A stretch of 64,000 nucleotides of DNA, taken from a candidate division FCPU426 bacterium (lineage in GTDB: Bacteria; Oederibacteriota; PGYV01; Palsa-1178). A program made the position numbers and the translations under genes. Under the pieces are notes generated by a model. The model was not told the origin of the DNA. It saw only the letters and a list, made by a program, of their open reading frames with translations, and did no database searches. Positions 1 through 64,000 of this stretch are shown in pieces. The stretch lies in assembly GCA_963840035.1 (NCBI GenBank), contig CAWIXE010000002.1, forward strand, positions 578,236-642,235. The letters are read 5' to 3'. Numbering within the stretch: the first letter of the stretch is position 1; every line of letters starts with the position of its first letter.

Positions 1-2394
1 GGAGCTTATGTGATGGGCGCTTCAAAAGGGGTCATTTACATCAGGGCGGAATATCCGCTGGCAGTGGAACGCCTGAAAAACGCAATTAAGCAGGCAAAAG
101 AACTGGGCATCATGGGCGAGAACATTTTCGGTTCAGGATTTAACTTTGACCTGGAGTATGTAGAGGGAGCCGGCGCGTTCGTTTGCGGCGAGGAAACAGC
201 CCTCATGCAGTCCATAGAAGGCAAAGCCGGAAGGTCCATGCCGAGGCCGCCGTTCCCGGCTCAGAAGGGCCTCTGGGGCAAGCCGACAAACATCAATAAC
301 GTCGAGTCTTGGGTAAACGTCCCCCTCATTATTAATAGGGGCGGCGACTTCTTCGCCCAGACAGGCACTGAAAAATCATCCGGCACCAAGGTGTTCTCGC
401 TCGTTGGAAAGATCAAGAACACCGGCCTTGTGGAACTTCCGCTTGGCACGCCGCTTGAGAACATCATATATGAAATGGGTGAAGGCGCAGGCAAGAATAA
501 GCAGATACGCGCCGTACAGACAGGCGGCCCGTCAGGCGGCTGCATACCCGTTGAGAATTTTAACACTGCCGTGGATTATGAGTCGTTAAACGCGCTTGGC
601 GCCATCATGGGCTCGGGCGGAATGGTAGTTATGGACCAGGATAACTGCATGGTTGACGTGGCCAGGTATTTTGTGGAATTTACAGCCTCGGAATCATGCG
701 GAAAATGTACTGCATGCAGGGAAGGATTGTCGCAGTCCCTGGAGATATTAAACAGGATCACAAAAGGCAAAGGACAGCTTGAAGATATTGAAACCCTTGA
801 AAAACTGGCGTATGTCATAAAGGATTCGTCGCTGTGCGGCCTCGGCCAGACCAGCGCGAACCCGGTGCTTACGACACTGCGTTATTTCAGGGATGAATAC
901 AAAGCCCACATCATGGAAAAACGCTGCAAGGCCGGCGTTTGCGAAAACCTCTTTATGGCCCTTTGCGAGAACAGCTGCCCCATGCACATGAACATACCGG
1001 CCTACCTGCAGATGCTAAAGGAAGGCAGGATAGAGGAGGCTTTTGAATCAACGCTCCGCGACAACCCGCTTCCCGGAACGCTCGGCAGGATATGCCACTT
1101 CCATTGTAAGATGCGCTGCAGGAGGGACTCAGTAGACGAACCGGTGGCACAGGGCGAGATTCACCGCTATCTTGCGGATACCATGTATAAAATGGGAAAA
1201 GAAAAACAGCTTTACGCGAAGCTTATAAAAGAAAAACTCGCGCCCACAGGCAAGAGGATAGCCATAGTCGGCGCCGGCCCTGCCGGACTGACCGCGGCGT
1301 TTTACCTGGTGCGCCTGGGACACACGGTAACCATTTATGATTCGCACCCGCTGCCGGGAGGAATACTGCACTATGGTATCCCGGCTTACAGGCTGCCAAA
1401 AGACATACTTGCGAAGGAAATTGAGCTCATCAAAAAGCTCGGCGTAAAATTTGTCATGAATACGGCAGTGGGAACGGATATTTCCTATAAGACACTGGCA
1501 AAGGATAATGACGCGGTTCTGCTCGGCATAGGCGCGGAAAAAGACACGCCGCTTGACATACCCGGCAGCAACCTTAAGGGTATTTTCCCGGGATATGAAT
1601 TCCTGGAAGACTATACAAAAGGAAAGAAAGTCAGGATAGGAAAGAAAGTCGCCATAGTGGGCGCCGGAAACGTTGCCATAGACGCGGCAAGGACAGCTTT
1701 AAGGCTCGGAGCGGAAGTCACAATCGTTTACCGCAGGGACAGGAACGAAATGCCCGCCAATCTTCACGAGATTGAGGACGCGGAGGCGGAAAAGATTAAG
1801 TTTAAGCTCATGTCAGGCCCGAGCAAGGTAATCGGCGACGCGAAAGGCAATGTAAAAGGGCTTGAAGTTGAAAAGATGAAATTCGGCTCCATTGACCGTT
1901 CCGGAAGGAGGAAGCCTGTCGGCACGGGAGTCTTTGAGACCGTTGACTGCGACACGATAATCCTGGCCATCGGCGAAAAGGTCGAGTCGGCATTCGCAAA
2001 GGACCTCGGCATTGAGACAAATAAGAACGCCACGCTCAAAACGAATCCGTTTACCTTCAGGACTTCGAATGAAAAGTTCTACGCCATCGGCGACGCGGTA
2101 ACAGGCCCGGCCACCGCGGCGGAAGCCATGGGCATAGCTAAGAAAACCGCTGAAGCCATAGACATGGATTTAATGAAGGAAAGAAGGCTGTCAAAGCTTT
2201 ACAAAAAGTTTGTATATAAAAATGAGGTTTCCTTAAAGCCCGAGGGCGGCAAGAATACAAAGCCCAAGAAAGTGGCTGCAAAGGACAGGATAAACAGTTT
2301 CCAGGAAATACTCTCCGGCTATTCCGGCGAGCAGGCATTACGCGAAGCTACCCGGTGCTTAAGGTGTGACATCAAGCCCGGCAGCGAAGAATAA
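1..2394 (+). CDS. NuoF-like (51 kDa flavoprotein) domain fused to a GltD-like NAD(P)H FAD oxidoreductase domain; electron-transfer partner of the [FeFe] hydrogenase. The 5' end is cut by the window edge.
   Basis: NuoF motifs GGPSGGCIP and ESCGKCTACREG. A Cys-rich 4Fe-4S linker precedes the GltD-type FAD/NAD fold IAIVGAGPAGLTAAFYL...GGILHYGIPAYRLPKD and a second Rossmann VAIVGAGNVAIDAAR. The ORF is open to position 1. Confidence 0.8.
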   Translation, partial: GAYVMGASKGVIYIRAEYPLAVERLKNAIKQAKELGIMGENIFGSGFNFDLEYVEGAGAFVCGEETALMQSIEGKAGRSMPRPPFPAQKGLWGKPTNINNVESWVNVPLIINRGGDFFAQTGTEKSSGTKVFSLVGKIKNTGLVELPLGTPLENIIYEMGEGAGKNKQIRAVQTGGPSGGCIPVENFNTAVDYESLNALGAIMGSGGMVVMDQDNCMVDVARYFVEFTASESCGKCTACREGLSQSLEILNRITKGKGQLEDIETLEKLAYVIKDSSLCGLGQTSANPVLTTLRYFRDEYKAHIMEKRCKAGVCENLFMALCENSCPMHMNIPAYLQMLKEGRIEEAFESTLRDNPLPGTLGRICHFHCKMRCRRDSVDEPVAQGEIHRYLADTMYKMGKEKQLYAKLIKEKLAPTGKRIAIVGAGPAGLTAAFYLVRLGHTVTIYDSHPLPGGILHYGIPAYRLPKDILAKEIELIKKLGVKFVMNTAVGTDISYKTLAKDNDAVLLGIGAEKDTPLDIPGSNLKGIFPGYEFLEDYTKGKKVRIGKKVAIVGAGNVAIDAARTALRLGAEVTIVYRRDRNEMPANLHEIEDAEAEKIKFKLMSGPSKVIGDAKGNVKGLEVEKMKFGSIDRSGRRKPVGTGVFETVDCDTIILAIGEKVESAFAKDLGIETNKNATLKTNPFTFRTSNEKFYAIGDAVTGPATAAEAMGIAKKTAEAIDMDLMKERRLSKLYKKFVYKNEVSLKPEGGKNTKPKKVAAKDRINSFQEILSGYSGEQALREATRCLRCDIKPGSEE

Positions 2395-2408
2395 GGAGGA
2401 GGCGAAAA

Positions 2409-4223
2409 ATGGAGAATAAAACAATGGTTAACGTAAAGATTAACGGAGCACCGTATCAGGTGGAAAAAGGCGCCACTATACTCGCCGCCTGCAAGAACGC
2501 CGGAATAGACATACCCACACTTTGCTATATGGAGGATGTTTCAAGGAACGCTTCCTGCGGCATCTGCGTTGTTGAGGTCAAAGGGGGCAAGTCGCTCATC
2601 CGCTCATGCATCACGGAAGTATTTGAGAATATGGAAATATCCACGAATACCGGAAGGGTCAGGGAAGCGCGCAAGATGAATCTTGAACTTATCCTTGCGA
2701 ACCACCCGAATGACTGCTTAAACTGCCTGCGCAACCAGAACTGCGAACTGCAGTCCATGGCCTTTGAGCTCGGTATTAAGGAACCAATGTTTGGAAGGAC
2801 AAAACCCATGGTAAAGCTGGACAATTCATCACCGGCTGTGTCAAGGGACATGAACAAATGCATCCTGTGCAAAAGGTGCGTCAATGTCTGTTCGGAAGTC
2901 CAGACCGTGAACGCGTACGAGATAATAAACAGGGGCATAAAATGCAAGGTAGCCCCTTATTTTGACAAAGGCCTCGGTGAAGTGGCCTGTACCAACTGCG
3001 GTCAGTGCGCGCTCGTATGCCCGACCGGGGCGATTGTGGAGCAGGACCACACCGAGAGGGTGTGGAAAGACCTGAACAATGCCGACAAGGTCGTGCTGGT
3101 GCAGACCGCGCCGGCTATCCGCGTGGGCATCGGAGAAGCCATGGGTATGGAGAAGGGCGCGCTCGTCACCGGCAAGATGGTATCGGCTTTAAGGCGCCTG
3201 GGGTTCAACAAGGTATTTGACACGAATTTCACGGCAGACCTTACGATACTTGAAGAAGGCCACGAGCTGATAAAAAGGCTTACAAAAGGCGGAGTACTCC
3301 CTATGATCACTTCGTGCTCGCCGGGATGGATAAAGTTCATAGAGCATTTCTTCCCGAACCAGCTTGACCATTTATCCACCTGCAAATCGCCCCAGCAGAT
3401 GTTCGGCGCCGTGGCGAAGACCTATTACGCTGAAAAAATGGGCATAGACCCGAGGAAAATATCTGTCGTATCCATAATGCCGTGCACCGCCAAAAAATAC
3501 GAGGCAAAGAGGCCGGAGATGATGGGCGGGTATGAGTACTGGAAGGAAAAGATGAATCTGACAGAAGATGATAAGTTTTATGATGTCGACCATGTCCTGA
3601 CCACAAGGGAACTCGCCAGGATGTTCAAGGAAGTCGGCATACATTTTGACACTCTTCCGGAGGAAGAGTTTGACAGCCCGCTGGGAGCGTCAACCGGAGC
3701 CGCGGTAATATTCGGAGCCACCGGAGGCGTCATGGAAGCAGCGGTCAGGACAGCGTATGAAGTGGTGGTAGGAAAGCCGCTCCCGTCGCTTGACCTGCAG
3801 GTTGTCAGGGGATTTGAGGGAATAAGGGAAGCCGAGCTTGACTTAAACGGCACCAAGGTAAGAGTGGCTGTAGCGCATACCCTTGGCAACGCCCGCAAGC
3901 TTTTAGAGCAGATAGAGGCCGGCAAGTCGCCGTACCATTTCATCGAGGTCATGACCTGCCCCGGAGGATGCTTAGGCGGCGGCGGACAGCCGATACCCAC
4001 GACATGGGCCACAAGGCAGAAGAGGGCGGATTCCATATACGCCGAAGACAGGCACAAAGGCCTGCGCAAGTCGCACGAAAACCCTGAAGTGGCGACGCTT
4101 TACAAGGAATTCCTGAAAGAGCCGCTGGGCCACCTGTCACACGAGCTGCTCCACACCACATATGAAAAGAGGGGATATTTTGTAACCCCGTCTGAAGTGC
4201 TGCAGGAAGTAAAGATAGACTAA
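2409..4223 (+). CDS. hydA: [FeFe] hydrogenase large subunit with M3 architecture: N-terminal 2Fe-2S ferredoxin, His-ligated 4Fe-4S, two 4Fe-4S ferredoxin motifs, then the H-cluster domain.
   Basis: H-cluster signatures TSCSPGW (L1 variant), MPCTAKKYE (L2) and EVMTCPGGCLGGGGQP (L3). Upstream motifs HPNDCLNCLRNQNC, CILCKRCVNVC and CTNCGQCALVCP. AGGAGG lies 8 nt upstream of the ATG. Confidence 0.9.
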   Translation: MENKTMVNVKINGAPYQVEKGATILAACKNAGIDIPTLCYMEDVSRNASCGICVVEVKGGKSLIRSCITEVFENMEISTNTGRVREARKMNLELILANHPNDCLNCLRNQNCELQSMAFELGIKEPMFGRTKPMVKLDNSSPAVSRDMNKCILCKRCVNVCSEVQTVNAYEIINRGIKCKVAPYFDKGLGEVACTNCGQCALVCPTGAIVEQDHTERVWKDLNNADKVVLVQTAPAIRVGIGEAMGMEKGALVTGKMVSALRRLGFNKVFDTNFTADLTILEEGHELIKRLTKGGVLPMITSCSPGWIKFIEHFFPNQLDHLSTCKSPQQMFGAVAKTYYAEKMGIDPRKISVVSIMPCTAKKYEAKRPEMMGGYEYWKEKMNLTEDDKFYDVDHVLTTRELARMFKEVGIHFDTLPEEEFDSPLGASTGAAVIFGATGGVMEAAVRTAYEVVVGKPLPSLDLQVVRGFEGIREAELDLNGTKVRVAVAHTLGNARKLLEQIEAGKSPYHFIEVMTCPGGCLGGGGQPIPTTWATRQKRADSIYAEDRHKGLRKSHENPEVATLYKEFLKEPLGHLSHELLHTTYEKRGYFVTPSEVLQEVKID

Positions 4224-4236
4224 AGCCACAAACCAA

Positions 4237-4268
4237 AAGGCCGGGGATAAAACCCCGGCCTTTTTTAT
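4237..4268 (+). terminator. Rho-independent terminator after hydA
   Basis: aggccgggg-ataaaa-ccccggcct followed by a T6 run. Confidence 0.8.
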
Positions 4269-4320
4269 TGGTATACGCAAGCGTTTTGTTCTCGTAGCGG
4301 GCGCATATCATTCGTCCGTT

Positions 4321-4647
4321 TAACCGGAATAGTGTCGTGACCCAAATGTGGTAGAAAAAAGTTATATAAATACATGAATGGTATTATATTGGACAAAAAC
4401 AGAGGTTTTGTTTATAATATCGAAAATGTAGGGGTTATTTGTACAGGAAGCTGTGTGTTGTGTTTGTTATGTAAGCGCAAAAGAATATGAGAAAAGTAGT
4501 TTATTTAAGTGCTTAAAAGCAACATTATGACTTCTATATTTTGTTGAGGTTATTATAATAAAAAATACGTTAAATACTAGAAATAGTGAAAACGACAATA
4601 AAGTAAGGCATTTTATACGAGAATGTCTTGAGTCACGACGCGGACCC
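4321..4647. mobile_element. MITE-like, internally deleted derivative of the Y1-transposase element at 5528-6671
   Basis: The left end (gtgtcgtgac...tgtag...ttataatatcgaaaatgtagggg) and right end (gaatgtcttgagtcacgacgcggaccc) are collinear with the ends of the full element. A degenerate remnant of the transposase 5' codons (atgtaagcgc..atgagaaaagt..tttaag) is retained. There is no intact ORF. Confidence 0.65.
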
Positions 4648-4874
4648 GGTATGTTGAATAGCATAGTGACTTATGTGAAGACCGGTAATTGGCCTAGTCA
4701 AATTCAATTAGATAAATGTGGCCCTTGTATTGCAGATATTATGTCCAGCTTGGGTGAATGTACAGGAGAAGACGATAATCATACATATACTACGAGATGT
4801 GTCGATCCGTCAGAATTGGTCTGTGAATTGGCGCCGAGTTTGCAATAAATATCATTTTTAAACATGAGGTGAAA

Positions 4875-5390
4875 ATGAAAAAACTAACATTAATTATTAT
4901 TTTTGTTGTTCTTGCGGTAATTGGGGCTAGCAATTATTTTGTTTACTCAAATCATGATAAAGCAATCAACTACGATTTAAAAAATGTTTTTATTCCAAAA
5001 AAATGGTTTGTATTAAGATATAAAATTGATGAAAAGCGAAAAGTATTTAAAACATATACGCCCGACACAACGTCAATGCTAATAGTAGCAACTGTTTATA
5101 ATAAAATAACAGAAACGACGGTAAAAAGTTTAATTTCTGATTTAAATGTTTACAGACTCAATTTTACAGACTATGATCTGATTCAAAAAAAAGAGCTTTC
5201 AACAAATGTTTTGTTTTATCGTTATGCAACTAGAAGCGATGAATTATTTTATATAATCGACGTATTTGCTAAAAAACTGAATGATTCTTGCATTTATTTA
5301 TACTACGCAAAAAAGGTAAGTAAAAAAAATGAGCCATACAATTTTGACGTACTGGATTTTATTGTAAAAATTAATGCCGAACTTGTTTGA
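4875..5390 (+). CDS. Hypothetical protein with an N-terminal TM/signal anchor, very AT-rich; likely cargo between the two element copies
   Basis: Long ORF with a hydrophobic N-terminus LTLIIIFVVLAVIGA. GAGG lies upstream. GC is far below the flanking genes. No recognisable domain. Confidence 0.5.
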   Translation: MKKLTLIIIFVVLAVIGASNYFVYSNHDKAINYDLKNVFIPKKWFVLRYKIDEKRKVFKTYTPDTTSMLIVATVYNKITETTVKSLISDLNVYRLNFTDYDLIQKKELSTNVLFYRYATRSDELFYIIDVFAKKLNDSCIYLYYAKKVSKKNEPYNFDVLDFIVKINAELV

Positions 5391-5527
5391 TTAATATATT
5401 TACGTACAACATAATTAGGGTAACTGGTGGGTGTTAGGATGATGCATGCGACAATTTTTCGCTACGGTAACCAGAACAGGCTTACAATCGAGAGGTATGC
5501 GGATGACAGTTATCTGAGGTAATAACC

Positions 5528-6671
5528 GGGACCGTGTCGTGACTTAAGACATTGTAGAAAAAAAGGCTATAAAAATAAGGCCTTAGTATTATAATTGGAT
5601 AAATACAAGGGTTTTGCTTATAATATCGAAAATATAGGGGGGATTTATGAGCAGGCAGTTGCGTATTGTATTTCCTGGTGCGGTTTATCATGTAAGCGCC
5701 AGGGGGTATGAGAAAAGTTTTATATTTAAGGATTATAAAGACAAACAAAGGCTGATGGATATTATTTTTGACGTACATAGAAAGTACAGTTTTATTATTT
5801 ATGCATATGCAATCATGGATAATCATTATCATCTAATAATGGAAACAATCGAACCAAATCTGTCATTTATCATGTACCATATAAATAAGAGATACGGGAC
5901 GTATTATAATATCAGGCATGAAAGAAAAGGCTATGTTTTTGAAAAGCGTTTTAGCGCTTTTATAATACAAAAAGGGGAAGCCATGAAAGCTCAGGTTCAG
6001 TATGTTCATATGAACCCGATGCGCGCAAATATGGAAAAAGTATTGGGGGAATACAAGTGGACCAGCCATAATTATTACCTTGGGAACGAAAAACAGTCGA
6101 TAGCTGACAGTGAATTTGTGCTTTCGATGTTTGGTGAAGACACAAAGACAGCGATACCGGAGTATGAAGCTTATATGGCAAAATCACGCAGATTCGGCAA
6201 ATCAAGGACTGAAATCGGCGTTTATGGTACGGGAATAATAGGGGAGGAAAGTTTTGTAAAACAAATAAAACTTATAGCTAATAATAAAAAGCTGCCCGAA
6301 GCTATAAACAAACGCAAGGAAATGAAAAAGATTTACGGATATGGGGAAATAATAAGGGCTGTAAGCGGATATTACGGAATTTCTGAAGTGGTTTTGTGCT
6401 CTAAAAAGGGGTGTTGGAATATATATAAGAAAGCAGCGATTTATTTATTGTTAAATGATGGGGGATTAACAGGAGCAGACATAGGCAGGCTGTTTGAAAT
6501 GCATCAAAGCTCAATATCAAAAGCTTCAAACCGGCTTAAAGATAAAATGGAGAAGGATAAAGAAATAGCAAGTGAAATAGAAAAAATACGTGTTAAATAC
6601 GTAAAAATACGCGAAGCACTAATAAAATAAGGCGTTTTATATTAGAATGTCTTGAGTCACGACACGGACCC
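5528..6671 (+). mobile_element. Transposable element bounded by roughly 29-bp imperfect terminal inverted repeats, carrying a Y1/HUH (IS200-like/RAYT-like) transposase
   Basis: Left end gggaccgtgtcgtgacttaagacattgtag. Right end tagaatgtcttgagtcacgacacggaccc, whose reverse complement is gggtccgtgtcgtgactcaagacattcta. Confidence 0.7.
5647..6630 (+). CDS. Y1 HUH transposase (IS200-like / REP-associated tyrosine transposase-like) fused to a C-terminal DnaA-C-like HTH domain
   Basis: HUH motif DNHYHLIME and a catalytic Tyr region QYVHMNPMRA. The C-terminal segment IIRAVSGYYGISEVVLCSKK...AAIYLLLNDGGLTGADIGRLFEMHQSSISKA resembles domain IV of DnaA. GGGG lies upstream. Confidence 0.8.
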   Translation: MSRQLRIVFPGAVYHVSARGYEKSFIFKDYKDKQRLMDIIFDVHRKYSFIIYAYAIMDNHYHLIMETIEPNLSFIMYHINKRYGTYYNIRHERKGYVFEKRFSAFIIQKGEAMKAQVQYVHMNPMRANMEKVLGEYKWTSHNYYLGNEKQSIADSEFVLSMFGEDTKTAIPEYEAYMAKSRRFGKSRTEIGVYGTGIIGEESFVKQIKLIANNKKLPEAINKRKEMKKIYGYGEIIRAVSGYYGISEVVLCSKKGCWNIYKKAAIYLLLNDGGLTGADIGRLFEMHQSSISKASNRLKDKMEKDKEIASEIEKIRVKYVKIREALIK

Positions 6672-6907
6672 TGTAGCAGGAGAATATGCAGGCATGACAG
6701 GGGTGTCGGCCGGCGGGGCCTATTATGCGACTATTTATGCCTGTGATGGACTTGTTTACCGGACGTGGATAGACGCCGGTGCGGATAACGCATATAAATA
6801 AACAGTAATTTTGTGCTTGACAAAATCCTGAAATATGATAATATTAACGTAATAAATGTAGCAGATTTTACTACATGTTTCAAAAATTTTTTGGAGGTTC
6901 CAGAAGT

Positions 6908-7108
6908 ATGGCAAAGGGAAAAGTGAAATGGTTTAACGACAAGAAAGGGTACGGATTCATTGAACAGGAAGGCGGAAAGGACGTATTTGTTCATTTCGAC
7001 GCGATCAAGATGGAAGGCTTCAAGACCTTAAAAGAGGGCGAAGAAGTATCGTTTGACATCGTTGAAGGCGCGAAAGGCCCGCAGGCAGCAAACGTAACAA
7101 AGGGCTAA
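6908..7108 (+). CDS. cspA: Cold-shock protein, CspA family
   Basis: [28 protein letters not shown] contains the RNP1/RNP2 motifs. GGAGG lies 10 nt upstream of the internal ATG. The M at 6875 given by the ORF track is probably too early. Confidence 0.9.
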
Positions 7109-7128
7109 TTTAGCTTTCGTACCAATAT

Positions 7129-7160
7129 AAGGCCCGGCTGAAAAGCCGGGCCTTTTTTTT
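7129..7160 (+). terminator. Rho-independent terminator after cspA
   Basis: ggcccggc-tgaaaa-gccgggcc followed by a T9 run. Confidence 0.85.
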
Positions 7161-7297
7161 TATATTCATTCAAGAGTTTTAATGCTAAAACGGTTTGGGT
7201 ACGCCCCGGGACATACCCAACATATAATTAAAAAAGTAAAAAGTGTAAGATGAAAAACCCCACATAGAAAAAGAAAAAGTCCCAACAGAACAACTGA

Positions 7298-8444
7298 TGG
7301 TATTATGTAAGTGCGACCAAACATAAACCAAAGGAGCTGGACTGATGGGACAAGTAAATAGTACCACAAGAACGTATTTAAGGGAAAGCGAAAGATACAA
7401 GATTGAGGCTTTACGGCAGAAGAAATTAACAGGTCGCGAGATAGGCCGTTTGTTGGGTAGAAATCACAGGACGATAAACAGAGAGATAAAAAGAGGCACG
7501 ATTGAGCTGTTGAATAGTGATTTAACAACCCGGAAGGTATATAAAGCGCACATAGGCCAGGAAATACATGATGAAAAGTCAAAGCACAAAGGACCAGGAT
7601 TAAAGATAGGCAGCGACCACAAACTGGCTGAATACATAGAACTAACCATAAAGAAAGACCGATACTCTCCGGCCGCGGTTGCAGCAACAATCAAGAACAA
7701 AGAACAGAAATTTACTGTGACTTTAAGTGCAAAAACCATTTATAACTATATAGGCAAAGAAGTTTTTTATGGCATAAGCAATGAGGATTTATGGATGAAA
7801 CGCAAAAGGAAAAACAAGAACAAAAGAGTGCGTGTTTTCGATAAGAACAGACTTTGCAAGAGCATAGAAGACAGACCAAAAGAGGCCAATGAAAGATCTG
7901 AATACGGTCACTGGGAAATCGATTGCGTCAAAGGAAAGCAAGGGGATAAAGAATGTTTGTTGACGTTGAGTGAAAGGAAGACAAGAAAGGAAATAATTGA
8001 GAAAATGAAGTCAGCCTCAAATGAAGAAGTCGACAGAGTTCTGACGAAGTTGGAACAGAAATACAAAGAAAATTTTAAGGATATTTTTAAGAGTATCACG
8101 GCAGATAATGGCTCGGAGTTCTTGAACTGGGAGTTTTTAGAAGCCAGCAAAGTATTTAATGGACAAAAAAGGACAAATATATATTTTGCTCACCCTTATT
8201 GTTCCTGTGAAAGAGGTACAAACGAGAACTCAAACAGGATGATAAGACGGTTTATACCCAAGGGAACCAGCATAGGCCCTATAAGCAATAAGGAAATCAA
8301 GAAAATAGAGACATGGATGAACAATTACCCCAGAAAGGTAATTGGATACGAAACTGCGACACAAATGACAAATCAAATCTTTACAAGAAAAATGCCTCAG
8401 TTGGTTGGGGTGGGGTTTTAATTGTTGCAACTTACGATATAATT
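7298..8444 (+). mobile_element. IS30-family insertion sequence, copy 1; boundaries are approximate
   Basis: Imperfect terminal IRs (tattatgtaagtgcgaccaa vs reverse complement of ttgttgcaacttacgatataat) flank an IS30 transposase gene. The length of about 1.15 kb is typical of the family. Confidence 0.55.
7345..8421 (+). CDS. IS30-family DDE transposase
   Basis: N-terminal HTH LTGREIGRLLGRNHRTINREIKRG and DDE-region motifs HWEIDCVKG, ITADNGSEF and CERGTNEN. Confidence 0.9.
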   Translation: MGQVNSTTRTYLRESERYKIEALRQKKLTGREIGRLLGRNHRTINREIKRGTIELLNSDLTTRKVYKAHIGQEIHDEKSKHKGPGLKIGSDHKLAEYIELTIKKDRYSPAAVAATIKNKEQKFTVTLSAKTIYNYIGKEVFYGISNEDLWMKRKRKNKNKRVRVFDKNRLCKSIEDRPKEANERSEYGHWEIDCVKGKQGDKECLLTLSERKTRKEIIEKMKSASNEEVDRVLTKLEQKYKENFKDIFKSITADNGSEFLNWEFLEASKVFNGQKRTNIYFAHPYCSCERGTNENSNRMIRRFIPKGTSIGPISNKEIKKIETWMNNYPRKVIGYETATQMTNQIFTRKMPQLVGVGF

Positions 8445-8541
8445 AAAAAAGCCACGGATACATTGACGGAAAGTCAAATTATGTTATAATCACATGTTGC
8501 CGCGCTAAATTATGTGAAGACTGGAAGACAAGGGAGATAAA

Positions 8542-10113
8542 ATGGCTAAAAAAATAAAATCCACCACTGCTGGGAAGGCGAAAAAGCACCGGGCGATACT
8601 TCCGCTGGGCGTTAAGTTCAGTTTCTTCGTCGGATTGCTGCTGGTTTCCATAATGGCCGTTATCATGATGTTCATATATAACTGGGCTAATACAGCCCTG
8701 GAAAAAGAGGTCAAGGAAAGGGGAATAGCGATAGCCAAGAACATCGCGAATAATGCCGCTGACCCGCTTATTAAAAACGACGACCTGCCGCTTGCCATAT
8801 TGACAAATCAAGCAGTCCAGTTCCCGATGAAACAGGAAAGGGAATCCACGGATATCATAAGCAACATCCTTGAATCGCTTAAAAATGACCTTATCAGTAC
8901 GGGTGAGCCTGAAATTATAAAGAATGAAGGGATATATGAGGCTTTTATTGTAAATAAAAGAGGAATAATAGTTTCGTCAAATGAGGTGTTAAAAAACGGG
9001 GAACCGTACCAGTTGCCTCAGGGAATCAGGGCCGTAAAAGACAGTGAGGACGCGCTCGTGCAGGATTATGAAAAAGACGGCAGGCACTTTTTTGACATAG
9101 GCGTCCCTATCACGACAGTTATTAATGGCAACAGGTATTATGTCGGAGAGGTCCACCTTACCATATCCAGGAACATAATATCCAAGGCGGTTACTCTGGC
9201 GGCCATAAAAATAGGCCTTATAATTCTCGTAGCACTGCTGCTGGGCATCATCATATCAATCCTTCTGGTAAATTTCATGGTGAGGCCCATCGGGTACCTG
9301 CTGAAGGGCGTTAAATCAATCGGAGAAGGCAACTATGATGTGGAAATCAAGCTTAAAACCAATGATGAGCTCGGGTTGCTGACGGATATTTTCAACGATA
9401 CGGCAAAGAGCTTAAAGGAAAAAGAATTATTAAAAGGCGCTTTTTCCACTTATGTATCAAGTGAGATAATGAACGAAGTGCTTAAAGACCCGAAGAAACT
9501 CGCCCTCGGAGGTAAAAGGCTTAAGGCAACAATGCTTTTTACCGACATAAGGGGGTTTACATCCATGTCGGAAACCCTGGAACCCGAACAGGTCGTCGGT
9601 GTTATAAACGAATACCTCACGGTTCAGACCGATAAGGTCCTTAAATGGAAGGGCGTGCTTGACAAGTTCGTCGGGGATTGTGTCATGGCGGTATACGGAG
9701 TCCCCATGCCGAAAGAAGACGATTCATACAGGGCGGTAAGGACGGCCATGGACATAAAGGAAAGCGTTGACCGGTTGAATGTCATCAGGGCAAAGACAAA
9801 GCAGATCACTGTGGGGATCGGGATAGGCGTAAATACGGGCGATGTCGTATCAGGGAACATGGGCTCACCGCAAAAGATGGATTACACGGTAATAGGGGAC
9901 AATGTAAACCTCGCGGCAAGGCTTGAGGCCAACGCGCCGGCAGGAAGGGTGTACTGCAGCGAGTCCACATACGACGAAACAAAAGACAGAATAGAGTTTG
10001 TGGAGCTGGAAGCCATCAAGGTAAAAGGAAAGAAAGATCCTGTCAGGATATTTGAGCCCGTGGGTTTGAAGCCGGGCGTTGAGATAAAACCAAAACAGAC
10101 TGAAATCAAATAA
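8542..10113 (+). CDS. Class III adenylate/guanylate cyclase with an N-terminal TM-bounded periplasmic sensor and a HAMP domain
   Basis: Cyclase motifs [25 protein letters not shown] and [14 protein letters not shown]. Two hydrophobic segments flank a roughly 190-aa extracytoplasmic region. The HAMP-like segment runs [27 protein letters not shown]. Confidence 0.85.
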
Positions 10114-10126
10114 TCAGGAGAAGACA

Positions 10127-11758
10127 ATGGCACCCAAAAAAAAGGCTCTGACGAAATTTGCTTCATGGAAATCGCTGAAATCAAATCATGGAAAGGTAAT
10201 GAAGACCGGCTTAAGGGAGTTATTTTCTTCAGACCCTGGCCGGGCGCAGAGCATGTCCATAGAAGCCGAAGGGATATATTATGATTATTCAAAGCACAGG
10301 GTTAATTCAGAGACCATAAAGCTGCTCGTAAAGCTCGCCAAAGAAGCGGGTTTGAGGCAAAAAATTGACGCGATGTTCCGCGGGGAAAAGATTAATTCAA
10401 CTGAAAACAGGGCAGTCCTGCATGTGGCGCTGCGTTCGCCAAAGTCCTCATCCATAATAGTGGACGGTAAGGACGTAATACCGGGAGTGCACGCGGTCCT
10501 GGATAAGATGGAGGGGTTTGCGGGCAGGATAAGGAGCGGGTCCTGGAAAGGTTATACCGGCAAAAAGATAAAGAACATAGTAAACATAGGCATCGGAGGG
10601 TCGGATCTGGGGCCTGTTATGGCATATGAAGCGCTGAAGAGTTATTCCATGCGCGAACTGACATTCAGGTTTGTCTCGAATGTCGATGACACGGATTTTG
10701 CCGAGGCGACTTTTGACCTGAACCCGGAAGAAACGCTTTTCATAGTCTCTTCCAAGACTTTTACCACCCTTGAGACCATGACGAACGCACTAACAGCGCG
10801 TGACTGGCTGCTGAAAAGTTTAAAGGATAAGGGCGCTGTCGCTAAACACTTTGTGGCTGTGTCAACAAACGCGGCTGAGGTATCAAAGTTCGGCATAGAT
10901 ACCGCGAATATGTTCGAGTTCTGGGACTGGGTCGGCGGCAGGTATTCCATGACCTCGGCCATAGGGCTTTCAAATATGATAGCGTTCGGGCCGGAAAATT
11001 TCCGCGCCATGCTAGCGGGGTTCCATGAGATGGACGAACATTTCAGGACAGCCCCGTTTGAAAAGAACATTCCGGCAATCATGGGCCTGCTGGGACTCTG
11101 GTATACTGATTTTTTCGGGGCTGAAACCATGGCTGTGCTTCCATATGAGCAGTATTTAAAACGGTTCCCGGCCTATCTCCAGCAGATGACCATGGAGAGC
11201 AACGGAAAACGGGTGACAATAAAAGGGGAAAAGATAAACTACCAGACAGGGGCCATCTACTGGGGCGAACCCGGGACAAACGGCCAGCATTCTTTCTACC
11301 AGCTCATACACCAGGGGACAAAACTGATACCCTGCGATTTCATAGCGTTCGCGAAATCCATAAACAAAATAGGCAGGCACCATGACCTTCTGATGGCAAA
11401 TGTGTTCGCCCAGGCTGAAGCGCTGGCGTTCGGTAAGACTGCGGCTGAAGTAAAGGCTGACGGCGCCCCTGAAAACCTTGTCGCGCATAAGACATTTGAG
11501 GGCAACAGGCCTTCCTCCACGATACTCATGGAAAAACTTGACCCGAACGCGCTTGGCAAACTAATTGCCATGTATGAGCACAGCGTATTTACACAGGCGG
11601 CAGTATGGAATATTAACGCGTTTGACCAGTGGGGAGTGCAGCTGGGAAAAGTCCTCGCTGAGAAGATAGTGCCTGAACTTGAGGCAGTGAAAGAACCGCA
11701 GTTAAAGCACGATAATTCGACCAATACACTTATAAAAAGATACAGAAAACTCAAATAA
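10127..11758 (+). CDS. pgi: Glucose-6-phosphate isomerase
   Basis: [19 protein letters not shown] and [11 protein letters not shown]. The length of 543 aa fits. Confidence 0.93.
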
Positions 11759-11787
11759 TACGGGGATTCAAACGGGGAGGCGCGACA

Positions 11788-12675
11788 ATGAAAAGGATAA
11801 ACGATTACCAGGTTGAGTGGAGCGGACTGGCTAACAGGATGGCCCAGATGTTTGACTTAAAATCAGGCAGGACCGTGCTGCTTGCGGTTGACCATGGTTA
11901 TTTCCAGGGCGCACCGGCAGGCCTTGAGAACTTAAGAAAGACAATTGAACCGCTGCTTCCTTACTGCGACGCGTTCAGCCCGACAATCGGAGGATTGAAA
12001 TCCAGCGTAAACCCGTGGATGAAGACCCCGGTTATTATGCGGGCTACCGGCGGGAACAGCATGAGGAAGGCTGCGGAACTGGATGATGAAGTTATAACGG
12101 TTACGGTTGATGAGATGTTAAGAATGAACGCCATCGGATTTACAGCTTCGTGCTATATAGGACTGCCGCACCAGAAGCAGACCATTGAAAATCTCACAAA
12201 CCTTTCAAACGAAGCACGCAAATACGGGCTTATATCAATCGGTATTACTGCTGTCGGATCTGACCCTGTCCTGGGAAAATTTGTCAAAGGCGAGAGGGAA
12301 GACGGCGGAGAACTCTCAAAAGAGGATAAAAAAGAAGCCATCAAGTATTTAAAGCACGCCGCGCGTGTTGTTTCTGAAAACGGCGCGGATATAGTAAAGA
12401 CCTATTACTGCGACGGGTTCGAGGAAGTTGTCGAGTCATGCCTTGCGCCCATTGTGATAGCGGGCGGAACAAAAAGGCCGACTAAAGAGGCGCTTGAATT
12501 CACATATAACGCCATAAAGGCCGGGGCGGTGGGCGTTGATATGGGGCGCAATATATTCCAGAACGAAAACCCTGTGGCCATGATTAAAGCGGTAAGAAGC
12601 GTGGTGCATGAGGGCAAAACGTCAAAGCAGGCCCTTGACCTTTATAACAGCCTGTCGAAGAAGAAGGCAAAATGA
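11788..12675 (+). CDS. Class I fructose-bisphosphate aldolase (DhnA/FbaB-type, DeoC/LacD superfamily)
   Basis: LLAVDHGYFQG, the GADIVKTYY Schiff-base lysine region and IAGG. About 295 aa, in an operon with pgi. Confidence 0.7.
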   Translation: MKRINDYQVEWSGLANRMAQMFDLKSGRTVLLAVDHGYFQGAPAGLENLRKTIEPLLPYCDAFSPTIGGLKSSVNPWMKTPVIMRATGGNSMRKAAELDDEVITVTVDEMLRMNAIGFTASCYIGLPHQKQTIENLTNLSNEARKYGLISIGITAVGSDPVLGKFVKGEREDGGELSKEDKKEAIKYLKHAARVVSENGADIVKTYYCDGFEEVVESCLAPIVIAGGTKRPTKEALEFTYNAIKAGAVGVDMGRNIFQNENPVAMIKAVRSVVHEGKTSKQALDLYNSLSKKKAK

Positions 12676-13700
12676 AGGCCGGCGTATACTATAATAACAG
12701 GGATGTCAGGGTTGAAGAACGGCCGATGCCTGAAACCGGTCCGGGTGACGTGCTGATAAAAGTGGCAGCCTGCGGAATATGCGGCAGCGACGTGCTGGAG
12801 TGGTACAGGATAAAAAAGGCGCCGCTGGTGCTCGGACATGAAATGTCCGGGGAAATTGTTGAAGCCGGTAAAGGCGTTAAGGGTTTTAAAAAAGGGGACA
12901 GGGTTTTTGCCACCCACCACGTGCCGTGCGGGGAATGCGCGTATTGCAAAAACGGGCATGAAACAGCGTGCGAAGTATTTCACGGTGAGAATAATTTTAC
13001 ACCCGGAGGGTTTTCTGAATATCTGCGGGTAACAGGAAGGTCTATAAAAACCGGATTATTTAAACTTCCCAAAAATATGACTTATGAGCAGGCCACATTC
13101 ATAGAACCGCTTGGGACCGTGGTAAGGGGACAGCGCGCCGCCGGGCTGAAGAAAGGCGATTCAATTCTGATTCTTGGAAGCGGCATTACCGGGATTTTAC
13201 ACATTATGCTCGCGAAACATACGGGAGCGTCAAAGATAATTGCCACGGATATAAACCCCTATAAACTTGAAGCGGCGAAAAAAGCCGGAGCTGACGCGGT
13301 AATAGACGCGCGCGCTGATGTCCCGGCGGAAGTCTTAAAGGTAAACGGCGGAAAACCGGTTGACAAAGTAATAATCTGCGCCGGCTCGCTCGCGGCGGCA
13401 GAGCAGGCAATAAATTCAGTTGATAAAGGCGGCACCATAATATTCTTTGCTGTGCCTAAACCCGGTGAAAAGGTAGCCATAGATTTTACTCCATTCTGGA
13501 GGAACGATATAAGCATAAAAACCAGCTACGGCGCCGCCCCACGTGATAATAAGGAAGCGATAGAACTCATAAGCAGCGGAAAAATAAAAGTTACTGATGT
13601 AATAACCCACAGGTTAAACCTTGATAATATTGCGGAAGGGTTTAAGCTGGCGGCTGAAGGAAAAGACTGCCTTAAAGTAATAATCACACCAAATGCATAA
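12672..13700 (+). CDS. Zinc-dependent medium-chain dehydrogenase (threonine/sorbitol/alcohol dehydrogenase family)
   Basis: CGICGSDV, GHEMSGEIVEAG, the structural Zn pattern CGECAYCKNG and the Rossmann motif GSGITGIL. Confidence 0.85.
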   Translation: MKAGVYYNNRDVRVEERPMPETGPGDVLIKVAACGICGSDVLEWYRIKKAPLVLGHEMSGEIVEAGKGVKGFKKGDRVFATHHVPCGECAYCKNGHETACEVFHGENNFTPGGFSEYLRVTGRSIKTGLFKLPKNMTYEQATFIEPLGTVVRGQRAAGLKKGDSILILGSGITGILHIMLAKHTGASKIIATDINPYKLEAAKKAGADAVIDARADVPAEVLKVNGGKPVDKVIICAGSLAAAEQAINSVDKGGTIIFFAVPKPGEKVAIDFTPFWRNDISIKTSYGAAPRDNKEAIELISSGKIKVTDVITHRLNLDNIAEGFKLAAEGKDCLKVIITPNA

Positions 13701-13818
13701 AGTATAAAAAAATCCAAAAATAAATTAGGATAATGCTTGACTTATTATACAAAATGTAGTATAAACTATACATAAAGATTATCTTATACATCTAAAATTA
13801 ATAAAAGGAGGCAAAATA

Positions 13819-14061
13819 GTGGGAAAACTGGAACCAAAGCTGAAAATTGTAAGCCGGCTGCACATATTGCGCGCTGAAAAACGGCTTTCCCAGGATGACC
13901 TGGCTAAGGCAATAGATGTTACACGGGGGACTATAGTCGCGATCGAAGGCGGGGATTATAACCCGTCGCTTGAGCTGGCTTTCAGGCTTGCGAGATATTT
14001 CAATACGGATATACACTCGATATTTCAAATAGAGGAGGGGAATGATGCAAAAAATAAATAA
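13819..14061 (+). CDS. XRE-family (Cro/C1-type) HTH transcriptional regulator
   Basis: LSQDDLAKAIDVTRGTIVAIEGGDYNPSLELAFRLARYF. GTG start with AGGAGG 7 nt upstream. A sigma70-like promoter (TTGACT..17 nt..TATAAA) lies at about 13736. Confidence 0.85.
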   Translation: MGKLEPKLKIVSRLHILRAEKRLSQDDLAKAIDVTRGTIVAIEGGDYNPSLELAFRLARYFNTDIHSIFQIEEGNDAKNK

Positions 14062-14656
14062 GTTCCTGCTTAAGTATCTTGTATACGCAATACCGTTCCA
14101 CGTAATCCTGCTGATATGGGGTCTGCTGGCTTCTAAATTTGAATTTTTAAAGGGAATAAAACCCCTTGCCGCGGCCATGGATATACTTCCGTGGAATTTT
14201 ATTGCCTGGCTGATTGTTCTTGTATTTGTCCTTGCGGAACTTTTGTGGTACCCGGACATGCAGAGGCGGTTTTTTGAGTCGGCAGCAAAATTCGCGGGAG
14301 TTAAGGAAAGGGATGAGAGGGAAAGTCTGGCAATTGACAGGGCGGGCAGGTACGCGTATATTTCAACGTTGTGCCTCCTTATAGTTATGCTCTGTTTTTA
14401 TTCCATCAATGTAACAATCGGCAATATCCCGCCGGATAAAGTCGTAGACGGGAAACACAGGTACATAACTGTCGGCATCGGTATCGCCGTTACTGATGAC
14501 AAACCGGTTGTTAAAAATGATAATTACATAAAGACATTTTCTAACTGGGACCTTCCGCTTTCAAAATGGAGCCTTATATTTCTTGTCATAGCATGGCACG
14601 TGCTCAGCTTTCTATATTACCTGAGGAAAACTGATAAGTATAACCTGGAAAAATAG
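14042..14656 (+). CDS. Multi-pass membrane protein (DUF2975-like partner of the small XRE regulator)
   Basis: At least four hydrophobic helices. Overlaps the regulator gene stop. No catalytic motif. Confidence 0.6.
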   Translation: MMQKINKFLLKYLVYAIPFHVILLIWGLLASKFEFLKGIKPLAAAMDILPWNFIAWLIVLVFVLAELLWYPDMQRRFFESAAKFAGVKERDERESLAIDRAGRYAYISTLCLLIVMLCFYSINVTIGNIPPDKVVDGKHRYITVGIGIAVTDDKPVVKNDNYIKTFSNWDLPLSKWSLIFLVIAWHVLSFLYYLRKTDKYNLEK

Positions 14657-14699
14657 CGGCCTGATTGCCGTTCTATAATAAATTTTTAAGGAGGATGTT

Positions 14700-15323
14700 A
14701 TGGCAGAAGTAATTAAGAATCTCGCGATAGTGGGTGACGTATGGGTGCTCTATATACTCATAATTGCCAGTATAGCAAGCGTGGCAATCATGGTGGAGCG
14801 CTGGATGGTATACCGTGCAAATAAAGGGGACATATCCGCGTTCATGGACAGCCTCGCGGAAAAACTTGATAAAAAAGACATAAAAGGCGCCATAGAGCTT
14901 GCGAATAAATCCTCGCGCATTGAGGCAAAGGTCGCTTTAGAGGGGCTGAGTAATGTGAAAAAAGGGCCGGCGTCTGTCGAGGAAGTCATGACATCAAGGT
15001 GGCTCAGGGAGAAAATTAAGCTGGAAAAGAACCTTGTCATACTCGCGACCATGGGCAACAACGCCCCGTTTGTGGGGCTCTTTGGAACGGTACTCGGCAT
15101 AATCAAGGCTTTTAATGACCTGGCGCTTACAGGCCAGTCAGGAATAGCCGTTGTCATGTCAGGCATATCGTCGGCATTGATTGCCACGGCGCTTGGCATA
15201 CTTGTGGCAATACCTGCTGTTATCGCGAATAATTATTTCGCGTCCAGCTTAAGGCAGGCGCAGTCCAACAGCGAAAGCTTAACGCATATCATAATGGCGT
15301 TTTTAAAGGAAACGGGTAAATAG
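14700..15323 (+). CDS. exbB: MotA/TolQ/ExbB-family proton channel
   Basis: Three TM segments and a conserved C-terminal region GIAVVMSGISSALIATALGILVAIPAVIANNYF. AGGAGG RBS. Confidence 0.9.
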   Translation: MAEVIKNLAIVGDVWVLYILIIASIASVAIMVERWMVYRANKGDISAFMDSLAEKLDKKDIKGAIELANKSSRIEAKVALEGLSNVKKGPASVEEVMTSRWLREKIKLEKNLVILATMGNNAPFVGLFGTVLGIIKAFNDLALTGQSGIAVVMSGISSALIATALGILVAIPAVIANNYFASSLRQAQSNSESLTHIIMAFLKETGK

Positions 15324-15325
15324 CC

Positions 15326-15724
15326 ATGAAATTTGACGATGAACAGATGATAGTCTCCGGAATAAATGTAACGCCGCTGGTGGATATCACGCTTGTGTTG
15401 CTGATCATATTCATGGTCACCGCCACATTTGTAAGCGAACGCGCCATGGAAGTAAACATCCCAAAAAGCGCGACAAAGGAAAACGCGCCGACGCCCGCCA
15501 TATCGGTTACGCTTGGCAAAGACGGAACGCTGAAGATCATGAAGAAATCAGTTACGCTTGAGCAGTTAAGCGTGCTGCTTGCCAATGAGGTAAAGGCGTT
15601 TCCTGATGAGAAGGTGCTTTTAAAGGCTGAAAAGGACCTGCCGTACTATAAGGTGGCGGAAGTACTTGAAGCGATTAAACTGGCCGGGATTAAAAAAGTG
15701 GCCCTGGCAATGGAAAGAAAATGA
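15326..15724 (+). CDS. exbD: ExbD/TolR biopolymer transport protein
   Basis: INVTPLVDITLVLLIIFMV and a length of 132 aa. Confidence 0.9.
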   Translation: MKFDDEQMIVSGINVTPLVDITLVLLIIFMVTATFVSERAMEVNIPKSATKENAPTPAISVTLGKDGTLKIMKKSVTLEQLSVLLANEVKAFPDEKVLLKAEKDLPYYKVAEVLEAIKLAGIKKVALAMERK

Positions 15725-16332
15725 GGCTCCTAAAGGGTTTTACAGCGTCCATACTTATACATGTATTCATTTTTTTATCATGCTATTACATGATTATATG
15801 GTGGAAAAATTCGGATTTGTCGGCCGTTGATATTGACCTGACATCGTCGACCCTTATGCTGCGGCCTTCAAAAGCAACAGCCAAATCCGCGCAGCCGGAG
15901 ATTACGGTTCAGGATTGGTATTTAAGCGACAGCAAACAGCTGCCGCCCAAACCTGTGTTAACATCCCAAACAGAAGCTGCTGAGCAGCCTGCCATAGCAG
16001 AGTGCCCGGCGCCGTGTCCGGATAATACTTCTGACTGGGCAACGGCAGGATCCACTACGCGAAGGCCGGTGTGGTCAGAAGGGTTTATAACTGAGGACGA
16101 CTATCCCAAAGAAGCAAGGGCGCAGGGGCGTGAAGGAAAAGTTAAAGTCGAAGTTTTTATAGACGCGACAGGCAGGGTGCGGGACGCGAGGGTAATTGAG
16201 TCAACGGACGGAAGGTTCACCGCGGTCGTACTTGACAAACTTAAAAAAGCGAAGTTTGAACCGGCGCTTGATAAATCCGGAAATCCTGTAGCTGTGCATA
16301 TGGCCATGCCTATAGTGTTTGAACTACGATGA
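15721..16332 (+). CDS. tonB: TonB-like energy transducer (N-terminal anchor, Pro-rich linker, TonB C-terminal domain)
   Basis: Hydrophobic N-terminus. The segment PAIAECPAPCP..EGKVKVEVFIDATGRVRDARVIES..AKFEPA matches the TonB C-terminal fold. Confidence 0.8.
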   Translation: MRLLKGFTASILIHVFIFLSCYYMIIWWKNSDLSAVDIDLTSSTLMLRPSKATAKSAQPEITVQDWYLSDSKQLPPKPVLTSQTEAAEQPAIAECPAPCPDNTSDWATAGSTTRRPVWSEGFITEDDYPKEARAQGREGKVKVEVFIDATGRVRDARVIESTDGRFTAVVLDKLKKAKFEPALDKSGNPVAVHMAMPIVFELR

Positions 16333-16348
16333 ATATGAGGACGGTAAA

Positions 16349-18596
16349 ATGAGAAAAAAATTCAGGTTAAAGATCGCGTTTATAATTGTAATAATTTCAT
16401 TTGCAGCTGTTTTAAACGCTGCCACCGCAAGTGCCGGAGTAACAGTTACGGCAAATGCCGCTATATCCGGAAAGGTGATGGTGCTTGGCGCTTCGGATGC
16501 CATTGAAGGGGCCATTATCAGCTTAAACGGGGTGACTCAGAGCGCTGCAGTTACCGGACCGGACGGAAAGTACAGGTTTGAGCTGGCGACAGGGACAGCG
16601 GATGTCCGATGCACAGCCTATGGCTTTCAGGAAAGGGCGTTTCACACGGTTGTGGAGCCGGGCAATGAATATGAAATGAATGTTTACCTGGACAGGGTGG
16701 ATTTCATTTCTGACGCGGTGGTAGTGCGCGCAAAAAAAGATAAAAACGAAGTTATAAAAACAACGATTGAGCGGGCGCAGCTTAAGAAAATTCCCGGGAC
16801 TGCCGGCGACGCGCTCCGCGCGGTGCAGTCCATGCCGGGAGTCGCAGTAATGAGCGACTATTCAAGCGGGCTTGCCGTACAGGGAGGAGGCCCCGGGGAC
16901 AATATGTATCTTTTAGACGGAATTCCGTGGCCTTATCCATTTCATTTTGGCGGGCTGCTTTCAACGGTTTACTCAGGCCTGCTTTCATCCGTTGACCTGA
17001 ACACGGCCGGATTTGGCGCGCAGTGGGGAAATATAATGGGCGCGGTGCTTGACGCAAAGACCAGGCCGGGCGCCAAAGACAGGTTCAGGGGTGATATAGA
17101 CATAAGCATCATAACTTCACAGGCTCTTTTTGAGGCGCCTATCGGCCTGGGTGACGCTTCTGTTGCCGTATATGGCAGGAGAAGCTATATTGACCTTATT
17201 ATCGGACAGGCAATGAAAACAGAAGGGTTTACAGCCTTCCCGTTTTTCTGGGATATTGGAGGGTCTCTTGATTTTACCCTGGGCAAGGACAACCATTTTA
17301 AAGCCATAGCACTTGCCACCGACGACATGCTAAAAATGTACGTGGACCCGGCGGAGAATACAGCAAGTTCCTATACCGGCGATTTTTCCATGGACAACGG
17401 CGCTTTTACGGGAGGCGCGAGCTGGTCAAATACATCTTTATCCGGACTTACATCGAAATTAACGGCATATTACTATAATCTTTTTGAAAAATCCGTTATT
17501 GGAAAAGATTTTAACATAAATTTGGGGCAGTCGGATTTCGGGCTAAAAGAAGAACTTGAATGGGATGCGGGAAGTTTTATGGGGGTTGGGCATGCGATAG
17601 GGTTCGGCGCTGACGTGCAGCGCATACATGATGAGGCTGTTGTGAATCTTGCTTTTGACATAATCCACCATACAGCTGACCCGACTTCGACAAAAGTTGA
17701 CGGCTGGCACACAAACCGCGGAGGATATCTGCAGGACAGGATGCGGCTGCTGCCCGGCCTTGACCTGACTGCCGGCATCCGGTATGACAAAAATGACAAA
17801 GTGGGGCGCGACACAACGCTTCCAAGAATATCACTTTCATGGCAGAGCGATGAAAAGACTCTCTGGAAGGCGGCGTGGGGAATTTACAGCCAGTTTCCGA
17901 CAGATGTGCAGCTGAAATAACGTTTTCGGAAACCCGGCGCTTACCGCCAATATGGCTCAGCATGCCGTTTTCAGCGTGGAGAGAAAACTGACCAATGAGA
18001 TTACAGCAAGGCTTGACGGGTATTATAAGTATTATACCGGCCTGGTGGGAAGCGATCCTGACACGGGCATGTATGACAATAATACTTCAGGAAGCGCGAA
18101 AGGCGCGGAAATATTCATAAAAGCGGATTATGGCGAAAAATTTTTCGCGTGGATATCATATGCGCTCTCAAAATCCGAGCGTTTAAAACCGTCGTTTGAT
18201 AAGTGGGTGGCATACCAGTATGACCAGACTAATTTGCTCACGGCCGTGGCGAGCTATGGCATAACGCCGGCGTGGTCAATAGGCGCAAAGCTGCATTACA
18301 ATTCAGGCCCGCTTGTTAAAAAATTGCTGGGCAGTTATAAGGATGTAAATGACGAATGGCACGGCATATTCTCTGATAATTATGACAAAAGGCTGGATGA
18401 CTATTTAAGGCTGGATGTAAGGACGGATTATGCCTTCCGTTTTGAAGGCTGGAAGTTGAACATTTATGTGGAACTGTTGAATGTATTAAACAGGAAAAAT
18501 CCGAACCAGATAATGTATTCGGATGACTACAGCGAATCGCAGACAGTTAATAACCTGCCGTTTATCCCGTATCTGGGGGTGGAGGCGGAATGGTGA
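16349..18596 (+). pseudogene. TonB-dependent outer-membrane receptor split by a frameshift near 17916 (frame 2 to frame 0); pseudogene or sequencing error
   Basis: The first ORF has a signal peptide, a carboxypeptidase-regulatory-like domain, the plug domain (IERAQLKKIPGTAGDALRAVQSMPGVAV) and the start of the barrel. The second ORF continues the barrel and ends in an aromatic residue (LGVEAEW). The two ORFs abut, with a stop at 17918-20 while the other frame is open from 17916. Confidence 0.65.
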
Positions 18597-18771
18597 TAAA
18601 CACAATTGAGGATTTACAATTGACGATTGTCGATTCTTGCGTGCGGAGTGGTAGCCGCAGCCTCCATGTCCGTTGTAGCTTTCGCGGAGACGGATTAGGC
18701 TGCGTAACGGGGTACCGTAACCGGAAGGTTTGCGACTACGAACGTAATTGTTTTCAATAAGGAGGTTAAAA

Positions 18772-19194
18772 ATGGACAACAGGTCATGGTGTGTTCCGTT
18801 AATACTTGTATTACTTCTTCTTATATTTCAGGGTTGTGCGGCTGCTGTTATAATGTCTGACGTTAAGACTGAAAAAACACCGGCTGCCGCCGGAGCGCAG
18901 ATAAAACAGGAGCCGCTCCTTGATTCAGGGGCCATAGTAGTCAGGGCAAAAAGGCTTACAAGGCTCGAACGCAAGAAAAAGGAGGCTATAAGGATTAATA
19001 ACAGGGATACATACGCCGTTTTGTTCGGAACTGCCGGAGCGCTGACGGCTTATACCGCGATGAACGTTTATTACGCATCCAGAAATGAGCAGGGAAATCC
19101 TCTGGTGACATTTTGCGCTGTGGGAGCGGCGGCATATGCGGTAACAGCAATAGCAAACCTTATTTATGATCTATTTGACGCTAAATTAAAATGA
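18772..19194 (+). CDS. Small lipoprotein/membrane protein, hypothetical
   Basis: Lipobox LIFQGCAAA, AGGAGG RBS and a C-terminal hydrophobic segment. Confidence 0.55.
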   Translation: MDNRSWCVPLILVLLLLIFQGCAAAVIMSDVKTEKTPAAAGAQIKQEPLLDSGAIVVRAKRLTRLERKKKEAIRINNRDTYAVLFGTAGALTAYTAMNVYYASRNEQGNPLVTFCAVGAAAYAVTAIANLIYDLFDAKLK

Positions 19195-19304
19195 TTGATT
19201 CAGGTTGTATGCTGGCGTAAATAATGTTAAAATTTTATCTTCGTGAACGGGGTGATGCCTGTTTAATGAAATATCTTCGTAAAATACACCGTAAAGAGGA
19301 ATAA

Positions 19305-20909
19305 ATGAGCGTTTTAGATGAAATAAAAAAGAGAAAAACATTTGCAATCATAAGCCATCCTGACGCGGGTAAGACCACGCTTACGGAGAAATTTCTTTTG
19401 TTTGCCGACGCCATTCAGATGGCGGGAGCTGTTAAATCCAGCAAAATAAAGAAAACAACGGTCTCTGACTTCATGGAAATCGAGCGTCAGAGGGGCATAT
19501 CCGTAACTTCGGCTGTCATGAGTTTTGAATACGGCGGCATGAAGATAAACCTGCTGGATACACCCGGCCATAAGGACTTTGCGGAAGACACATACAGGAC
19601 CTTAACCGCCGTGGACAGCGTAATACTTGTTGTCGACAGCGTAAAGGGCGTGGAAGAGCAGACTGAAAAGCTCATGAATGTCTGCAGGATGCGCAATACG
19701 CCTGTAATGATATTTGTGAACAAACTTGACCGCGAGGGCAAAAATCCCATAGACCTGCTTGACGAACTGGAAGACAAACTCAGCATCAAAACAACCCCGA
19801 TGAGCTGGCCCATCAGCAGGGGCGCTTCTTTTAAAGGCGTATACCATTTATATAAAAGAGACCTTCATATTTTCAGGCCGCATGGAAAAGCTGACAGCGA
19901 AGAAACCCTTAAAGTAACCGATATAAAAAGCCCTGTAATAGATGAACATACAGGGGCGGACCTCGCGGCACAGCTGCGTGAAGATGTGGCTTTGGTGGAC
20001 GGCGTATATCCGCCCTTTAACAGGGAATCGTATCTGTCCGGACATCAGGCGCCGGTGTTTTTTGGCAGCGCGCTGAATAATTTCGGGGTAAGGGAACTGC
20101 TTGAGACGTTTGTGGAGCTTGCTCCCGGGCCCGGCAGCATGGAGTCGGATATAAGAATGATAAAACCCGAGGAGGAAACCTTCAGCGGGTTTGTATTCAA
20201 GATTCACGCCAATATAGACCCCAGGCACAGGGACAGGATAGCTTTCTTAAGGATTTGTTCGGGCAGGTTTGAGCGCAACAAGTTCTACCACCATGTGCGC
20301 CTGAATTCTGACGTGCGTTTTTCAAACCCAGCCAGTTTTCTCGGGCAGAAAAAGGATGTCATAGACGAGGCTTTTCCCGGGGATGTCATAGGTTTATACG
20401 ACAGGGATAAATTTAAGATAGGCGACACTATTACTGAAGGCGAAAATATCATGTTCAAGGGCATACCTAAATTTTCACCCGAGATATTTAAAGAACTTGT
20501 GCATACTTCGCTTAAGGCAAAACAGCTAGAAAAAGGAATAAGGCAGCTGACAGATGAGGGCGTAGCACAGCTGTTTTTAATGAAAAATGACAATAAAAAA
20601 ATCGTTGGAACCGTAGGCCAGCTTCAGTTTGACGTCATCCAGTACAGGCTGAAAAATGAATACGGCGCTGACTGCCGTTTTGAGCCGATAAACGCTAAAA
20701 AGGCATGCTGGTTCAAGTCGGATAACAAGGTTAAAATGGAAGAGTTCTGCCAGTACAAAGCAGACAGGATAGGGTACGATAACGAGGAAAATCTGGTGTT
20801 CTTTGCCGAGTCGGAATGGGACCTGGGGTATTACGTTAAGAAATACCCGGAAATAAAATTTTATTTTACATCAGAGTTTAAGGATGAAACAGAAGTAAAA
20901 GCGTATTAA
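19305..20909 (+). CDS. prfC: Peptide chain release factor 3
   Basis: GTPase motifs [24 protein letters not shown] and NKLDR. A length of 534 aa is typical of RF3. Confidence 0.93.
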
Positions 20910-20991
20910 ATACGAGAAAAATCACGTCGCATTCACAATCTGTTTAAAAATACATTTTTAACATTATATTATTTTTATAGGTGTGGTTTTG

Positions 20992-21131
20992 TTTTCGTAG
21001 GGGCGAGCCGGTGGCTCGCCCGGCCTTAGATTGTAATGCCGTGTCCATGCGAAATCCATAATTCAACTCCTGTTTATACCCCGAGTCTAAGATCTAAAAC
21101 CGGGCGAGCCACCGGCTCGCCCCTACGAAAA
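20992..21131. repeat. Perfect 32-bp inverted repeat (REP-like doublet) separated by about 76 bp; each arm is itself a 9-bp-stem hairpin
   Basis: ttttcgtaggggcgagccggtggctcgcccgg at 20992-21023 is the exact reverse complement of ccgggcgagccaccggctcgcccctacgaaaa at 21100-21131. Confidence 0.85.
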
Positions 21132-21282
21132 CTTGAGCCTTTAACCACCCGCAATTTACCGCGCCCACTTGAGCCTTGGGCCTCCCAATCCTGCATATCT
21201 ACAAATTATTGTTAAAATTATGCTTGACAAATATGTGATTACATTGTATGCTTTTAGTAATTACAGAATAAAGGAGGGTATT

Positions 21283-21696
21283 ATGAGACAGCAGGTTATT
21301 GACATTGGTAATTCGAAAGGCATCAGGATCCCGCAGGCTATTTTAAAACAGGTGGATTTCGGCGGGGAAATTGACATGGATGTATCGGACGGCAAGATTG
21401 TTTTGCGCAGGACGGTTAATAAGGATCAGGTTTTTGGTTTTGAGACGCTGTCCGAGATGGACGACGCCAGCATCAAGAGGATGATAAAAAAGGTGAACAC
21501 TTCTGACCTGGTTATCTCCTTAATTGACGCGGACAAGATGACTAAAGAGGCGGTTTACCGTAACTTATCAGAACCGGTAAAAGAGCACGTAAAAGTACGG
21601 GTCCACAAGCTGGAAAAGGGAAATGCCCGCGACCTCATCATTGAGAGAAGCAGAAACATGGTCAGCGAAGCGTTTGTGGAACTGCTGCGCGATTAA
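21283..21696 (+). CDS. AbrB/MazE/SpoVT-type (swapped-hairpin) N-terminal domain fused to a FliG C-terminal / MgtE-N-like domain
   Basis: N-terminus MRQQVIDIGNSKGIRIPQAILKQVDFGGEIDMDVSDGKIVL. The C-terminal segment FETLSEMDDASIKRMIKKVNTSDLVISL..KEAVYRNLSE matches the FliG_C pattern FE..L.LDDRSIQ..LREVD..DLA.AL......KEKI..NMS. AGGAGG RBS and a promoter-like TTGACA at 21225. Confidence 0.6.
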   Translation: MRQQVIDIGNSKGIRIPQAILKQVDFGGEIDMDVSDGKIVLRRTVNKDQVFGFETLSEMDDASIKRMIKKVNTSDLVISLIDADKMTKEAVYRNLSEPVKEHVKVRVHKLEKGNARDLIIERSRNMVSEAFVELLRD

Positions 21697-21737
21697 TCAG
21701 TATTTTTGTAATTTAAAAGCGATCATAAGGAGAATAT

Positions 21738-22088
21738 ATGCATCAAATGTCTGATGTGATAAGTACGGGTAAAATCCACCAATACTTTTTATTGCATAAA
21801 AAAAGAAAGGTCCTGAATGATGTGGACTGGACTGAGGCATTTGAATCACTCGGACATATGAGTTCCGCCGGTATTAAGGAAGTGTTGGAAAAAGTTGGTT
21901 TTGATGACATAATAATCGCTCTTGCCGGAACCACGCCTGCCGTTAAGGAGACTATCCTGGCACAAATGCCTGACCGCTTAAGGCACGTAGCAGGGACTTG
22001 CGCATCCAGTATAGCTTTTTGTGATATTCCAAAAAAAACCATAATAAAGAGCATGCGCGTGGTGGTAGACGCGATGCTGTCAGCCTGA
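21738..22088 (+). CDS. Small FliG C-terminal / MgtE-N-like domain protein
   Basis: FESLGHMSSAGIKEVLEKVGFDDIIIALAGTTPAVKETILAQMPDRLR has the same FliG_C signature positions. GGAG RBS. Confidence 0.55.
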   Translation: MHQMSDVISTGKIHQYFLLHKKRKVLNDVDWTEAFESLGHMSSAGIKEVLEKVGFDDIIIALAGTTPAVKETILAQMPDRLRHVAGTCASSIAFCDIPKKTIIKSMRVVVDAMLSA

Positions 22089-22188
22089 AATATATAACCG
22101 TAAAACAAATTCCCGCACGCTCGAATCTCATAAAATCATAATTCGTACCCACGGCGTTACGCCATAAGTGTCAGCGTCCTCAAACTGT

Positions 22189-22221
22189 TTCACAAATTGG
22201 GGTCTGACCCCGATTTGTGAA
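22189..22221. promoter_or_regulatory. 14-bp-arm palindrome (candidate operator) upstream of the xylBA promoter
   Basis: ttcacaaattgggg-tctga-ccccgatttgtgaa has one mismatch between arms and lies about 100 bp upstream of the xylB start. Confidence 0.45.
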
Positions 22222-22262
22222 TTAGAACCGGGGCCGCACTTACTATACATCCAATAATTATG

Positions 22263-22310
22263 TTGACACCCCATAATACTTCTTATAAAATTGTATGTAT
22301 ATTAATACGG
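22263..22310 (+). promoter_or_regulatory. Sigma70-like promoter for xylB-xylA
   Basis: TTGACA at 22263, then TATAAA/TATATT -10 candidates 15-17 nt downstream, then a GGAGG RBS. Confidence 0.45.
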
Positions 22311-22318
22311 AGGTACAC

Positions 22319-23806
22319 GTGAACCTAATCGGATATGATATTGGAAGTTCATCAATAAAAGGGACTATCATTAACGCGCAGACCGGTAAAGTCATTGCGT
22401 CAGCGTTTTATCCCCATAAGGAAATGGAGATAATAGCAAAAAAGGCCGGATGGGCCGAGCAGGACCCGGAACTCTGGTGGAAAAATCTCATATTAGTTAC
22501 TTCCGCGCTGAAGAAAAAGGCGGGAAACGCCCTGAAAGAAATAAAGGCAGTCGGCATATCCTATCAAATGCATGGCCTGGTATGCGTTGATAAAAATCAA
22601 AAACCCTTAAGGCCTTCCATAATTTGGTGCGACAGCAGGGCGGTCATGCTTGGCGATAAAGCCGCTAAAAAAATTGGGGAAAATACATCCTTAAAACACC
22701 ACTTAAACCTTCCCGGTAATTTTACCGCGGCAAAGCTAGCCTGGGTGAAGGAAAACAAACCCGCGATTTATAATAAAATTTACAAAGTAATGCTGCCCGG
22801 GGATTATATTGCCATGAAGTTAAGCGGGGGCATAGCGACCAGCGACTCGGGGTTATCGGAAGGCATATTCTGGGATTATCAGAAATCCGCTCCTTCAAAA
22901 CTTATCCTTAGCGCGTTTGGAATTGATGAAAAGCTGCTCGCTGATTACGCGCCATGTTTTTCAATACGCGGTGAAGTATCCCGCGAAGCGTCTGCCGCGC
23001 TTGGAATCCCCGCCGGAGCCAAAATATCGTACAGGTCCGGGGACCAGCCCAATAACGCGTTTTCGCTAAACGTCCTTGAGCCCGGAGAACTTGCCGCGAC
23101 CGCCGGGACATCGGGTGTTGTTTACGGCGTCTCGGATAAGCCTTCATATGACATTAAATCAAGGGTCAATACTTTTATACATGTAAATAATTCCAAGGGA
23201 TATCCCAGATACGGAACACTGATGTGTTTAAACGGAACGGGAATACTTAACAGCTGGATGAAAAAGAACGTGGCAGGCGGGATTGATTACCCGGAAATGA
23301 ACACTCTCGCCGCGGGTGTAAAGCCCGGTTCTGAAGGTGTTTTTATACATCCTTACGGCAACGGAGCTGAGAGGACGCTGGAAAACATGTGTCCCGGCGC
23401 GTCAATCACCGGATTAAGCCTGACAACGCATACGAAGGCGCACCTTATGAGGGCGTCGCAGGAAGGCATAGTATACGCGCTGAACTATGGCGTCGGCATC
23501 ATGAAACAGATGGGGATAAAAGTGAAAAAGGTCAGGGCCGGTAACGCGAACATGTTCTTAAGCCCTGTATTCAGGGAAATATTCGCAGCGGTAACAGGCG
23601 CTGTAGTGGAACTTTACGACACTGACGGGTCGCAGGGCGCGGCGCGCGGCGCGGGAATTGGCGCGGGTATATATAAGGACAACAAAGACGCTTTTACCGG
23701 GCTTAAGGCGCTGAAAGTGATAACACCGGATAAGAAACTTGTAAAGTTTTATTCCGGGGCTTACGCGCGCTGGAAAGAAATGCTTGAGGATATGAAAAAG
23801 GCTTAA
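22319..23806 (+). CDS. xylB: FGGY-family carbohydrate kinase, probably xylulokinase
   Basis: N-terminal LIGYDIGSSSIKG and the FGGY C-terminal region GSQGAARGAGIGAGI. Sits immediately upstream of xylose isomerase. GTG start after GGAGG. Confidence 0.75.
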   Translation: MNLIGYDIGSSSIKGTIINAQTGKVIASAFYPHKEMEIIAKKAGWAEQDPELWWKNLILVTSALKKKAGNALKEIKAVGISYQMHGLVCVDKNQKPLRPSIIWCDSRAVMLGDKAAKKIGENTSLKHHLNLPGNFTAAKLAWVKENKPAIYNKIYKVMLPGDYIAMKLSGGIATSDSGLSEGIFWDYQKSAPSKLILSAFGIDEKLLADYAPCFSIRGEVSREASAALGIPAGAKISYRSGDQPNNAFSLNVLEPGELAATAGTSGVVYGVSDKPSYDIKSRVNTFIHVNNSKGYPRYGTLMCLNGTGILNSWMKKNVAGGIDYPEMNTLAAGVKPGSEGVFIHPYGNGAERTLENMCPGASITGLSLTTHTKAHLMRASQEGIVYALNYGVGIMKQMGIKVKKVRAGNANMFLSPVFREIFAAVTGAVVELYDTDGSQGAARGAGIGAGIYKDNKDAFTGLKALKVITPDKKLVKFYSGAYARWKEMLEDMKKA

Positions 23807-23830
23807 ATGCCAAAATAACAGGAGGATGAA

Positions 23831-24955
23831 ATGGAAAAGAGTTTTCATTCAATTTGTAAGTGGACTTTTAACGCGGGCAAAGGCGGTTTCGTGCCAAACA
23901 ATATGAGGCCGGAATGGTCGGGAGATAACCTGGATACCGTGGGCATCATAAAAATCATAAAAGACAAAGTGGCGCCAAGGCTTCCGAATAACGTCGTGCT
24001 TGGTTTTGAGGCGCATTACGACGGCGAATATAATGAAGACAACGCGGCTGATATAGCGGACGCGCTTGTTGACGCGGGAATGTACCTGGCTATGGCTACT
24101 CCGGGAGCTCACAGCAGGTTCGCGTACGGCGGGATATCGTCGCTTGACGCAAATGAAAGGGCGCGCGCGTGTGAGTTCGGGGAAAGATCGTTAAAACTGG
24201 TGTACGGCCCGCTTAAAAAAGCATGGCACCCGAAAAAGCAGCCTACGTTTGTCCTGTGGAACGGTTCTTTTGGATACGATGTAGCCACAGTGGGCATAGG
24301 GCGCATGTATAAGTATTTAAAGGAAAATGTGGCGGGACTCTGCAAGCTTGAAAAGAAATTAGGCGGCAAGATGATGCTGGCAATAGAGCCAAAACCAAAC
24401 GAAGGCCATCCTGCTATGCTTCTGCCAACAGTGGCAAGCGCGATAATTTTCTGGAAAAAACTCGGAGAGGAATTCGGAATTGACGTAAAGCGCACCGGGG
24501 TTAACAAGGAATTCGGCCACTCGGAAATGATAGGCCTGGACCATGTTTATGATACAGTGGAGGAAATAGACAATTCCATGCTTGTACACATGCACTTAAA
24601 CAGCCAGGGTTATAACGACGGCATAATCATGGGCGGACCGGGAAAGTATGACATAGACAACGGAGCCAGGATTAACGGCATGAACATAGCCATTGCCGGG
24701 CTCATACAGGACGCCGGATATTCAAGGTGGAAGGGCCATGACATGCAGCCGCGCGCGTATGATAATGAGGAGCAGGCCATAGACAGGGTTGTGCGCTCAG
24801 TCCTTTCGTGGGAAGCGTGCGAAACAGCAGCCAGGAATATTGATTACAAGAATCTTAATAAAGCGCTCAATAACCGCGAAACAGCAAAAGCTGAGGATGT
24901 CATGAGGCACGCGGTAGTCGACGCGCAGAAAATATTTGACCGGCTTTACAAGTAG
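23831..24955 (+). CDS. xylA: Xylose isomerase (short, class I/actinobacterial-type)
   Basis: KWTFNAGKGGF resembles the N-terminus of class I xylose isomerases. The metal-site motif IEPKPNEGHPAMLLPTV matches the class I XI consensus FAIEPKPNEPRGDILLPTV. HSEMIGLD is also present. Confidence 0.85.
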   Translation: MEKSFHSICKWTFNAGKGGFVPNNMRPEWSGDNLDTVGIIKIIKDKVAPRLPNNVVLGFEAHYDGEYNEDNAADIADALVDAGMYLAMATPGAHSRFAYGGISSLDANERARACEFGERSLKLVYGPLKKAWHPKKQPTFVLWNGSFGYDVATVGIGRMYKYLKENVAGLCKLEKKLGGKMMLAIEPKPNEGHPAMLLPTVASAIIFWKKLGEEFGIDVKRTGVNKEFGHSEMIGLDHVYDTVEEIDNSMLVHMHLNSQGYNDGIIMGGPGKYDIDNGARINGMNIAIAGLIQDAGYSRWKGHDMQPRAYDNEEQAIDRVVRSVLSWEACETAARNIDYKNLNKALNNRETAKAEDVMRHAVVDAQKIFDRLYK

Positions 24956-24962
24956 GCCCCGG

Positions 24963-26414
24963 ATGATAAAAAAACTGGCGGTATTGGCTCTACTTGCCGG
25001 GGCGTTGGCCATGATTTTAGGATGCGCCGTCCCAATAACCATTAAAGAGGTAAAACCTGTGACTGATGGGCCTGTAAAACCGCTTGAAGAATTACAGAGG
25101 GATTTCGCGGAACTGCGTTATGGTATGTTCATTCATTTTGGCATACTGACATACACGGGTTCCTGGTCGCAGAAAAACCTTGATATCAGCAAATTCAACC
25201 CGGAAAACCTTGACTGCGGCCAGTGGGCTTACGCGGCAAAAGCAGGGGGCATGAAGTTCGGCGTGCTCACAACAAAACATCACGACGGTTTCGCGCTATG
25301 GCCTACACAAACAAGCGATTTTTCCGTTAAGGCAATCCCGTGGCGCGGCGGCAAGGGCGACGTGGTCAGGGAGTTTGTGGACGCGTTCAGGGCAAAAGGC
25401 CTCCAGCCGGGATTATATTACTCGGTATGGGATAATACAAAGGGAATCGGCAACAAGCCGGTTACCGAAGCTGACATAGAGTACGTCGAAGAACAGCTTA
25501 AAGAACTGCTGACAAATTACGGGCCAATTCCGTTGCTCGTCCTTGACGGTTATTCCTGGAAAATGGGGCACAAAGCAATACCATACGACAGGCTCAGGGC
25601 GTTCATCAAGTCGCTGCAGCCAAACTGCCTCGTAATAGACCACACGCATCTGCAGTGCCTGTATGACAATGACCTTGCTGTGTTTGAAGAGCCCAAAGGG
25701 GTCTTCGCGCCAAAAGGTAACAAAGTGGCATCGGCGCAGGACCAAAAAATCATCGGCGGCAATGACTGGTTCTGGGGGCCGTCGACCGAAATGGAAAATC
25801 CGATGAGTTTAAAGGACCTGGTTGAAGGCCACCTGATACCGCTTGAGGAAAGATACGCGGTATTCATATTAAACTGCCCGCCGAACAGGCAAGGGCTGAT
25901 GGATGGCAAGATAGTTACAAGGCTTGCTGAAGCAGGCGCAAAATGGAAACCCAATATGAAAAGAAAACCGCTGCCAGCGCAGGGCCCGCAGAACGAACTG
26001 CCTGTTACGCCCGAGAGCGCCGCGGCCACAAGCGGGAACGCGTCATTTGCCATAGACGCTATAAACGATTCGTATTTCTATTCAGTCTGGGAATCAGACA
26101 AACAGCTCCCGCAGTCGATTACTTTAGACCTGGGAAAATCATATCCTGACATAGGGGTGCTGTGTTATGTGCCAAAGTACATAACAGTGGAGAAACCCAC
26201 TGACGAAGGTGCCATAACTTCCTATGAAATATCGGTAAGCGTTGACAATGCTGATTTCAAGAAGGTGGCTGCAGGCAAATGGGCCGCTGATTCAGCCATG
26301 AAAACCGTTGCTTTTGGGGCAGTGCAGGCAAGGTATGTAAGGCTTACCGCTGTTTCCGCCAAAGATGGTTTCGCCGCGGCTACGGAAATCAGCGTCGGCA
26401 GGGCAATGAAATAG
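24963..26414 (+). CDS. GH29 alpha-L-fucosidase lipoprotein with a C-terminal F5/8-type C (discoidin/CBM32-like) domain
   Basis: Lipobox ILGCAV. GH29 core YGMFIHFGILTY...KHHDGFALWPT...YYSVWD. The C-terminal ~100 aa is proposed as a discoidin-type CBM. Confidence 0.85.
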   Translation: MIKKLAVLALLAGALAMILGCAVPITIKEVKPVTDGPVKPLEELQRDFAELRYGMFIHFGILTYTGSWSQKNLDISKFNPENLDCGQWAYAAKAGGMKFGVLTTKHHDGFALWPTQTSDFSVKAIPWRGGKGDVVREFVDAFRAKGLQPGLYYSVWDNTKGIGNKPVTEADIEYVEEQLKELLTNYGPIPLLVLDGYSWKMGHKAIPYDRLRAFIKSLQPNCLVIDHTHLQCLYDNDLAVFEEPKGVFAPKGNKVASAQDQKIIGGNDWFWGPSTEMENPMSLKDLVEGHLIPLEERYAVFILNCPPNRQGLMDGKIVTRLAEAGAKWKPNMKRKPLPAQGPQNELPVTPESAAATSGNASFAIDAINDSYFYSVWESDKQLPQSITLDLGKSYPDIGVLCYVPKYITVEKPTDEGAITSYEISVSVDNADFKKVAAGKWAADSAMKTVAFGAVQARYVRLTAVSAKDGFAAATEISVGRAMK

Positions 26415-26448
26415 AATTCGGATAATTTATGGGGGTTGTTTCATAAAA

Positions 26449-26477
26449 CGGTTGACTTAAAAGGCTTTTTCAGTATA
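26449..26477 (+). promoter_or_regulatory. Near-consensus sigma70 promoter
   Basis: TTGACT, a 17-nt spacer, then TATAAT. Confidence 0.6.
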
Positions 26478-26560
26478 ATTAGTGTAATTAGGGTTCACGT
26501 TTACCCTGAATGATGAAACGTATAAAAGAAAGATATTCTATTAAATTTAAGGAGGATAAG

Positions 26561-27199
26561 ATGAAAAAAGTTTTAACGGTTTTTGCAGTATGTGTAATTG
26601 TTCTTGTTCTGGGTTTTTCAGTAGGATGCAAAAAAGCGGCAACAAGCAACCCGACACCGGAACCCACGCCGGTACCGACAGTTGTATTAGAAGATTTTGC
26701 GACAGCAGACCTGGGAACCAACGCGTTTAACGGCGCGTGGTTCGGTTACAGCAAGTTTGATACGAACAAAACAGACGATCCTTATGGTTTTGGCGTACTG
26801 GCGCCCGGATATGATTTCACCGGATATGCCGCGTACCTTACAGCAACCGTTGGAACAGTTTTAGGAGCTTATGGCGTGTGGTTTGGCTGCAATGTGTCAT
26901 CAACCGCCTCGGCAAATATTTCACAATATACCGGGATAAAGTTCTACGTAAAAGAGTCTGGCGGAGCAAACTGTAAGATTTCGGTCCTATCGGACCTGAC
27001 ATCAAAAAATTACCAGTATACATTTACAACTACGTCAAACTGGGCGCTTGTGACTGTCCCGTTCTCTTCGTTGACTCAGGAAACCACGGATTCGGTGACA
27101 ATCAATGATGTGCTCGGTACGGCAACAAGGATACTCTGGTCGAATGGTACAAAACCCCAGACACTTTATCTCTATCTGGATCAAATTGTACTCTATTAA
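26561..27199 (+). CDS. Small surface lipoprotein with a beta-sandwich, CBM-like domain; hypothetical
   Basis: Lipobox LGFSVGCKK, a Pro/Thr linker PTPEPTPVPT and an aromatic-rich, Gly-rich beta-strand pattern. AGGAGG RBS. Confidence 0.5.
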   Translation: MKKVLTVFAVCVIVLVLGFSVGCKKAATSNPTPEPTPVPTVVLEDFATADLGTNAFNGAWFGYSKFDTNKTDDPYGFGVLAPGYDFTGYAAYLTATVGTVLGAYGVWFGCNVSSTASANISQYTGIKFYVKESGGANCKISVLSDLTSKNYQYTFTTTSNWALVTVPFSSLTQETTDSVTINDVLGTATRILWSNGTKPQTLYLYLDQIVLY

Positions 27200-27208
27200 A
27201 ATGTGATA

Positions 27209-27245
27209 AAGCGGGGAGCTGAAAAGCTCCCCGCTTTAATTTTTG
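27209..27245 (+). terminator. Rho-independent terminator
   Basis: aagcggggagc-tgaaa-gctccccgctt followed by taattttt. Confidence 0.8.
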
Positions 27246-27253
27246 GAGGGATA

Positions 27254-28555
27254 ATGAAAAAAATAACCGCAATCATAATACCGGCCTTAATTACTGCCCT
27301 GCTTTTATCCGCGTGCGCGAAGAAACAGGAAAAGATACGCGTCATGCACTGGGGCGATGTCATAGAAATGGGCAACGTCAATACCATAATAAAAGATATT
27401 AAAAAAACAAAAGGCATCGATGTTATCCAGGAACGCGCGCCGGCCGGCAACTCTTATATGGAAAAAATACTCACACAGGCGGCCGCGGGCATGGCGCCTG
27501 ATATTGTTTTTGTTGAAGTAAGCAATTTTAAGGACCTCTACGACAGGGGGCTGCTGCTTGACCTCGGGCCTTTCATGGAAAAAGACGCCGCTAAAGAGCT
27601 TGACCTGAAGGCGTATTACCCGGAAATAGTGGACAGGTTCACCATTGATAATAAATTATACGTAATACCCAGGGACATAGCGCCGATATGCGTTATATAT
27701 TACAACAAGAAAGTATTTAATGACGCGGGAATCAAATATCCCAAAGACAACTGGAACTGGGCTGAATTCCTCGATACCGCAACAAAACTGGTAAAAAAGG
27801 AAGGCAATAAAATTACACGCTATGGCTTCCTTGATGAGTGGACCATATGGGACGCCTGGGTATATTCTAACGGAGGCGCGCTGGTGGACAATGTAAAAAA
27901 ACCCACGAAGTGCGTCCTTGATTCGCCTGAGGCAATAGAGGGCATGCAGTTCAGGGCAGACCTTTCATATAAGTATAAGGTCGCGCCTGAACCCTCGGTA
28001 GTGGCGCAGTCATCGCAGGGATGGTACGGGACAGCGGGCATGTTCGTAAACGGACAGGTCGGCATGTTTTATACCGGCTACTGGAAATCAAGCTTTTTCA
28101 GACAGCAGCAGGACCTGGACTGGGATATTGTGATGTTCCCGAAAGGTCCAAAAGGCAAAAGGGCCTTCCCGACAGGCGGTTCAGGATATGCCATAACAAG
28201 CCAGTGCAAGAATCCCGCGGCAGCCTGGGAAGTATTGAAAAAACTCGCGGGCGAAGAGGGGCAGAAGGTGCTCGCAAGCCAGGGCGGCCTGCAGCCCGCG
28301 ATAATCAAGCTGGCTGAATCAAAGCAGTTTATGGATGATAATAAACCGGTAAATAAGAAGATAATGCTTGAGGCTGTAAAATACATAGTATTCAGCCCGC
28401 TTTTAAAGACGTGGGACGAGATAAACATAGCCCAGCTCGGGCCTGTCCTTGACGACGTATGGAGCGGCAAATCAACGGCTGAAAAGGCGATGAAAAAAAT
28501 AGTGCCGAAGATAAATAAGGAATTTTTTCCCGTTAAAAAAGAAGAGAAAAAATAA
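27254..28555 (+). CDS. ABC transporter sugar-binding lipoprotein (family 1 extracellular solute-binding protein); no permease genes are adjacent
   Basis: Lipobox LLSACAKK. A length of about 430 aa and the MalE/SBP_bac_1 fold pattern (KYPKDNWNWAEF, WGEP-like aromatic patches). Confidence 0.75.
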   Translation: MKKITAIIIPALITALLLSACAKKQEKIRVMHWGDVIEMGNVNTIIKDIKKTKGIDVIQERAPAGNSYMEKILTQAAAGMAPDIVFVEVSNFKDLYDRGLLLDLGPFMEKDAAKELDLKAYYPEIVDRFTIDNKLYVIPRDIAPICVIYYNKKVFNDAGIKYPKDNWNWAEFLDTATKLVKKEGNKITRYGFLDEWTIWDAWVYSNGGALVDNVKKPTKCVLDSPEAIEGMQFRADLSYKYKVAPEPSVVAQSSQGWYGTAGMFVNGQVGMFYTGYWKSSFFRQQQDLDWDIVMFPKGPKGKRAFPTGGSGYAITSQCKNPAAAWEVLKKLAGEEGQKVLASQGGLQPAIIKLAESKQFMDDNKPVNKKIMLEAVKYIVFSPLLKTWDEINIAQLGPVLDDVWSGKSTAEKAMKKIVPKINKEFFPVKKEEKK

Positions 28556-28596
28556 GCCGTTTTAAAATTCGACACCACTTTGAGGGAAGGAATTTA

Positions 28597-30924
28597 ATGA
28601 CAAATACGGTTCTCTTTGCGCGTGCTGCCGCAGGCGGTATGAAAAGAACGGCAGGCAAAATGTTTATGGCGTTGTTCTTATTTGCGGTTTTTGCTGTCGG
28701 CGTTTTTGCGGCTCCTGCTGCGGGAAATAATGAAGAGCGTATTTTCGTATCCCAGAAGGACGCGCTGTATAATGATCTTTCAACACTTGCCGGGGCAGGG
28801 CTTATTAAGTCAAAAGACGCTGATTATTTTCTGTATAATCCCATAACAAAAAAACAGGCCGCCGGGTTTATAATTGAGGCGCGTTATTACCTGGGGGTAA
28901 CACGTCCGGCTGAAGACGCCGTTGATGAAAAGAAATTTACGAAAGTCATCAATTCCTGCGCTTCCGGATTACAGGAAGAAATAAAATCAGCGCCGGCATT
29001 TGCCGTTGTTGCTGTAAATGAATCTGAAGCGCAAAGCCGGCTTGATGGAGTTGAGGCGGCGATAAGCGACGCTGAAAGCGCCCGTAACGAAACGTTCTTT
29101 AACTCCGGTTCGTCCCTGAAAATCGAGGGCATAATAAGCGCTAAATACACGGACCTTGGAGCTTATGGCGTATGCCCGTTCAACCATTCGGCTTTTACCG
29201 GCACATATATGCAGCTGCTGATCTCAAAAAGCTTTTCAAGCGACCTGTCCTTAAGCATGTACTTAAACCTTGAACCGCGTTACAACGACCCTGTCATAGG
29301 CACAGCATATCCCGATTTTTTTACTCCGTCAAATATTATGGACAATTTCTCCATGAGCTTAAACGCGGGCCCGTGGAAAATAAGCGGCGGGACCATCTGG
29401 GAGGATATTACTTCCTTTATCGCCTCGCAGGGGCCTTCAGACAGGCCCTGGATATTTGAACGCGACCAGCTGGCGGCCGATGAAAAGGCAAAGGACCATT
29501 ACGAGACCATTTTCCGCAATTATTTTCAGTCCCTGGATGACAGGTGGTCAAAACACCCGTGGATGGGGCTCGAAGTATTTAATGACAAACTCTTCGGCAG
29601 GGACCAGCTGAAACTCATGGCCGGAAAGGCCAATAACTTTTATACCAATTATTTATATGAGTTCGGCGCGCGCTATACCAGGCGCCAGGATATACTCTTT
29701 TTTTCCGCGGCTGAATGGTCGGCAAATTTCTATAACACTTCAAACCAGAAAGCTGAAGCGTTTGCCATGCAGGACGCGGACCCGTTTGGACTGATTGCCG
29801 GCGATACCATCGCGGGCGGGGACGTCAAAGCCACGCTGTTTGGCCTTTTTAAAATTTCCGGTGAATTTGAATATTCAAATTATTACGCCAGGTACGTGAC
29901 ATCGACTCCGATGCCTTACACGCAAAAAGGCTCGGCCATGTACGCGAATCTGGTACCGTCATTTTTACCGAAGCAGATTTACCTCGGGGCCAGGTATACC
30001 AGGATAGACCCTGATTATGTGGCGCCGGCATCCGGCGTATCCGATACGAGCGTCAAATCAATTGACGCGGCAGACCCGGCAAAAGTCAAACTGGACAGCC
30101 TGACCACGATATCCGACCCCACAACTCTTGAAAACAATATGAACAAGATTGAAGTATCGGCCCGGCTGAATGTGCCGTACTGCCTTTTAAGGCTTAACTA
30201 TGGAGTGTCCTCGCAGCTTAGGGCGACGGGAAATATGTTCTATTCCAGGAGGTATGTCATAGGGACGTCCATCTGGTGGAACGCGTTTTACTCCAACTAC
30301 GGTTTTCTGGACACCGCCTCAGGCCAGCACGCGGCAATTATAAATTACAATAATAACAGGTATGATTATGACCCGTCTTTGACAACCTACAGGCTCGCTG
30401 AGATAATGGCGGGCGGGAATGGCGGCCTCGCGACAGACGAATGGACATCCTCAAGGGAGTTCATGGTCTCTTCGGACGTCACAAAAGACACGATAAAATA
30501 TAAAACAAACGCGGTCGCCGATTTAAGGGTTGAATTGAGCAGGTTTGTAGGCCTGCGTCAGCCTCTCTTTCTGCACGCTTACGGTGAACTCAACAGCCTT
30601 TCAAACGGGACTGATTACATAGTCAAGTATGACCCGGCGAGGCTTTTTTCCCAGCTTATTTTAACTTCAACAATCGTTTACAACCCCGTGAACAATATCT
30701 GCATCCTCGGATATTTCGGCTCTGAGGCGTGGGCGTCAAAAAGCACGCTGCCGCATGAGATTGACTACCTTGACTGCATGGCCGGTCTCGGCGCTGATTT
30801 TGACATATCGGGCAGGGCCGGCCTTTTTATAAGGGTAAAGAATTTTTTCCATAAGGATAAGTTCATATCCGGCAATAATTTCCACGGATGGCAGATAACA
30901 GGCGAGCTTAAGAGTTTCTTCTAA
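28597..30924 (+). CDS. SLH domain, coiled coil and large beta-barrel outer-membrane protein (OmpM/SlpA-like porin), paralog 1
   Basis: After the signal peptide, ALYNDLSTLAGAGLIKS...NPITKKQAAGFIIEA fits the SLH consensus. A predicted coiled-coil segment follows. Then come about 550 aa of alternating Y/N/S-rich beta-strands, with a C-terminal aromatic residue (GELKSFF). Confidence 0.6.
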   Translation: MTNTVLFARAAAGGMKRTAGKMFMALFLFAVFAVGVFAAPAAGNNEERIFVSQKDALYNDLSTLAGAGLIKSKDADYFLYNPITKKQAAGFIIEARYYLGVTRPAEDAVDEKKFTKVINSCASGLQEEIKSAPAFAVVAVNESEAQSRLDGVEAAISDAESARNETFFNSGSSLKIEGIISAKYTDLGAYGVCPFNHSAFTGTYMQLLISKSFSSDLSLSMYLNLEPRYNDPVIGTAYPDFFTPSNIMDNFSMSLNAGPWKISGGTIWEDITSFIASQGPSDRPWIFERDQLAADEKAKDHYETIFRNYFQSLDDRWSKHPWMGLEVFNDKLFGRDQLKLMAGKANNFYTNYLYEFGARYTRRQDILFFSAAEWSANFYNTSNQKAEAFAMQDADPFGLIAGDTIAGGDVKATLFGLFKISGEFEYSNYYARYVTSTPMPYTQKGSAMYANLVPSFLPKQIYLGARYTRIDPDYVAPASGVSDTSVKSIDAADPAKVKLDSLTTISDPTTLENNMNKIEVSARLNVPYCLLRLNYGVSSQLRATGNMFYSRRYVIGTSIWWNAFYSNYGFLDTASGQHAAIINYNNNRYDYDPSLTTYRLAEIMAGGNGGLATDEWTSSREFMVSSDVTKDTIKYKTNAVADLRVELSRFVGLRQPLFLHAYGELNSLSNGTDYIVKYDPARLFSQLILTSTIVYNPVNNICILGYFGSEAWASKSTLPHEIDYLDCMAGLGADFDISGRAGLFIRVKNFFHKDKFISGNNFHGWQITGELKSFF

Positions 30925-30945
30925 TATATTACGGAGGTAATTAAA

Positions 30946-33054
30946 TTGAAAAGAATAATCATCGTGTTGACGGCGGCTTTGTTGCTGCCGTGTATGCCTG
31001 CCATGGCAGTACCGGCGCCGGATAAAGCGTATCAGGACATTATGACGCTTTCGTCATCAGGCGTTATACCTGAAAAACCGGCAAAGGCGCAGATTACCAG
31101 GGATGAAGCGTTGATTCTGGTTGAATCCGGGGTTAAAAACGTAACAGCGGGTAATTACGGGGCGTCAAAAGCGGAACTTGAAACGCTTTATGGACTTGTA
31201 AAAATGTTTACGACAGACATGATGGAAAAGGGAAAGGACCTGGGGGAGATAGAGGATATCCTGGTCGACCTTAGGATGCGTTCGGAAAGTTCGCGCATGA
31301 AAAATATTGAGGATAAACAGGAAGCCATATCCGGAACCATAGGGCTTAAGATTAACGGCGATGCTTCAGTTAACATGGTGGACCTTCTTTTGACCGGGAA
31401 CGCGTTCCCGCTGGAGAGGGATTACAGGCCCGTCACGCAATACATTGACCTCATATTTTCAGCACATCAGTCGGACAAGCTTTCGGCTGAAGCGGTTTTC
31501 AGGATCGAGAGCCTTTTTGGCAGCTACTGGAGCGCCATGAATATATACGGCGTCAGGAAACTGAATATACACGGAAATTACCCGGTTTCATTTGACGCGG
31601 GAGTATATCAGGCAAAATTAACGCCGCTTACATTATGGGCTGTGGATGATGACAGGCCCTTTGAGGCGGCATTTTTTAAGAATAAGAGGGATATGATAAA
31701 GAAAGAACTGTATCTCGAAGATGAAATGTGGCCGCTGACAGGCTTAAAACTGGCATCGGATTTTAAATTATTCGGTGAAACGCAGTTCAACGCGGCGCTA
31801 ATGGCGGCAAGGATTGCCGTGGCAAACGACACTTCAACGACCTCATATGCCTCATATGTAAACGCCCCGTCATATTCGGCCAGTGCCGGAGCCTTATACA
31901 CATGCCCGCATGACAGGTATATGCTGGCGGGAAGGCTATCGACAGACCTGTCGTTTAAGGACAAAGTAACCTTTGGCCTTAACGCTGTTGAAATAACGGA
32001 TATCAAAGAGACAGGGCTTATTAAAATGTCGCCATCCATGAGCAATCTGGTGGCATCAGCGGACGCTGAGGTCAAGGTGTTTGACTGGCTGAAACTTAAG
32101 GGCGAATATGCCATGTCTGATTACTATGTCACGACGTCACAGTCGGCGCAGGTGTGGAACAACAGGGACAACTGGGATTCCGCGCTGATGGCGGGGCTTG
32201 AGGCGGAAGGATTCGGGCTTAAACTTGACGGCTCGTTCAGGGTCAACGGCGACGTTTTTACCTCGTACGCGGCACAGTCAAGGACATATGACGGGTTTGC
32301 CAACTTCGCATATCTGACGGAAAATAACACATGGAACGTATCAATGGCGCCGCCCGCGTTTTCACTTAATAACGCGGCGTTCCCGCTCACAAAATATAAC
32401 GCGTCTATAAACGGAAGTTACGCCGCAACCGGCAAGAATCTGATGCCGTTTGTTTTTTATGAGAATAACTCCATGCCTTACGGCGGGTCAACGCCTAACA
32501 GGCAGGGTCTTGATGTAAAAATAGGCGGCGATTATTTCGGATCGGCTATAATGCCGTCAGCCCGCTACTCTTACTACCAGGAGCTCGTGTCACACATGCC
32601 GGGCTCACAGGCTACATCGCCCAGGACTTTTCAGGCCGTTGAAGGCGGCATCAAGTCAAAACTTGGCAATATCTCCGCGGGCGCCGGATACAAACTTGAA
32701 ATGACGGAAAACACATCAATAGGAGGCCAGGTGGAACTTACTGCACAGATAATAGACGCTTCCTTTGATTATGGGATAACCCCGAAGTTAGGCGTTCACG
32801 CCGGCTTTAAAGGCAATATATTTGCCGGCAAGGATTGCCCGTATACATATACGTCGGGTTCGGGGATGGCTTTCGGAGTTTTAAAATCCTATGACGCTAC
32901 AATACTTAAGTGGGGGCTTGGAGTGGATTATGAAATATTAAAACAGGCGACTGCCAGGCTTTCATTCGCGCACACTTATTTTACGGATAACCTTGAATCA
33001 TCGAATAATTTTACGGCGCAGGAGATCGATCTGAGCGCTGTCATGACATTCTAA
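30946..33054 (+). CDS. SLH domain, coiled coil and beta-barrel outer-membrane protein (OmpM-like), paralog 2
   Basis: AYQDIMTLSSSGVIPEK...AQITRDEALILVESG is SLH-like. A coiled coil runs ELETLYGLVKMF..IEDKQEAISG. Then a beta-barrel-like region with a C-terminal F (SAVMTF). Confidence 0.65.
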   Translation: MKRIIIVLTAALLLPCMPAMAVPAPDKAYQDIMTLSSSGVIPEKPAKAQITRDEALILVESGVKNVTAGNYGASKAELETLYGLVKMFTTDMMEKGKDLGEIEDILVDLRMRSESSRMKNIEDKQEAISGTIGLKINGDASVNMVDLLLTGNAFPLERDYRPVTQYIDLIFSAHQSDKLSAEAVFRIESLFGSYWSAMNIYGVRKLNIHGNYPVSFDAGVYQAKLTPLTLWAVDDDRPFEAAFFKNKRDMIKKELYLEDEMWPLTGLKLASDFKLFGETQFNAALMAARIAVANDTSTTSYASYVNAPSYSASAGALYTCPHDRYMLAGRLSTDLSFKDKVTFGLNAVEITDIKETGLIKMSPSMSNLVASADAEVKVFDWLKLKGEYAMSDYYVTTSQSAQVWNNRDNWDSALMAGLEAEGFGLKLDGSFRVNGDVFTSYAAQSRTYDGFANFAYLTENNTWNVSMAPPAFSLNNAAFPLTKYNASINGSYAATGKNLMPFVFYENNSMPYGGSTPNRQGLDVKIGGDYFGSAIMPSARYSYYQELVSHMPGSQATSPRTFQAVEGGIKSKLGNISAGAGYKLEMTENTSIGGQVELTAQIIDASFDYGITPKLGVHAGFKGNIFAGKDCPYTYTSGSGMAFGVLKSYDATILKWGLGVDYEILKQATARLSFAHTYFTDNLESSNNFTAQEIDLSAVMTF

Positions 33055-33070
33055 TAAACGGAGGGAAAAA

Positions 33071-35218
33071 ATGACCAAAGACAGATTTTTATTGTTCGCA
33101 TTCGCAATAGCCGTGCTTATAGCCGGCTGCGCAGGGGGTGCTGTAATGGCTGATGGAAGTGCTGGAAGCGGAAAGTATGTGTGGAAAAGCGTTATCGCCG
33201 GCGGCGGCGGATTTATAGACGGGATTATTTACCATCCCGCGGAAAAAGGGCTTGTATATCTGCGAACCGATATGGGCGGGGCTTACAGGTGGGATGACAC
33301 CGCGAAAATTTGGATATGCTTAAATGACATGTTCACAAGGTCTGAGGCTGATAATTACGGCATATTAAGCCTTGCTGTTGACCCGGCAGACGCGAATAAA
33401 GTCTATATGATGACAGGCAAGTACACGCAGGACTGGGCGGGTAAAGGCGTATTTTTAGCCTCAGACGACAGGGGCAAGACATGGAAAAAAACCGGCCTTG
33501 ATTTCAAGGTTGGCGGCAATGAGGATGGAAGGGGCTGCGGAGAAAGGCTCGCGGTTGACCCGAATAAACCATCTGTGCTTTTCATGGGCTCAACAAAGAA
33601 CGGCATGTGGAAATCAACAGACAGCGGCGAAACATGGGAGCAGGTAAGTTCGTTCAAGCCGGTAAACATAAACTTCATAGCTTTTGACCCGGCAAGCGGG
33701 AAAAAGGGCTCGGTTTCAAAAAGAATATTCGCGTCGGCAGCGGATACATCAAAGTCCATATATGTATCCGAGGACGCGGGTAAGTCATGGAAAGCTGTTG
33801 TGGGACAGCCTAAGAAATTAATGGGAATCAGGAATGATGTTGTGAAAGGCTTTTTATATGTAACTTTTTCCGACGGGCCGGGGCCTAACGGCGCGACTAT
33901 GGGCGCGGTATATAAATACGACATAGCGGAAGGGGCATGGACTGACCTTAAACTTCCTGAAGGGCCGGGCGGATTTTCCGGAATATCAGTAAACCCGAAA
34001 GACCCGAAAAACATCATAGTATCATCGCTCGACAGGTGGGGCGGCCCGGATGATGTTTTCCTTACATTTGACGGCGGAAAAACATGGGCACAGAAAATAA
34101 AAGGCGCGAAATGGGATAATTCTTACGCCCCTTATACGGCGAAAAATTTTACTCCGCACTGGATAGCTGACGTTAAGATGGACCCGTTTGACCCCAACAG
34201 CGCCATGTGGGTGACCGGATACGGGCTCTGGGCCACGAATAACCTGAAGGATGAACCCTGCACGTGGTATTTCAATGACAAAATAATAGAACAGACCGTA
34301 CCGCTTGAGATAATAAGCCCTCCGTCCGGAGGCGCGCACTTGGTCTCGGCGCTGGGGGATGTGGACGGGTTCAGGTACGTGGATGATTTTGATAAATCGC
34401 CCGCAGACAGGCATTCGCCTCCGAGCTGGACGACACTTTCCATGGCGTGCGCGTGGAACTCGCCTGATTTTATGGTAAAGACAATAAATAAACCCACGTT
34501 CGGCGCGTATTCCGAAGATAACGGAATTACCTGGAAGAATTTCGCGAAGAAGCCGGAGGGCGCGAAAAGCGGCGGCGGCACAAGGTCGATATGCGTATCA
34601 GCCGACGGAAAATCCATAGTGTGGTATCCGGAAAAAGCCGAACTCTATTTTTCAAAGGATAAAGGCGCTACATGGACCAAATCCAACGGCGGAGTGCCGG
34701 GAATAAGGCCGGTTGCCGATACAGCAAACGCATCAAAGATATACGCGTACGACGGTGCCACCGGCACCATGTGGGTATCAAATGATTACGGCGAGAATTT
34801 CTCAAAAGGTTCCGCTAATTTTGATTTCGTGCAGAAATGGACTGTTGATGACTGCATGGCTGCTGCTGTCCCGGGTAAAGAGGGGCATGTATGGGTTACG
34901 GCAGACACTAAAGGCCTCTTCCGCACAAAGGATTCTGGAAACAGCGCGAATAAGATTGAAGGCGTTGATGAAGCATACAGGCTCGGGTTCGGCAAGGCAG
35001 CGCCGGGTAAGGATTATCCCGCAATATTTATCGTGGGCAAAGTCGGCGGTGTTTACGGTTTCTTCAGGTCGGATGACGAAGGTTCTTCCTGGACACGCAT
35101 AAATGACGACGAGCACCAGTACGGCTGGATACACTGCATCATAGGAGACCCGAGGATTTATGGCAGGTGCTATGTGGCGCTTGAAGGCAGGGGCGTTGCT
35201 TATGGGGATTTACAGTAA
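33071..35218 (+). CDS. BNR/Asp-box repeat tandem beta-propeller glycoside hydrolase, GH74-like (xyloglucanase family), lipoprotein
   Basis: Lipobox LIAGCAGG, then WKSVIAGGGGFIDGIIYHP..RTDMGGAYRWDD. At least 8 S-x-D-x-G-x-T-W Asp-boxes (SDDRGKTW, STDSGETW, SEDAGKSW, TFDGGKTW, SEDNGITW, SKDKGATW...). Confidence 0.7.
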   Translation: MTKDRFLLFAFAIAVLIAGCAGGAVMADGSAGSGKYVWKSVIAGGGGFIDGIIYHPAEKGLVYLRTDMGGAYRWDDTAKIWICLNDMFTRSEADNYGILSLAVDPADANKVYMMTGKYTQDWAGKGVFLASDDRGKTWKKTGLDFKVGGNEDGRGCGERLAVDPNKPSVLFMGSTKNGMWKSTDSGETWEQVSSFKPVNINFIAFDPASGKKGSVSKRIFASAADTSKSIYVSEDAGKSWKAVVGQPKKLMGIRNDVVKGFLYVTFSDGPGPNGATMGAVYKYDIAEGAWTDLKLPEGPGGFSGISVNPKDPKNIIVSSLDRWGGPDDVFLTFDGGKTWAQKIKGAKWDNSYAPYTAKNFTPHWIADVKMDPFDPNSAMWVTGYGLWATNNLKDEPCTWYFNDKIIEQTVPLEIISPPSGGAHLVSALGDVDGFRYVDDFDKSPADRHSPPSWTTLSMACAWNSPDFMVKTINKPTFGAYSEDNGITWKNFAKKPEGAKSGGGTRSICVSADGKSIVWYPEKAELYFSKDKGATWTKSNGGVPGIRPVADTANASKIYAYDGATGTMWVSNDYGENFSKGSANFDFVQKWTVDDCMAAAVPGKEGHVWVTADTKGLFRTKDSGNSANKIEGVDEAYRLGFGKAAPGKDYPAIFIVGKVGGVYGFFRSDDEGSSWTRINDDEHQYGWIHCIIGDPRIYGRCYVALEGRGVAYGDLQ

Positions 35219-35324
35219 TCACAAATCCCATGCTTCGACAAGCTCAGCATGTAATCACATATCCCGAGTTGAACAGGTAATATCAAACAGGTAAAGAAAT
35301 AAAACTAATTCAAGGAGGAGAAAC

Positions 35325-35924
35325 ATGAAGAAAGTTCTTGCACTGATGGGAATTGCAGTGGTAATGGTTTTTGCGGGATGCGCGTCAACAGGCGCGGCTG
35401 CGGATACTTCGGCATCTGCTGCGCCGGCAGCTTCGACTGCGCCGGTAGCCGGAAACACGTTCGTGATATGCAATTTTGAGTCGAAAACAACTGACGGGTT
35501 TGAAGGCAAAGGGAAATGGGCGGATGCATTAAAGGTAAATGATGACGCCAAGTTTGTAAAGGAAGGCAAGTATTCGCTTAAGATAAACGCAAAGGGAAGC
35601 ACGGGCTGGAACCAGGACATTGCCGTAAGCGCGGGCCCTTTTCCGGACAAATTTAACAGGTTAAAGGCGATAACAATGGACGTTTTTGTGCCGAAAGAAT
35701 CCATAAAGGGAACCGAATATTTTCAGATATTTTTTGTGGTGAACGGTTCGGCAAACGCGTGGTACCAGGTACCGCAGGGCCTCAAAGAAGGCTGGAATTC
35801 GCTTGAATACAAGATAGATACAGACAACGTCTCCGGCGACATATGGCACGTTTATATGGTATTTAATTCCGGCGGGACACTCGCAGGGCCGGTTTATATC
35901 GATAATATAGCAGGTCAGTACTAA
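35325..35924 (+). CDS. Small surface lipoprotein with a CBM-like beta-sandwich; hypothetical
   Basis: Lipobox VFAGCAST, an Ala/Ser linker, and a ~150-aa segment with a CBM-like pattern (FVICNFE..GKYSLKIN..WYQVPQ..VYIDNI). Confidence 0.55.
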   Translation: MKKVLALMGIAVVMVFAGCASTGAAADTSASAAPAASTAPVAGNTFVICNFESKTTDGFEGKGKWADALKVNDDAKFVKEGKYSLKINAKGSTGWNQDIAVSAGPFPDKFNRLKAITMDVFVPKESIKGTEYFQIFFVVNGSANAWYQVPQGLKEGWNSLEYKIDTDNVSGDIWHVYMVFNSGGTLAGPVYIDNIAGQY

Positions 35925-35943
35925 GTATAAACGGATAATCAAT

Positions 35944-35982
35944 GCGGCGCCCGGGCTGTATAAAGGCCCGGGCAGCCGCATT
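35944..35982 (+). terminator. Rho-independent terminator
   Basis: gcggcgcccgggc-tgtataaag-gcccgggcagccgc followed by atttttaag. Confidence 0.75.
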
Positions 35983-36123
35983 TTTAAGAATACAATGAAA
36001 TAACACGTCTTAATATCGGTGTAAGCGATTCCGGAAACATCGCGAAGGCCGGGGTTTCACCGCATAAACAGGCACGGCAGCATAGCTGTCCCGGAAAGGG
36101 ACATGAATATTACGGAGGAAACG

Positions 36124-38859
36124 ATGAAATATACGGTAAAAAGCAGCGGAATTGAAGTAACACTGGGAAAGAATGTATTAAGCGTGGAGCCATATTCGCC
36201 CGGGATTATCAGGGTGAAGTGCGGGCCAAAGACGGCTAAAAAAAGGGAAAGCCTTTCCGTGGTTTTAAAGCCGGAAAACTTCAGGTGGTCGATAACCGAG
36301 GAAAAAAACTGCCTGTGGGTGCTGGCCGGCGGTCTTAAGGTGAAAGTTGAGGGCGCGGGAACCGTGAGGTTTTATGATGCGGCCGGAAAACTCCTGCTCT
36401 CGGAAAAATCATCCGCTAAAAAACTCAAACCGTCGACGGTGTCCGGCGAAAAATGCATTAACTCCTCGCAGGGGTTCCTGCGTTCGGCTGATGAAGCCAT
36501 TTACGGGCTGGGACAGTATGAGGAAGATTTTATGAACTATAAAAACTGCGAAGTGCTCATGATTCAGGCAAACAGGGTGATAGTCAATCCTGTGATAACT
36601 TCCACAAAAGGCTGGGCTATGCTGTGGGACAATTATTCAGAGACCGTGTTTAAGGCGGGGGAAACGGACTTCTCGTTTGACTCTGAAGTTTCCGACGGCA
36701 TTGATTATTATTTCATGGCGGGCGGCTCCATAGACGGCGCCATAAAGCAGTACAGGAAATTAACCGGGGCCGCGCCCATGTTCCCGAAATGGATATTCGG
36801 TTTCTGGCAGTCAAAGGAACGTTATACTGACCGCGACGAGCTCATTTACATAATTAAGGAATGCAGGAAAAGGAAGATACCCTTAGACAGCATAGTACAG
36901 GACTGGCGCTACTGGGGTGAGAACGAGGTTTTCTCGGGTATGGAGTGGGAAAAGTACCGTTTTCCGGACCCAAAGAAGATGATGAAGGAAATACACGACC
37001 TGCACGCGCACCTGATGTGCTCGTTCTGGCCTGCGCTCGGCCCGGATTCAAAACCGCATAAGGAACTCGCGGCAAAAGGTCATATGTTCAAGGGCCCGCA
37101 CTGGACAGGGTCAAAACTTTACGACGCTTTTTCACCGGAGGCCAGGAGCATATACTGGAAACATGTAAAAAAATGCCTTTATGACAACGGCGTGGACGCA
37201 TACTGGATGGACGGCACTGAGGCTGAATTCTTGTCGGCAGAGGACAGGTACGTACTCGCCGAAACATACAAGGCCAATGGCAAAAATGAACTTGGAACTA
37301 TGGCAAGGTATTTAAACGCCTTTTCGCTGATGACCACAAAAGGCGTTTATGAGAATCACCGCGCAGTTTCCAATAATAAAAAGAGGGTATTCACTCTGAC
37401 CCGGTCCTCTTTCGCCGGACAGCAGCGCAACGCTGCTGCTGCGTGGTCAGGGGATACATTCGCCAGTTGGGAAACATTAAAAGGCCAGGTATCGGCCGGC
37501 ATTAATTTCTCCGCGTCAGGCCTGCCTTACTGGACCAGCGATATAGGCGCTTTCTACCCGTTCTTTAAATATAAGGAGCCGTTAAAGGACGCGGCATACA
37601 AAGAATTATATCTGCGCTGGTTCCAGTTCGTGGCATTTACGCCGATTTTGCGCGTGCACGGAACAGCCGCGCCAAGGGAAGTGTGGAGATTCGGCAACCC
37701 GGGAAGCGTGGAATATGATACGCAGATGAAGTTCATAGAGCTTAGGTATAAGCTTTTGCCTTACATATATTCAACGGCCTGGAAAGTAACGAGCCAGGGA
37801 TACTCGTTCATCCGTCCGCTGGCATCGGATTTTGCCGGGGATAAAGCCGCGGTAAATTGCGGTACGCAGTACATGTTCGGGGAGTCTTTGATGGCGTGCC
37901 CTGTGACCAAGGAACTTTACAGGGAAACAACGCACAAAGGCGATTACATTTATTATAAGAACCTCTTTACACCGGACGGCAAGGAACACGGGCTGATATA
38001 CGAGATATACAACGGAGTTGATTTCAAGGACCTGCGATGCACCAGGAAACTTGATACTTCCTCCATGGGATGGGCAGGAAATATTCCGGCGGACATTAAA
38101 CTTGAATATTCGCAGAGATGGACAGGAAAGATACTCACAAACGAAGCCGGCAAATATGATTTTACAGCCATTACAGACGGTAGCGTCAGAATCTGGCTTA
38201 ACGGGAAGCTTGTCGTGGACGCGTGGGATAACAGGGAAGAAAAACGTTTTGATTTCTCCGCGAAACTCAAAGAAAACACCAAGTACTCCATAAAGCTCGA
38301 GCACCAGCAGTTCCGGATGAAGCAGGCAATAATGAGGCTGAACTGGCATACCCCGGCAATGAAAAAAGATGAGGCAAAGAAATCAATAAATGTTTACATG
38401 CCTGCGGACAAAAAATGGGTGGATTTCTGGACAGGCAAAGCAACTGTATCGGGTAAGGTGTTGGCCTTAAAGCCGGCGCTTGATACCATGCCGCTATACG
38501 TGGCTGCGGGTTCCATAATCCCCGTAGGACCGGCTATGCAGTATGTCACTGAAAAACCGGCGGACCCGCTCGAACTGCGCGTGTATCCCGGCGCTGACGC
38601 CTCTTTTGAGCTGTATGAGGATGAAGGAGACGGTTATGACTATGAAAAAGGCGCATTTTCAATCATATCCATAAAGTGGTTTGACAGGTTTAACACTCTT
38701 GTTATCGGGAAAAGGCAGGGAAAATTCCCGGGCATGATGAATGAGCGCACCTTTAAGGTGGCCCTGGTTAAACCCGGACGCGGCACAGGCATAAAGGAAA
38801 CACCAAAAGCTGATGCCGTAGTAAAATATGACGGGACGGAAAAGACGGTAAAAATTTAG
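36124..38859 (+). CDS. GH31 alpha-xylosidase/alpha-glucosidase with a C-terminal PA14-like domain
   Basis: GH31 core WQSKERY..LDSIVQDWRYW, the nucleophile region DAYWMDGTEAEF and RVHG. A PA14-like insert TGKILTNEAGKYDFTAITDGSVRIWLNGKLVVDAWDN. The ORF-track start is moved to the ATG that follows GGAGGA. Confidence 0.85.
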   Translation: MKYTVKSSGIEVTLGKNVLSVEPYSPGIIRVKCGPKTAKKRESLSVVLKPENFRWSITEEKNCLWVLAGGLKVKVEGAGTVRFYDAAGKLLLSEKSSAKKLKPSTVSGEKCINSSQGFLRSADEAIYGLGQYEEDFMNYKNCEVLMIQANRVIVNPVITSTKGWAMLWDNYSETVFKAGETDFSFDSEVSDGIDYYFMAGGSIDGAIKQYRKLTGAAPMFPKWIFGFWQSKERYTDRDELIYIIKECRKRKIPLDSIVQDWRYWGENEVFSGMEWEKYRFPDPKKMMKEIHDLHAHLMCSFWPALGPDSKPHKELAAKGHMFKGPHWTGSKLYDAFSPEARSIYWKHVKKCLYDNGVDAYWMDGTEAEFLSAEDRYVLAETYKANGKNELGTMARYLNAFSLMTTKGVYENHRAVSNNKKRVFTLTRSSFAGQQRNAAAAWSGDTFASWETLKGQVSAGINFSASGLPYWTSDIGAFYPFFKYKEPLKDAAYKELYLRWFQFVAFTPILRVHGTAAPREVWRFGNPGSVEYDTQMKFIELRYKLLPYIYSTAWKVTSQGYSFIRPLASDFAGDKAAVNCGTQYMFGESLMACPVTKELYRETTHKGDYIYYKNLFTPDGKEHGLIYEIYNGVDFKDLRCTRKLDTSSMGWAGNIPADIKLEYSQRWTGKILTNEAGKYDFTAITDGSVRIWLNGKLVVDAWDNREEKRFDFSAKLKENTKYSIKLEHQQFRMKQAIMRLNWHTPAMKKDEAKKSINVYMPADKKWVDFWTGKATVSGKVLALKPALDTMPLYVAAGSIIPVGPAMQYVTEKPADPLELRVYPGADASFELYEDEGDGYDYEKGAFSIISIKWFDRFNTLVIGKRQGKFPGMMNERTFKVALVKPGRGTGIKETPKADAVVKYDGTEKTVKI

Positions 38860-38866
38860 GAGGCAT

Positions 38867-41785
38867 ATGATGAAAAGATTACTGATTATTCTGGCGGTGT
38901 TTTTGCCGGCTGTATTTGCGCAGGCAGCGCCGGATGAAAATGGAGGGTCGATGAAAGAAACTAATGTTGCCGGAACACAGGGCAGAGAAATAATCAATTT
39001 TGACAAAGGGTGGCTATTTCAAAGGGAATATGATTCCCCGGAAATGAAAGACCCGGCTTATAAAGATAAAAAATGGGCCAAGGTAAACGTGCCCCATGAC
39101 TGGGCCATAGAAGGCACTTTGAAGCCTAAAAAGGTAAAATACAGCGCCCCTGTTATGTTTGTTATAAAAGGCGAATGGAAATTTAACAAGGGCGATGACG
39201 CGGCATGGAAAGACGCGGCGTTTGACGATTCGTCATGGGAAAAGGTAAAACTTCCTGCGTCATGGGAAGACCATTCAAATTATAAGGAAGACAATGTTTA
39301 TGGCTGGTACAGGCGCGAGATAGTCGTGCCCGCCTCGATGAAAGGCAAGGATGTCATTTTTAACTGCGGGATGATAGATGATGTGGATGAGACGTATGTT
39401 AACGGAGAACTGGTCGGATCTACCGGGATTTTCCCGCCTAAATATGAAACTGCCTGGAATGTTAACAGAGAATACAGGATAAAATCATCACTAATAAAAT
39501 ATGGAAAGAAAAATATTATCGCCATAAGGGTGTTTGACGGCTACGGAGGCGGAGGAATATACGGCGATAAGTCGCAGAGGCTTCTGGAAGGGCCTTTTGA
39601 CAGGGCGGCTGACGGAGGTAACTCCACAGGATTCCTGCCCGGAGGTATTGGCTGGTACAGGAAGGCGTTTACAGTACCTGAAGCAATGAAAGGCAAAAAA
39701 ATATCCGTTGAATTTGACGGCGCTTACATGGACTCAGAGACATGGCTTAACGGAATGAGCCTTGGAAAACATCCATATGGATATACGCCTTTTTCTTTTG
39801 ACCTTACGCCATACCTGAAATACGGCAAGGAAACAAATATGATCGTCATGAGGCTCAATGTAAAGCAGCAGTGCACCAGGTGGTACTCGGGCGCAGGCAT
39901 ATACAGGCACGTAAGGCTCGTGGCAGTTGACCCTGTGCATATAGCGAAATGGGGAACATATATAACCACGCCGGATATTTCTGAAAACGAAGCGATAGTC
40001 AGGATTGAAACCACCATTATGAATGAAGGTGCAAATGAGGAAGAAGTCACCCTTCAGACAACGATACTGGATAAGAACAACGCCGAATGCGCTGTGGTTG
40101 AATCAAAGGAAAAGATCGTACGGGGAAGTGAGAAGAAGTTTGTGCAGGAAACTAAGATAGCAAAGCCCTCGCTGTGGTCCACAGAAACACCGGATATGTA
40201 CACTGCGGTTTCGCGCGTCATATCAAAAGGCGCTGAAACGGATAAATTCATAACCGCGTTCGGTGTCAGAACAATTAAATTCACCGATACCGAAGGGTTC
40301 TTTTTGAACGGAAAACATGTCCCGATCAAGGGCGTCTGCCTGCATCATGACAATGGTTATCTCGGCGCTGCCGTGCACAAACGCGCCATACAAAGGCAGC
40401 TTGAGATCATGAAAGAAATGGGCGCCAACGCGGTAAGGACAAGCCATAATCCCCCTGACACGGTTCTTCTGGACCTTTGCGATAAGATGGGGCTGCTTGT
40501 GATGGACGAGGCATTTGACGAGTGGAAGGAAAATAAGACCACTTTTGGCTACGGAAGATTTTTTGACGAATGGGCGGAAAGAGACATAACAACAATGCTC
40601 CGCCGCGACAGGAACCATCCTAGCATAATTATGTGGTCCATAGGCAACGAGGTAGCGGAACAATGGGCCGGCACGGCTGAGAACGCGGAGAAATGCGCGA
40701 AAATGCTCGCTGATATATGCCGTAAAGAAGACCCCACAAGGCCTGTAACCGCAGCCTGCAACGTCGTTAATAACTCGATTGACAAGGGGATAGCAAAGCA
40801 CCTGGATGTTATGGGAATAAATTATAATATTACAGAGTATGAGAAACAGCGCGGAAAGTATAAGCTTATTGGCTCTGAAACGTCGTCGGATACGAGTACA
40901 CGCGGTGAATACAACCTCGTGGAAAAGGACGGGTTTATCGTACCGGAAGGCAAGCTTAATACGCAGTGTTCCTCTTATGATAATTTTGCGCCGGATTGGG
41001 CTACATCGGCGGCAAAATCGCTTCAGATGATCAAGGATTCACCCTGGGTCGCGGGTGAATTTGTCTGGACAGGTTTTGACTACATAGGCGAGTCTACACC
41101 GTACTGGTGGCCGGCTGTTATTTCATATTTTGGCATTACCGACCTTTGCGGTTTCCCCAAGGACAGGTACTACACTTACCAGAGCAAATGGACGGAAAAG
41201 CCCATGGTGCACGTGCTCCCGCACTGGAACTGGGAAAAATGGAAGGGGAAGGAAATACCGGTCATAGTTGATACTAATTGTGAGTCTGTAGAACTTTTCT
41301 TAAACGGCAAATCGTTTGGTGAAAAAAAGAGGACTGACTCTGCCGGATTAAGACTTGAATGGAAGGTTCCGTATTCGACAGGGATTCTGCGCGCCTCAGC
41401 CAAAAATGGCGGAGTCCAGGCAGCCGAGGACCAGGTAAGGACAGCCGGCAAGCCTGTCAGGATAGAGATAAAAGCTGACAGGACAGAACTTTCGGCTGAC
41501 GGTGAGGACCTTTCCTATGTGACTGTAAGGATGCTGGATAAGTACGGAACATTCTGCCCGACGGCCGATAATGAAATAGAATTTACCCTTGAGGGCGATG
41601 GGGATATTGCCGCCACCGGGAACGGTAATCCGCTTAACCACGCCTTCTTTAACGCGGCAAAATGCAGGGCTTTTAACGGCATGGTGCTGGCGATAGTCAA
41701 GGCCGGTGAAAAACCGAGCCACCTATATTTCACCGCTTCTTCAAAGGGCTTAAAAGCTGACGCTGTAAATATCGAAACCAAATAG
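38867..41785 (+). CDS. GH2 beta-galactosidase (sugar-binding, Ig-like and TIM-barrel domains plus C-terminal domains), secreted
   Basis: Signal peptide. GH2 motifs NAVRTSHNPPDTVLLDLCDKMGLLVMDEAFDEW, the acid/base region NHPSIIMWSIGNE and the nucleophile region GSETSSD. Confidence 0.85.
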   Translation: MMKRLLIILAVFLPAVFAQAAPDENGGSMKETNVAGTQGREIINFDKGWLFQREYDSPEMKDPAYKDKKWAKVNVPHDWAIEGTLKPKKVKYSAPVMFVIKGEWKFNKGDDAAWKDAAFDDSSWEKVKLPASWEDHSNYKEDNVYGWYRREIVVPASMKGKDVIFNCGMIDDVDETYVNGELVGSTGIFPPKYETAWNVNREYRIKSSLIKYGKKNIIAIRVFDGYGGGGIYGDKSQRLLEGPFDRAADGGNSTGFLPGGIGWYRKAFTVPEAMKGKKISVEFDGAYMDSETWLNGMSLGKHPYGYTPFSFDLTPYLKYGKETNMIVMRLNVKQQCTRWYSGAGIYRHVRLVAVDPVHIAKWGTYITTPDISENEAIVRIETTIMNEGANEEEVTLQTTILDKNNAECAVVESKEKIVRGSEKKFVQETKIAKPSLWSTETPDMYTAVSRVISKGAETDKFITAFGVRTIKFTDTEGFFLNGKHVPIKGVCLHHDNGYLGAAVHKRAIQRQLEIMKEMGANAVRTSHNPPDTVLLDLCDKMGLLVMDEAFDEWKENKTTFGYGRFFDEWAERDITTMLRRDRNHPSIIMWSIGNEVAEQWAGTAENAEKCAKMLADICRKEDPTRPVTAACNVVNNSIDKGIAKHLDVMGINYNITEYEKQRGKYKLIGSETSSDTSTRGEYNLVEKDGFIVPEGKLNTQCSSYDNFAPDWATSAAKSLQMIKDSPWVAGEFVWTGFDYIGESTPYWWPAVISYFGITDLCGFPKDRYYTYQSKWTEKPMVHVLPHWNWEKWKGKEIPVIVDTNCESVELFLNGKSFGEKKRTDSAGLRLEWKVPYSTGILRASAKNGGVQAAEDQVRTAGKPVRIEIKADRTELSADGEDLSYVTVRMLDKYGTFCPTADNEIEFTLEGDGDIAATGNGNPLNHAFFNAAKCRAFNGMVLAIVKAGEKPSHLYFTASSKGLKADAVNIETK

Positions 41786-41796
41786 AAGGATGTAAA

Positions 41797-43949
41797 ATGA
41801 TATCGTATAACAAAAATAAGGGCATGTTTTACCTTGATACCCGTGATTCTTCTTATGTTTTCGGGGTAAACAGCGGGAAGCAGATATATAACGCCTATTA
41901 CGGCAGGAAACTCAGCCCGAAAGAGTCGGCTGCCGTCTCCGAGCCTGTGTTCAAGGAAATTGGTTACCATATGGTCGACAATATGAAGTCGAATTACAGC
42001 CCTGAGATAAACATTTATGACGGGTATAATGTCTTTGAAAACACTTTAAAAGCCTCGCTTTCAAACGGGACAAAGTCGCTTGACTGCGCGTACTCCGGCC
42101 ACACAATAAAGGATAACGTCCTGAAAGTTACGTTAAAAGACAAACTTTATAACATAAGCATAGTGCTGTCGTATAAAGTGCATTTTGAATATAACCTCAT
42201 AGAAAAATCGATTGTCATAAATAACAATGAAAAGAAGTTAAACGTAACGTTGGAAACATTTAATTCCGGGGAACTTATGCTGCCGGCCGGCAGATATAAC
42301 CTCGGGACTTTTCACGGCGGCTGGATAAAGGAAATGTCGCTTACATTTGAGGAAATCACCCACGGCAGGAAAGTCATAGAAAGCCGGACAGGACACTCTT
42401 CGCACATACATAACCCGTCGTTTTTTATTACAAAAGACGCAAAGGTATCAGAGGACAGCGGGGAATACTATTACGGCCAGCTTTTATGGGGCGGCGACTT
42501 CAGGTTTACTTTTGAAAAAAGGTTCTATGACACGGTTTCTTTTACCGGGGGCATAAACTCTTTTGACGGAAATGCCACGCTAAAGCCCGGAAAGGTGTTT
42601 GAAACACCCGCCCTGATACTGGGTTTTTCAGACAAGGGCGCCGGTAAAATGTCACGCCAGCTCCATGATTTTTACAGGGATAAGATAATGCTTAAGGAAA
42701 AACTGGATGACCATAAACGGGTCCTTGTAAACAGCTGGGAAGCTTTTTATTTCTCCATAAATGAGGATAAGCTGCTTAAACTGGCTGATAAGGCAAAGGA
42801 AATCGGCGCGGAAATACTCGTTGTCGACGACGGCTGGTTCAGGAGGAAGGATAATGACGGCAATTCCCTGGGTGACTGGTACCCGGTTAAGGAAAAGTTC
42901 CCAAATGGGATGGCTGAGTTCGGCAGGAAAGTAAAAGCAAAAGGGCTTAAGTTCGGCATATGGCTTGAGCCTGAAGCCATGAATACTGACAGCGGCCTTT
43001 ACAGAAAGCATCAGGACTGGTGCTATCATTTTAAAGGCAGGCCTGACAAGGAAATGAGGCACACGGTCACGCTGAACATTACAAAAAAGGAAGTAAAAGA
43101 ATATTTAAAAAAGATGATACACAGGGTAATAACCGAATATAAACCTGATTACGTAAAATGGGACATGAACAGGTATGTCTCTGAGACAGGGGCCATTGAC
43201 GGGACGCAGGCGCAGTTGGAGCACATGAAAGCGGCGTATGAACTTATGGATTACTTAAAAAGCCTGAACCCGGCCATCATACTTGAAGGATGCGCCGGCG
43301 GCGGGGGCAGGATGTCCGGAGGCATGTTTTCGCACGTGGACCAGATGTGGGCCAGCGATAACAACGACCCGTTCTGCAGGCAGATCATACAGTACGGCAC
43401 ATCGCTTTTTTATCCCGCGCAGGTCATGTGCTGCCATGTGGCTGACAGCCCATATGGATTGACAGGCAGGGCTTCAACGCCGCTTTTCAGGGTACGCACG
43501 GCCATGGCAGGAAACCTCGGGACAGAGGCAAACCTGCTTGAGTGGAAAGATGAGGAAATAGCCGTATTAAAAAGGGAAGTAGCGTTATATAAATCAGTAA
43601 GGGATATCATTTACACGGGTGATCTGTTCAGGATAGAAGCCCGTATGAATCAATGCGGGTGAGTTTTATGCATGTTTCAAAGGATAAATCATGCGCTGTA
43701 TTGTTTTCATATTTCCCGGGCAAGGAACTGTATAAAAGCGTAAACGCTATAAGCGCGGAAAAAGAAGCCATGCCAAAGCCCGGAAACTTGAAATTAAAGG
43801 GGCTGCTGCCAGGCGCGGTATATGAACTTGAAATTGACGGTAAAAAAAGCGCGGCAAAAGGCAGCGTGCTCATGAAGACGGGAATAAAACTTAACTTAAA
43901 AAAGACGCAGGACAGCGCCATAATCAGGATCAACAGGAGGATTAAATGA
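41797..43949 (+). pseudogene. GH36 alpha-galactosidase interrupted by a frameshift near 43650; the C-terminal beta-sandwich is encoded in a different frame (43653-43949)
   Basis: GH36 motifs LVVDDGWF, KFGIWLEPE, DYVKWDMNR and GCAGGGGRMSGG. The downstream 98-aa ORF (SKDKSCAVLFSYF...) matches the GH36 C-terminal domain. The frame changes from 1 to 0. Confidence 0.65.
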
Positions 43950-45901
43950 ATTATTTAAAGTTCTTTTTGCTTCTTTCCGTAATTATTGTGCTGAGCGCGG
44001 CTTTTGTTTTTGCCTCGCCGCAAAAGGCCTCACTGAAATTGAACTCTATTTTTACGGACCACATGGTACTGCAGCGCGACACCGCCGTATCCGTTTATGG
44101 AAAAGCAGCCGCCGGATCAAAGGTGGTTGTTGAGATTGCGGGGCAGACATTAACGGCAAAAGCGGGAAGCAAAGGGGATTGGTCCGCGAAACTGCAGCCA
44201 ATTCCGGCAGGCGGGCCGTATGAGATGAATGTCATATCAGGAAATGAAACGGTTTCCGTTAAGGATATTTTAACGGGCGATGTGTGGTTCTGTTCGGGCC
44301 AGTCAAACATGGAATGGATACTCTCAAATACGACGGATGGCGCTGAAGAACTTAAAGGCTTTAAGACAAATCCGAATATTAGGCTTTTTCTGCAGGAACA
44401 GCTGCCGGCAGCAAAGCCGCTCACTGATCCGGCAGGAAAGTGGGCTGAATGCGACGCTGAAAACGCGAAGAATTTTTCAGCAATAGCGTATTTTTTCGCG
44501 AATAATTTATCAAATGAGCTTAAGGTGCCGATAGGCGTTATTGATTCATCCTGGGGCGGTACATCCATAGAGATCTGGATGGACCAGAATCTTTTAAAGG
44601 GGAATCCGGTTACAAAGCCCATACTTGACAGGTGGAAAGACAATCCGGTTTTTGACTGGAAAAACTGGAATTATGGAAAAGGAATGAATTATTCCATAGA
44701 AGTATCTGAACTGCGTTTTTATGATTCCACAGGCAAGGCTGAACCTGCGTACGTGAACCTTACGCCAACTGACAGGAACGCGCTTGGCGGGTCATGGTAT
44801 GGCTGGGCAAAGCCGGGTTCCACGGCTGAAGCGGCGGCAAAAGCAAAGGCGTGCGACATATCGGGAATTATAGGCTTCAACGCCTGGGCAGGCGCGGGAA
44901 CGCTCCTGAAAAACGGCGAAGAAGCAGACCTTTCAAAGTATGACAGGATTATATTTAAAGTGCGCGGCAGCGGAAAGTTTTCCGTATCGTTGTGCCAGAA
45001 TACGATAATTGACTATGATTATTATTCCACGCAGGATTTTGACGCGGTAAAAACATGGAAAGACATATCCGTGCCGATTGCCGCGTTAAAACAGGGTGGA
45101 TGGGGGCTCGCAAAGCCTTTTACGCAGAATGCCATCAAGCAGCTGCAGTTCAACATAAAGTCTATGACTGTGGAGCTGCCGTCGGCTTTATATAACGGCA
45201 TGGTGATGCCGTACGCGAAATTCCCGATAAAAGGATCCATCTGGTACCAGGGTGAGAATAACGCGAACAGGGCGCTGCAGTACGGAATGCTGCTTCCCAT
45301 GATGATAAAGAACTGGCGTAATATATGGAATATCGGAGATTTCCCGTTCATCCTGGTTCAGCTGCCGAATTTCATGGAGCGCAAGGCGGAGCCTGGCGAG
45401 AGCGAATGGGCCGAGCTGCGCGAGTCTCAGCTTAACGCGCTCAGCCTTACGAGCACGGCTGTTGTGGCATCCATAGACATCGGCGACCCGAAAGATATAC
45501 ATCCCAGGCTTAAAAAACCTGTCAGTTACAGGCTTGCCCAGGCAGCGCTTAATGTGGCGTACGGAAAGGATGTCGTACCCATGGGGCCGGTATATGAGGC
45601 CATGAAAATAGACGGGAACAGGATAACGTTGTCATTTAAGTATACGGGCAAGGGTTTAAAGTCAAAGGACGGATCGTTAAAAGGTTTTTCAATTGCGGGA
45701 AATGACAAAAAATTCGTCTGGGCAAACGCGGAAATAAAGGATGACAAAGTGGTAGTCTGGAGCGACTCTGTCAGGGAACCCGCGTCGGTCAGATATGCCT
45801 GGGCTGATAATCCGGAATGCAATCTTTATAATGAAGAAGGGCTCGCGGCTTCGCCTTTCAGGACGGATAACTGGCCGGGGTTAACGCAGGATAGATTTTA
45901 A
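43946..45901 (+). CDS. SASA/DUF303-family carbohydrate O-acetylesterase (sialate-O-acetylesterase-like SGNH fold) with an inserted beta-sandwich domain
   Basis: Signal peptide. GDVWFCSGQSNMEW carries the catalytic Ser. A second conserved block IKGSIWYQGENN. The motif positions fit a long insertion between the catalytic halves. Confidence 0.75.
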   Translation: MNYLKFFLLLSVIIVLSAAFVFASPQKASLKLNSIFTDHMVLQRDTAVSVYGKAAAGSKVVVEIAGQTLTAKAGSKGDWSAKLQPIPAGGPYEMNVISGNETVSVKDILTGDVWFCSGQSNMEWILSNTTDGAEELKGFKTNPNIRLFLQEQLPAAKPLTDPAGKWAECDAENAKNFSAIAYFFANNLSNELKVPIGVIDSSWGGTSIEIWMDQNLLKGNPVTKPILDRWKDNPVFDWKNWNYGKGMNYSIEVSELRFYDSTGKAEPAYVNLTPTDRNALGGSWYGWAKPGSTAEAAAKAKACDISGIIGFNAWAGAGTLLKNGEEADLSKYDRIIFKVRGSGKFSVSLCQNTIIDYDYYSTQDFDAVKTWKDISVPIAALKQGGWGLAKPFTQNAIKQLQFNIKSMTVELPSALYNGMVMPYAKFPIKGSIWYQGENNANRALQYGMLLPMMIKNWRNIWNIGDFPFILVQLPNFMERKAEPGESEWAELRESQLNALSLTSTAVVASIDIGDPKDIHPRLKKPVSYRLAQAALNVAYGKDVVPMGPVYEAMKIDGNRITLSFKYTGKGLKSKDGSLKGFSIAGNDKKFVWANAEIKDDKVVVWSDSVREPASVRYAWADNPECNLYNEEGLAASPFRTDNWPGLTQDRF

Positions 45902-45905
45902 AAAC

Positions 45906-47009
45906 ATGAAAGGTAGTGCAATGATGAAAAGAAAAATATTGTTATTGGCAGTTTGCGCGCTGGCAGCGCTTATTGTTTTTCAGTCGTGCGCGTCAGCGTT
46001 TTTGGAAAAAGCCGGTGATAACGCAGTGGAAGGATTTAATGTAAATACTAAATTTGCATGGACTACAGGGGCGCCTGTAATACTGCCGCAGCCGGAAAAA
46101 GGGCGTGAAGTTGTATCTGCAAAAGACCCGAGCGTTCTGTTTTATAACGGTAAATGGTATGTGTTTTATACAACCTGCGATACTAAAGGCGCATGGAGCA
46201 TGCAGTTTGTTAGTTTTAAGGATTGGAAGGACGCGAAAAAGGCAAAAGCTTATCCCAAGGACAACAATCCAAACCTGCAGGGATATCACTGCGCGCCGAA
46301 TGTGTTTTATTTTACGCCCCAGAAGAAGTGGTACATGGTATTCCAGTCAGGCCAGCCGCAGTATACGACAAACGATAATATAGACAATCCTGACGGATGG
46401 ACAAAGCCGCAGGATTTTTTCAATGGAGCCCCTCCGGGACTGGAAAAAGGTCAGTGGGGCCCGGAATGGCTTGATTTTCATGTGATTTGCGATGATAAAA
46501 ACGCGTACTTAATGTTTACCGGGGATAACGGGAGATTGTACCGCAGCAGGACAAAACTTGAGGATTTTCCCAATGGCATGGGCAATCCTGAGCTTTGTCT
46601 TAAGGGCAAGGAGAGGGGCGACGTGTTTGAAGGTTCTATGGCTTACAAAATAAAAGGTCAAAATAAATATCTTCTGATTGTTGAGGCGTTTGGCGCGCCT
46701 ACTTATGACAGGTACTACAGGAGTTTTGTGGCTGATTCGCTTGACGGCGAGTGGAAAGAACAGGCAGGTACTTGGGAAAACCCGTTTGCCGGTTTGAATA
46801 ACGTTAAATTTGATGAAGGCGTAACACCCTGGACAAAGGATATAAGCCACGGGGAACTTATACGGACAGGTTATGATGAGAAGATGGAACTGGACCCTGA
46901 AAACATTCAGTTCCTGTTCCAGGGACGCGCGCCCGAGAGCAACGGCATGCAGTATCATTTACTTCCTTATAAAATAGGGCTATTAAAGGCTGTTAAAACT
47001 CAAAAATAA
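45906..47009 (+). CDS. Five-bladed beta-propeller glycoside hydrolase lipoprotein (GH43/GH62/GH117 clan; subfamily unresolved)
   Basis: Lipobox FQSCASA. AKDPSVLFYNGKWYVFYT carries the general-base Asp. Repeated W/Y-rich blades (KKWYMVFQSG, NAYLMFTGDNG). Confidence 0.55.
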   Translation: MKGSAMMKRKILLLAVCALAALIVFQSCASAFLEKAGDNAVEGFNVNTKFAWTTGAPVILPQPEKGREVVSAKDPSVLFYNGKWYVFYTTCDTKGAWSMQFVSFKDWKDAKKAKAYPKDNNPNLQGYHCAPNVFYFTPQKKWYMVFQSGQPQYTTNDNIDNPDGWTKPQDFFNGAPPGLEKGQWGPEWLDFHVICDDKNAYLMFTGDNGRLYRSRTKLEDFPNGMGNPELCLKGKERGDVFEGSMAYKIKGQNKYLLIVEAFGAPTYDRYYRSFVADSLDGEWKEQAGTWENPFAGLNNVKFDEGVTPWTKDISHGELIRTGYDEKMELDPENIQFLFQGRAPESNGMQYHLLPYKIGLLKAVKTQK

Positions 47010-47146
47010 CATGTTCGCTAAGCGGCAAAAAAACAACGGGTGAAAATTTGTTCTGTTTTCCACTGTCACGTGAAAAACAGAGCCTTTTGCATCTTTTTGT
47101 ATTTAGAAACGCTATATTTGAGCAGTACATAGATCCTCGCGCAAAT

Positions 47147-47228
47147 ATGCCTGCCGGGGGGGTCAAATTTTCTTATGGCCTGCGCTACTGCGCAATCCAT
47201 AAGAAAATATGCCCCCCCCGGCAGGCAT
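47147..47228. repeat. Long hairpin with G8/C8 tracts (32-nt arms, about 19-nt loop)
   Basis: atgcctgccgggggggtcaaattttcttatgg ... ccataagaaaatatgccccccccggcaggcat. Confidence 0.8.
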
Positions 47229-47287
47229 AAATGGAAAAGCTCCGGGGCAGAACTAACCCGTTAATTTGTAGGGCCTCTTATTTCGTG

Positions 47288-47313
47288 TCGTAGGGGCGAT
47301 TCACGAATCGCCC
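47288..47313. repeat. REP-like hairpin unit sharing its 5' prefix with the 20992/21100 doublet
   Basis: tcgtaggggcgattcacgaatcgccc, with a 9-bp stem; compare tcgtaggggcgagccggtggctcgccc. Confidence 0.7.
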
Positions 47314-47371
47314 GCACTGTCACGGTACTTCGTTTTGGATGGAATACGTAATACGACTACAAGGAGGTAAA

Positions 47372-49343
47372 ATGAGAAAAGTATGTCTTATATTTTTGAC
47401 AATTTCACTGTTTTCAACAGCTTTACTTGCGGGTACCATGGATACTACGATAGCGGTAAATACTACAGTGACGGTGAATACGTTCAAGCCGTTTAATGTT
47501 TTCGGAAATAATACCAACGGATGGACAAATCCTGTGGCTGTGAAGGATAAGATACAGGGCGCCGGAAATTATCTGTCTGCGCTATCCAGGAGGCTCGTGG
47601 GGCGATTCCTTTTTCTGGAACAGCAAAGGCGAATACGATAAGGACGGCAACTGGTCGCCAGGCACAGCTGAATACGGGAAAAGCACAACCGGAGATCTTG
47701 TATATCACCAGAAATATATGCTTGATGATGATAAAACAACCGCGTGGAAGTCTAACGCCGATACCGATTTCCCAAACAGCCAGTGGGTGTACCTGGATTT
47801 AAAAGAAAAGAAAAACCCGGATAAATTGACCATATCATGGGGCAGTCCATACGCGAAAAAGTTCACTGTCCAATACTGGGACCCGGCGGACGGCAGGCAA
47901 TGGATGCCGTATGACGCCGATAAAAGTTCATGGCTTGATACGTCGGCAAAAGAGACAGCCGGCACCGGTGGGGTACAGGAAGTATCATTTTCGCAGGTTA
48001 ATACACAGTATGTAAGGATACTATTGACAGCCAGTTCTGAAGGGAAATCCGGTATTTACTCGGTTGTGGACTTGGACATATTTGAAAACGGACGGTCAAT
48101 ACTTTCCAAAGACACAAATTCAGTTGTGGTTTCCTCCTGCGATACTGCGGCAAAACTTGACGCTAACGGGCCTTCGTGGATATTTGGGTTTGAACAGTAT
48201 ATGGAATTCATGAAGTCCTTCGGCCCGATTAAAGCCGAGCCTCTGATTATAGTGAATCTGGGCAGCGGCACGCCTGAGATGGCCGCGGCGTGGGTTAAAT
48301 ACGCGAATAAAGTTAAGGGTTACGGTATTAAGTACTGGGAGATTGGAAACGAAAGCGGAGGCCAGTGGGAAACCGGCGGCCCTATGAATGTGTATGACTA
48401 TACCAGGCGCTATATCAAATACTATGAAGCAATGAAGGCTGTGGATCCGTCTATTACAATCATCGCACAGGGGCAGGCGGACGGAAAATCATTAACTTAT
48501 GACGGGGTTTCAGCCATCGAGGCGTTTTTAGGAAGGCTTGCGAAAGAAAAGAAAACACATTACGCCGAAGGGCTGGTGACCCACCAGTACCCGAACTGGG
48601 GGCAGAAACTTGAGGATCTGCTCGCGTCGCCAAAAAAAGGCATGGAAGATACGGCCTCGCAGGTTAAAAAAGCGCTGGCCAAATACCCAAAACTGAAAAA
48701 CATACCTATATGGATAACGGAGTTTAACACGTCGGACCAGGTAAAGCCGCAGGATATCAGCGTGCACCTGGAAAACGGACTGTGGCTCGCGCAGTATATG
48801 CCAGAGTTCATACGCCAGTTCGGAAATAGGGGTTACATGGCCATGTGGGATGTTATGAATGGCGGCAGCGCGATAAATAACCCGACAGGCGGCGATCATG
48901 GTTACCTGCAGTCTGAAAGCGGGCCGTATCAGCATCAGGAGCGCGCCGATTACTGGACCATGAAAATGATGACGAATTACTGGGCAACCCCCGGGGATGT
49001 CAGGGAGCATACGATGGTTGAGGCGGAATCCGGAAACCCGATGCTCGCGGCATACGCCAACATAAAGCCTGATAAAACACTAGCGCTGCTCGTTGTAAAT
49101 AAGGACCCGGAGAATGCGTATAATTCAGCGATAACTATAAGCGGATACACACCCGTGCAGGAAGCGAAAACCTGGAAGTTTGACAGTGATAATTATAAAT
49201 GGGATGCCGGTTCTTTACCTTATCACGCAAACCCGGATAACCCTCCCACGGAGTCGGCAATCAACTACGCCGGGGAGAAATTTAATTTTGAGTTCAAACC
49301 TTATTCTATAACAGTCATAGAACTTAAGAAAAAGCAGGATTAA
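47372..49343 (+). pseudogene. Clan GH-A glycoside hydrolase (GH51/GH39/GH79-like) with an inserted F5/8-type C (CBM32-like) domain; one-base frameshift near 47580
   Basis: Frame 2 carries the signal peptide and N-terminus up to ...GNYLSAL. Frame 0 continues RYPGGSWGDSFFWNS.., then a discoidin pattern (TAWKSN..QWVYLDL..ISWG..FTVQYW), then the clan A acid motif WEIGNESGGQWETGG and the nucleophile motif IWITEFNTS. GGAGG RBS. Confidence 0.6.
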
Positions 49344-49371
49344 TAGCATATGTGGATAATGGAGGTAATTA

Positions 49372-51285
49372 ATGAAAAGGAAACTAAGTTTACTGATATT
49401 GTCCTTTATGTTCGTTATTGCCGCGTTTGCGGCTTTTGCGGCAGACGCACCATTTACTGTGGTTCCATGGAACGGGTATAAGGCAGCGGTTTCGCTGACG
49501 TATGACGACGGCGACCCCGTACACCTGGACCTTGTAATACCTGAAATGCAAAAGAGGCAGATGCGCGGCACATTTTTCCTTACCGCGGGTAATATATTAA
49601 GGAGCGAAGAATGGGCAAAAGCAGCGGCCTCAGGAATGGAGATAGGAAACCATTCCATGAAGCACAGGCACGCCAATGAACTCACAGCCGCGGATGAAAT
49701 AGAAGAAGTGGATACAGCGGGCAAAATATTAAAGGAACTTTCAGGACAGCCTGTGATGACCTACGCGTACCCGTTTGTCGAGATTACAAGCACCTTAAGG
49801 GCGCGCGTTGAGAAGGAATGCATCATGGCAAGAGGCGGCGGGCCGGGATACTATTATTACACACCTGATTCGGAACCTGACTGGTATAACATACACAGCC
49901 AGGGGACAGCTACTGAATATGGCTTTGAAAAATATAAGGACTGGATAGACCAGGACATGGAAACAGGCGCGTGGACAGTGTTTATGATACACGCCATAGA
50001 GGGCTCAAACTGGTTCCAGCCGGTGCCTAAAGACACTTTTATTAAGCTCCTTGACTATTTATACAGTAACCGCGGAGATGTCTGGACTGCGCCATTTGGC
50101 GAAGTAGGGGCGTACTGGAAGGCGCAAAAAACCATCGAGGCCGCTAAGATCGCGGATAAAAAAGGCAAAAAAATCATTAAGTGGAAAAAACCTGTGCCGT
50201 TCCCCGAGGGAGTTGTCCTAAAGGTACGCGTTAATACCGAAGGCAATATGCTCACCCAGGCCGGACAAAGGGTGCAGCCAATCGGGGATAATATCTATCC
50301 GGTTTCGTTTGACGCGGGTGAAATGACCATAGAGAAGGCCATGAAGAAAGATGTTTCTTTACAGGTAAACAACAAACCCGGTTTTTATACGGAAGGTAAG
50401 AAGATACTCGCCCCGGGAGGCGAAGAAGTGGTGTTTCGCGGCATTAATGAGATGTTTGTGTGGACGGACAAAGAAGGGGCAAAACTGCCGGAGATCGCGA
50501 AAACAGGCGCAAATTGCGTGAGGATAGTTTGGACCATAAAGGACGGGACAAAGGAAGAACTTGATAAGGTAATCACAAAATGTATCGCCAATAAAATGAT
50601 ACCGATAATCGAACTTCATGACAAGACGTGCAAGTGGGATGATGATGTGTTTAAGGACCTCACAGCATACTGGACAGACCCGGAAATGGTGAAGATAATA
50701 CAAAAACATGAAAAGTACCTCTTTATAAATTACGGAAATGAGATTGGCGACTGGAAAGTTACATCTGAAGAATACAGCGCAAAGTATTCCGCGGCCATTA
50801 AAGCCATGAGAAAGGCGGGCGTCCATGTGCCCATTATAATCGACGGCGCCAAATGCGGGCAGGACATGAATTTCTTTTATGCTGTTTCTGAAGATATAAA
50901 CAAAGCCGACCCGGACCATAACTTCATATTTTCCGTGCATATGTGGTGGACTGACAATGACCCGGTAAGAATTCAGGACGCCATCACCACGGCGGCTTAT
51001 ACAAAAGTCCCCCTTATTGTCGGCGAGTTTGCGGCAATGGGTGTCGGTTGCGCCGCAAATGTAGCGTATAAGACCATACTTGAAGAGTGCGCTAAGAATA
51101 ATGTCGGATGGCTCGCGTGGTCATGGGGCCCGGGCAACAGTGATTGCGCGCTTATGGACATGACAAAGGACGGTAAATTTGACACGCTCTACGGATGGGG
51201 AAAAGAAACTGCCCTGGATGATAAATACAGTATTAAAAACACATCAAAGATTCCGGAATATATTAAGCAAATGAAGGCGGAATAG
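49372..51285 (+). CDS. Bifunctional CE4 polysaccharide deacetylase (NodB domain) and GH5 endoglucanase/mannanase-like TIM barrel, secreted
   Basis: NodB motifs SLTYDDGDP, RGTFFL and GNHSMKH. The GH5 segment runs VVFRGIN...IIELHD...INYGNEIGD (acid) ...LIVGEFAAMG (nucleophile) ...WSWGPGN. Confidence 0.75.
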   Translation: MKRKLSLLILSFMFVIAAFAAFAADAPFTVVPWNGYKAAVSLTYDDGDPVHLDLVIPEMQKRQMRGTFFLTAGNILRSEEWAKAAASGMEIGNHSMKHRHANELTAADEIEEVDTAGKILKELSGQPVMTYAYPFVEITSTLRARVEKECIMARGGGPGYYYYTPDSEPDWYNIHSQGTATEYGFEKYKDWIDQDMETGAWTVFMIHAIEGSNWFQPVPKDTFIKLLDYLYSNRGDVWTAPFGEVGAYWKAQKTIEAAKIADKKGKKIIKWKKPVPFPEGVVLKVRVNTEGNMLTQAGQRVQPIGDNIYPVSFDAGEMTIEKAMKKDVSLQVNNKPGFYTEGKKILAPGGEEVVFRGINEMFVWTDKEGAKLPEIAKTGANCVRIVWTIKDGTKEELDKVITKCIANKMIPIIELHDKTCKWDDDVFKDLTAYWTDPEMVKIIQKHEKYLFINYGNEIGDWKVTSEEYSAKYSAAIKAMRKAGVHVPIIIDGAKCGQDMNFFYAVSEDINKADPDHNFIFSVHMWWTDNDPVRIQDAITTAAYTKVPLIVGEFAAMGVGCAANVAYKTILEECAKNNVGWLAWSWGPGNSDCALMDMTKDGKFDTLYGWGKETALDDKYSIKNTSKIPEYIKQMKAE

Positions 51286-51290
51286 CGCGT

Positions 51291-52796
51291 ATGAAATATA
51301 AAAATCCTGTAATACCCGGGTTTTACCCGGACCCCAGTGTCTGCTGTGTCGGCGGGGATTTTTACCTTGTCACCAGCAGCTTTGAGTATTTTCCCGGTGT
51401 ACCCATATTTCACAGCCGCGACCTGGTTAACTGGGTGCAAATAGGCCACGTCCTTGACCGCAAGAGCCAGCTGCCGCTTGAAAAAGCAGAATGTTTTTCA
51501 GGGATATACGCACCCACCATAAGGTATCATGAAGGCACTTTTTATGTGACAACAACAAACACATCCGGTATTGGAAATTTTATCGTATCAGCCAAAAACC
51601 CGCAAGGGCCGTGGTCGGACCCAATAGCAGTACCTCAGGGAGGGATCGATCCATCGCTTTTTTTTGACGCGGATGGAAGCGTATATTACACTACATCCGG
51701 CGGGGGCGCGCTGCAAAGTAAGATAGACATAAAAACAGGCAGGCTGCTCACCGAACCTGTGCTTGTATGGAAAGGCACAGGCGGAAGATATCCTGAAGCG
51801 CCGCATTTGTATTTTATAAATGGATGGTATTATTTAATGCTGGCGGAGGGCGGCACGGGATACGAGCATATGGTCACTATGGCGCGTTCTAAAAGTCCGT
51901 GGGGGCCTTTTGAACCCTGTCCGCGCAATCCAATACTGACACACAGAAGCATACCGAGCCTGATCAGGGCAACCGGACATGCTGATCTTGTTTTTACAGG
52001 GGAACACTGGTTTCTGGTATTCCTGGGAGTGCGCACATCAGGCTACGACGATACGCATAACCTGGGGCGTGAGACATTTTTAAGCCCTGTGACATGGCAT
52101 GAAGACGGATTCCCGGTGATAGGCAATAAAGGCATAATATCGGCTGAGATGGAGTCGCCTTTGGCTCCTGTTTTGGTACCTGAATTGCCTGCGCGTGATG
52201 ATTTTAACTCGGATAGAATTGCTTTTTACTGGAATTATCTGCGTAACCCCGATGAAAATTTGTATTCGTTAATAGAACGTCCCGGGTTCCTGCGGCTCAA
52301 GGGATCAAAGTACGGCCTTGACGATGTCGCGCCGACAGTATGGCTGGGCAGAAGGCAATGCCACCACAACGTTAAGGCAGCGGCCTGTATCGAGTTTAAA
52401 CCTTATAGCGCAAACGAAGAGGCTGGGTTATGCGTGCGAAAAAATGAAAATCATCACTATGAAATATTCCTGTCGTTAAGGGGCGGTAGAACATGCGTTG
52501 TGTTGAGGGAAACGATAGCGAACCTGAAAGTCGAGGTTGCGTCCGCGCCCGTAACGGAAGGCGTGGCTGAGAGCTGCATATTGGCTGTTGAAGCGGATGT
52601 AAACAACTATAGTTTTTCATACGGCCCGTCTGAAAAAGACCTGATACCGCTGGGAAATGGAATTACCCGCTATCTCTCATCGGAAATTGCGGGAGGCTTC
52701 ACTGGAGTCTATTTTGCCATGTACGCCGCCGGAAACGGCAGGCCATGCAAAAATCCGGCGGATTTTGACTGGTTTGATTATGCCGTAAAATCATGA
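51291..52796 (+). CDS. GH43 beta-xylosidase/alpha-L-arabinofuranosidase (XynB-like, with a C-terminal beta-sandwich)
   Basis: NPVIPGFYPDPSV and FYLVTSSFEYFPGVPIFHSRDLVNW, the canonical GH43 N-terminus. A length of 501 aa. Confidence 0.85.
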   Translation: MKYKNPVIPGFYPDPSVCCVGGDFYLVTSSFEYFPGVPIFHSRDLVNWVQIGHVLDRKSQLPLEKAECFSGIYAPTIRYHEGTFYVTTTNTSGIGNFIVSAKNPQGPWSDPIAVPQGGIDPSLFFDADGSVYYTTSGGGALQSKIDIKTGRLLTEPVLVWKGTGGRYPEAPHLYFINGWYYLMLAEGGTGYEHMVTMARSKSPWGPFEPCPRNPILTHRSIPSLIRATGHADLVFTGEHWFLVFLGVRTSGYDDTHNLGRETFLSPVTWHEDGFPVIGNKGIISAEMESPLAPVLVPELPARDDFNSDRIAFYWNYLRNPDENLYSLIERPGFLRLKGSKYGLDDVAPTVWLGRRQCHHNVKAAACIEFKPYSANEEAGLCVRKNENHHYEIFLSLRGGRTCVVLRETIANLKVEVASAPVTEGVAESCILAVEADVNNYSFSYGPSEKDLIPLGNGITRYLSSEIAGGFTGVYFAMYAAGNGRPCKNPADFDWFDYAVKS

Positions 52797-53066
52797 AAGT
52801 TGTCCCTGCTTTTTCAAAATAGCCGCATAATAATATCACAACCTTTTCAATTCCGGGGTACTGTATTTTAAGCAAACCAGAAAAACCGCAAAAAGGTGGC
52901 CGTTTTGTTTTGTACTCGGGCTTTCAAGCCGGAAGTAAACAAAACGTCTGTCGTTTCATAATCGCTTCCGGCTTATTGCGTTTCATTTTATTGACCCCAG
53001 TGTTATTTGACATTCGTGTATTTTAAGGTTATATACTTATTAGGGATTTCAAGTTTTGGGGGGGTT

Positions 53067-54203
53067 ATGAAAGCGCCAATTGTCATCCATTCACACGCGA
53101 AAGAATTCAAATTCAATGAAAAAATTATGTCCGCTTTGTTTGCCACCATGCCCGTTTATGTGGCGATAGTTGCCGCTGATGGTTGCGTAGTTTATGCCAA
53201 TGACGGGTTTTTAAGGCTGATGGGGCTCGTCAGGGATGACATCGAAAAGGGAAAACTTAACGGTTACAACATTACCTGGACGGGGCTGGATGGAAAAAAA
53301 GTGGAAAAATCAGAGATGCCTTTTGTCCGTGTCATCTCCACAGGCAAACCCATAACAAGCGAGATATACAGCCTGGAAATCCCCGGAAAAGGGCCGGTAT
53401 ATTTCTCCCTGAATGGTTCGCCGTATTTTGCGAAAAATGGCGGCGTAATCGGCGCTGTTTTCGTGATAACGGACGTGGATCATATGGTAAAGGCTGACCG
53501 GAAGCTGAAAGAAACTGTGGACGAACTCTCCACATTTTCGCATACCCTCGCGCACGATATGAAAACCCCGCTTCATACCATAGTCGGCTATGTGGAGCTT
53601 ATCCAGCAGCGCCACGGAAACGAGCTCTCCGGTGAAGCCCGGGAGCTTATGGGATTTGTCATAAGCGCCGCAAAGAGGGCATACACGCTTCAAAATGACC
53701 TCATGACTTATTTGAAGATAGGCCGGCTTCCGGTTATTTCCGGAAAAACCGAATTAAACCCGCTTGTTGACGAGGTAATAAACAACATAATGAGCGTTCT
53801 TATGGACTCGGGCAAAGAAGCGCATTTCAGCCATTCAAGCCTGCCGGCTGTGATGTCCGCAAACAGCCATATGTACGAGCTCTTTCAGAACCTCATAGAA
53901 AATGGAGTTAAATTTGTCAGGCCGGGAATCACTCCGGAAGTGACTGTGGGTTATATGAGGAAGGACGGCCTGTGCCTGTTTTCGGTAAAAGATAACGGAA
54001 TAGGCATCGCCCCCGAATACGCGGGAAAGCTTTTCAATATTTTTCAAAGGCTGCACGGCGAAGGCGAATATCCCGGAACGGGAATAGGGCTTGTGGTCTG
54101 CAAAAAAATAGTCTCAATATATGGCGGAACAATATGGTTTGAGTCGGCTCCCGGCGCAGGAACAACATTCTTCTTTACGCTCCCCGAAGCCCTGGTGTGC
54201 TGA
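53067..54203 (+). CDS. PAS-domain sensor histidine kinase; no cognate response regulator is adjacent
   Basis: H-box HTLAHDMKTPLHTIVGYVELI, N-box QNLIENGVKF and the G boxes DNGIGI and GTGIGLVVCKKIV. An N-terminal PAS-like region of about 120 aa. Confidence 0.8.
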   Translation: MKAPIVIHSHAKEFKFNEKIMSALFATMPVYVAIVAADGCVVYANDGFLRLMGLVRDDIEKGKLNGYNITWTGLDGKKVEKSEMPFVRVISTGKPITSEIYSLEIPGKGPVYFSLNGSPYFAKNGGVIGAVFVITDVDHMVKADRKLKETVDELSTFSHTLAHDMKTPLHTIVGYVELIQQRHGNELSGEARELMGFVISAAKRAYTLQNDLMTYLKIGRLPVISGKTELNPLVDEVINNIMSVLMDSGKEAHFSHSSLPAVMSANSHMYELFQNLIENGVKFVRPGITPEVTVGYMRKDGLCLFSVKDNGIGIAPEYAGKLFNIFQRLHGEGEYPGTGIGLVVCKKIVSIYGGTIWFESAPGAGTTFFFTLPEALVC

Positions 54204-54331
54204 CAGGATTAATCGGCATTCATTATGTCCGGTTAAAACCTCACGAAATGGCCCAGCCAGAAAATGAAAGATATCGTCAGCGCGTGCAGGACCCACCACA
54301 GCGGTTTTAAGAACTTGAATTTATCCATTTT

Positions 54332-54790
54332 TTACCTCCATAAAAGGTTCCCAAGATAATATACCAGTGATAAGACAACAAGGTGCACAGCCCAGAACCC
54401 GGTATTGGGATACCTGATCCATTTCCATCCGGGACTATGCGCTGGCTGTTCGGAAGAGAAAAACTCATTGCAAAACAGCGCCCTGCCTATGAAGAACTTG
54501 CCCAAAAGGATGGCTATATCCGGAACAAGGTTCCCCTTAATAAGGGAAAAATGGGACATGGTTATTACGCCGATAATGACTGAAAAACCGTTTATCAGGT
54601 AAGCAAGATGGATGGTCTTCCTGAAATAAAACATGACAGGCACCGCAATCATGCTTAAAAGGCCGGCTATGAACGGGACATAACCGTATAGATGTTTCTG
54701 GAAAGGGTGTATCCGGTAATGAAGGCCGAATCCGCCGAATGAAACCAAAAAAAGCGCTAAGATAAGTATTATCCTGTTGTAATTTTTCAT
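54332..54790 (-). CDS. Four-TM membrane protein, hypothetical
   Basis: Four hydrophobic helices. No motif recognised. Confidence 0.55.
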   Translation of the reverse strand: MKNYNRIILILALFLVSFGGFGLHYRIHPFQKHLYGYVPFIAGLLSMIAVPVMFYFRKTIHLAYLINGFSVIIGVITMSHFSLIKGNLVPDIAILLGKFFIGRALFCNEFFSSEQPAHSPGWKWIRYPNTGFWAVHLVVLSLVYYLGNLLWR

Positions 54791-55196
54791 GTTTCCCCCT
54801 TATGTGTTCTGATAAAGATATATATACACAATTTTAACGGTTTTGTCAAATGCGCGGGATATAATGCGGAATTTTTGCATCTTTTCTGCATTCATCTAAA
54901 TCAAAAAAATTTTCCAGTTTGATTGATTTGTCCAAAACCCCTGTTATACTTGTCATGGGGTCCAGCCCTGGGGCGATTACCGGGGCAGTTTCAGGGATAA
55001 GTTCGGGGTAATGTGGATGGTATACTTTTCAAAACCAAAGAAAATGCAAATAAAAAAGCCGGCGCCAAAAAAGAAGAGTAAAAAGAGGTTAAAAAATAAG
55101 AATGCAGTGCGGAAGCGCTGGTTTTTGCATACGTAATTATTCACACAACTTTTTCATGAAAGTTTTGATGCCAAACACAAAAAAACGGAGGGAATT

Positions 55197-55388
55197 ATGA
55201 GCGATCAAAAAAGATGCCCTGTAACCGGAGCTACAGCAGGCGCGCCTGCCGGACGTGGGAAGGCAAACCGGGATTGGTGGCCCAGTCAGGTCAATTTTAA
55301 GGTGCTTCACCAGCACGCGCAGGTTTCCAATCCCATGGACCGCGGATTTAATTGCGCCGAAGAATTTAAACAAGAGAGTAAAACATGA
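55197..55388 (+). pseudogene. katG: 5' remnant of a catalase-peroxidase (KatG) gene, about 60 of about 730 codons
   Basis: CPVTGA...NRDWWPSQVNFKVLHQHAQVSNPMDRGFNCAEEFK matches the KatG N-terminus (..RDWWPNQL..L.QHS..SNP.GEDFDY..EF). A GGAGGG RBS is retained. The ORF stops after 63 aa. Confidence 0.7.
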
Positions 55389-55398
55389 GGATGCCGTT

Positions 55399-55914
55399 AT
55401 GATACTTCCCAAGATACGCGACAAGCGGCTTATTACGCGGCGGCGCGGCGGGGTTTTGACGGATCCGGACCATCATTTGCTGGCGGTCTGGGCCGCGCAG
55501 TGCTCGCGCCATGTTCTCCGGCATTTTGAAAAGGCGCGGCCAAAGGACGACCGGCCGCGGCGCGCTGTTGATATGGCGCTTGCCTGGTCGCGTGGAAAGG
55601 CAACCATGAAACAGGCGCTGAAAGCCGCGTACGACGCAAATGCGTCAGCCAGGAAATTGACCGGCGCGGCGAAAATGGCGGCTTTATCCGCCGGGCAGGC
55701 GGCGGCTGTGGCGCATGTAGCCGCGCATGAACTGGGCGCTGCGGCTTACGCCATACGTGCTGTGATGGCGGCATCGCCTGAGGATAAAAGGGGAATTGCC
55801 GGGAAAAAAGAGCGGCAGTGGCAGATAAAAAGGCTGCCTGAAAAGATACGCGCTCTTGTAATCGATGATGAGCGGCTGCGCAATGATATTTGCTGGTTTG
55901 TGTTCGGTAACTGA
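55399..55914 (+). CDS. Ala/Arg-rich alpha-helical protein, hypothetical; GC-rich relative to its neighbours
   Basis: The ORF-track ORF is trimmed to the ATG that follows GAGGA, because the upstream part overlaps the katG fragment. Predicted all-helical. No catalytic motif. Confidence 0.5.
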   Translation: MILPKIRDKRLITRRRGGVLTDPDHHLLAVWAAQCSRHVLRHFEKARPKDDRPRRAVDMALAWSRGKATMKQALKAAYDANASARKLTGAAKMAALSAGQAAAVAHVAAHELGAAAYAIRAVMAASPEDKRGIAGKKERQWQIKRLPEKIRALVIDDERLRNDICWFVFGN

Positions 55915-55934
55915 CGTAAGGATGCACTCTGTTT

Positions 55935-56477
55935 TTATTTTTGTCTTTCGCTGAGCCTGGCCCGGTACATCCTTTCCCTTAACCCGCCCTCATTTACAAA
56001 CGCCGTTTCCAGCTGGCGCAGCTGCTGGTCGAGCAGGTAGTTGGTCTGGTGGATGAGGCAGATGATTGCGTTGGCTGCGGTTTCGGGAGGGCCTTCGAAA
56101 TAGGTCGTATAAGTCTTATATGACCTATCCGGTTTGCTTCCAAGGTGTCGTATGTCTAAAATCCTGGTATCGTCCTTAGGCCACAGTGACAGGCCGTGCT
56201 GCCGTAAGTAGTCCTGATAATCCAGCAGCAGCTCCTCCTGGCTTGCCCTGGCCACGCCGACCAGTTTTATCTCCGTCTCTTTTGATATCCCCGATGCCAT
56301 GCTTCCCTCGGCGATATTTTGCCTGCCGCTTCTGGCTGCCTGTATCATCTGGTCTGTAGTCCGGGAAAACCTGTTTATAAAAAGCTCACAAAACTTGACT
56401 GTCGCGTCATATACTATCTCTGACATCTGAAAAGACTTTAACTTCTGATACCCGCCGTGGGGGAGTATGATACTCAT
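55935..56477 (-). CDS. Four-helix-bundle protein (TIGR02436-like, the so-called 23S rRNA intervening-sequence protein family)
   Basis: A family-like core ..VYDATVKFCELF..QMIQAARSGRQNIAEG.. followed by a C-terminal extension. Its start overlaps the comM stop (ATGA). Confidence 0.55.
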   Translation of the reverse strand: MSIILPHGGYQKLKSFQMSEIVYDATVKFCELFINRFSRTTDQMIQAARSGRQNIAEGSMASGISKETEIKLVGVARASQEELLLDYQDYLRQHGLSLWPKDDTRILDIRHLGSKPDRSYKTYTTYFEGPPETAANAIICLIHQTNYLLDQQLRQLETAFVNEGGLRERMYRARLSERQK

Positions 56478-58030
56478 TACACACCGACTTTCCAGAAATC
56501 CCTGTCCAATGACCTGTACTGTATTGCCTCTGCTATATGCAGTGTCTGTATGTTTTCCGAGCCTTCAAGGTCGGCGATAGTACGGGAAACCTTCAGTATC
56601 CTGTCGTAAGCCCTTGCCGATAGCCCGAGGTTTTCTATGGCGTTTTTAAGCAGTTCCTGCGATTCATCCCCGAGTTGGCAGTATTTTTTTATGTGTTTGG
56701 GCCCCATATGCGCGTTGAAGTATATCTTTGTGCCTTTAAACCTTTTCTCCTGCGTTTTTCTCGCTTTGTTAACCCGTCCTCTTATGACTTCCGATGTTTC
56801 CGCCTCTGCCTGTGACGCCAGCTCGCTATACTGTACGACAGGCACTTCCACGTGTATGTCTATGCGGTCTAAAAGCGGGCCGGATATTTTTGATATATAT
56901 TTCTCGCGTTGCTGTATGGAGCAGGAGCAGGTCTTGGTCGGATGTGTGTTGTATCCGCAGGGGCAGGGATTCATGGCGGCAAGCAGCATGAACCTCGCAG
57001 GATAGGTAATGGACGTGGCCGCGCGGCTTATGGTCACCATGCCGTCTTCCAGGGGCTGACGAAGAACTTCTAGTACGTTCCTGTTAAACTCCGGCAGTTC
57101 GTCGAGGAAAAGCACGCCATTATGCGATATGGAAACTTCGCCGGGCCTGGGTATGGCGCCGCCGCCGATTAAACCCGCGTCAGAAATCGTGTGGTGCGGG
57201 GACCTGAAAGGGCGCGTGGCAATAAGCGCCGACTTCTCACGCATGATCCCCGAGACGCTGTGGATCTTGGTGGTTTCTATGGCTTCATCCAGGTTCATTT
57301 CAGGCAGTATGGTGGGGAAGCGTTTTGCCAGCATGGTCTTGCCTGAACCCGGAGGCCCTATCATGAGCATGTTATGGCCGCCTGCTGCCGAGATTTCCAG
57401 CGAGCGTTTAATATACTGCTGTCCTTTTACCTCGGAAAAATCCACAGTGTAACGCGATGACATACTGAAGGCCGCTTTAATGTCTATTTGATGTACAGGG
57501 ACATCCTGAGTGCCGTTTAAAAAGCCAATTACGTCTTTAAGCCCGCTTACGGGTATGACGTCTATGGATTCCACGACTGCTGCCTCATCCGCGTTAGCCA
57601 GGGGCAAAATAACCCCCTTATACCCCATTTCCCGCGCTAACAGGGCTATTGAGAGGCACCCTTTGACAGTGTTTATGGAGCCGTCCAGCGACAGTTCTCC
57701 GACTATGATATAGTCGTCAAGTTTGACCGATGAGATGTTACCGTCGGCGGCCATGATGCCTATGGCAATGGGGAGGTCGAAGGACGGGCCTTCTTTTTTT
57801 CTGTCGGCAGGAGACAGGTTGATGGTTATTTTCTTGTTGGGCGGGAAAAAGTACTCGGAATTTTTAATCGCGGATTTTACGCGGTCCTTGGATTCTTTAA
57901 CGGAAGTGTCGGGAAGCCCGACAAGGGACAGCCCGGGAAGCCCCGGTGATATGTCGACTTCAACTTCCACTTCATAAGCGTCAATACCTAAAATAGCGGC
58001 AGAACGGATTTTACCCAGCATAACTCGCAC
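56477..58030 (-). CDS. comM: YifB/ComM-family Mg-chelatase-like AAA+ ATPase
   Basis: N-terminal Lon-like domain ([30 protein letters not shown]), Walker A GPPGSGKT and Walker [12 protein letters not shown] length of 517 aa. Confidence 0.9.
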
Positions 58031-58094
58031 CCCTCTAAAGTGTTTTCGTTATTATATACATATTTGGGATAAAATCAAATGCTAAATTAATAAT

Positions 58095-58210
58095 TAGCCA
58101 ATAGCCAATATGCTTTTAGCCAATAAATATGGAAGCGCGCTTTGCGCGCATTTTATAATAGCGCAAAACCTTGTTTAATGGCTAAATGTTTATTGGATAT
58201 TGGCTAATTG
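58095..58210. promoter_or_regulatory. Array of TTAGCCAATA / TATTGGCTAA motifs plus a GCGCGC-TTT-GCGCGC element in the divergent comM/oxidoreductase intergenic region
   Basis: ttagccaatagccaata, ttagccaataaata, aatggctaaatg and tattggatattggctaattg all lie within about 120 bp. Confidence 0.5.
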
Positions 58211-58231
58211 TATTTATGATATAATATTTTT

Positions 58232-59314
58232 ATGAAAACATACGACGTAATAATAGCGGGCGCCGGGCTGGCAGGCCTTGCCCTCGCAAAAGAACTGTCA
58301 GGGTCAGGAGTGTCGGTGCTTGTGCTTGATAAAAAAAGCAGGGCAACAGACGCGCCATACCATTCATCGGGAACATTTATGAACCCGGCAGAATATTCCA
58401 TTCCTTTGAATTTTTTTCACCCGATAAATGAAATTGAGTTTGATTCAAAAAACGAATCCTGTTTAAAAAAAGTTGAAAATTGCCATGTGCTTGACAGGGT
58501 GAAATATTACCAGTGGCTTGAAAAGGAAGCGCTTGCGTCGGATAACGTCAGGATAAGGTACGGATGCAGGGTGCTTGGCGCTGAATATAAAGGCGGAAAA
58601 ATTCGGGATTTGCTGTGCGATGATAAAGGCAGGAACATCAGGCTGCATGCTTCAATATACATTGATTGCACAGGATTATCAGCGGCGCTTGGCGCAAAGG
58701 CCGGATTGACGCCGAAAAAATGCGTCATGGCGCTTGGAGTGGAACACCTCGTTCCGACAAAATCAGCCCCGAACCGGGCATGCTTTTATGTGGGCGGCAA
58801 CCTGTGGGGCGGATACGGATGGGTGTTTCCGAAACAGGGAAACATATCCATAGCCGGAGCAGGGGTAATCAGAAGGGAGAGGTATTCTTCAATTGACGCG
58901 ATATATGAGGAAATGTGGGAAAAGAGGGGGCTTTCAGTAATTTGCAGGCACAGATCTCTGGGTAAAAAGTTTGCCACTTTAAGGACAGGCAGGCCGTTAA
59001 ATAAATTTGTCAGTGGGAACCTTATGATAGTAGGAGATTCAGCGCTCCAGGCAAACCCGCTTATAGGCGAAGGCATAAGGTTTGTTTTAGACGCGGTAAA
59101 GGAGGCGGCGGGATGTATCAGGAGCGCCATAAGTTCAGGCAACATAGGAATTATAAAAAAATATGGAACTACCTGGAAAAGCAGGTACCTGAAAAGTTTC
59201 AGGTTCTCGTATTGGATGCAGAAAATGCTCCGTGAGGTTACCTTAAATGACTGGATACTTGATAAAGGGGTTAAAGTGCTGACGTCTGCAATGACTACCA
59301 GTTCCGCAGGGTGA
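58232..59314 (+). CDS. FAD-dependent oxidoreductase, geranylgeranyl-reductase family
   Basis: N-terminal dinucleotide fold YDVIIAGAGLAGLALA and GDSA-type FAD motif MIVGDSALQANPLIGEGI. Confidence 0.7.
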   Translation: MKTYDVIIAGAGLAGLALAKELSGSGVSVLVLDKKSRATDAPYHSSGTFMNPAEYSIPLNFFHPINEIEFDSKNESCLKKVENCHVLDRVKYYQWLEKEALASDNVRIRYGCRVLGAEYKGGKIRDLLCDDKGRNIRLHASIYIDCTGLSAALGAKAGLTPKKCVMALGVEHLVPTKSAPNRACFYVGGNLWGGYGWVFPKQGNISIAGAGVIRRERYSSIDAIYEEMWEKRGLSVICRHRSLGKKFATLRTGRPLNKFVSGNLMIVGDSALQANPLIGEGIRFVLDAVKEAAGCIRSAISSGNIGIIKKYGTTWKSRYLKSFRFSYWMQKMLREVTLNDWILDKGVKVLTSAMTTSSAG

Positions 59315-59399
59315 TAAGCGCGGACATATCCTTAAGTTTTATGCTGTTTATAGTTGTGGAAGCGTGGATGAAGATTAAGGTTTGGAAAACGCACAGGTA

Positions 59400-59482
59400 A
59401 TTTTCAATTTAGAATTTTCAATTTTCAATTAAGAACGGACCGGTGTTAATTGAAAATTCAAAATTGAAAATGGAAAATTTGT
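59400..59482. repeat. Imperfect palindrome, about 35 bp per arm, built from TTTTCAATT units; lies between convergent genes and is a possible bidirectional terminator
   Basis: aattttcaatttagaattttcaattttcaattaag - gaacggaccggtg - ttaattgaaaattcaaaattgaaaatggaaaatt. Confidence 0.7.
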
Positions 59483-59484
59483 TT

Positions 59485-59940
59485 TTATTCAATCCAGAAC
59501 GAAATAACCTCTAAATTCTTATTCGCCTGCCTTAACCTGTTTGACAGGACCTTAACAAGGATATCGACAATTTTTAAGGCTGTCTGAGGGGATTTTGCGC
59601 GCAGGGCCTGGTAGTTATCGCGGGTAATCGTCAGGACCACCGTGTCAGCCCCGGCTTTGGCTGCCGCAGAGCGCGGCATGCCGTCTAACAGGGACATCTC
59701 GCCAAAAAATTCGCCGGCGTTTATGACTGCTATGGTGTTTTCGGTTTCTTTGACTTTTTTTGTTATTTTGACAGAACCGTTTTTGATGACAAACATTTTA
59801 TCGCCCGGGCCTTCTTCGGGGAATATCGTGGAGCCGGCTTTAAATGACTCCTCCGCGCATATGGCGCTTATCGCGTCAGCGTCCGCCTGTGTTAAGTCTT
59901 TAAAACCCTTATTTTGAAGTAAAAAATCAGCTGAGCCCAT
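59485..59940 (-). CDS. Stand-alone cyclic-nucleotide-binding (CAP effector) domain protein
   Basis: FGEMSLLDGMPRSAAAKA, with RxA at the phosphate-binding cassette. A length of 151 aa with no HTH. Confidence 0.8.
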   Translation of the reverse strand: MGSADFLLQNKGFKDLTQADADAISAICAEESFKAGSTIFPEEGPGDKMFVIKNGSVKITKKVKETENTIAVINAGEFFGEMSLLDGMPRSAAAKAGADTVVLTITRDNYQALRAKSPQTALKIVDILVKVLSNRLRQANKNLEVISFWIE

Positions 59941-60084
59941 GTAAACCTCCTGAAAAAATAGTTTAAAGTTTGAAGTTTATAGTTTAAAGCTGAAAAATAA
60001 AAGAAGACTCTAAACAGTAAACTTATTTATATTTTACTGCGAATCACGGAAAAATCAAGAGGAAAAGGCAGGTCGAAAAATGTA

Positions 60085-61295
60085 GGTAAGTTGCAAGTTT
60101 TAATGCACCACTCCCTGAATCCCACACATTTTTCTTGTAGCATTTTGAATTATCATGTCGTTGGCTGTTTTGTATCCAAATATCCCTCTGGGATAGTTGT
60201 TTATCCAATTTTGGGCCTTTTTTACCGTTTCTACAGACACTTCCCCTATATCCGTCCCTTTAGGTACGAACCGCCTTATTATGCGGTTTGTATTCTCGTT
60301 GGTTCCTCTTTCAAAAGAACTGAAAGGATGCGCGTAATATAGCATGGTCCTTTTTGTCCCTGGCTTTAATTTACTCTCTTCAAGGGTTCTCCAATCGAGA
60401 AACTCCGAACCGTTGTCTGCGGTTATCGTCTTGAATATCCTGGCAAACAAACCGCCATAAGTCCTTTCGAGTCCAGTCAACGCCTTGTCCACTTCTTCGA
60501 CCTTGCAACAGTTCATCTTAATTATTATTTCCTGTCTTGTCATACGTTCGCTGATTGTCAGAAGACATGCTCTTGTCCATTTAATACCCTTAACAACATC
60601 TATCTCCCAGTGACCATACTCCGTTCTTTCGTTTGCCGCCTTTGGTCTTTCTTCTATGCTCTTGAAAAGCCTGCTTCTATTTACTTTTCCGACCTTCCGA
60701 TACTTCTTTTTACGCCTTCCTCCATATACCAGTTCTGCTTCTCCAACACCTGCAAACACACCGGAATGTATATAATTGTAAACTGTCTTTATGCACAGAT
60801 ATGTCTTAAACCCCAGCTTGGTTCGCATTATTTCGCCTATTACTGCTGCCGGCGAATACTTATCCTGCGTTATCTTCCGTTCTATATGCCTGCTTAGTTC
60901 GTGGTCAAACCCGATCTTTAACGGGCGTCCTTTGTTCTTTTGTTTTTCATCATAGTCCAGCTGTCCATGATCGGCCCTATATACCAATCTCTCTTTGAGT
61001 TCCCAATCCGTCTGTATTACAGAACCTCTTTTTATCTCACGATTTATCGTGCTTGGGTCTCTTCCAAGTTGTTCGGCTATCTCACGCCCAGTACACTTCT
61101 TATCGCGCAGAGCCTCAATCTGGTACCGTTCTTTTAAACTTAAATACTTGTTTTTCCTGTCCCTTGTGGTAATCTTGACTTGTCCCATCATTCACCTCGT
61201 GTTTTTTATGGTGTCTTCGCAAACAACATAATAACACAAGTGCTTGGTGGGACTTTTTATTTACTCAGATGGTGCATTTCATCTTACACTTTTTA
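60085..61295 (-). mobile_element. IS30-family insertion sequence, copy 2, flanked by a 15-bp perfect direct repeat
   Basis: aggtcgaaaaatgta at 60070-60084 and at 61296-61310. The ends ggtaagttgcaagttttaatgcacca and tggtgcatttcatcttacac are imperfectly inverted. The length of 1211 bp is typical of IS30. Confidence 0.7.
60100..61191 (-). CDS. IS30-family DDE transposase, about 50% identical to copy 1
   Basis: HTH CTGREIAEQLGRDPSTINREIKRG, plus HWEIDVVKG, ITADNGSEF and FERGTNEN. Confidence 0.9.
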   Translation of the reverse strand: MMGQVKITTRDRKNKYLSLKERYQIEALRDKKCTGREIAEQLGRDPSTINREIKRGSVIQTDWELKERLVYRADHGQLDYDEKQKNKGRPLKIGFDHELSRHIERKITQDKYSPAAVIGEIMRTKLGFKTYLCIKTVYNYIHSGVFAGVGEAELVYGGRRKKKYRKVGKVNRSRLFKSIEERPKAANERTEYGHWEIDVVKGIKWTRACLLTISERMTRQEIIIKMNCCKVEEVDKALTGLERTYGGLFARIFKTITADNGSEFLDWRTLEESKLKPGTKRTMLYYAHPFSSFERGTNENTNRIIRRFVPKGTDIGEVSVETVKKAQNWINNYPRGIFGYKTANDMIIQNATRKMCGIQGVVH

Positions 61296-61312
61296 AGGTC
61301 GAAAAATGTAAG

Positions 61313-63262
61313 CTACCAGAAATCGTGCTTGATTTTGGGCTTGTCACCGTTGTTGTCGTCGTTTTTAGGTTTCTGATCCTTCGCGGTTTCATCATATGTC
61401 GGCATGTTTGAGTGTGTTACATTTGTGTGAGGCTGGTTTAACGGCATCCTGGGCGTAAGCGGCGCTGTGCTGGCAGGGTGTATGGGAGAAATACCGTCGA
61501 TTGCGGATACGCCTGAGCCGTGAACGGGTTCCTGTGGGATTATTGGCCTGTGAATAGGTTGTTTCTTGAATTCAGGCATCTTATCAGTGGGCAGTTCTCC
61601 TTCGCCTACGGGTTTTATGACTGTTTCCATATAATTCTCAGGCGGTGTCTGCGTGCCGGTATCAAACTTCGGCTGAGGCTGGGGTTCCTGCACATGTTTG
61701 TATTCCAGATTGACAGCCGTCTGTTCAAACACCGGTTGCTGCTGTTTCCATGGGGCTTCTTCAGGCCTCGGAGGCAGGTCAATCATTCCCGGCTGGTCAG
61801 GTTCATTTAGAACTTCTATATCAGGCGGCGGCACGTGTGCCGGAGGCGCGGCCTGAGGTATAATAACCGGCGGAACAACCGGAACCCGCACTGAGGGTGT
61901 AGGCGGAGCCTGCTGTACGGCGGGCTTTACCGGCTCGTCAGGAAGTCCTGCCATCTTTCTTTTCATTTTTTCCTTCATTTGTTTCATGTACTCGTTCTGG
62001 TCAATGGCTTTCGCAGGCTGGTGCGTCGCGGGTTGTCCCGGGGTAAATGACGGAACTGCAGGCTGGTTTACCTGCGCCTGCGGAACCGGCGCGGGAGGGA
62101 CGTTTATTTTTTTATCGGCCATTTTTTCCTTGAGGTTTTTCATGTAATCTTTTTCATCCCTTTTTTCCATCTGAGGGGGAGGGGAAGCCGGTTTTGACAT
62201 GCCTTCGGGTTTTTCCTCTATGTACATGTTGAATAATTCCTGAACCTCGGCTAAAGGCATGGATTTCATGTCGGCAATCCTCTGCATGGCGTCTTCGACC
62301 ATGTTGCCGTGTTCGTGTATCCTGATGTGCTTTGTGAATTCGGCGACTGCTTTGTCTATATTGCCGCGGTTCTGGTAAAGCTGCCCGAGCATATAGTGCG
62401 AATTGGCGTAAGTAGGGTCAAGCGCCACGGCTTTTTTATACATTTTTACCGCGATATCAGGCTGGTCCTTTTTGTCGTAGATTAAGCCGATGGTATTGTA
62501 AGTTTTGGCGCTTTTCGGGTTTAAAATGAGCGCCTTTTCAAATGCCTTAATGGCATTGTCATATTCCTCGCGGTGCTGGTAAGTATATCCGAGATTGGTG
62601 TACGCGCTTAAATAATTCGGGTCAATCAGCAGCGCCTGGTTGAAAGCTTCGATGGCTTTATCCTGCATGTGCCTTTCAAGGTATGCCACGCCGAGGTCGT
62701 GGTAGTTTTTCGCCTTGTTGACGTTTTGTTTTGCCGATTCCTGCAGTTTTGTTATGGCGTCATCCATGGACTCGCCTGTGCCTTTTATGAATGAGTCAAT
62801 GCCGAGGTGGTAAAGCCTCTCGGTAAAAACAGGGTCGAGTTCGCCCGCTTTTTTGAACATCTGCAGAGCCTCTTCAAACTTGGCGGAGTCATAATACACG
62901 TTGCCAAGGTTGTTGTAGAGCACCGCGGCGCCCGGGTTCTGCTCAATGCCTTTCTGATATACAAAAATCGCGTCGCTGTATTTGGACTGGCGGGCGAATA
63001 AAAGGCCCAGGTTGTTAAAGGCCTCAAGATGATGGGGGTTTATATTGACGAGTTTTTTAAGGATGTCATACGCAAGGCCGAATTCCTTCATGTCAGAGTA
63101 TACAAACCCGAGGTTAAACAGTGCTTCTTCGTCTTTAGGGAAGAGTTTCAGGGCGTTTTCAAATTCCTTTATGGCTTTTTCATGGTCGTTTTTATCAGCG
63201 TATTCAAGCCCTTTTTTTATGTGTTCCGCCTTTTTTTCCTCGTCAGACTTAAATAATCCCAT
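61313..63262 (-). CDS. TPR-repeat protein (about 340 aa of TPR units) with a roughly 300-aa Pro/Gln-rich low-complexity C-terminus
   Basis: Repeated TPR consensus (AxxxxxLGxxYxxxxxYxxAIxxYxKALxLxP). The C-terminal PPAPVPQAQVNQPAVP..PVVPPVIIPQAAPPAHVPPP is low-complexity. Confidence 0.85.
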   Translation of the reverse strand: MGLFKSDEEKKAEHIKKGLEYADKNDHEKAIKEFENALKLFPKDEEALFNLGFVYSDMKEFGLAYDILKKLVNINPHHLEAFNNLGLLFARQSKYSDAIFVYQKGIEQNPGAAVLYNNLGNVYYDSAKFEEALQMFKKAGELDPVFTERLYHLGIDSFIKGTGESMDDAITKLQESAKQNVNKAKNYHDLGVAYLERHMQDKAIEAFNQALLIDPNYLSAYTNLGYTYQHREEYDNAIKAFEKALILNPKSAKTYNTIGLIYDKKDQPDIAVKMYKKAVALDPTYANSHYMLGQLYQNRGNIDKAVAEFTKHIRIHEHGNMVEDAMQRIADMKSMPLAEVQELFNMYIEEKPEGMSKPASPPPQMEKRDEKDYMKNLKEKMADKKINVPPAPVPQAQVNQPAVPSFTPGQPATHQPAKAIDQNEYMKQMKEKMKRKMAGLPDEPVKPAVQQAPPTPSVRVPVVPPVIIPQAAPPAHVPPPDIEVLNEPDQPGMIDLPPRPEEAPWKQQQPVFEQTAVNLEYKHVQEPQPQPKFDTGTQTPPENYMETVIKPVGEGELPTDKMPEFKKQPIHRPIIPQEPVHGSGVSAIDGISPIHPASTAPLTPRMPLNQPHTNVTHSNMPTYDETAKDQKPKNDDNNGDKPKIKHDFW

Positions 63263-63342
63263 GTGTGATGAGTTCTCCTATAAGATATGTGGTATTAAAA
63301 TTATATAAACATTACAGGTAAAAGTCAATACACATAAAAACG

Positions 63343-63372
63343 GGCAAAAAAAAGCCCCCGGTTAAGGGGGCT
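63343..63372 (-). terminator. Rho-independent terminator on the minus strand, after the partial OMP gene
   Basis: aaaaaaaagcccccggttaagggggcttttt gives a hairpin with T/A runs on both sides, so it may be bidirectional. Confidence 0.75.
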
Positions 63373-63389
63373 TTTTATAGATAACTTGA

Positions 63390-64000
63390 TTAGTAGTTCA
63401 TGGTTACGTTTACGCCTATGTTAAATCCCGAGAATTCAAATTTTGTTGGGTCTGAACCGTTGAACTTTACTACGTCGCCTTTTGAAACCCCGGTGCCGTT
63501 TTTGTCAGCTTTCATTTCTGAAACATCAGCCATCCTGTAGCCAAAAGACAGGCCTGCGGATAAAGCTTCCATTATCTCGTAATTGATCCTGGCGCCTATA
63601 TCAAGCACAAATGTCCCGCCTGTTGACGGATATTCTTCTTTGCTGGTGCCGGTTGATTCCGTAAACTTCGCCCTTGCCAGCCCGTAACCGGCGTAAAGGT
63701 CGCCGATTAATGAAACCGGTACGGAAGGTATCTTGTATTCATAATTACCGCCAACCATGAGGGGTATCAGGGAAGCGTCAATGGTAGTTTCGTTCGAACC
63801 CGATGTTATTTTTCCCTGGAAACAGCCAATGTATTCAAGCCTTGGGCCGAGCGCAACGGGTATGCCTTTAAATAGGAAGAAGTCAGCGTCCACGCCTATG
63901 ACATATGCGGTTGTAAGTTTTGTAACCGAAGTCCCGGGAGTTCCGGCAATCGTGTCGAGTGTTTTATTTAATGCAGCCATTGAGATAAAAGACATGTCAA
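63390..64000 (-). CDS. Outer-membrane beta-barrel protein (OmpA-like / OmpW-like barrel, PF13505-like); the 5' end lies beyond the window
   Basis: Alternating hydrophobic beta-strands and a C-terminal aromatic residue (VNVTMNY). The ORF is open to the window edge. Confidence 0.55.
   Translation of the reverse strand, partial: DMSFISMAALNKTLDTIAGTPGTSVTKLTTAYVIGVDADFFLFKGIPVALGPRLEYIGCFQGKITSGSNETTIDASLIPLMVGGNYEYKIPSVPVSLIGDLYAGYGLARAKFTESTGTSKEEYPSTGGTFVLDIGARINYEIMEALSAGLSFGYRMADVSEMKADKNGTGVSKGDVVKFNGSDPTKFEFSGFNIGVNVTMNY

Follow-up and report, generated by a model that had tools for sequence, protein, structure and literature searches.

OmpM-type proteins act as general porins and tethers in many diderm Terrabacteria (PMC10628300). 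From Xanthomonas stems the founding CE20 xyloglucan acetylesterase (PDB 7KMM; PMC8245568), and the combination of a cytoplasmic GH31 enzyme with an SBP, as encountered below, parallels a route in R. cellulolyticum (PMC4780118). The locus described here lies in a window of 64,000 nucleotides, the whole stretch of DNA that was analysed, in which 18 plus-strand genes form an unbroken run at 22295-52796 with intergenic gaps of -20 to 329 bp (Table 1). It is one same-strand CAZyme cluster, which confirms an observation of the original prediction, and not a chance grouping, since several other genomes and metagenomes show synteny for its core. The non-Bacteroidota diderm host was likewise borne out, the nearest labelled relatives being MAGs of Goldiibacteriota/FCPU426, Elusimicrobiota and Firestonebacteria. 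As had been noted, neither SusC/SusD nor an ABC permease is encoded within the locus; a β-glucosidase was not found there, and an ABC permease was absent from the window and from every xyloglucan-type locus. The reading favoured here, which we consider fairly probable, is a xyloglucan utilisation locus with an outer-membrane uptake route formed by two barrel proteins (OMP-A and OMP-B, the A-B pair) and with accessory hemicellulases.

Table 1. Features of the locus and its immediate surroundings, with positions in the window.
Feature	Position	Strand	Basis
Promoter-like site TTGACA-17-TAAAAT (11/12), just 5' of xylB	22263..22291	+	consensus match only
XylB-like FGGY pentulose kinase, cytoplasmic	22295..23806	+	Pfam FGGY_N and FGGY_C
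Divergent xylose-isomerase-like TIM-barrel protein, cytoplasmic	23831..24955	+	PDB class I xylose isomerases, E 8e-12
GH29 α-L-fucosidase with C-terminal F5/8C (CBM32-like), lipoprotein (ILGC)	24936..26414	+	Pfam, lipobox
Second promoter-like site TTGACT-16-TATAAT (11/12), ahead of the lipoA-SBP-A-B-GH74 module	26452..26479	+	consensus match only
lipoA, small CBM11/CIA30-like lipoprotein (SVGC), likely start 26561	26510..27199	+	weak CIA30/CBM11 match, E 1e-3
Strong hairpin with a 14-bp stem (8 GC pairs) and a T-run behind it, just past lipoA stop codon	27207..27238	+	
SBP_bac_1 oligosaccharide-binding lipoprotein (LSAC)	27254..28555	+	Pfam, lipobox
OMP-A, 775 aa: signal peptide, SLH-like helical domain, helix, barrel of ~22-24 strands, end ...KSFF	28597..30924	+	AF2, Foldseek
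OMP-B, 702 aa: signal peptide, SLH-like domain, 33-residue stalk helix, barrel of ~22-24 strands, end ...VMTF	30946..33054	+	AF2, Foldseek
GH74 endo-xyloglucanase, lipoprotein (IAGC)	33071..35218	+	PDB match, lipobox
lipoB, small CBM-like lipoprotein (FAGC)	35325..35924	+	weak CBM_4_9 match, E 9e-3
GH31 α-xylosidase with PA14 insert, no signal peptide	36103..38859	+	Pfam, PDB
GH2, β-galactosidase-type architecture, signal peptide I	38867..41785	+	Pfam GH2 N/middle/C domains, DUF4982, GH2_C5
GH36 α-galactosidase, no signal peptide, accessory	41797..43662	+	Melibiase E 7e-108, GH36N
CE20-type (SASA-fold) acetylesterase, signal peptide I	43946..45901	+	PDB
GH62 α-L-arabinofuranosidase, probable lipoprotein (FQSC)	45906..47009	+	Pfam GH62, E 3e-60
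Signal peptide, F5/8C and GH51-like clan A enzyme, frameshifted	47339..49343	+	tblastn, Pfam
CE4 deacetylase fused to GH5 β-mannanase-like domain, signal peptide I, accessory	49372..51285	+	Pfam, PDB
GH43 with GH43_C2, β-xylosidase/arabinofuranosidase type, no signal peptide, accessory	51291..52796	+	Pfam, E 2e-85 and 1e-53
Soluble PAS-HisKA-HATPase histidine kinase	53007..54203	+	Pfam

Xyloglucan had been proposed as the target, and for the conserved core this is well supported by homology: each of the three corresponding solved enzymes of the Xanthomonas XyGUL has its homolog here, in GH74 (7kn8, E 7e-151), GH31 (7kmp, E 1.5e-154) and CE20 (7kmm, E 1e-93). The GH74-like BNR enzyme, suggested as backbone cleaver, aligns over its full length with solved xyloglucanases (6p2m at E 7e-224; also 7kn8, 6p2n, 2cn2 and 5fkr; E 7e-224 to 1e-118), so that this family check speaks for the assigned role. 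The closest PDB entries of the GH31 enzyme are three solved xyloglucan α-xylosidases, i.e. BoGH31A (E 1.5e-155), XacXyl31 (E 1.5e-154) and CjXyl31A (E 4e-132), and its lack of a signal peptide places it in the cytoplasm. The predicted SASA-type O-acetylesterase is a homolog of XacXaeA (7kmm), the xyloglucan acetylesterase of CE20, which ranks behind 9h4u (E 1e-122) and 9ega (E 2e-110) among its matches; its own counterpart in the related locus L006 is 55% identical. This core is completed by GH2 (40% and 60% identical to its homologs in L004), which would act on galactose, by GH29, XylB and the divergent xylose-isomerase-like protein. GH29 recurs in L001, L006, L008, L012 and L032, and the expected family and discoidin domain were both recovered. 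Its best PDB matches (5k9h, 4zrx and AfcB 3ues) are, however, entries which we take to be GH29-B; the enzyme thus looks more like a GH29-B α-1,3/4-fucosidase than an α-1,2-fucosidase, which weakens the predicted specificity and renders an action on the α-1,2-fucose of xyloglucan only putative.

As predicted, a xylulokinase and an isomerase-like gene head the locus. The kinase matches TIGR01312 XylB (E 8e-93) with 311 bits, under the 380-bit cutoff, and is 78% identical to its L001 counterpart; the position of the promoter-like site favours the originally chosen start at 22319 over 22295. The isomerase-like protein has no Pfam match and reaches only 66 bits against TIGR02631 (cutoff 447). In the alignment, the equivalents of E181, K183, E217, H220, D255, D257 and D287 are kept, while D245 is replaced by H and K289 by Q. 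With 87-90% identity in L001 and L008, it is the best-conserved protein of the locus. Both genes would fit xylan as well as xyloglucan.

The remaining enzymes required more revision, although the family calls were upheld for GH29+F5/8C, SBP_bac_1, BNR/GH74, GH31+PA14, GH2, GH36, SASA, CE4+GH5, GH43+GH43_C2 and F5/8C with a weak GH51. Of two supposed GH43-type enzymes, the terminal one is indeed GH43, whereas the other belongs to GH62, a family of the same clan, and has a 68% identical homolog adjoining the A-B pair in L012. The GH51-like gene carries a +1 frameshift near 47575, evident from frame changes in tblastn against the intact 670-aa L006 homolog. It shares 31% identity (E 2e-33) with the GH51 catalytic region of a Cel51A-like endoglucanase, while just ~100 aa match GH51 arabinofuranosidases; the proposed removal of arabinose was not supported. 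The CE4-GH5 fusion had been offered as a second cleaver of the xyloglucan backbone. This is ruled against by its GH5 domain, for which all eight PDB matches (3wsu, 4fk9, 4y7e, 1wky, 3jug, 2whj, 1bqc and 2whl; E 5e-32 to 3e-27) are β-mannanases or close homologues, and none is a GH5_4 xyloglucanase; a mannanase-type GH5 had been given in the original prediction itself as a result that would speak against it. No homolog of the fusion was found in the related loci, GH36 is absent from the flanks of all of them, and together the two look like a mannan add-on. GH5, GH36, GH43 and GH62 point toward hemicelluloses other than xyloglucan. Export had been claimed for nearly all enzymes; a lipobox or signal peptide is carried by nine of the 12 GH/CE enzymes, and the α-xylosidase is cytoplasmic. 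Inspection of the N-termini revealed neither element in GH31, GH36, GH43, XylA-like and XylB, and since the first three lack a signal peptide, debranching would finish in the cytoplasm.

The most unusual feature of the locus, on which the original prediction made no comment, are OMP-A and OMP-B. OMP-A has no Pfam or NCBIfam match and just 12 relatives among 5.8e9 proteins in a word search, while OMP-B shows a weak C-terminal OMP_b-brl match in Pfam and 506 representatives at E<=1e-3 in 1.84e9 proteins. With 24% identity (E 3e-5), the two are distant paralogs, and both carry a C-terminal Phe. Foldseek retrieved exclusively outer-membrane barrels with OMP-A, SlpA/SDBC 8agd on top, and with OMP-B MtrB 6r2q_B (E 9e-12, TM-score 0.35), followed by porins and TBDTs. 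Since the AF2 models are of middling confidence (OMP-A, pLDDT 67, pTM 0.60; OMP-B, pLDDT 70, pTM 0.64) and TM-scores lie at 0.2-0.4, they give no certainty about the size of the pore, the number of strands or the presence of a plug. The Pfam SLH model matches neither protein, yet the N-terminal profile of OMP-B matches the SLH domain and stalk of Veillonella OmpM (8bys, 8bym and 8bz2; E 3e-5), and distant members of the family have no SLH. At ~570-600 aa, the barrels have about double the size of the OmpM barrel with its 16 strands. Both are large outer-membrane barrel proteins that had not been described before.

The order xylB, isomerase-like gene, GH29, lipoA, SBP, A, B, GH74, lipoB and GH31 is kept in L001-L003, and rearranged versions occur in L004, L006, L007, L012 (with GH44), L019, L032 and L035. 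GH74 or GH44, GH31, GH2, GH29, CE20, GH62 and the GH51-like gene are kept beside the pair in relatives, whereas GH5, GH36 and GH43 were not found there. Identity to L001 declines from 90% (isomerase-like protein) over 75-77% (GH31, GH74 and GH29), 70% (SBP), 61% (lipoB) and 55-57% (OMPs) to 39% (lipoA), along the gradient expected for exposure. In 24 of the 24 distinct loci that allow scoring, A directly precedes B, and genes for binding, degrading or importing glycans adjoin the pair in each of the 31 distinct related loci examined. One to four lipoproteins stand beside it in every locus, and the pair is always accompanied by CBM-like lipoproteins together with a partner set of one of three types. 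The first consists of SBP and GH74. In the second, GH8/GH9 are joined by a CBM9-like protein and by three or four lipoproteins of the CBM-like kind. In the third (type III), A and B follow a complete Opp-type ABC importer (SBP, two permeases and ATPases) and precede a CBM30/CBM11 (lipo)protein, and a phosphorylase of GH94 or GT35 lies downstream. The A protein of L015 has its own N-terminal CBM_4_9 domain (E 6e-15), and the window's genome holds a second, cellulose-type pair (P0030/L013).

The two small lipoproteins had been predicted to be CBM-like, and their weak matches agree with this. The lipoA homolog in L001 also matches CBM_11 weakly, and the GH8 enzyme of L009, like a 1428-aa protein, contains the lipoA module in two to three copies (CIA30/CBM_11 in Pfam, E 1e-14 and 1e-11). 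lipoB is 58-62% identical in L001 and L007, and in L009 and L011 its module follows the catalytic domain of GH9 on the C-terminal side (E 1e-12). The SBP, which best matches the arabino-oligosaccharide SBP AbnE (6rjy, E 2e-38) and Lmo0181 in the PDB, adjoins the pair at 61-70% identity in L001, L004, L006, L007, L019, L032 and L035. The hairpin ahead of it, possibly an attenuator or partial terminator, places the SBP start at ~27254. The downstream histidine kinase, with weak homologs just upstream of GH29 in L006 and L032, is a possible sensor for the locus.

In the best reading, the A-B pair is a TonB- and SusCD-independent outer-membrane module for capture and uptake of β-glucan oligosaccharides, whose channel function we infer. 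The lipoprotein GH74 would cut xyloglucan to Glc4-based oligosaccharides at the cell envelope, where lipoA and lipoB, if exposed at the surface, could hold the glycan. OMP-A and OMP-B may form a heteromeric complex that is tethered to peptidoglycan by SLH domain and stalk in this lineage, as in OmpM, and passes oligosaccharides of ~1-1.4 kDa inward without TonB. Exported CE20, GH29, GH2 and GH62 would then trim acetyl, fucose, galactose and arabinose, respectively, before the SBP delivers the resulting oligosaccharide to an ABC permease whose genes lie elsewhere, a partner that is assumed because the window and all xyloglucan-type loci lack one. Finally, GH31 would free xylose in the cytoplasm, which the isomerase-like protein and XylB could feed into the pentose phosphate pathway, while CE4-GH5, GH36 and GH43 may be accessories that act on acetylated galacto(gluco)mannan and on oligosaccharides of pentoses.

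Alternatively, the pair could be a platform for anchoring or export, tethered to peptidoglycan, by which the CBM lipoproteins and the lipoprotein enzymes GH74, GH29 and GH62 are displayed at the cell surface, much as MtrC, a surface lipoprotein, is held by the MtrB barrel, with oligosaccharides entering via other porins or a TonB-dependent transporter. The MtrB match of OMP-B, the lipoproteins adjoining every pair and the CBM fused to one A protein would suit such a platform, and an ExbB-ExbD-TonB cluster 4-8 kb upstream (14700-17920), which includes a short TBDR-like gene, could be the importer. In relatives this cluster shows no synteny with the locus, though, the TM-score to MtrB is low, and type III loci embed the pair in an otherwise pure-looking uptake operon, which makes this explanation rather unlikely. 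Platform and channel roles are compatible with each other. Far less credible is that OMP-A and OMP-B are housekeeping tethers and general porins of the OmpM type that entered the locus by chance. Their N-terminal profile and the wide role of OmpM-type proteins (PMC10628300) are in line with it; the invariable glycan neighbourhood, at least two pairs in the genome, each in a different glucan locus, the roughly doubled barrel and the absence of SLH from distant members all speak against it.

The substrate is a separate matter, as the genes might form a general hemicellulose toolbox with mannan (CE4-GH5, GH36), arabinoxylan (GH62, GH43, esterase, XylA/XylB) and xyloglucan as equal targets. The mannanase-only matches of GH5, the presence of GH36, GH62 and GH43+GH43_C2 and the xylan-compatible xylose genes favour this view, and gaps of 283 and 329 bp within the cluster, along with the promoter-like sites, allow for sub-operons. 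Yet a xylanase (GH10, GH11, GH30 or GH8-type) was not found in the locus, the esterase has its nearest matches among CE20-type enzymes, one of them the xyloglucan acetylesterase, and relatives retain the xyloglucan-type set beside A-B, where GH5, GH36 and GH43 were not found; equal targets are hence doubtful.

Taken together, an uncultured, Goldbacteria-related anaerobic diderm carries a conserved xyloglucan core with a few bolted-on hemicellulase genes. Given its constant co-occurrence with sugar-binding lipoproteins, glucanases or importers, the A-B pair is probably a new route for plant glycans across the outer membrane.

The same-strand CAZyme cluster contains a strongly conserved pair of predicted outer-membrane barrel proteins, OMP-A and OMP-B (the A-B pair), which the original prediction overlooked. 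We tentatively propose, with a confidence a little short of even, that this pair and the CBM-like lipoproteins of the locus, here together with an SBP lipoprotein, form an undescribed hetero-oligomeric apparatus for glycan capture and import that is independent of TonB and SusC/SusD. In Goldbacteria, it would be tethered to peptidoglycan via SLH and stalk elements as in OmpM and be duplicated per substrate, with one pair for xyloglucan and another for cellulose in the same genome. SLH-less relatives occur in Fibrobacter-like and in T9SS-bearing bacteria, where the apparatus may provide a cellodextrin route across the outer membrane. A literature search of incomplete coverage on SLH-barrel/OmpM proteins in polysaccharide utilisation and on Goldbacteria outer-membrane proteins retrieved no earlier account.

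The gene cluster itself is real: the ORF listing gives an unbroken series of plus-strand genes with intergenic gaps of -20 to 329 bp. Nearly all of the families named at the outset were upheld by Pfam and NCBIfam, i.e. an FGGY kinase (E 8e-93 to the XylB model, under the equivalog cutoff), GH29 with F5/8C, SBP_bac_1, BNR/GH74, GH31 with PA14, GH2, GH36, SASA, CE4 with GH5, GH43 with GH43_C2, as well as F5/8C with a weak GH51 match. One of the two presumed GH43 genes, however, encodes a GH62 enzyme (E 3e-60). The true start of the GH51-like gene, which includes a signal peptide, lies at 47339, and alignment to an intact 670-aa homolog reveals a one-base insertion near 47575 that breaks the gene (extra base in brackets: …AATTATCTG[T]CTGCGCTAT…). 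Homologs in two related loci (L004 and L006) are unbroken with 661-670 aa; the frameshift reflects recent loss of the gene's function or a mistake in the assembly. In the GH31 protein, Pfam places PA14 at residues 628-759 in the C-terminal part, where it runs into the first residues of the Glyco_hydro_31_3rd match, whereas CjXyl31A and BoGH31A carry PA14 in the N-terminal domain. Rfam and tRNA scans of the window returned no RNA features. A strong hairpin directly follows the stop codon of lipoA, one of two small CBM-like lipoprotein genes, and its position moves the start of the SBP gene downstream to the site listed in the table. This hairpin may keep lipoA expression above that of the genes downstream. 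Two promoter-like sites, identified as consensus matches only (11/12 positions), precede xylB and lipoA.

Features of the window and their positions
Feature	Position in window	Strand	Length (aa)	Remark
Flavoprotein and hydrogenase genes	1-4223			NuoF/GltD-like; [FeFe]-hydrogenase large subunit
Insertion sequence genes	5647-8421 and 60100-61191			one IS200-like gene, two IS30-family transposase genes
ExbB-ExbD-TonB operon and following ORFs	14700-19194			operon, TBDR-like ORF, two unannotated ORFs
TBDR-like gene	16319-17920		533	CarboxypepD_reg, Plug, partial barrel profile only
Two short ORFs	21169-22088		175, 116	FliG_C domain alone; just 5' of locus
CAZyme locus	22295-52796	+		
XI-like gene	23831-24955	+		xylose-isomerase-like
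lipoA	26510-27199	+		small CBM-like lipoprotein
Hairpin	27207-27238			directly after lipoA stop
SBP gene	~27254-28555	+		SBP_bac_1 lipoprotein
OMP-A	28597-30924	+	775	predicted outer-membrane barrel
OMP-B	30946-33054	+	702	predicted outer-membrane barrel
lipoB	35325-35924	+		small CBM-like lipoprotein
GH31	36103-38859	+		with PA14
CE20	43946-45901	+		SASA-fold esterase
GH62	45906-47009	+		
GH51-like gene	47339-49343	+		frameshifted
Histidine kinase gene	53007-54203			directly 3' of locus

Inspection of the N-termini sorts the products by predicted location. A lipobox is found in GH29, lipoA, SBP, GH74, lipoB and probably GH62, and a type I signal peptide in OMP-A, OMP-B, GH2, CE20, the GH51-like enzyme and CE4-GH5, while XylB, the XI-like protein, GH31, GH36 and GH43 have no export signal. 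The best PDB match of the SBP is the arabino-oligosaccharide binder AbnE (E 2e-38). A cytoplasmic α-xylosidase combined with an oligosaccharide SBP is likewise found in the Ruminiclostridium cellulolyticum route (PMC4780118).

The flanks are unrelated to the locus. Beyond the histidine kinase gene lie genes for an Imm5-like protein, an Mg-chelatase-like ATPase, IS30 and a TPR protein; the 5' side encodes an FeFe hydrogenase, IS elements, PGI, ExbB-ExbD-TonB with a short TBDR-like gene, RF3 and the FliG_C fragments. The flavoprotein and the [FeFe]-hydrogenase indicate a fermentative anaerobe, and their pairing looks like the electron-bifurcating type. The two IS30 proteins are in opposite orientation, and a patch of low GC content (35-39%) extends across 4-8 kb of the window. 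An IS30-bounded composite transposon was rejected, as the two IS30 genes share just 55% identity and are separated by housekeeping genes. The TBDR-like gene, the sole one of its kind, has no SusD neighbour, and the receptor may be truncated or fragmented. As a transporter for the locus, this TonB/TBDR cluster was ranked low: prfC and the FliG-like ORFs intervene, and the arrangement is not syntenic in the related locus L001.

With regard to the substrate, xyloglucan stands as the core target; the original prediction of a match to every linkage does not, and one of its proposed backbone enzymes, CE4-GH5, is mannanase-like. The GH74 protein, in turn, qualifies as a putative backbone cleaver as foreseen, since it aligns end to end with solved xyloglucanases in a PDB search (E 7e-224 for 6p2m to 1e-118; 7kn8, 6p2n, 2cn2 and 5fkr at about 1e-151 to 1e-123). 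The best PDB matches of GH31 are exactly the three solved xyloglucan α-xylosidases BoGH31A (1.5e-155), XacXyl31 (1.5e-154) and CjXyl31A (4e-132). Matches of the SASA protein, a putative CE20-type enzyme, range from 9h4u (1e-122) via 9ega (2e-110) to 7kmm (1e-93), the latter aligned in two stretches reaching both protein ends, with 9h4u and 9ega closer still. The last of these, 7KMM, is the structure of XacXaeA from the Xanthomonas XyGUL, the xyloglucan acetylesterase on which CE20 was founded (PMC8245568). Hence, three hallmark enzymes of a proteobacterial xyloglucan locus that has been characterised have homologs in the window. All eight PDB matches of the GH5 domain (3wsu, 4fk9, 4y7e, 1wky, 3jug, 2whj, 1bqc and 2whl; E 5e-32 to 3e-27) are instead β-mannanases or close homologues, which we take to be of the GH5_8 type, and no xyloglucanase, whether of the GH5_4 type or not, was matched at E<0.01, an outcome named beforehand as one that would refute a role of CE4-GH5 in backbone cleavage. 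Together with GH36 and GH43, CE4-GH5 would rather serve mannan and pentose oligosaccharides.

The side-chain enzymes permit more guarded assignments. GH29 has its nearest PDB relatives in 5k9h, 4zrx and the α-1,3/4-fucosidase AfcB; action on the α-1,2-fucose of xyloglucan is plausible. The GH2 protein shows the GH2 domain architecture in Pfam and is a putative β-galactosidase for L side chains. Instead of removing arabinose, as first supposed, the GH51-like enzyme is more likely a β-glucanase: its catalytic region shares 31% identity (E 2e-33) with the GH51 portion of a protein built like Cel51A (CBM30-CBM11-GH51), and no more than ~100 residues match GH51 arabinofuranosidases. No β-glucosidase (GH1/GH3) was found among the scanned ORFs of the locus and the rest of the window. 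Of the "xylA" assignment, a weak resemblance to class I xylose isomerases survives (PDB xylose isomerases at E 8e-12), but the protein has no Pfam family and scores far under the equivalog level (TIGR02631, 66 bits versus a cutoff of 447). The alignment retains K183 and all metal ligands but one of the seven, H standing in place of D245, and K289 is changed to Q. The product is best described as XI-like, very divergent from known xylose isomerases and only putatively active on xylose, and may represent a distinct isomerase subfamily.

OMP-A and OMP-B belong to no Pfam or NCBIfam family, the sole match being a sub-threshold OMP_b-brl hit at the C-terminus of OMP-B. They are distant paralogs of each other (24% identity across 416 residues, E 3e-5). 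AlphaFold2 models from family alignments (pLDDT 67 and 70, pTM 0.60 and 0.64 for OMP-A and OMP-B, respectively) predict the same layout for both, in which a signal peptide and a small helical domain are followed by a long stalk helix (residues 146-166 in OMP-A and 99-131 in OMP-B) and an all-β region of ~570-600 residues with ~22-24 strands according to DSSP that ends in a C-terminal Phe. Foldseek searches of the PDB with both models returned outer-membrane barrels exclusively, at low TM-scores of 0.2-0.4, including SlpA/SDBC, MtrB, porins, TonB-dependent transporters and ushers, with SlpA topping the list for OMP-A. The N-terminal profile of the OMP-B family matches the SLH domain and stalk of OmpM (8bys, 8bym and 8bz2; E 3e-5 and 3e-4). 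The Pfam SLH model gave no score for either protein even at E<=5, and OMP-A has ITKxEAA where SLH domains have TRxE. Plug and TonB_dep_Rec are likewise absent from both at E<=5, the N-terminus being occupied by the helical SLH-like domain and the stalk. The profile match and the predicted folds together point to an OmpM/SlpA-like architecture with a different barrel size, as the ~22-24 modelled strands fit neither the 16 nor the 30 strands of OmpM/SlpA-type barrels.

The A-B family is rare. Word-indexed searches of 5.8e9 proteins brought up 12 relatives for A and 19 for B, and an exhaustive profile search of 1.84e9 proteins yielded 506 representatives at E<=1e-3, much of this wider family being barrel-only proteins of ~570 aa. 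None of ten representatives checked had an above-threshold Pfam family, and the source name was always "hypothetical protein". One genome scan, one metagenome scan and exact look-ups, with near-identical copies collapsed, gave 31 distinct loci. According to profile searches, an A-type gene lies directly upstream of the B-type gene in all 24 distinct loci that have upstream DNA, and among the loci examined the pair is exclusively associated with genes for glycan binding, cleavage or import. The obligate gene pair argues for a hetero-oligomer of A and B rather than a homotrimer.

Three types of loci can be distinguished. Type I, the xyloglucan type, has the gene order A, B, CBM11/Mann_GBD-like lipoprotein, SBP and GH74 (a GH44 takes the place of GH74 as endoglucanase in L012), frequently accompanied by GH29, GH2, CE20, GH62, the GH51-like enzyme, the XI-like protein and GalT/GalK. 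Type II, the cellulose type, is ordered GH8 and/or GH9, A, B, a secreted CBM9-like protein and 3-4 lipoproteins, several of them CBM11-like. A type II example, L013 (285-11500), encodes GH9, A (805 aa), B (715 aa), a CBM9-like protein and three lipoproteins. It carries protein P0030, which the protein database places on the same contig as the OMPs of the window, and the organism hence has at least two substrate-specific A-B pairs. Type III comprises distant, SLH-less members in the order SBP_bac_5, two permeases, 1-2 ATPases, A, B and a CBM30/CBM11 (lipo)protein with a GT35 or GH94 phosphorylase downstream, which amounts to an operon for uptake and phosphorolysis. In L039 (7105-15290), L045 (1-11979) and L041-L043, a complete Opp-type ABC importer precedes the pair, and the CBM protein of L039 is built as CBM30-CBM11-GH51, like Cel51A (Fisuc_3111) of Fibrobacter succinogenes. 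In L015 (7695-11716), an N-terminal CBM_4_9 (E 6e-15) replaces the SLH domain of A, the B-type protein is barrel only (571 aa), and T9SS-type secretion tails occur nearby in the genome, whereas L016 combines three SLH-like paralogs with three lipoproteins. Modules resembling lipoA occur in 2-3 copies behind a GH8 catalytic domain and lipoB-like modules behind GH9 catalytic domains; these small lipoproteins are CBM-like.

Divergence from L001 follows an exposure gradient, with identities of 90% for the XI-like protein, 75-77% for GH31, GH74 and GH29, 70% for the SBP, 61% for lipoB, 55-57% for the OMPs and 39% for lipoA. The RF3 of the L001 organism (P0245) is only ~70% identical to that of the window, a hint at transfer of the locus, or of the cytoplasmic part of it, between lineages. 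A search with the RF3 of the window gave a mixture of labels at 70-73% identity (Endomicrobiales, Elusimicrobiota, Firestonebacteria, Goldiibacteriota and Spirochaetota), and the phylum is accordingly given as Goldbacteria-like. As the best-conserved protein of the locus (87-90% identity to L001 and L008, with RF3 there at ~70%), the XI-like protein may serve as a marker of its horizontal spread.

The route that these observations support best is the following. The lipid-anchored GH74 would generate Glc4-based oligosaccharides, while outward-facing CBM lipoproteins would keep hold of the substrate. OMP-A and OMP-B would form one complex, acting as a channel rather than a display scaffold, that admits the products of 1-1.4 kDa to the periplasm; lacking a plug and a TonB box, passage would be passive. 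The exported CE20 esterase, GH29, GH2 and GH62 could then trim the oligosaccharides, in whichever order, before the SBP hands them to a permease encoded elsewhere, and cytoplasmic GH31 would free xylose for the XI-like protein and XylB. The main rival is that the pair, in an MtrB-like manner, anchors or exports the surface lipoproteins that accompany it, a function that could also be combined with a channel role. The occurrence of A-B inside ABC-importer operons favours transport over such lipoprotein anchoring or export.

Compared with known systems, the locus is a new kind of mix, with Xanthomonas-like enzymes, clostridial compartment logic, Bacteroides-like cluster logic and an outer-membrane part from none of these. 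The Xanthomonas citri XyGUL (PMC8245568) is likewise a xyloglucan locus of a non-Bacteroidota diderm with homologous GH74 (E 7e-151), GH31 (1.5e-154) and CE20 (1e-93), and in both cases genes for xylose catabolism adjoin. Xanthomonas, however, takes oligosaccharides up through a pair of TonB-dependent transporters and removes their branches in the periplasm by means of GH35 and GH95, whereas the window locus has no such transporters but the barrel pair with its SLH-like and stalk elements, SBP and CBM lipoproteins, GH2, GH29 and a GH31 that stays in the cytoplasm. Ruminiclostridium cellulolyticum and Anaerocellum bescii (PMC4780118, PMC12710961) follow a similar logic, in that an extracellular GH74-type enzyme produces Glc4 oligosaccharides for an SBP-dependent ABC importer and a cytoplasmic α-xylosidase. 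Yet, these monoderms have no outer-membrane step, keep permease genes in the cluster and use a cytoplasmic β-galactosidase, whereas uptake in the present case includes passage through an outer membrane, no permease for the SBP is encoded in the locus, and GH2 is exported. With the Bacteroides ovatus XyGUL, the locus shares the presumed logic of a co-regulated cluster that combines a surface endo-xyloglucanase lipoprotein, surface glycan-binding lipoproteins, an outer-membrane barrel and the exo-glycosidases GH31, GH2 and arabinofuranosidases, but it has no SusC-like TBDT, SusD, GH5_4 or GH3. The absence of SusC/SusD, correctly noted before, is borne out by the lack of any Pfam match to SusD, Plug or TonB_dep_Rec in 22295-54203. 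Its binding proteins are of CBM11/CBM4_9-like and SBP fold, not of the SusD and SusE/F folds known from B. ovatus, and the barrels, without plug or TonB box, are unrelated to SusC in sequence.

OmpM of Veillonella parvula and SlpA of Deinococcus radiodurans share the predicted layout of signal peptide, putative SLH-like domain, coiled-coil stalk and C-terminal barrel. OmpM, a trimeric 16-strand porin whose SLH domain, together with a triple coiled coil, holds it on peptidoglycan (PMC10628300), is tether and uptake channel at once. Both it and the 30-stranded SlpA are homotrimeric housekeeping proteins, whereas the window barrels form a divergent paralog pair (three paralogs in L016) always inside glycan loci, with SLH-less distant members. 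In its presumed working, the pair is comparable to a tethered channel of the OmpM type or to a capture module of the SusC/SusD type while belonging to neither, given its strand number and paired paralogs on the one hand and the lack of plug, TonB box and SusD on the other.

A protein with the architecture of F. succinogenes Cel51A (Fisuc_3111/FSU_0382), whose gene is the most highly expressed CAZyme gene of that organism, is encoded directly downstream of distant A-B pairs. These pairs are SLH-less and adjoin Opp-type importers and GH94/GT35 phosphorylases. Published Fibrobacter models invoke TonB-dependent uptake. The mechanism of cellodextrin transport across the Fibrobacter outer membrane has been stated as unknown (PMC6851124). 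As a lead, the A-B pair is a possible candidate for this route. For Goldbacteria, a single-cell study reports abundant CBM11 and GH5/8/9/44 and equates the group with FCPU426; in term searches of its text, neither outer-membrane proteins nor porins nor SLH came up (PMC7031533). The equation of the two names fits the labels of related MAGs.

From the enzymological perspective, the fusion of CE4 with a mannanase-like GH5, the conserved yet divergent XI-like protein and the GH31 with PA14 in its C-terminal part are of interest. To our knowledge, essentially two designs are understood by which large plant-glycan fragments cross the outer membrane, namely SusC/SusD in Bacteroidota and TonB-dependent transporters or small specific porins in Proteobacteria. 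What the locus suggests is a third design, used by little-studied cellulolytic phyla without cultured members, in which large barrels and CBM lipoproteins feed an ABC importer, in effect the Gram-positive route with an added outer-membrane stage. If true, this would account for the uptake of xyloglucan oligosaccharides of 1-1.4 kDa and of cellodextrins by Goldbacteria and their relatives. The A-B pair could then serve as a marker for glucan-utilisation loci in genomes without SusC/SusD, and it offers a concrete candidate for the cellodextrin uptake step in Fibrobacter-like bacteria.

Follow-up and report, generated by a model that had tools for sequence, protein, structure and literature searches.

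Two adjacent genes, here called A and B, lie in the middle of a CAZyme-rich operon in the 64-kb stretch of DNA analysed here (the window), raising the question of what the two proteins are and how the glycans handled by this operon cross the outer membrane. The original prediction took them for tandem OmpM-like porins acting as dedicated oligosaccharide uptake channels, an interpretation that our analysis partly supports. In this report, we examine the architecture of the two proteins, their pairing across phyla and their genomic context, and we weigh what these features imply for function.

Domain architecture of A and B

Both A and B are real genes rather than chance open reading frames, since homologs match each of them over its full length, with E values from 0 to 1e-115. 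The proposed order of signal peptide, one (divergent) SLH domain, helical stalk, large beta-barrel and terminal Phe, in the style of OmpM/SlpA, is confirmed for both by profiles and AlphaFold2 (AF2) models (Table 1), and the terminal Phe is of the type serving as a barrel-insertion signal. In A, an SPase-I-type signal peptide (residues 1 to ~39, cleaved between GVFA and AP) precedes the SLH domain (~50-98), an interrupted helical stalk (~99-170) and the barrel (~171-775), which ends in ELKSFF, invariant in family A; translation may start at M1 (28597, with the Shine-Dalgarno-like GAGGGAAGGA upstream) or at M15 (28639), both being possible. B starts 21 bp past the stop of A and comprises an SPase-I-type signal peptide (1-21, cleaved between PAMA and VP), the SLH domain (~22-68), a heptad-repeat stalk (~69-131) and the barrel (132-702), with x-F at its C-terminus.

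Table 1. Coordinates of A, B and the surrounding locus in the window
Feature	Position	Strand	Remarks
GH29 alpha-L-fucosidase, F5/8-type-C domain, lipoprotein-like N-terminus	24936..26414	+	First among the locus's CAZymes
Best sigma-70-like promoter match, TTGACT-16-TATAAT, 11/12	26452..26479	+	Consensus match only
Small lipoprotein, 229 aa, lipobox FSVGC	26510..27199	+	Weak CBM11/CIA30-like similarity
SBP_bac_1 sugar-binding lipoprotein, lipobox LLSAC	27203..28555	+	Pfam E 4e-37
Strong hairpin with a T-run behind it; stem of 14 bp, 8 of them G-C	27207..27238	+	Past the small lipoprotein gene, before the likely SBP start (ATG 27254)
Gene A, 775 aa	28597..30924	+	ORF exactly as predicted
SLH domain of A	28744..28890	+	Profile matches to VpOmpM1 SLH and stalk
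Barrel domain of A	29107..30921	+	AF2 model, family alignment
Gene B, 702 aa, TTG start	30946..33054	+	ORF exactly as predicted
SLH domain of B	31009..31149	+	Family profile matches
Barrel domain of B	31339..33051	+	AF2 model, family alignment
GH74 xyloglucanase lipoprotein, lipobox LIAGC	33071..35218	+	6P2M E 7e-224; 2CN2 E 5e-138
Second small CBM-like lipoprotein, 199 aa, lipobox VFAGC	35325..35924	+	Kept after GH74 in L004, L007-L009
CAZyme block: GH31+PA14, GH2, GH36, SASA esterase, GH62, F5/8C protein, CE4-GH5, GH43	36103..52796	+	

Searches of the single A and B sequences against Pfam and NCBIfam gave no SLH match even at E <= 1, whereas a 47-position N-terminal family profile, with signal peptides left out, found exclusively SLH-domain structures as its top matches (8BZ2 of VpOmpM1, 5.8e-7; 8BYS, 8.5e-6), with further matches to Sap (3PYW, 1.8e-4) and SbsB (4AQ1, 3.3e-3). 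Moreover, the family-A profile matches V. parvula OmpM1 across the SLH domain, stalk and first strands (8BYS, E 2.4e-7), beyond which no homology to the OmpM barrel is detectable (second stretch, i-Evalue 2.5). The SLH domain of A is divergent, with TxxE/Q instead of TRxE, and in B the TRxE motif is near-invariant. The heptad signal of the coiled coil proposed for both stalks is clear in B (z 3.2), where AF2 places a single long helix (99-131) running directly into strand 1, but only partial in A, where the heptads are interrupted (z 2.3, residues 140-168). Stalk length covaries weakly between A and B, a relation confounded by clade.

The expectation of a large beta-barrel was borne out for both proteins, each parsed into ~22 strands. 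The confidence of the AF2 models is no more than moderate (pLDDT 61 for A and 72.5 for B) and is lowest in the conserved loops L3, L7 and L8. Foldseek matches of the models were exclusively outer-membrane beta-barrels, the strongest being TonB-dependent transporters (TBDTs) and MtrB (top for B, with pilus ushers also high), although matches to large barrels mostly track barrel size and the TM-scores are only 0.37-0.40. The barrels were assigned to an unannotated superfamily of 503 cluster representatives, the commonest members of which are without SLH domains. The OmpM likeness therefore extends to domain architecture but not to the barrel, the 16-strand OmpM type being rejected in favor of a TBDT-/MtrB-sized barrel of a separate superfamily. 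Pfam and NCBIfam searches detected no plug domain, TonB box or SusD homolog. Conservation in the A barrel peaks in a loop at ~271-320 (…SQGPSDRP.IF.RD…FRNYF..D.RWS.H…), and about one-third of the invariant residues of B fall in two loops, the helix-containing L3 (224-261) and L7 (435-518).

Pairing and taxonomic distribution

A lies immediately upstream of B in all family loci with upstream sequence, the gap usually being ~16-25 bp. In Goldbacteria-type MAGs, Chitinispirillia and Cytophagaceae, each of the two forms an orthogroup that is reciprocally distinct from the other: A matches a barrel-only 715-aa protein of Cytophagaceae (E 1.9e-17, homologous across 582 columns) and B a barrel-only 575-aa protein (E 2.4e-41; homologs 575-582 aa), and cross-comparisons and an unrelated control were null. 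The form of the pair differs by phylum, with SLH domain and stalk in the Goldbacteria-type MAGs, a short stalk in Chitinispirillia and the barrel only in Cytophagaceae. Describing A and B as divergent tandem paralogs was thus correct as to adjacency but understated their separation; recent tandem duplication was rejected given two distinct orthogroups in A-then-B order across three phyla. This fixed adjacency suggests that the two work as one obligate unit with two components and not as alternative channels, which modifies the idea of dedicated oligosaccharide channels, itself in keeping with the strictly conserved synteny. The suggestion of a SusC/SusD analog in a non-Bacteroidetes diderm overlooks that Bacteroidota (Cytophagaceae) themselves have the homologous barrel-only pair.

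The xyloglucan-type locus

All A/B pairs examined lie within CAZyme loci, which are of two types, xyloglucan (GH29/SASA/SBP/GH74/GH2) and cellulose (GH8/GH9/CBM9/CBM11-like); how many small CBM lipoprotein genes follow downstream differs between loci. Six MAGs carry one pair of each type, as apparently does the window genome, where a second pair, A'/B', adjoins a GH9 cellulase, so A and B are apparently not its only copies. In the window, the pair sits where it had been placed, between the SBP lipoprotein and a true GH74 enzyme that starts 16 bp past B and whose match 2CN2 is a xyloglucan hydrolase. The GH29 enzyme is 77-78% identical in related loci. The SBP, whose true start is likely ATG 27254, resembles oligosaccharide-binding SBPs in the PDB and neighbors A and B in every xyloglucan-type locus; no gene for an ABC permease or an ATPase was found in the 64 kb. 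The 229-aa lipoprotein, a candidate surface glycan-binding protein, has homologs kept beside the pair in L007-L009 and L011. Together, GH29, GH74 and the downstream block cover side-chain and backbone removal of fucogalactoxyloglucan/hemicellulose. As anticipated, the CAZyme operon contains no TBDT, and the sole TBDT in the window is frameshifted: its two pieces, 16319-17920 and 17952-18596, lie in different frames, and the second ends in YLGVEAEW. The sigma-70-like promoter match lies upstream of the first lipoprotein gene in the operon.

A proposed role in glycan import

We favor, at a probability of roughly 0.6, the reading that A and B form an obligate pair of ~22-strand barrels that serves a TonB-independent, PUL-like operon for xyloglucan as its way across the outer membrane, building on the observed architecture, superfamily membership, A-then-B pairing and CAZyme synteny with substrate-specific locus types. 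Lipoproteins encoded to either side of the pair (the GH74 endo-xyloglucanase, the GH29 fucosidase and both small CBM-like proteins) would capture and cut the polymer on or close to the cell surface, and the oligosaccharides would pass through the A/B barrels, whose pores the highly conserved L3 and L7 may narrow, to reach the orphan SBP lipoprotein and exo-glycosidases in the periplasm. A and B may hetero-oligomerise. In this lineage, each barrel would have gained a single N-terminal SLH domain and helical stalk, as in OmpM/SlpA, which would fix the A/B complex non-covalently to the cell wall and help tether the outer membrane. A candidate wall ligand is pyruvylated secondary cell wall polymer, to whose binding the TRxE motif retained by B is linked; A is without the arginine. 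Against import, a 22-strand barrel with no plug would be unusually wide for a passive pore, and the SBP could merely serve a distant inner-membrane ABC transporter. The arrangement recalls SusC/SusD in that a ~22-strand barrel is encoded, within substrate-specific loci, next to glycoside hydrolases and surface lipoproteins that bind glycans, and in that TBDTs are among the best fold matches, but SLH domain and stalk take the plug's place and the partner is a second barrel instead of a SusD homolog.

The closest described system is probably that of Cytophaga hutchinsonii, where cellulose use depends on two adjacent outer-membrane protein genes of an "atypical PUL", chu_1276 and chu_1277; CBM-like proteins and an endoglucanase are encoded after them, and CHU_1276 is a predicted barrel with TBDT-like matches (PMC12016534). 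We infer this equivalence from taxon, gene order, sizes and the lack of Pfam domains, not from the sequences: Cytophagaceae loci L030 and L031 carry clear A and B orthologs, and the masses in L031 (81.9/65.0/39.6/38.3 kDa) match those published for CHU_1276-1279 (85.3/65.5/41.5/42.4 kDa; PMC6247017 supplement). Common to chu_1276-chu_1280 and our pair are two adjacent co-oriented barrel genes, larger first, without Pfam domains and TonB-independent in appearance, and then small CBM-like proteins (lipoproteins in the window and L031; CHU_1279 is outer-membrane-located) and a glycoside hydrolase. The Cytophagaceae proteins differ in being barrel only, without SLH domain or stalk, and the window pair in its xyloglucan-type locus with an SBP lipoprotein.

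This system also bears on an alternative that we consider unlikely, although it is the strongest competitor, namely that A and B form a surface-assembly or display platform that exports, sheathes or docks lipoproteins (GH74, CBM-like, possibly SBP), as MtrB sheathes MtrA and holds MtrC or as a usher/Slam-type conduit would, with sugar entering elsewhere. C. hutchinsonii without CHU_1276 or CHU_1277 shows less beta-glucosidase activity associated with its cells, and mutual stabilisation of the cluster proteins in a larger complex has been suggested (PMC5553014; PMC12016534). Furthermore, all five flanking proteins (GH29, both CBM-like, SBP and GH74) have lipoboxes, the endo-xyloglucanase at least must be surface-located to meet polymer, and a platform would suit the varying number of small CBM lipoprotein genes and the MtrB and usher matches. 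However, those matches mostly reflect barrel size, the loci hold no conserved periplasmic chaperone or secretion partner, and the titles of the primary papers link CHU_1276 to glucose uptake and CHU_1277 to cello-oligosaccharide degradation (PMC12016534); docking is, moreover, compatible with import.

Less probable still is a housekeeping role as outer-membrane tether and general porin, the lineage's equivalent of OmpM without substrate-specific function. OmpM (VpOmpM1, 8BYS/8BYM/8BYT/8BZ2; diderm Firmicutes), a homotrimeric 16-strand general porin that is tether and porin at once, has the same layout of signal peptide, one SLH domain, stalk and C-terminal barrel (PMC10628300); a dual tether-and-channel role is plausible for A and B, and numerous OmpM paralogs per genome are possible. 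Yet A and B are two distinct partners with a larger, non-OmpM barrel, they occur in CAZyme loci with separate xyloglucan- and cellulose-type copies per genome, and they belong to a phylum outside those covered in the text of the OmpM survey. Pairing and CAZyme context are retained even in relatives entirely without SLH domains, which argues for a conserved barrel role independent of tethering.

An S-layer-like protein of mainly architectural function is very improbable: Deinococcus radiodurans SlpA/SDBC shares the order of SLH domain, coiled coil and very large barrel and recurs among the fold matches (7ZGX, 8AGD, 8AE1 for A; 8AGD, 7ZGX for B), but at TM-scores of only ~0.2, and it is a single-gene homotrimer with a far larger, 30-strand barrel and no CAZyme context, leaving the pairing, multiple copies and CAZyme loci of A and B unexplained. 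Cyanobacterial SLH-OprB carbohydrate-selective porins likewise fuse an SLH domain to a barrel that is not of the OmpM type and for which a sugar-related function has been proposed; A and B differ from them in giving no OprB (PF04966) match, in their larger barrel and in being paired within CAZyme loci.

Gene pair and homologs

In A and B we see the wall-tethered form of a two-barrel module that is widespread, lacks annotation and occurs in polysaccharide utilization loci (PULs) of the non-SusCD kind. Each of the two proteins combines an SLH domain, a stalk and an outer-membrane barrel, and both plus-strand open reading frames (ORFs) are present exactly where the original prediction placed them, with full-length homologs for each (see table). 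A word-indexed search of 5.8 billion proteins retrieved just 12 relatives for A and 19 for B; where these are named at all, which is seldom, the name is ‘hypothetical protein’, and their metagenome-assembled genomes (MAGs) are labelled Candidatus Goldiibacteriota or Spirochaetia. Labels on the MAGs that hold the related loci read Ca. Goldiibacteriota, candidate division FCPU426, ‘uncultured Spirochaetia’ or ‘bacterium’, FCPU426 and Goldbacteria being one phylum (PMC7031533), and the genes neighbouring A and B in the window share 60-78% identity with counterparts in related MAGs. Furthermore, when the B profile was run in an exhaustive HMM search, it yielded 503 cluster representatives (E <= 1e-3), most of them proteins of ~575 aa from Cytophagaceae, Cytophagales and Flavobacteriales that match the barrel only. 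None of the 10 representatives scanned carries a Pfam family, and the names of these 10 never go beyond ‘hypothetical protein’. Scanned against Pfam and NCBIfam (E <= 1), A and B themselves gave no SLH domain and no family; B alone had a match, to OMP_b-brl at its C-terminus and below threshold. The proteins are mentioned neither in the Goldbacteria genome paper (PMC7031533) nor in a review of glycoside transporters from 2026, and a literature search for SLH-porins in PULs gave no match.

Features of the window and coordinates of two related loci
Feature	Position	Strand	Description
Hydrogenase region	10-4223		NuoF-like/GltD-like flavoprotein (794 aa, cut by window start), then [FeFe]-hydrogenase large subunit
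Low-GC island	4001-8500		35-39% GC, about 47-50% elsewhere
Transposase	5647-6630		IS200-like, Y1
Integrase	7345-8421		IS30-like, HTH_38 + rve
ExbB	14700		beside TonB-dependent transporter
TonB	15721		beside TonB-dependent transporter
Transporter ORF 1	16319-17920		CarboxypepD_reg, Plug and barrel domains in the split gene
Transporter ORF 2	17952-18596		different frame; no Pfam match
ORF	23831-24955		374 aa, no Pfam match; between FGGY sugar kinase and GH29 fucosidase
Hairpin	27207-27238		14-bp stem and T-run
SBP lipoprotein	27254		probable start (ATG)
A	28597-30924	+	775 aa
B	30946-33054	+	702 aa; TTG start, 21 bp past stop of A
ORF	47009-49343		region with a 700-bp gap and, after it, an ORF of 541 aa with F5/8-type-C domain from residue 2
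HTH_38 protein	60100-61191	-	
Locus L029 (Chitinispirillia MAG)	7149-15234		A-like 906 aa and B-like 664 aa, no SLH
Locus L010 (CAWJRG010000010.1)	7561-14500		A-B, SBP fragment (query residues 18-112), then GH62 arabinofuranosidase homologs

A and B share 24% identity (BLASTP E 3e-5; hhalign 95.8%, E 6.9e-9). In the window and in all 22 related loci where both genes are readable, A lies directly 5' of B on the same strand, usually with a gap of 16-25 bp. The two had been described as tandem divergent paralogs, and the adjacency stands; a recent tandem duplication was rejected, given the low identity and the separate orthologs that each protein has in other phyla. Judged from their sequences, A and B are an ancient pair and not recent duplicates. 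In two Cytophagaceae genomes (loci L030 and L031), a 715-aa protein without Pfam domains is encoded immediately 5' of a 575/582-aa protein. Reciprocal hhalign comparisons with widened profiles matched A to the 715-aa proteins (98.9%, E 1.9e-17, 582 columns) and to the 906-aa protein of the Chitinispirillia locus L029 (97.6%, E 4.3e-12, 252 columns), and matched B to the 575/582-aa proteins (100%, E 2.4e-41, 485 columns) and to the 664-aa protein of L029 (99.2%, E 6.1e-20, 554 columns). Both cross-comparisons, A against B-type and B against A-type, were null in hhalign, as was an unrelated control. The N-terminal module differs between lineages, being SLH plus stalk in Goldbacteria-type MAGs, a short helical segment only in Chitinispirillia and absent in Cytophagaceae; the conserved unit is thus the two-barrel pair.

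The two proteins of L029 carry similar short helical motifs right past the signal peptide, …ERVDSLSGTVDDIEDRV… and …EGRVDGLQAQIDRA…; these matching mini-stalks are a hint, at the level of sequence, of a hetero-coiled-coil. The gene next to this pair encodes a 1060-aa protein with CBM30 and CBM11. In L030 and L031, the barrel-only pair lies immediately 3' of divergent glnK (P-II) and amtB ammonium-transporter genes; next come two or three small proteins, of which at least three over both loci have lipoboxes, and then a GH3 beta-glucosidase.

Signal peptide, SLH domain and stalk

Both A and B have signal peptides of the SPase-I type. Cys16 of B (LLLPC) was considered as a lipobox and rejected, since Pro at -1 is unsuited and the Cys is not conserved. 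SLH domains span about 45 residues with the pattern W/Y-x-x-hydrophobic…L…G-hydrophobic-hydrophobic…TRxE. The predicted SLH domain is recovered in both proteins, although PF00395 itself is unmatched (Pfam, E <= 1): a 47-position profile derived solely from N-terminal segments of the two families, with signal peptides removed, has SLH structures as all of its top matches (8BZ2, 5.8e-7; 8BYS, 8.5e-6; Bacillus anthracis Sap 3PYW, 1.8e-4; SbsB, 3.3e-3). The TRxE motif is almost invariant in the B family, while the A family has T-x-x-E/D/Q, the arginine being gone. Moreover, the A-family profile matches Veillonella parvula OmpM1 across SLH, stalk and first strands (E 2.4e-7), and the B-family profile has its best match, with a marginal E of 0.02, in 8BZ2, a stalk fragment of OmpM1.

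A coiled coil after the SLH domain had been proposed for both proteins. In B it is well borne out: AlphaFold2 (AF2) places a long helix at residues 99-131 that passes straight into strand 1, and core hydrophobics fill 65% of a/d heptad positions in the B-family stalk versus 18% elsewhere (z 3.2 versus shuffles; barrel segments as control, z <= 0). In A it holds only in part, heptads being confined to the membrane-proximal part of the stalk (z 2.3). The spacer between SLH and barrel measures 81-89 aa in B and 82-104 aa in A, so that it is nearly constant in B and variable in A. Its lengths in the two partners, compared as a possible sign of a shared stalk, correlate (r = 0.65), a correlation driven by the two clades. 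Profiles, AF2 models and heptads together give the OmpM-type order in A and B, with a single N-terminal SLH domain, a stalk and a barrel directly after it.

Two further full-length members of the superfamily, P0048 (764 aa) and P0053/P0189 (859/870 aa), are found on one 2.88-Mb contig and have SLH segments closer to canonical in look (DWSxxAL..L...G.L), a sign that one more lineage has barrels of this kind with an SLH domain.

Outer-membrane barrels

The AF2 models (A, pLDDT 61; B, pLDDT 72.5 and pTM 0.65) consist of beta-strands from the stalk end through the C-terminal Phe, and Foldseek matches them solely to outer-membrane barrels, in agreement with the large, Phe-terminated barrel of the original prediction. 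Each barrel is predicted to have ~22 strands, a number parsed from the DSSP strings of the models with both termini periplasmic; in this parse, the long loops all fall on one side and turns of 2-7 residues all on the other. Barrels of 22-26 strands are the best fold matches: for B, MtrB (TM 0.37) and the TonB-dependent transporters (TBDTs) FrpB, PirA and ZnuD (0.39-0.40), with ushers next. Deinococcus SlpA/SDBC recurs among the matches of both models. Loops L3 (224-261, with a helix inside) and L7 (435-518) of B hold ~1/3 of its invariant residues, and the most conserved stretch of the A family is the L3 equivalent, …SQGPSDRP.IF.RD…FRNYF..D.RWS.H….

OmpM-type tether-porins are homotrimers with a triple coiled coil and bind polyaminated peptidoglycan or pyruvylated SCWP. 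Structures of VpOmpM1 (8BYS, 8BYM, 8BYT, 8BZ2) comprise SLH, triple coiled-coil stalk and 16-strand barrel (PMC10628300). A and B share this SLH-stalk-barrel plan with OmpM, which has a dual role as tether and porin; however, OmpM is a 16-strand homotrimer of another barrel family, whereas A and B, with ~22 strands as parsed from AF2, belong to a superfamily of their own (the 503 representatives). Given also the 22-26-strand fold matches and a sequence match between the OmpM barrel and the A-family profile that is limited to the first strands (i-Evalue 2.5), A and B are not OmpM-like porin paralogs. They also differ from TBDTs and SusC, having no plug domain (PF07715) or TonB_dep_Rec match (Pfam, E <= 1) and an N-terminus made of SLH and stalk, and from cyanobacterial SLH-OprB proteins in having no OprB domain (PF04966) match in Pfam.

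Glycan-degradation context

In the window locus, tightly spaced plus-strand genes encode a GH29 fucosidase, a small CBM-like lipoprotein, a sugar-binding lipoprotein (SBP, SBP_bac_1), A, B, GH74, a second small CBM-like lipoprotein, GH31, GH2, GH36, a SASA esterase and GH62, with an F5/8C protein, CE4-GH5, GH43 and then a PAS histidine kinase in the distal part. The predicted position of A and B between a sugar-binding lipoprotein and a GH74 enzyme is confirmed by Pfam and by the likeness of the latter to a xyloglucanase (PDB 6P2M, E 7e-224). The SBP is similar to the proteins that bind oligosaccharides in ABC importers, and no ABC permease or ATPase gene for it was found within the window. 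Lipoboxes are present in all five proteins flanking A and B and absent in A and B. As also predicted, no TBDT gene lies inside the locus.

Two adjacent, co-oriented barrel genes beside CBM-like proteins and glycoside hydrolases are found in all loci, of which two main types can be told apart. The xyloglucan-like type reads GH29, SASA, A, B, small protein, SBP, GH74 (one or two), small protein and GH2 or GH31, and the cellulose-like type GH8/GH9, A', B', CBM9, CBM11-like, p295 and p221, where A' and B' are a second pair of the same families. Six MAGs have one pair of each type. The window genome apparently does as well, its other SLH-barrel copies being P0028 (B'), whose contig is recorded with the same length as that of the window (1,707,679 bp), and the A-family protein that precedes it (hhalign E 5e-102).

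A third type is seen in L010, where a GH9-like gene lies upstream of A-B; the locus may have decayed or be of an arabinoxylan type. A complete A'/B'/CBM9 locus of the cellulose type (L017, DYJU01000040.1) occurs in a MAG labelled Candidatus Methylomirabilis sp., probably a mis-binned contig, as the label is at odds with all other hosts. Within the window locus, the hairpin lies just 3' of the small CBM-like lipoprotein gene and ahead of the probable SBP start, and could be an intra-operon terminator or attenuator raising the relative output of the first gene. The ORF with the F5/8-type-C domain follows a gap without an ORF of at least 150 aa and may have a mis-called start or be a disrupted gene.

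Proposed function

We favor, at a probability of about 0.6, a mechanism in which the A and B barrels form a TonB-independent route for oligosaccharides, fixed to the wall by their SLH-stalks. Surface lipoproteins would bind and cut the polymer, and oligosaccharides would then pass through the barrels without TonB energy, the conserved loops acting as a gate, while the SLH-stalks would hold the complex on the cell wall and so add tethering. We infer transport, constriction by the loops, hetero-oligomerisation and a wall ligand for A and B. The main rival, in which the barrels would serve the lipoproteins of the locus as a platform for docking or export, is unlikely. A role as housekeeping tether fits poorly with the glycan-degradation context and is improbable, and the same poor fit makes an S-layer-like protein a very remote prospect. 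Overall, the observation behind the original prediction holds and its interpretation is supported in part, with the OmpM-paralog element set aside.

The barrel route addresses the question of how cellulose products enter Cytophaga hutchinsonii and similar bacteria, which have no cellulosomes, free cellulases or SusC/D; papers on this species call its strategy “unique but poorly understood”. Here, chu_1276-chu_1280 have been named an ‘atypical PUL’, in which two neighbouring genes for outer-membrane proteins, chu_1276 and chu_1277, both matter for cellulose use, and an SGBP-B-like CBM protein and an endoglucanase are encoded after them; CHU_1276 is a predicted barrel that retrieves TBDT matches (PMC12016534). 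The proteins of this cluster, without Pfam domains, have masses of 85.3, 65.5, 41.5 and 42.4 kDa (PMC6247017 supplement), and those of the Cytophagaceae locus L031 81.9, 65.0, 39.6 and 38.3 kDa, an agreement in masses and gene order that makes it probable that the Cytophagaceae A/B homologs are equivalent to CHU_1276/CHU_1277. The near-identical masses of P0159 (65.452 kDa) and CHU_1277 (65.456 kDa) are probably a coincidence, as the 42.8-kb contig of P0159 is unlike the complete C. hutchinsonii genome.

Taken jointly, these observations allow a bolder and still tentative reading, in which A and B make up an ancient, hetero-oligomeric, TonB-independent double-barrel glycan translocon that in Goldbacteria is also a wall tether. 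If so, it would stand as one more general class of polysaccharide-uptake machine beside SusCD-type TBDT complexes and small specific porins, old enough to be common to Bacteroidota, Fibrobacterota and Goldbacteria, and the missing entry route for cellulose and xyloglucan in Cytophaga-type degraders without cellulosomes or free cellulases. Goldbacteria would have captured SLH-stalk modules, joining import and outer membrane-wall tethering in one substrate-induced machine, possibly with a tether in a phylum outside Terrabacteria. OmpM-type tethers are not known from outside Terrabacteria. The SLH-stalk fusion carries the OmpM principle of tether plus channel to a different barrel and may reach beyond that group, and it thereby bears on models of outer-membrane tether evolution. 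Moreover, two unannotated barrel families now have sequence definitions and are always found as a pair inside CAZyme loci of three phyla, diversifying by substrate (xyloglucan versus cellulose). A TonB-independent glycan importer made of two barrels thus becomes an idea that can be tested directly, and the pair a usable annotation marker for non-SusCD PULs of uncultured plant-biomass degraders.

Other features of the window

The only TBDT gene of the window adjoins ExbB and TonB and, as predicted, is interrupted, its two ORFs lying in different frames. At the end of the second one stands ...YLGVEAEW, aromatic as expected for the C-terminus of a TBDT; the gene may truly be a pseudogene, or the frameshift may come from the assembly. 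The low-GC island contains the IS200-like transposase and the IS30-like integrase, and another HTH_38 protein is encoded near the opposite end of the window. The [FeFe]-hydrogenase large subunit has an N-terminal 2Fe-2S/4Fe-4S module, and its region resembles an operon for an electron-bifurcating hydrogenase, as would suit an anaerobic fermenter.
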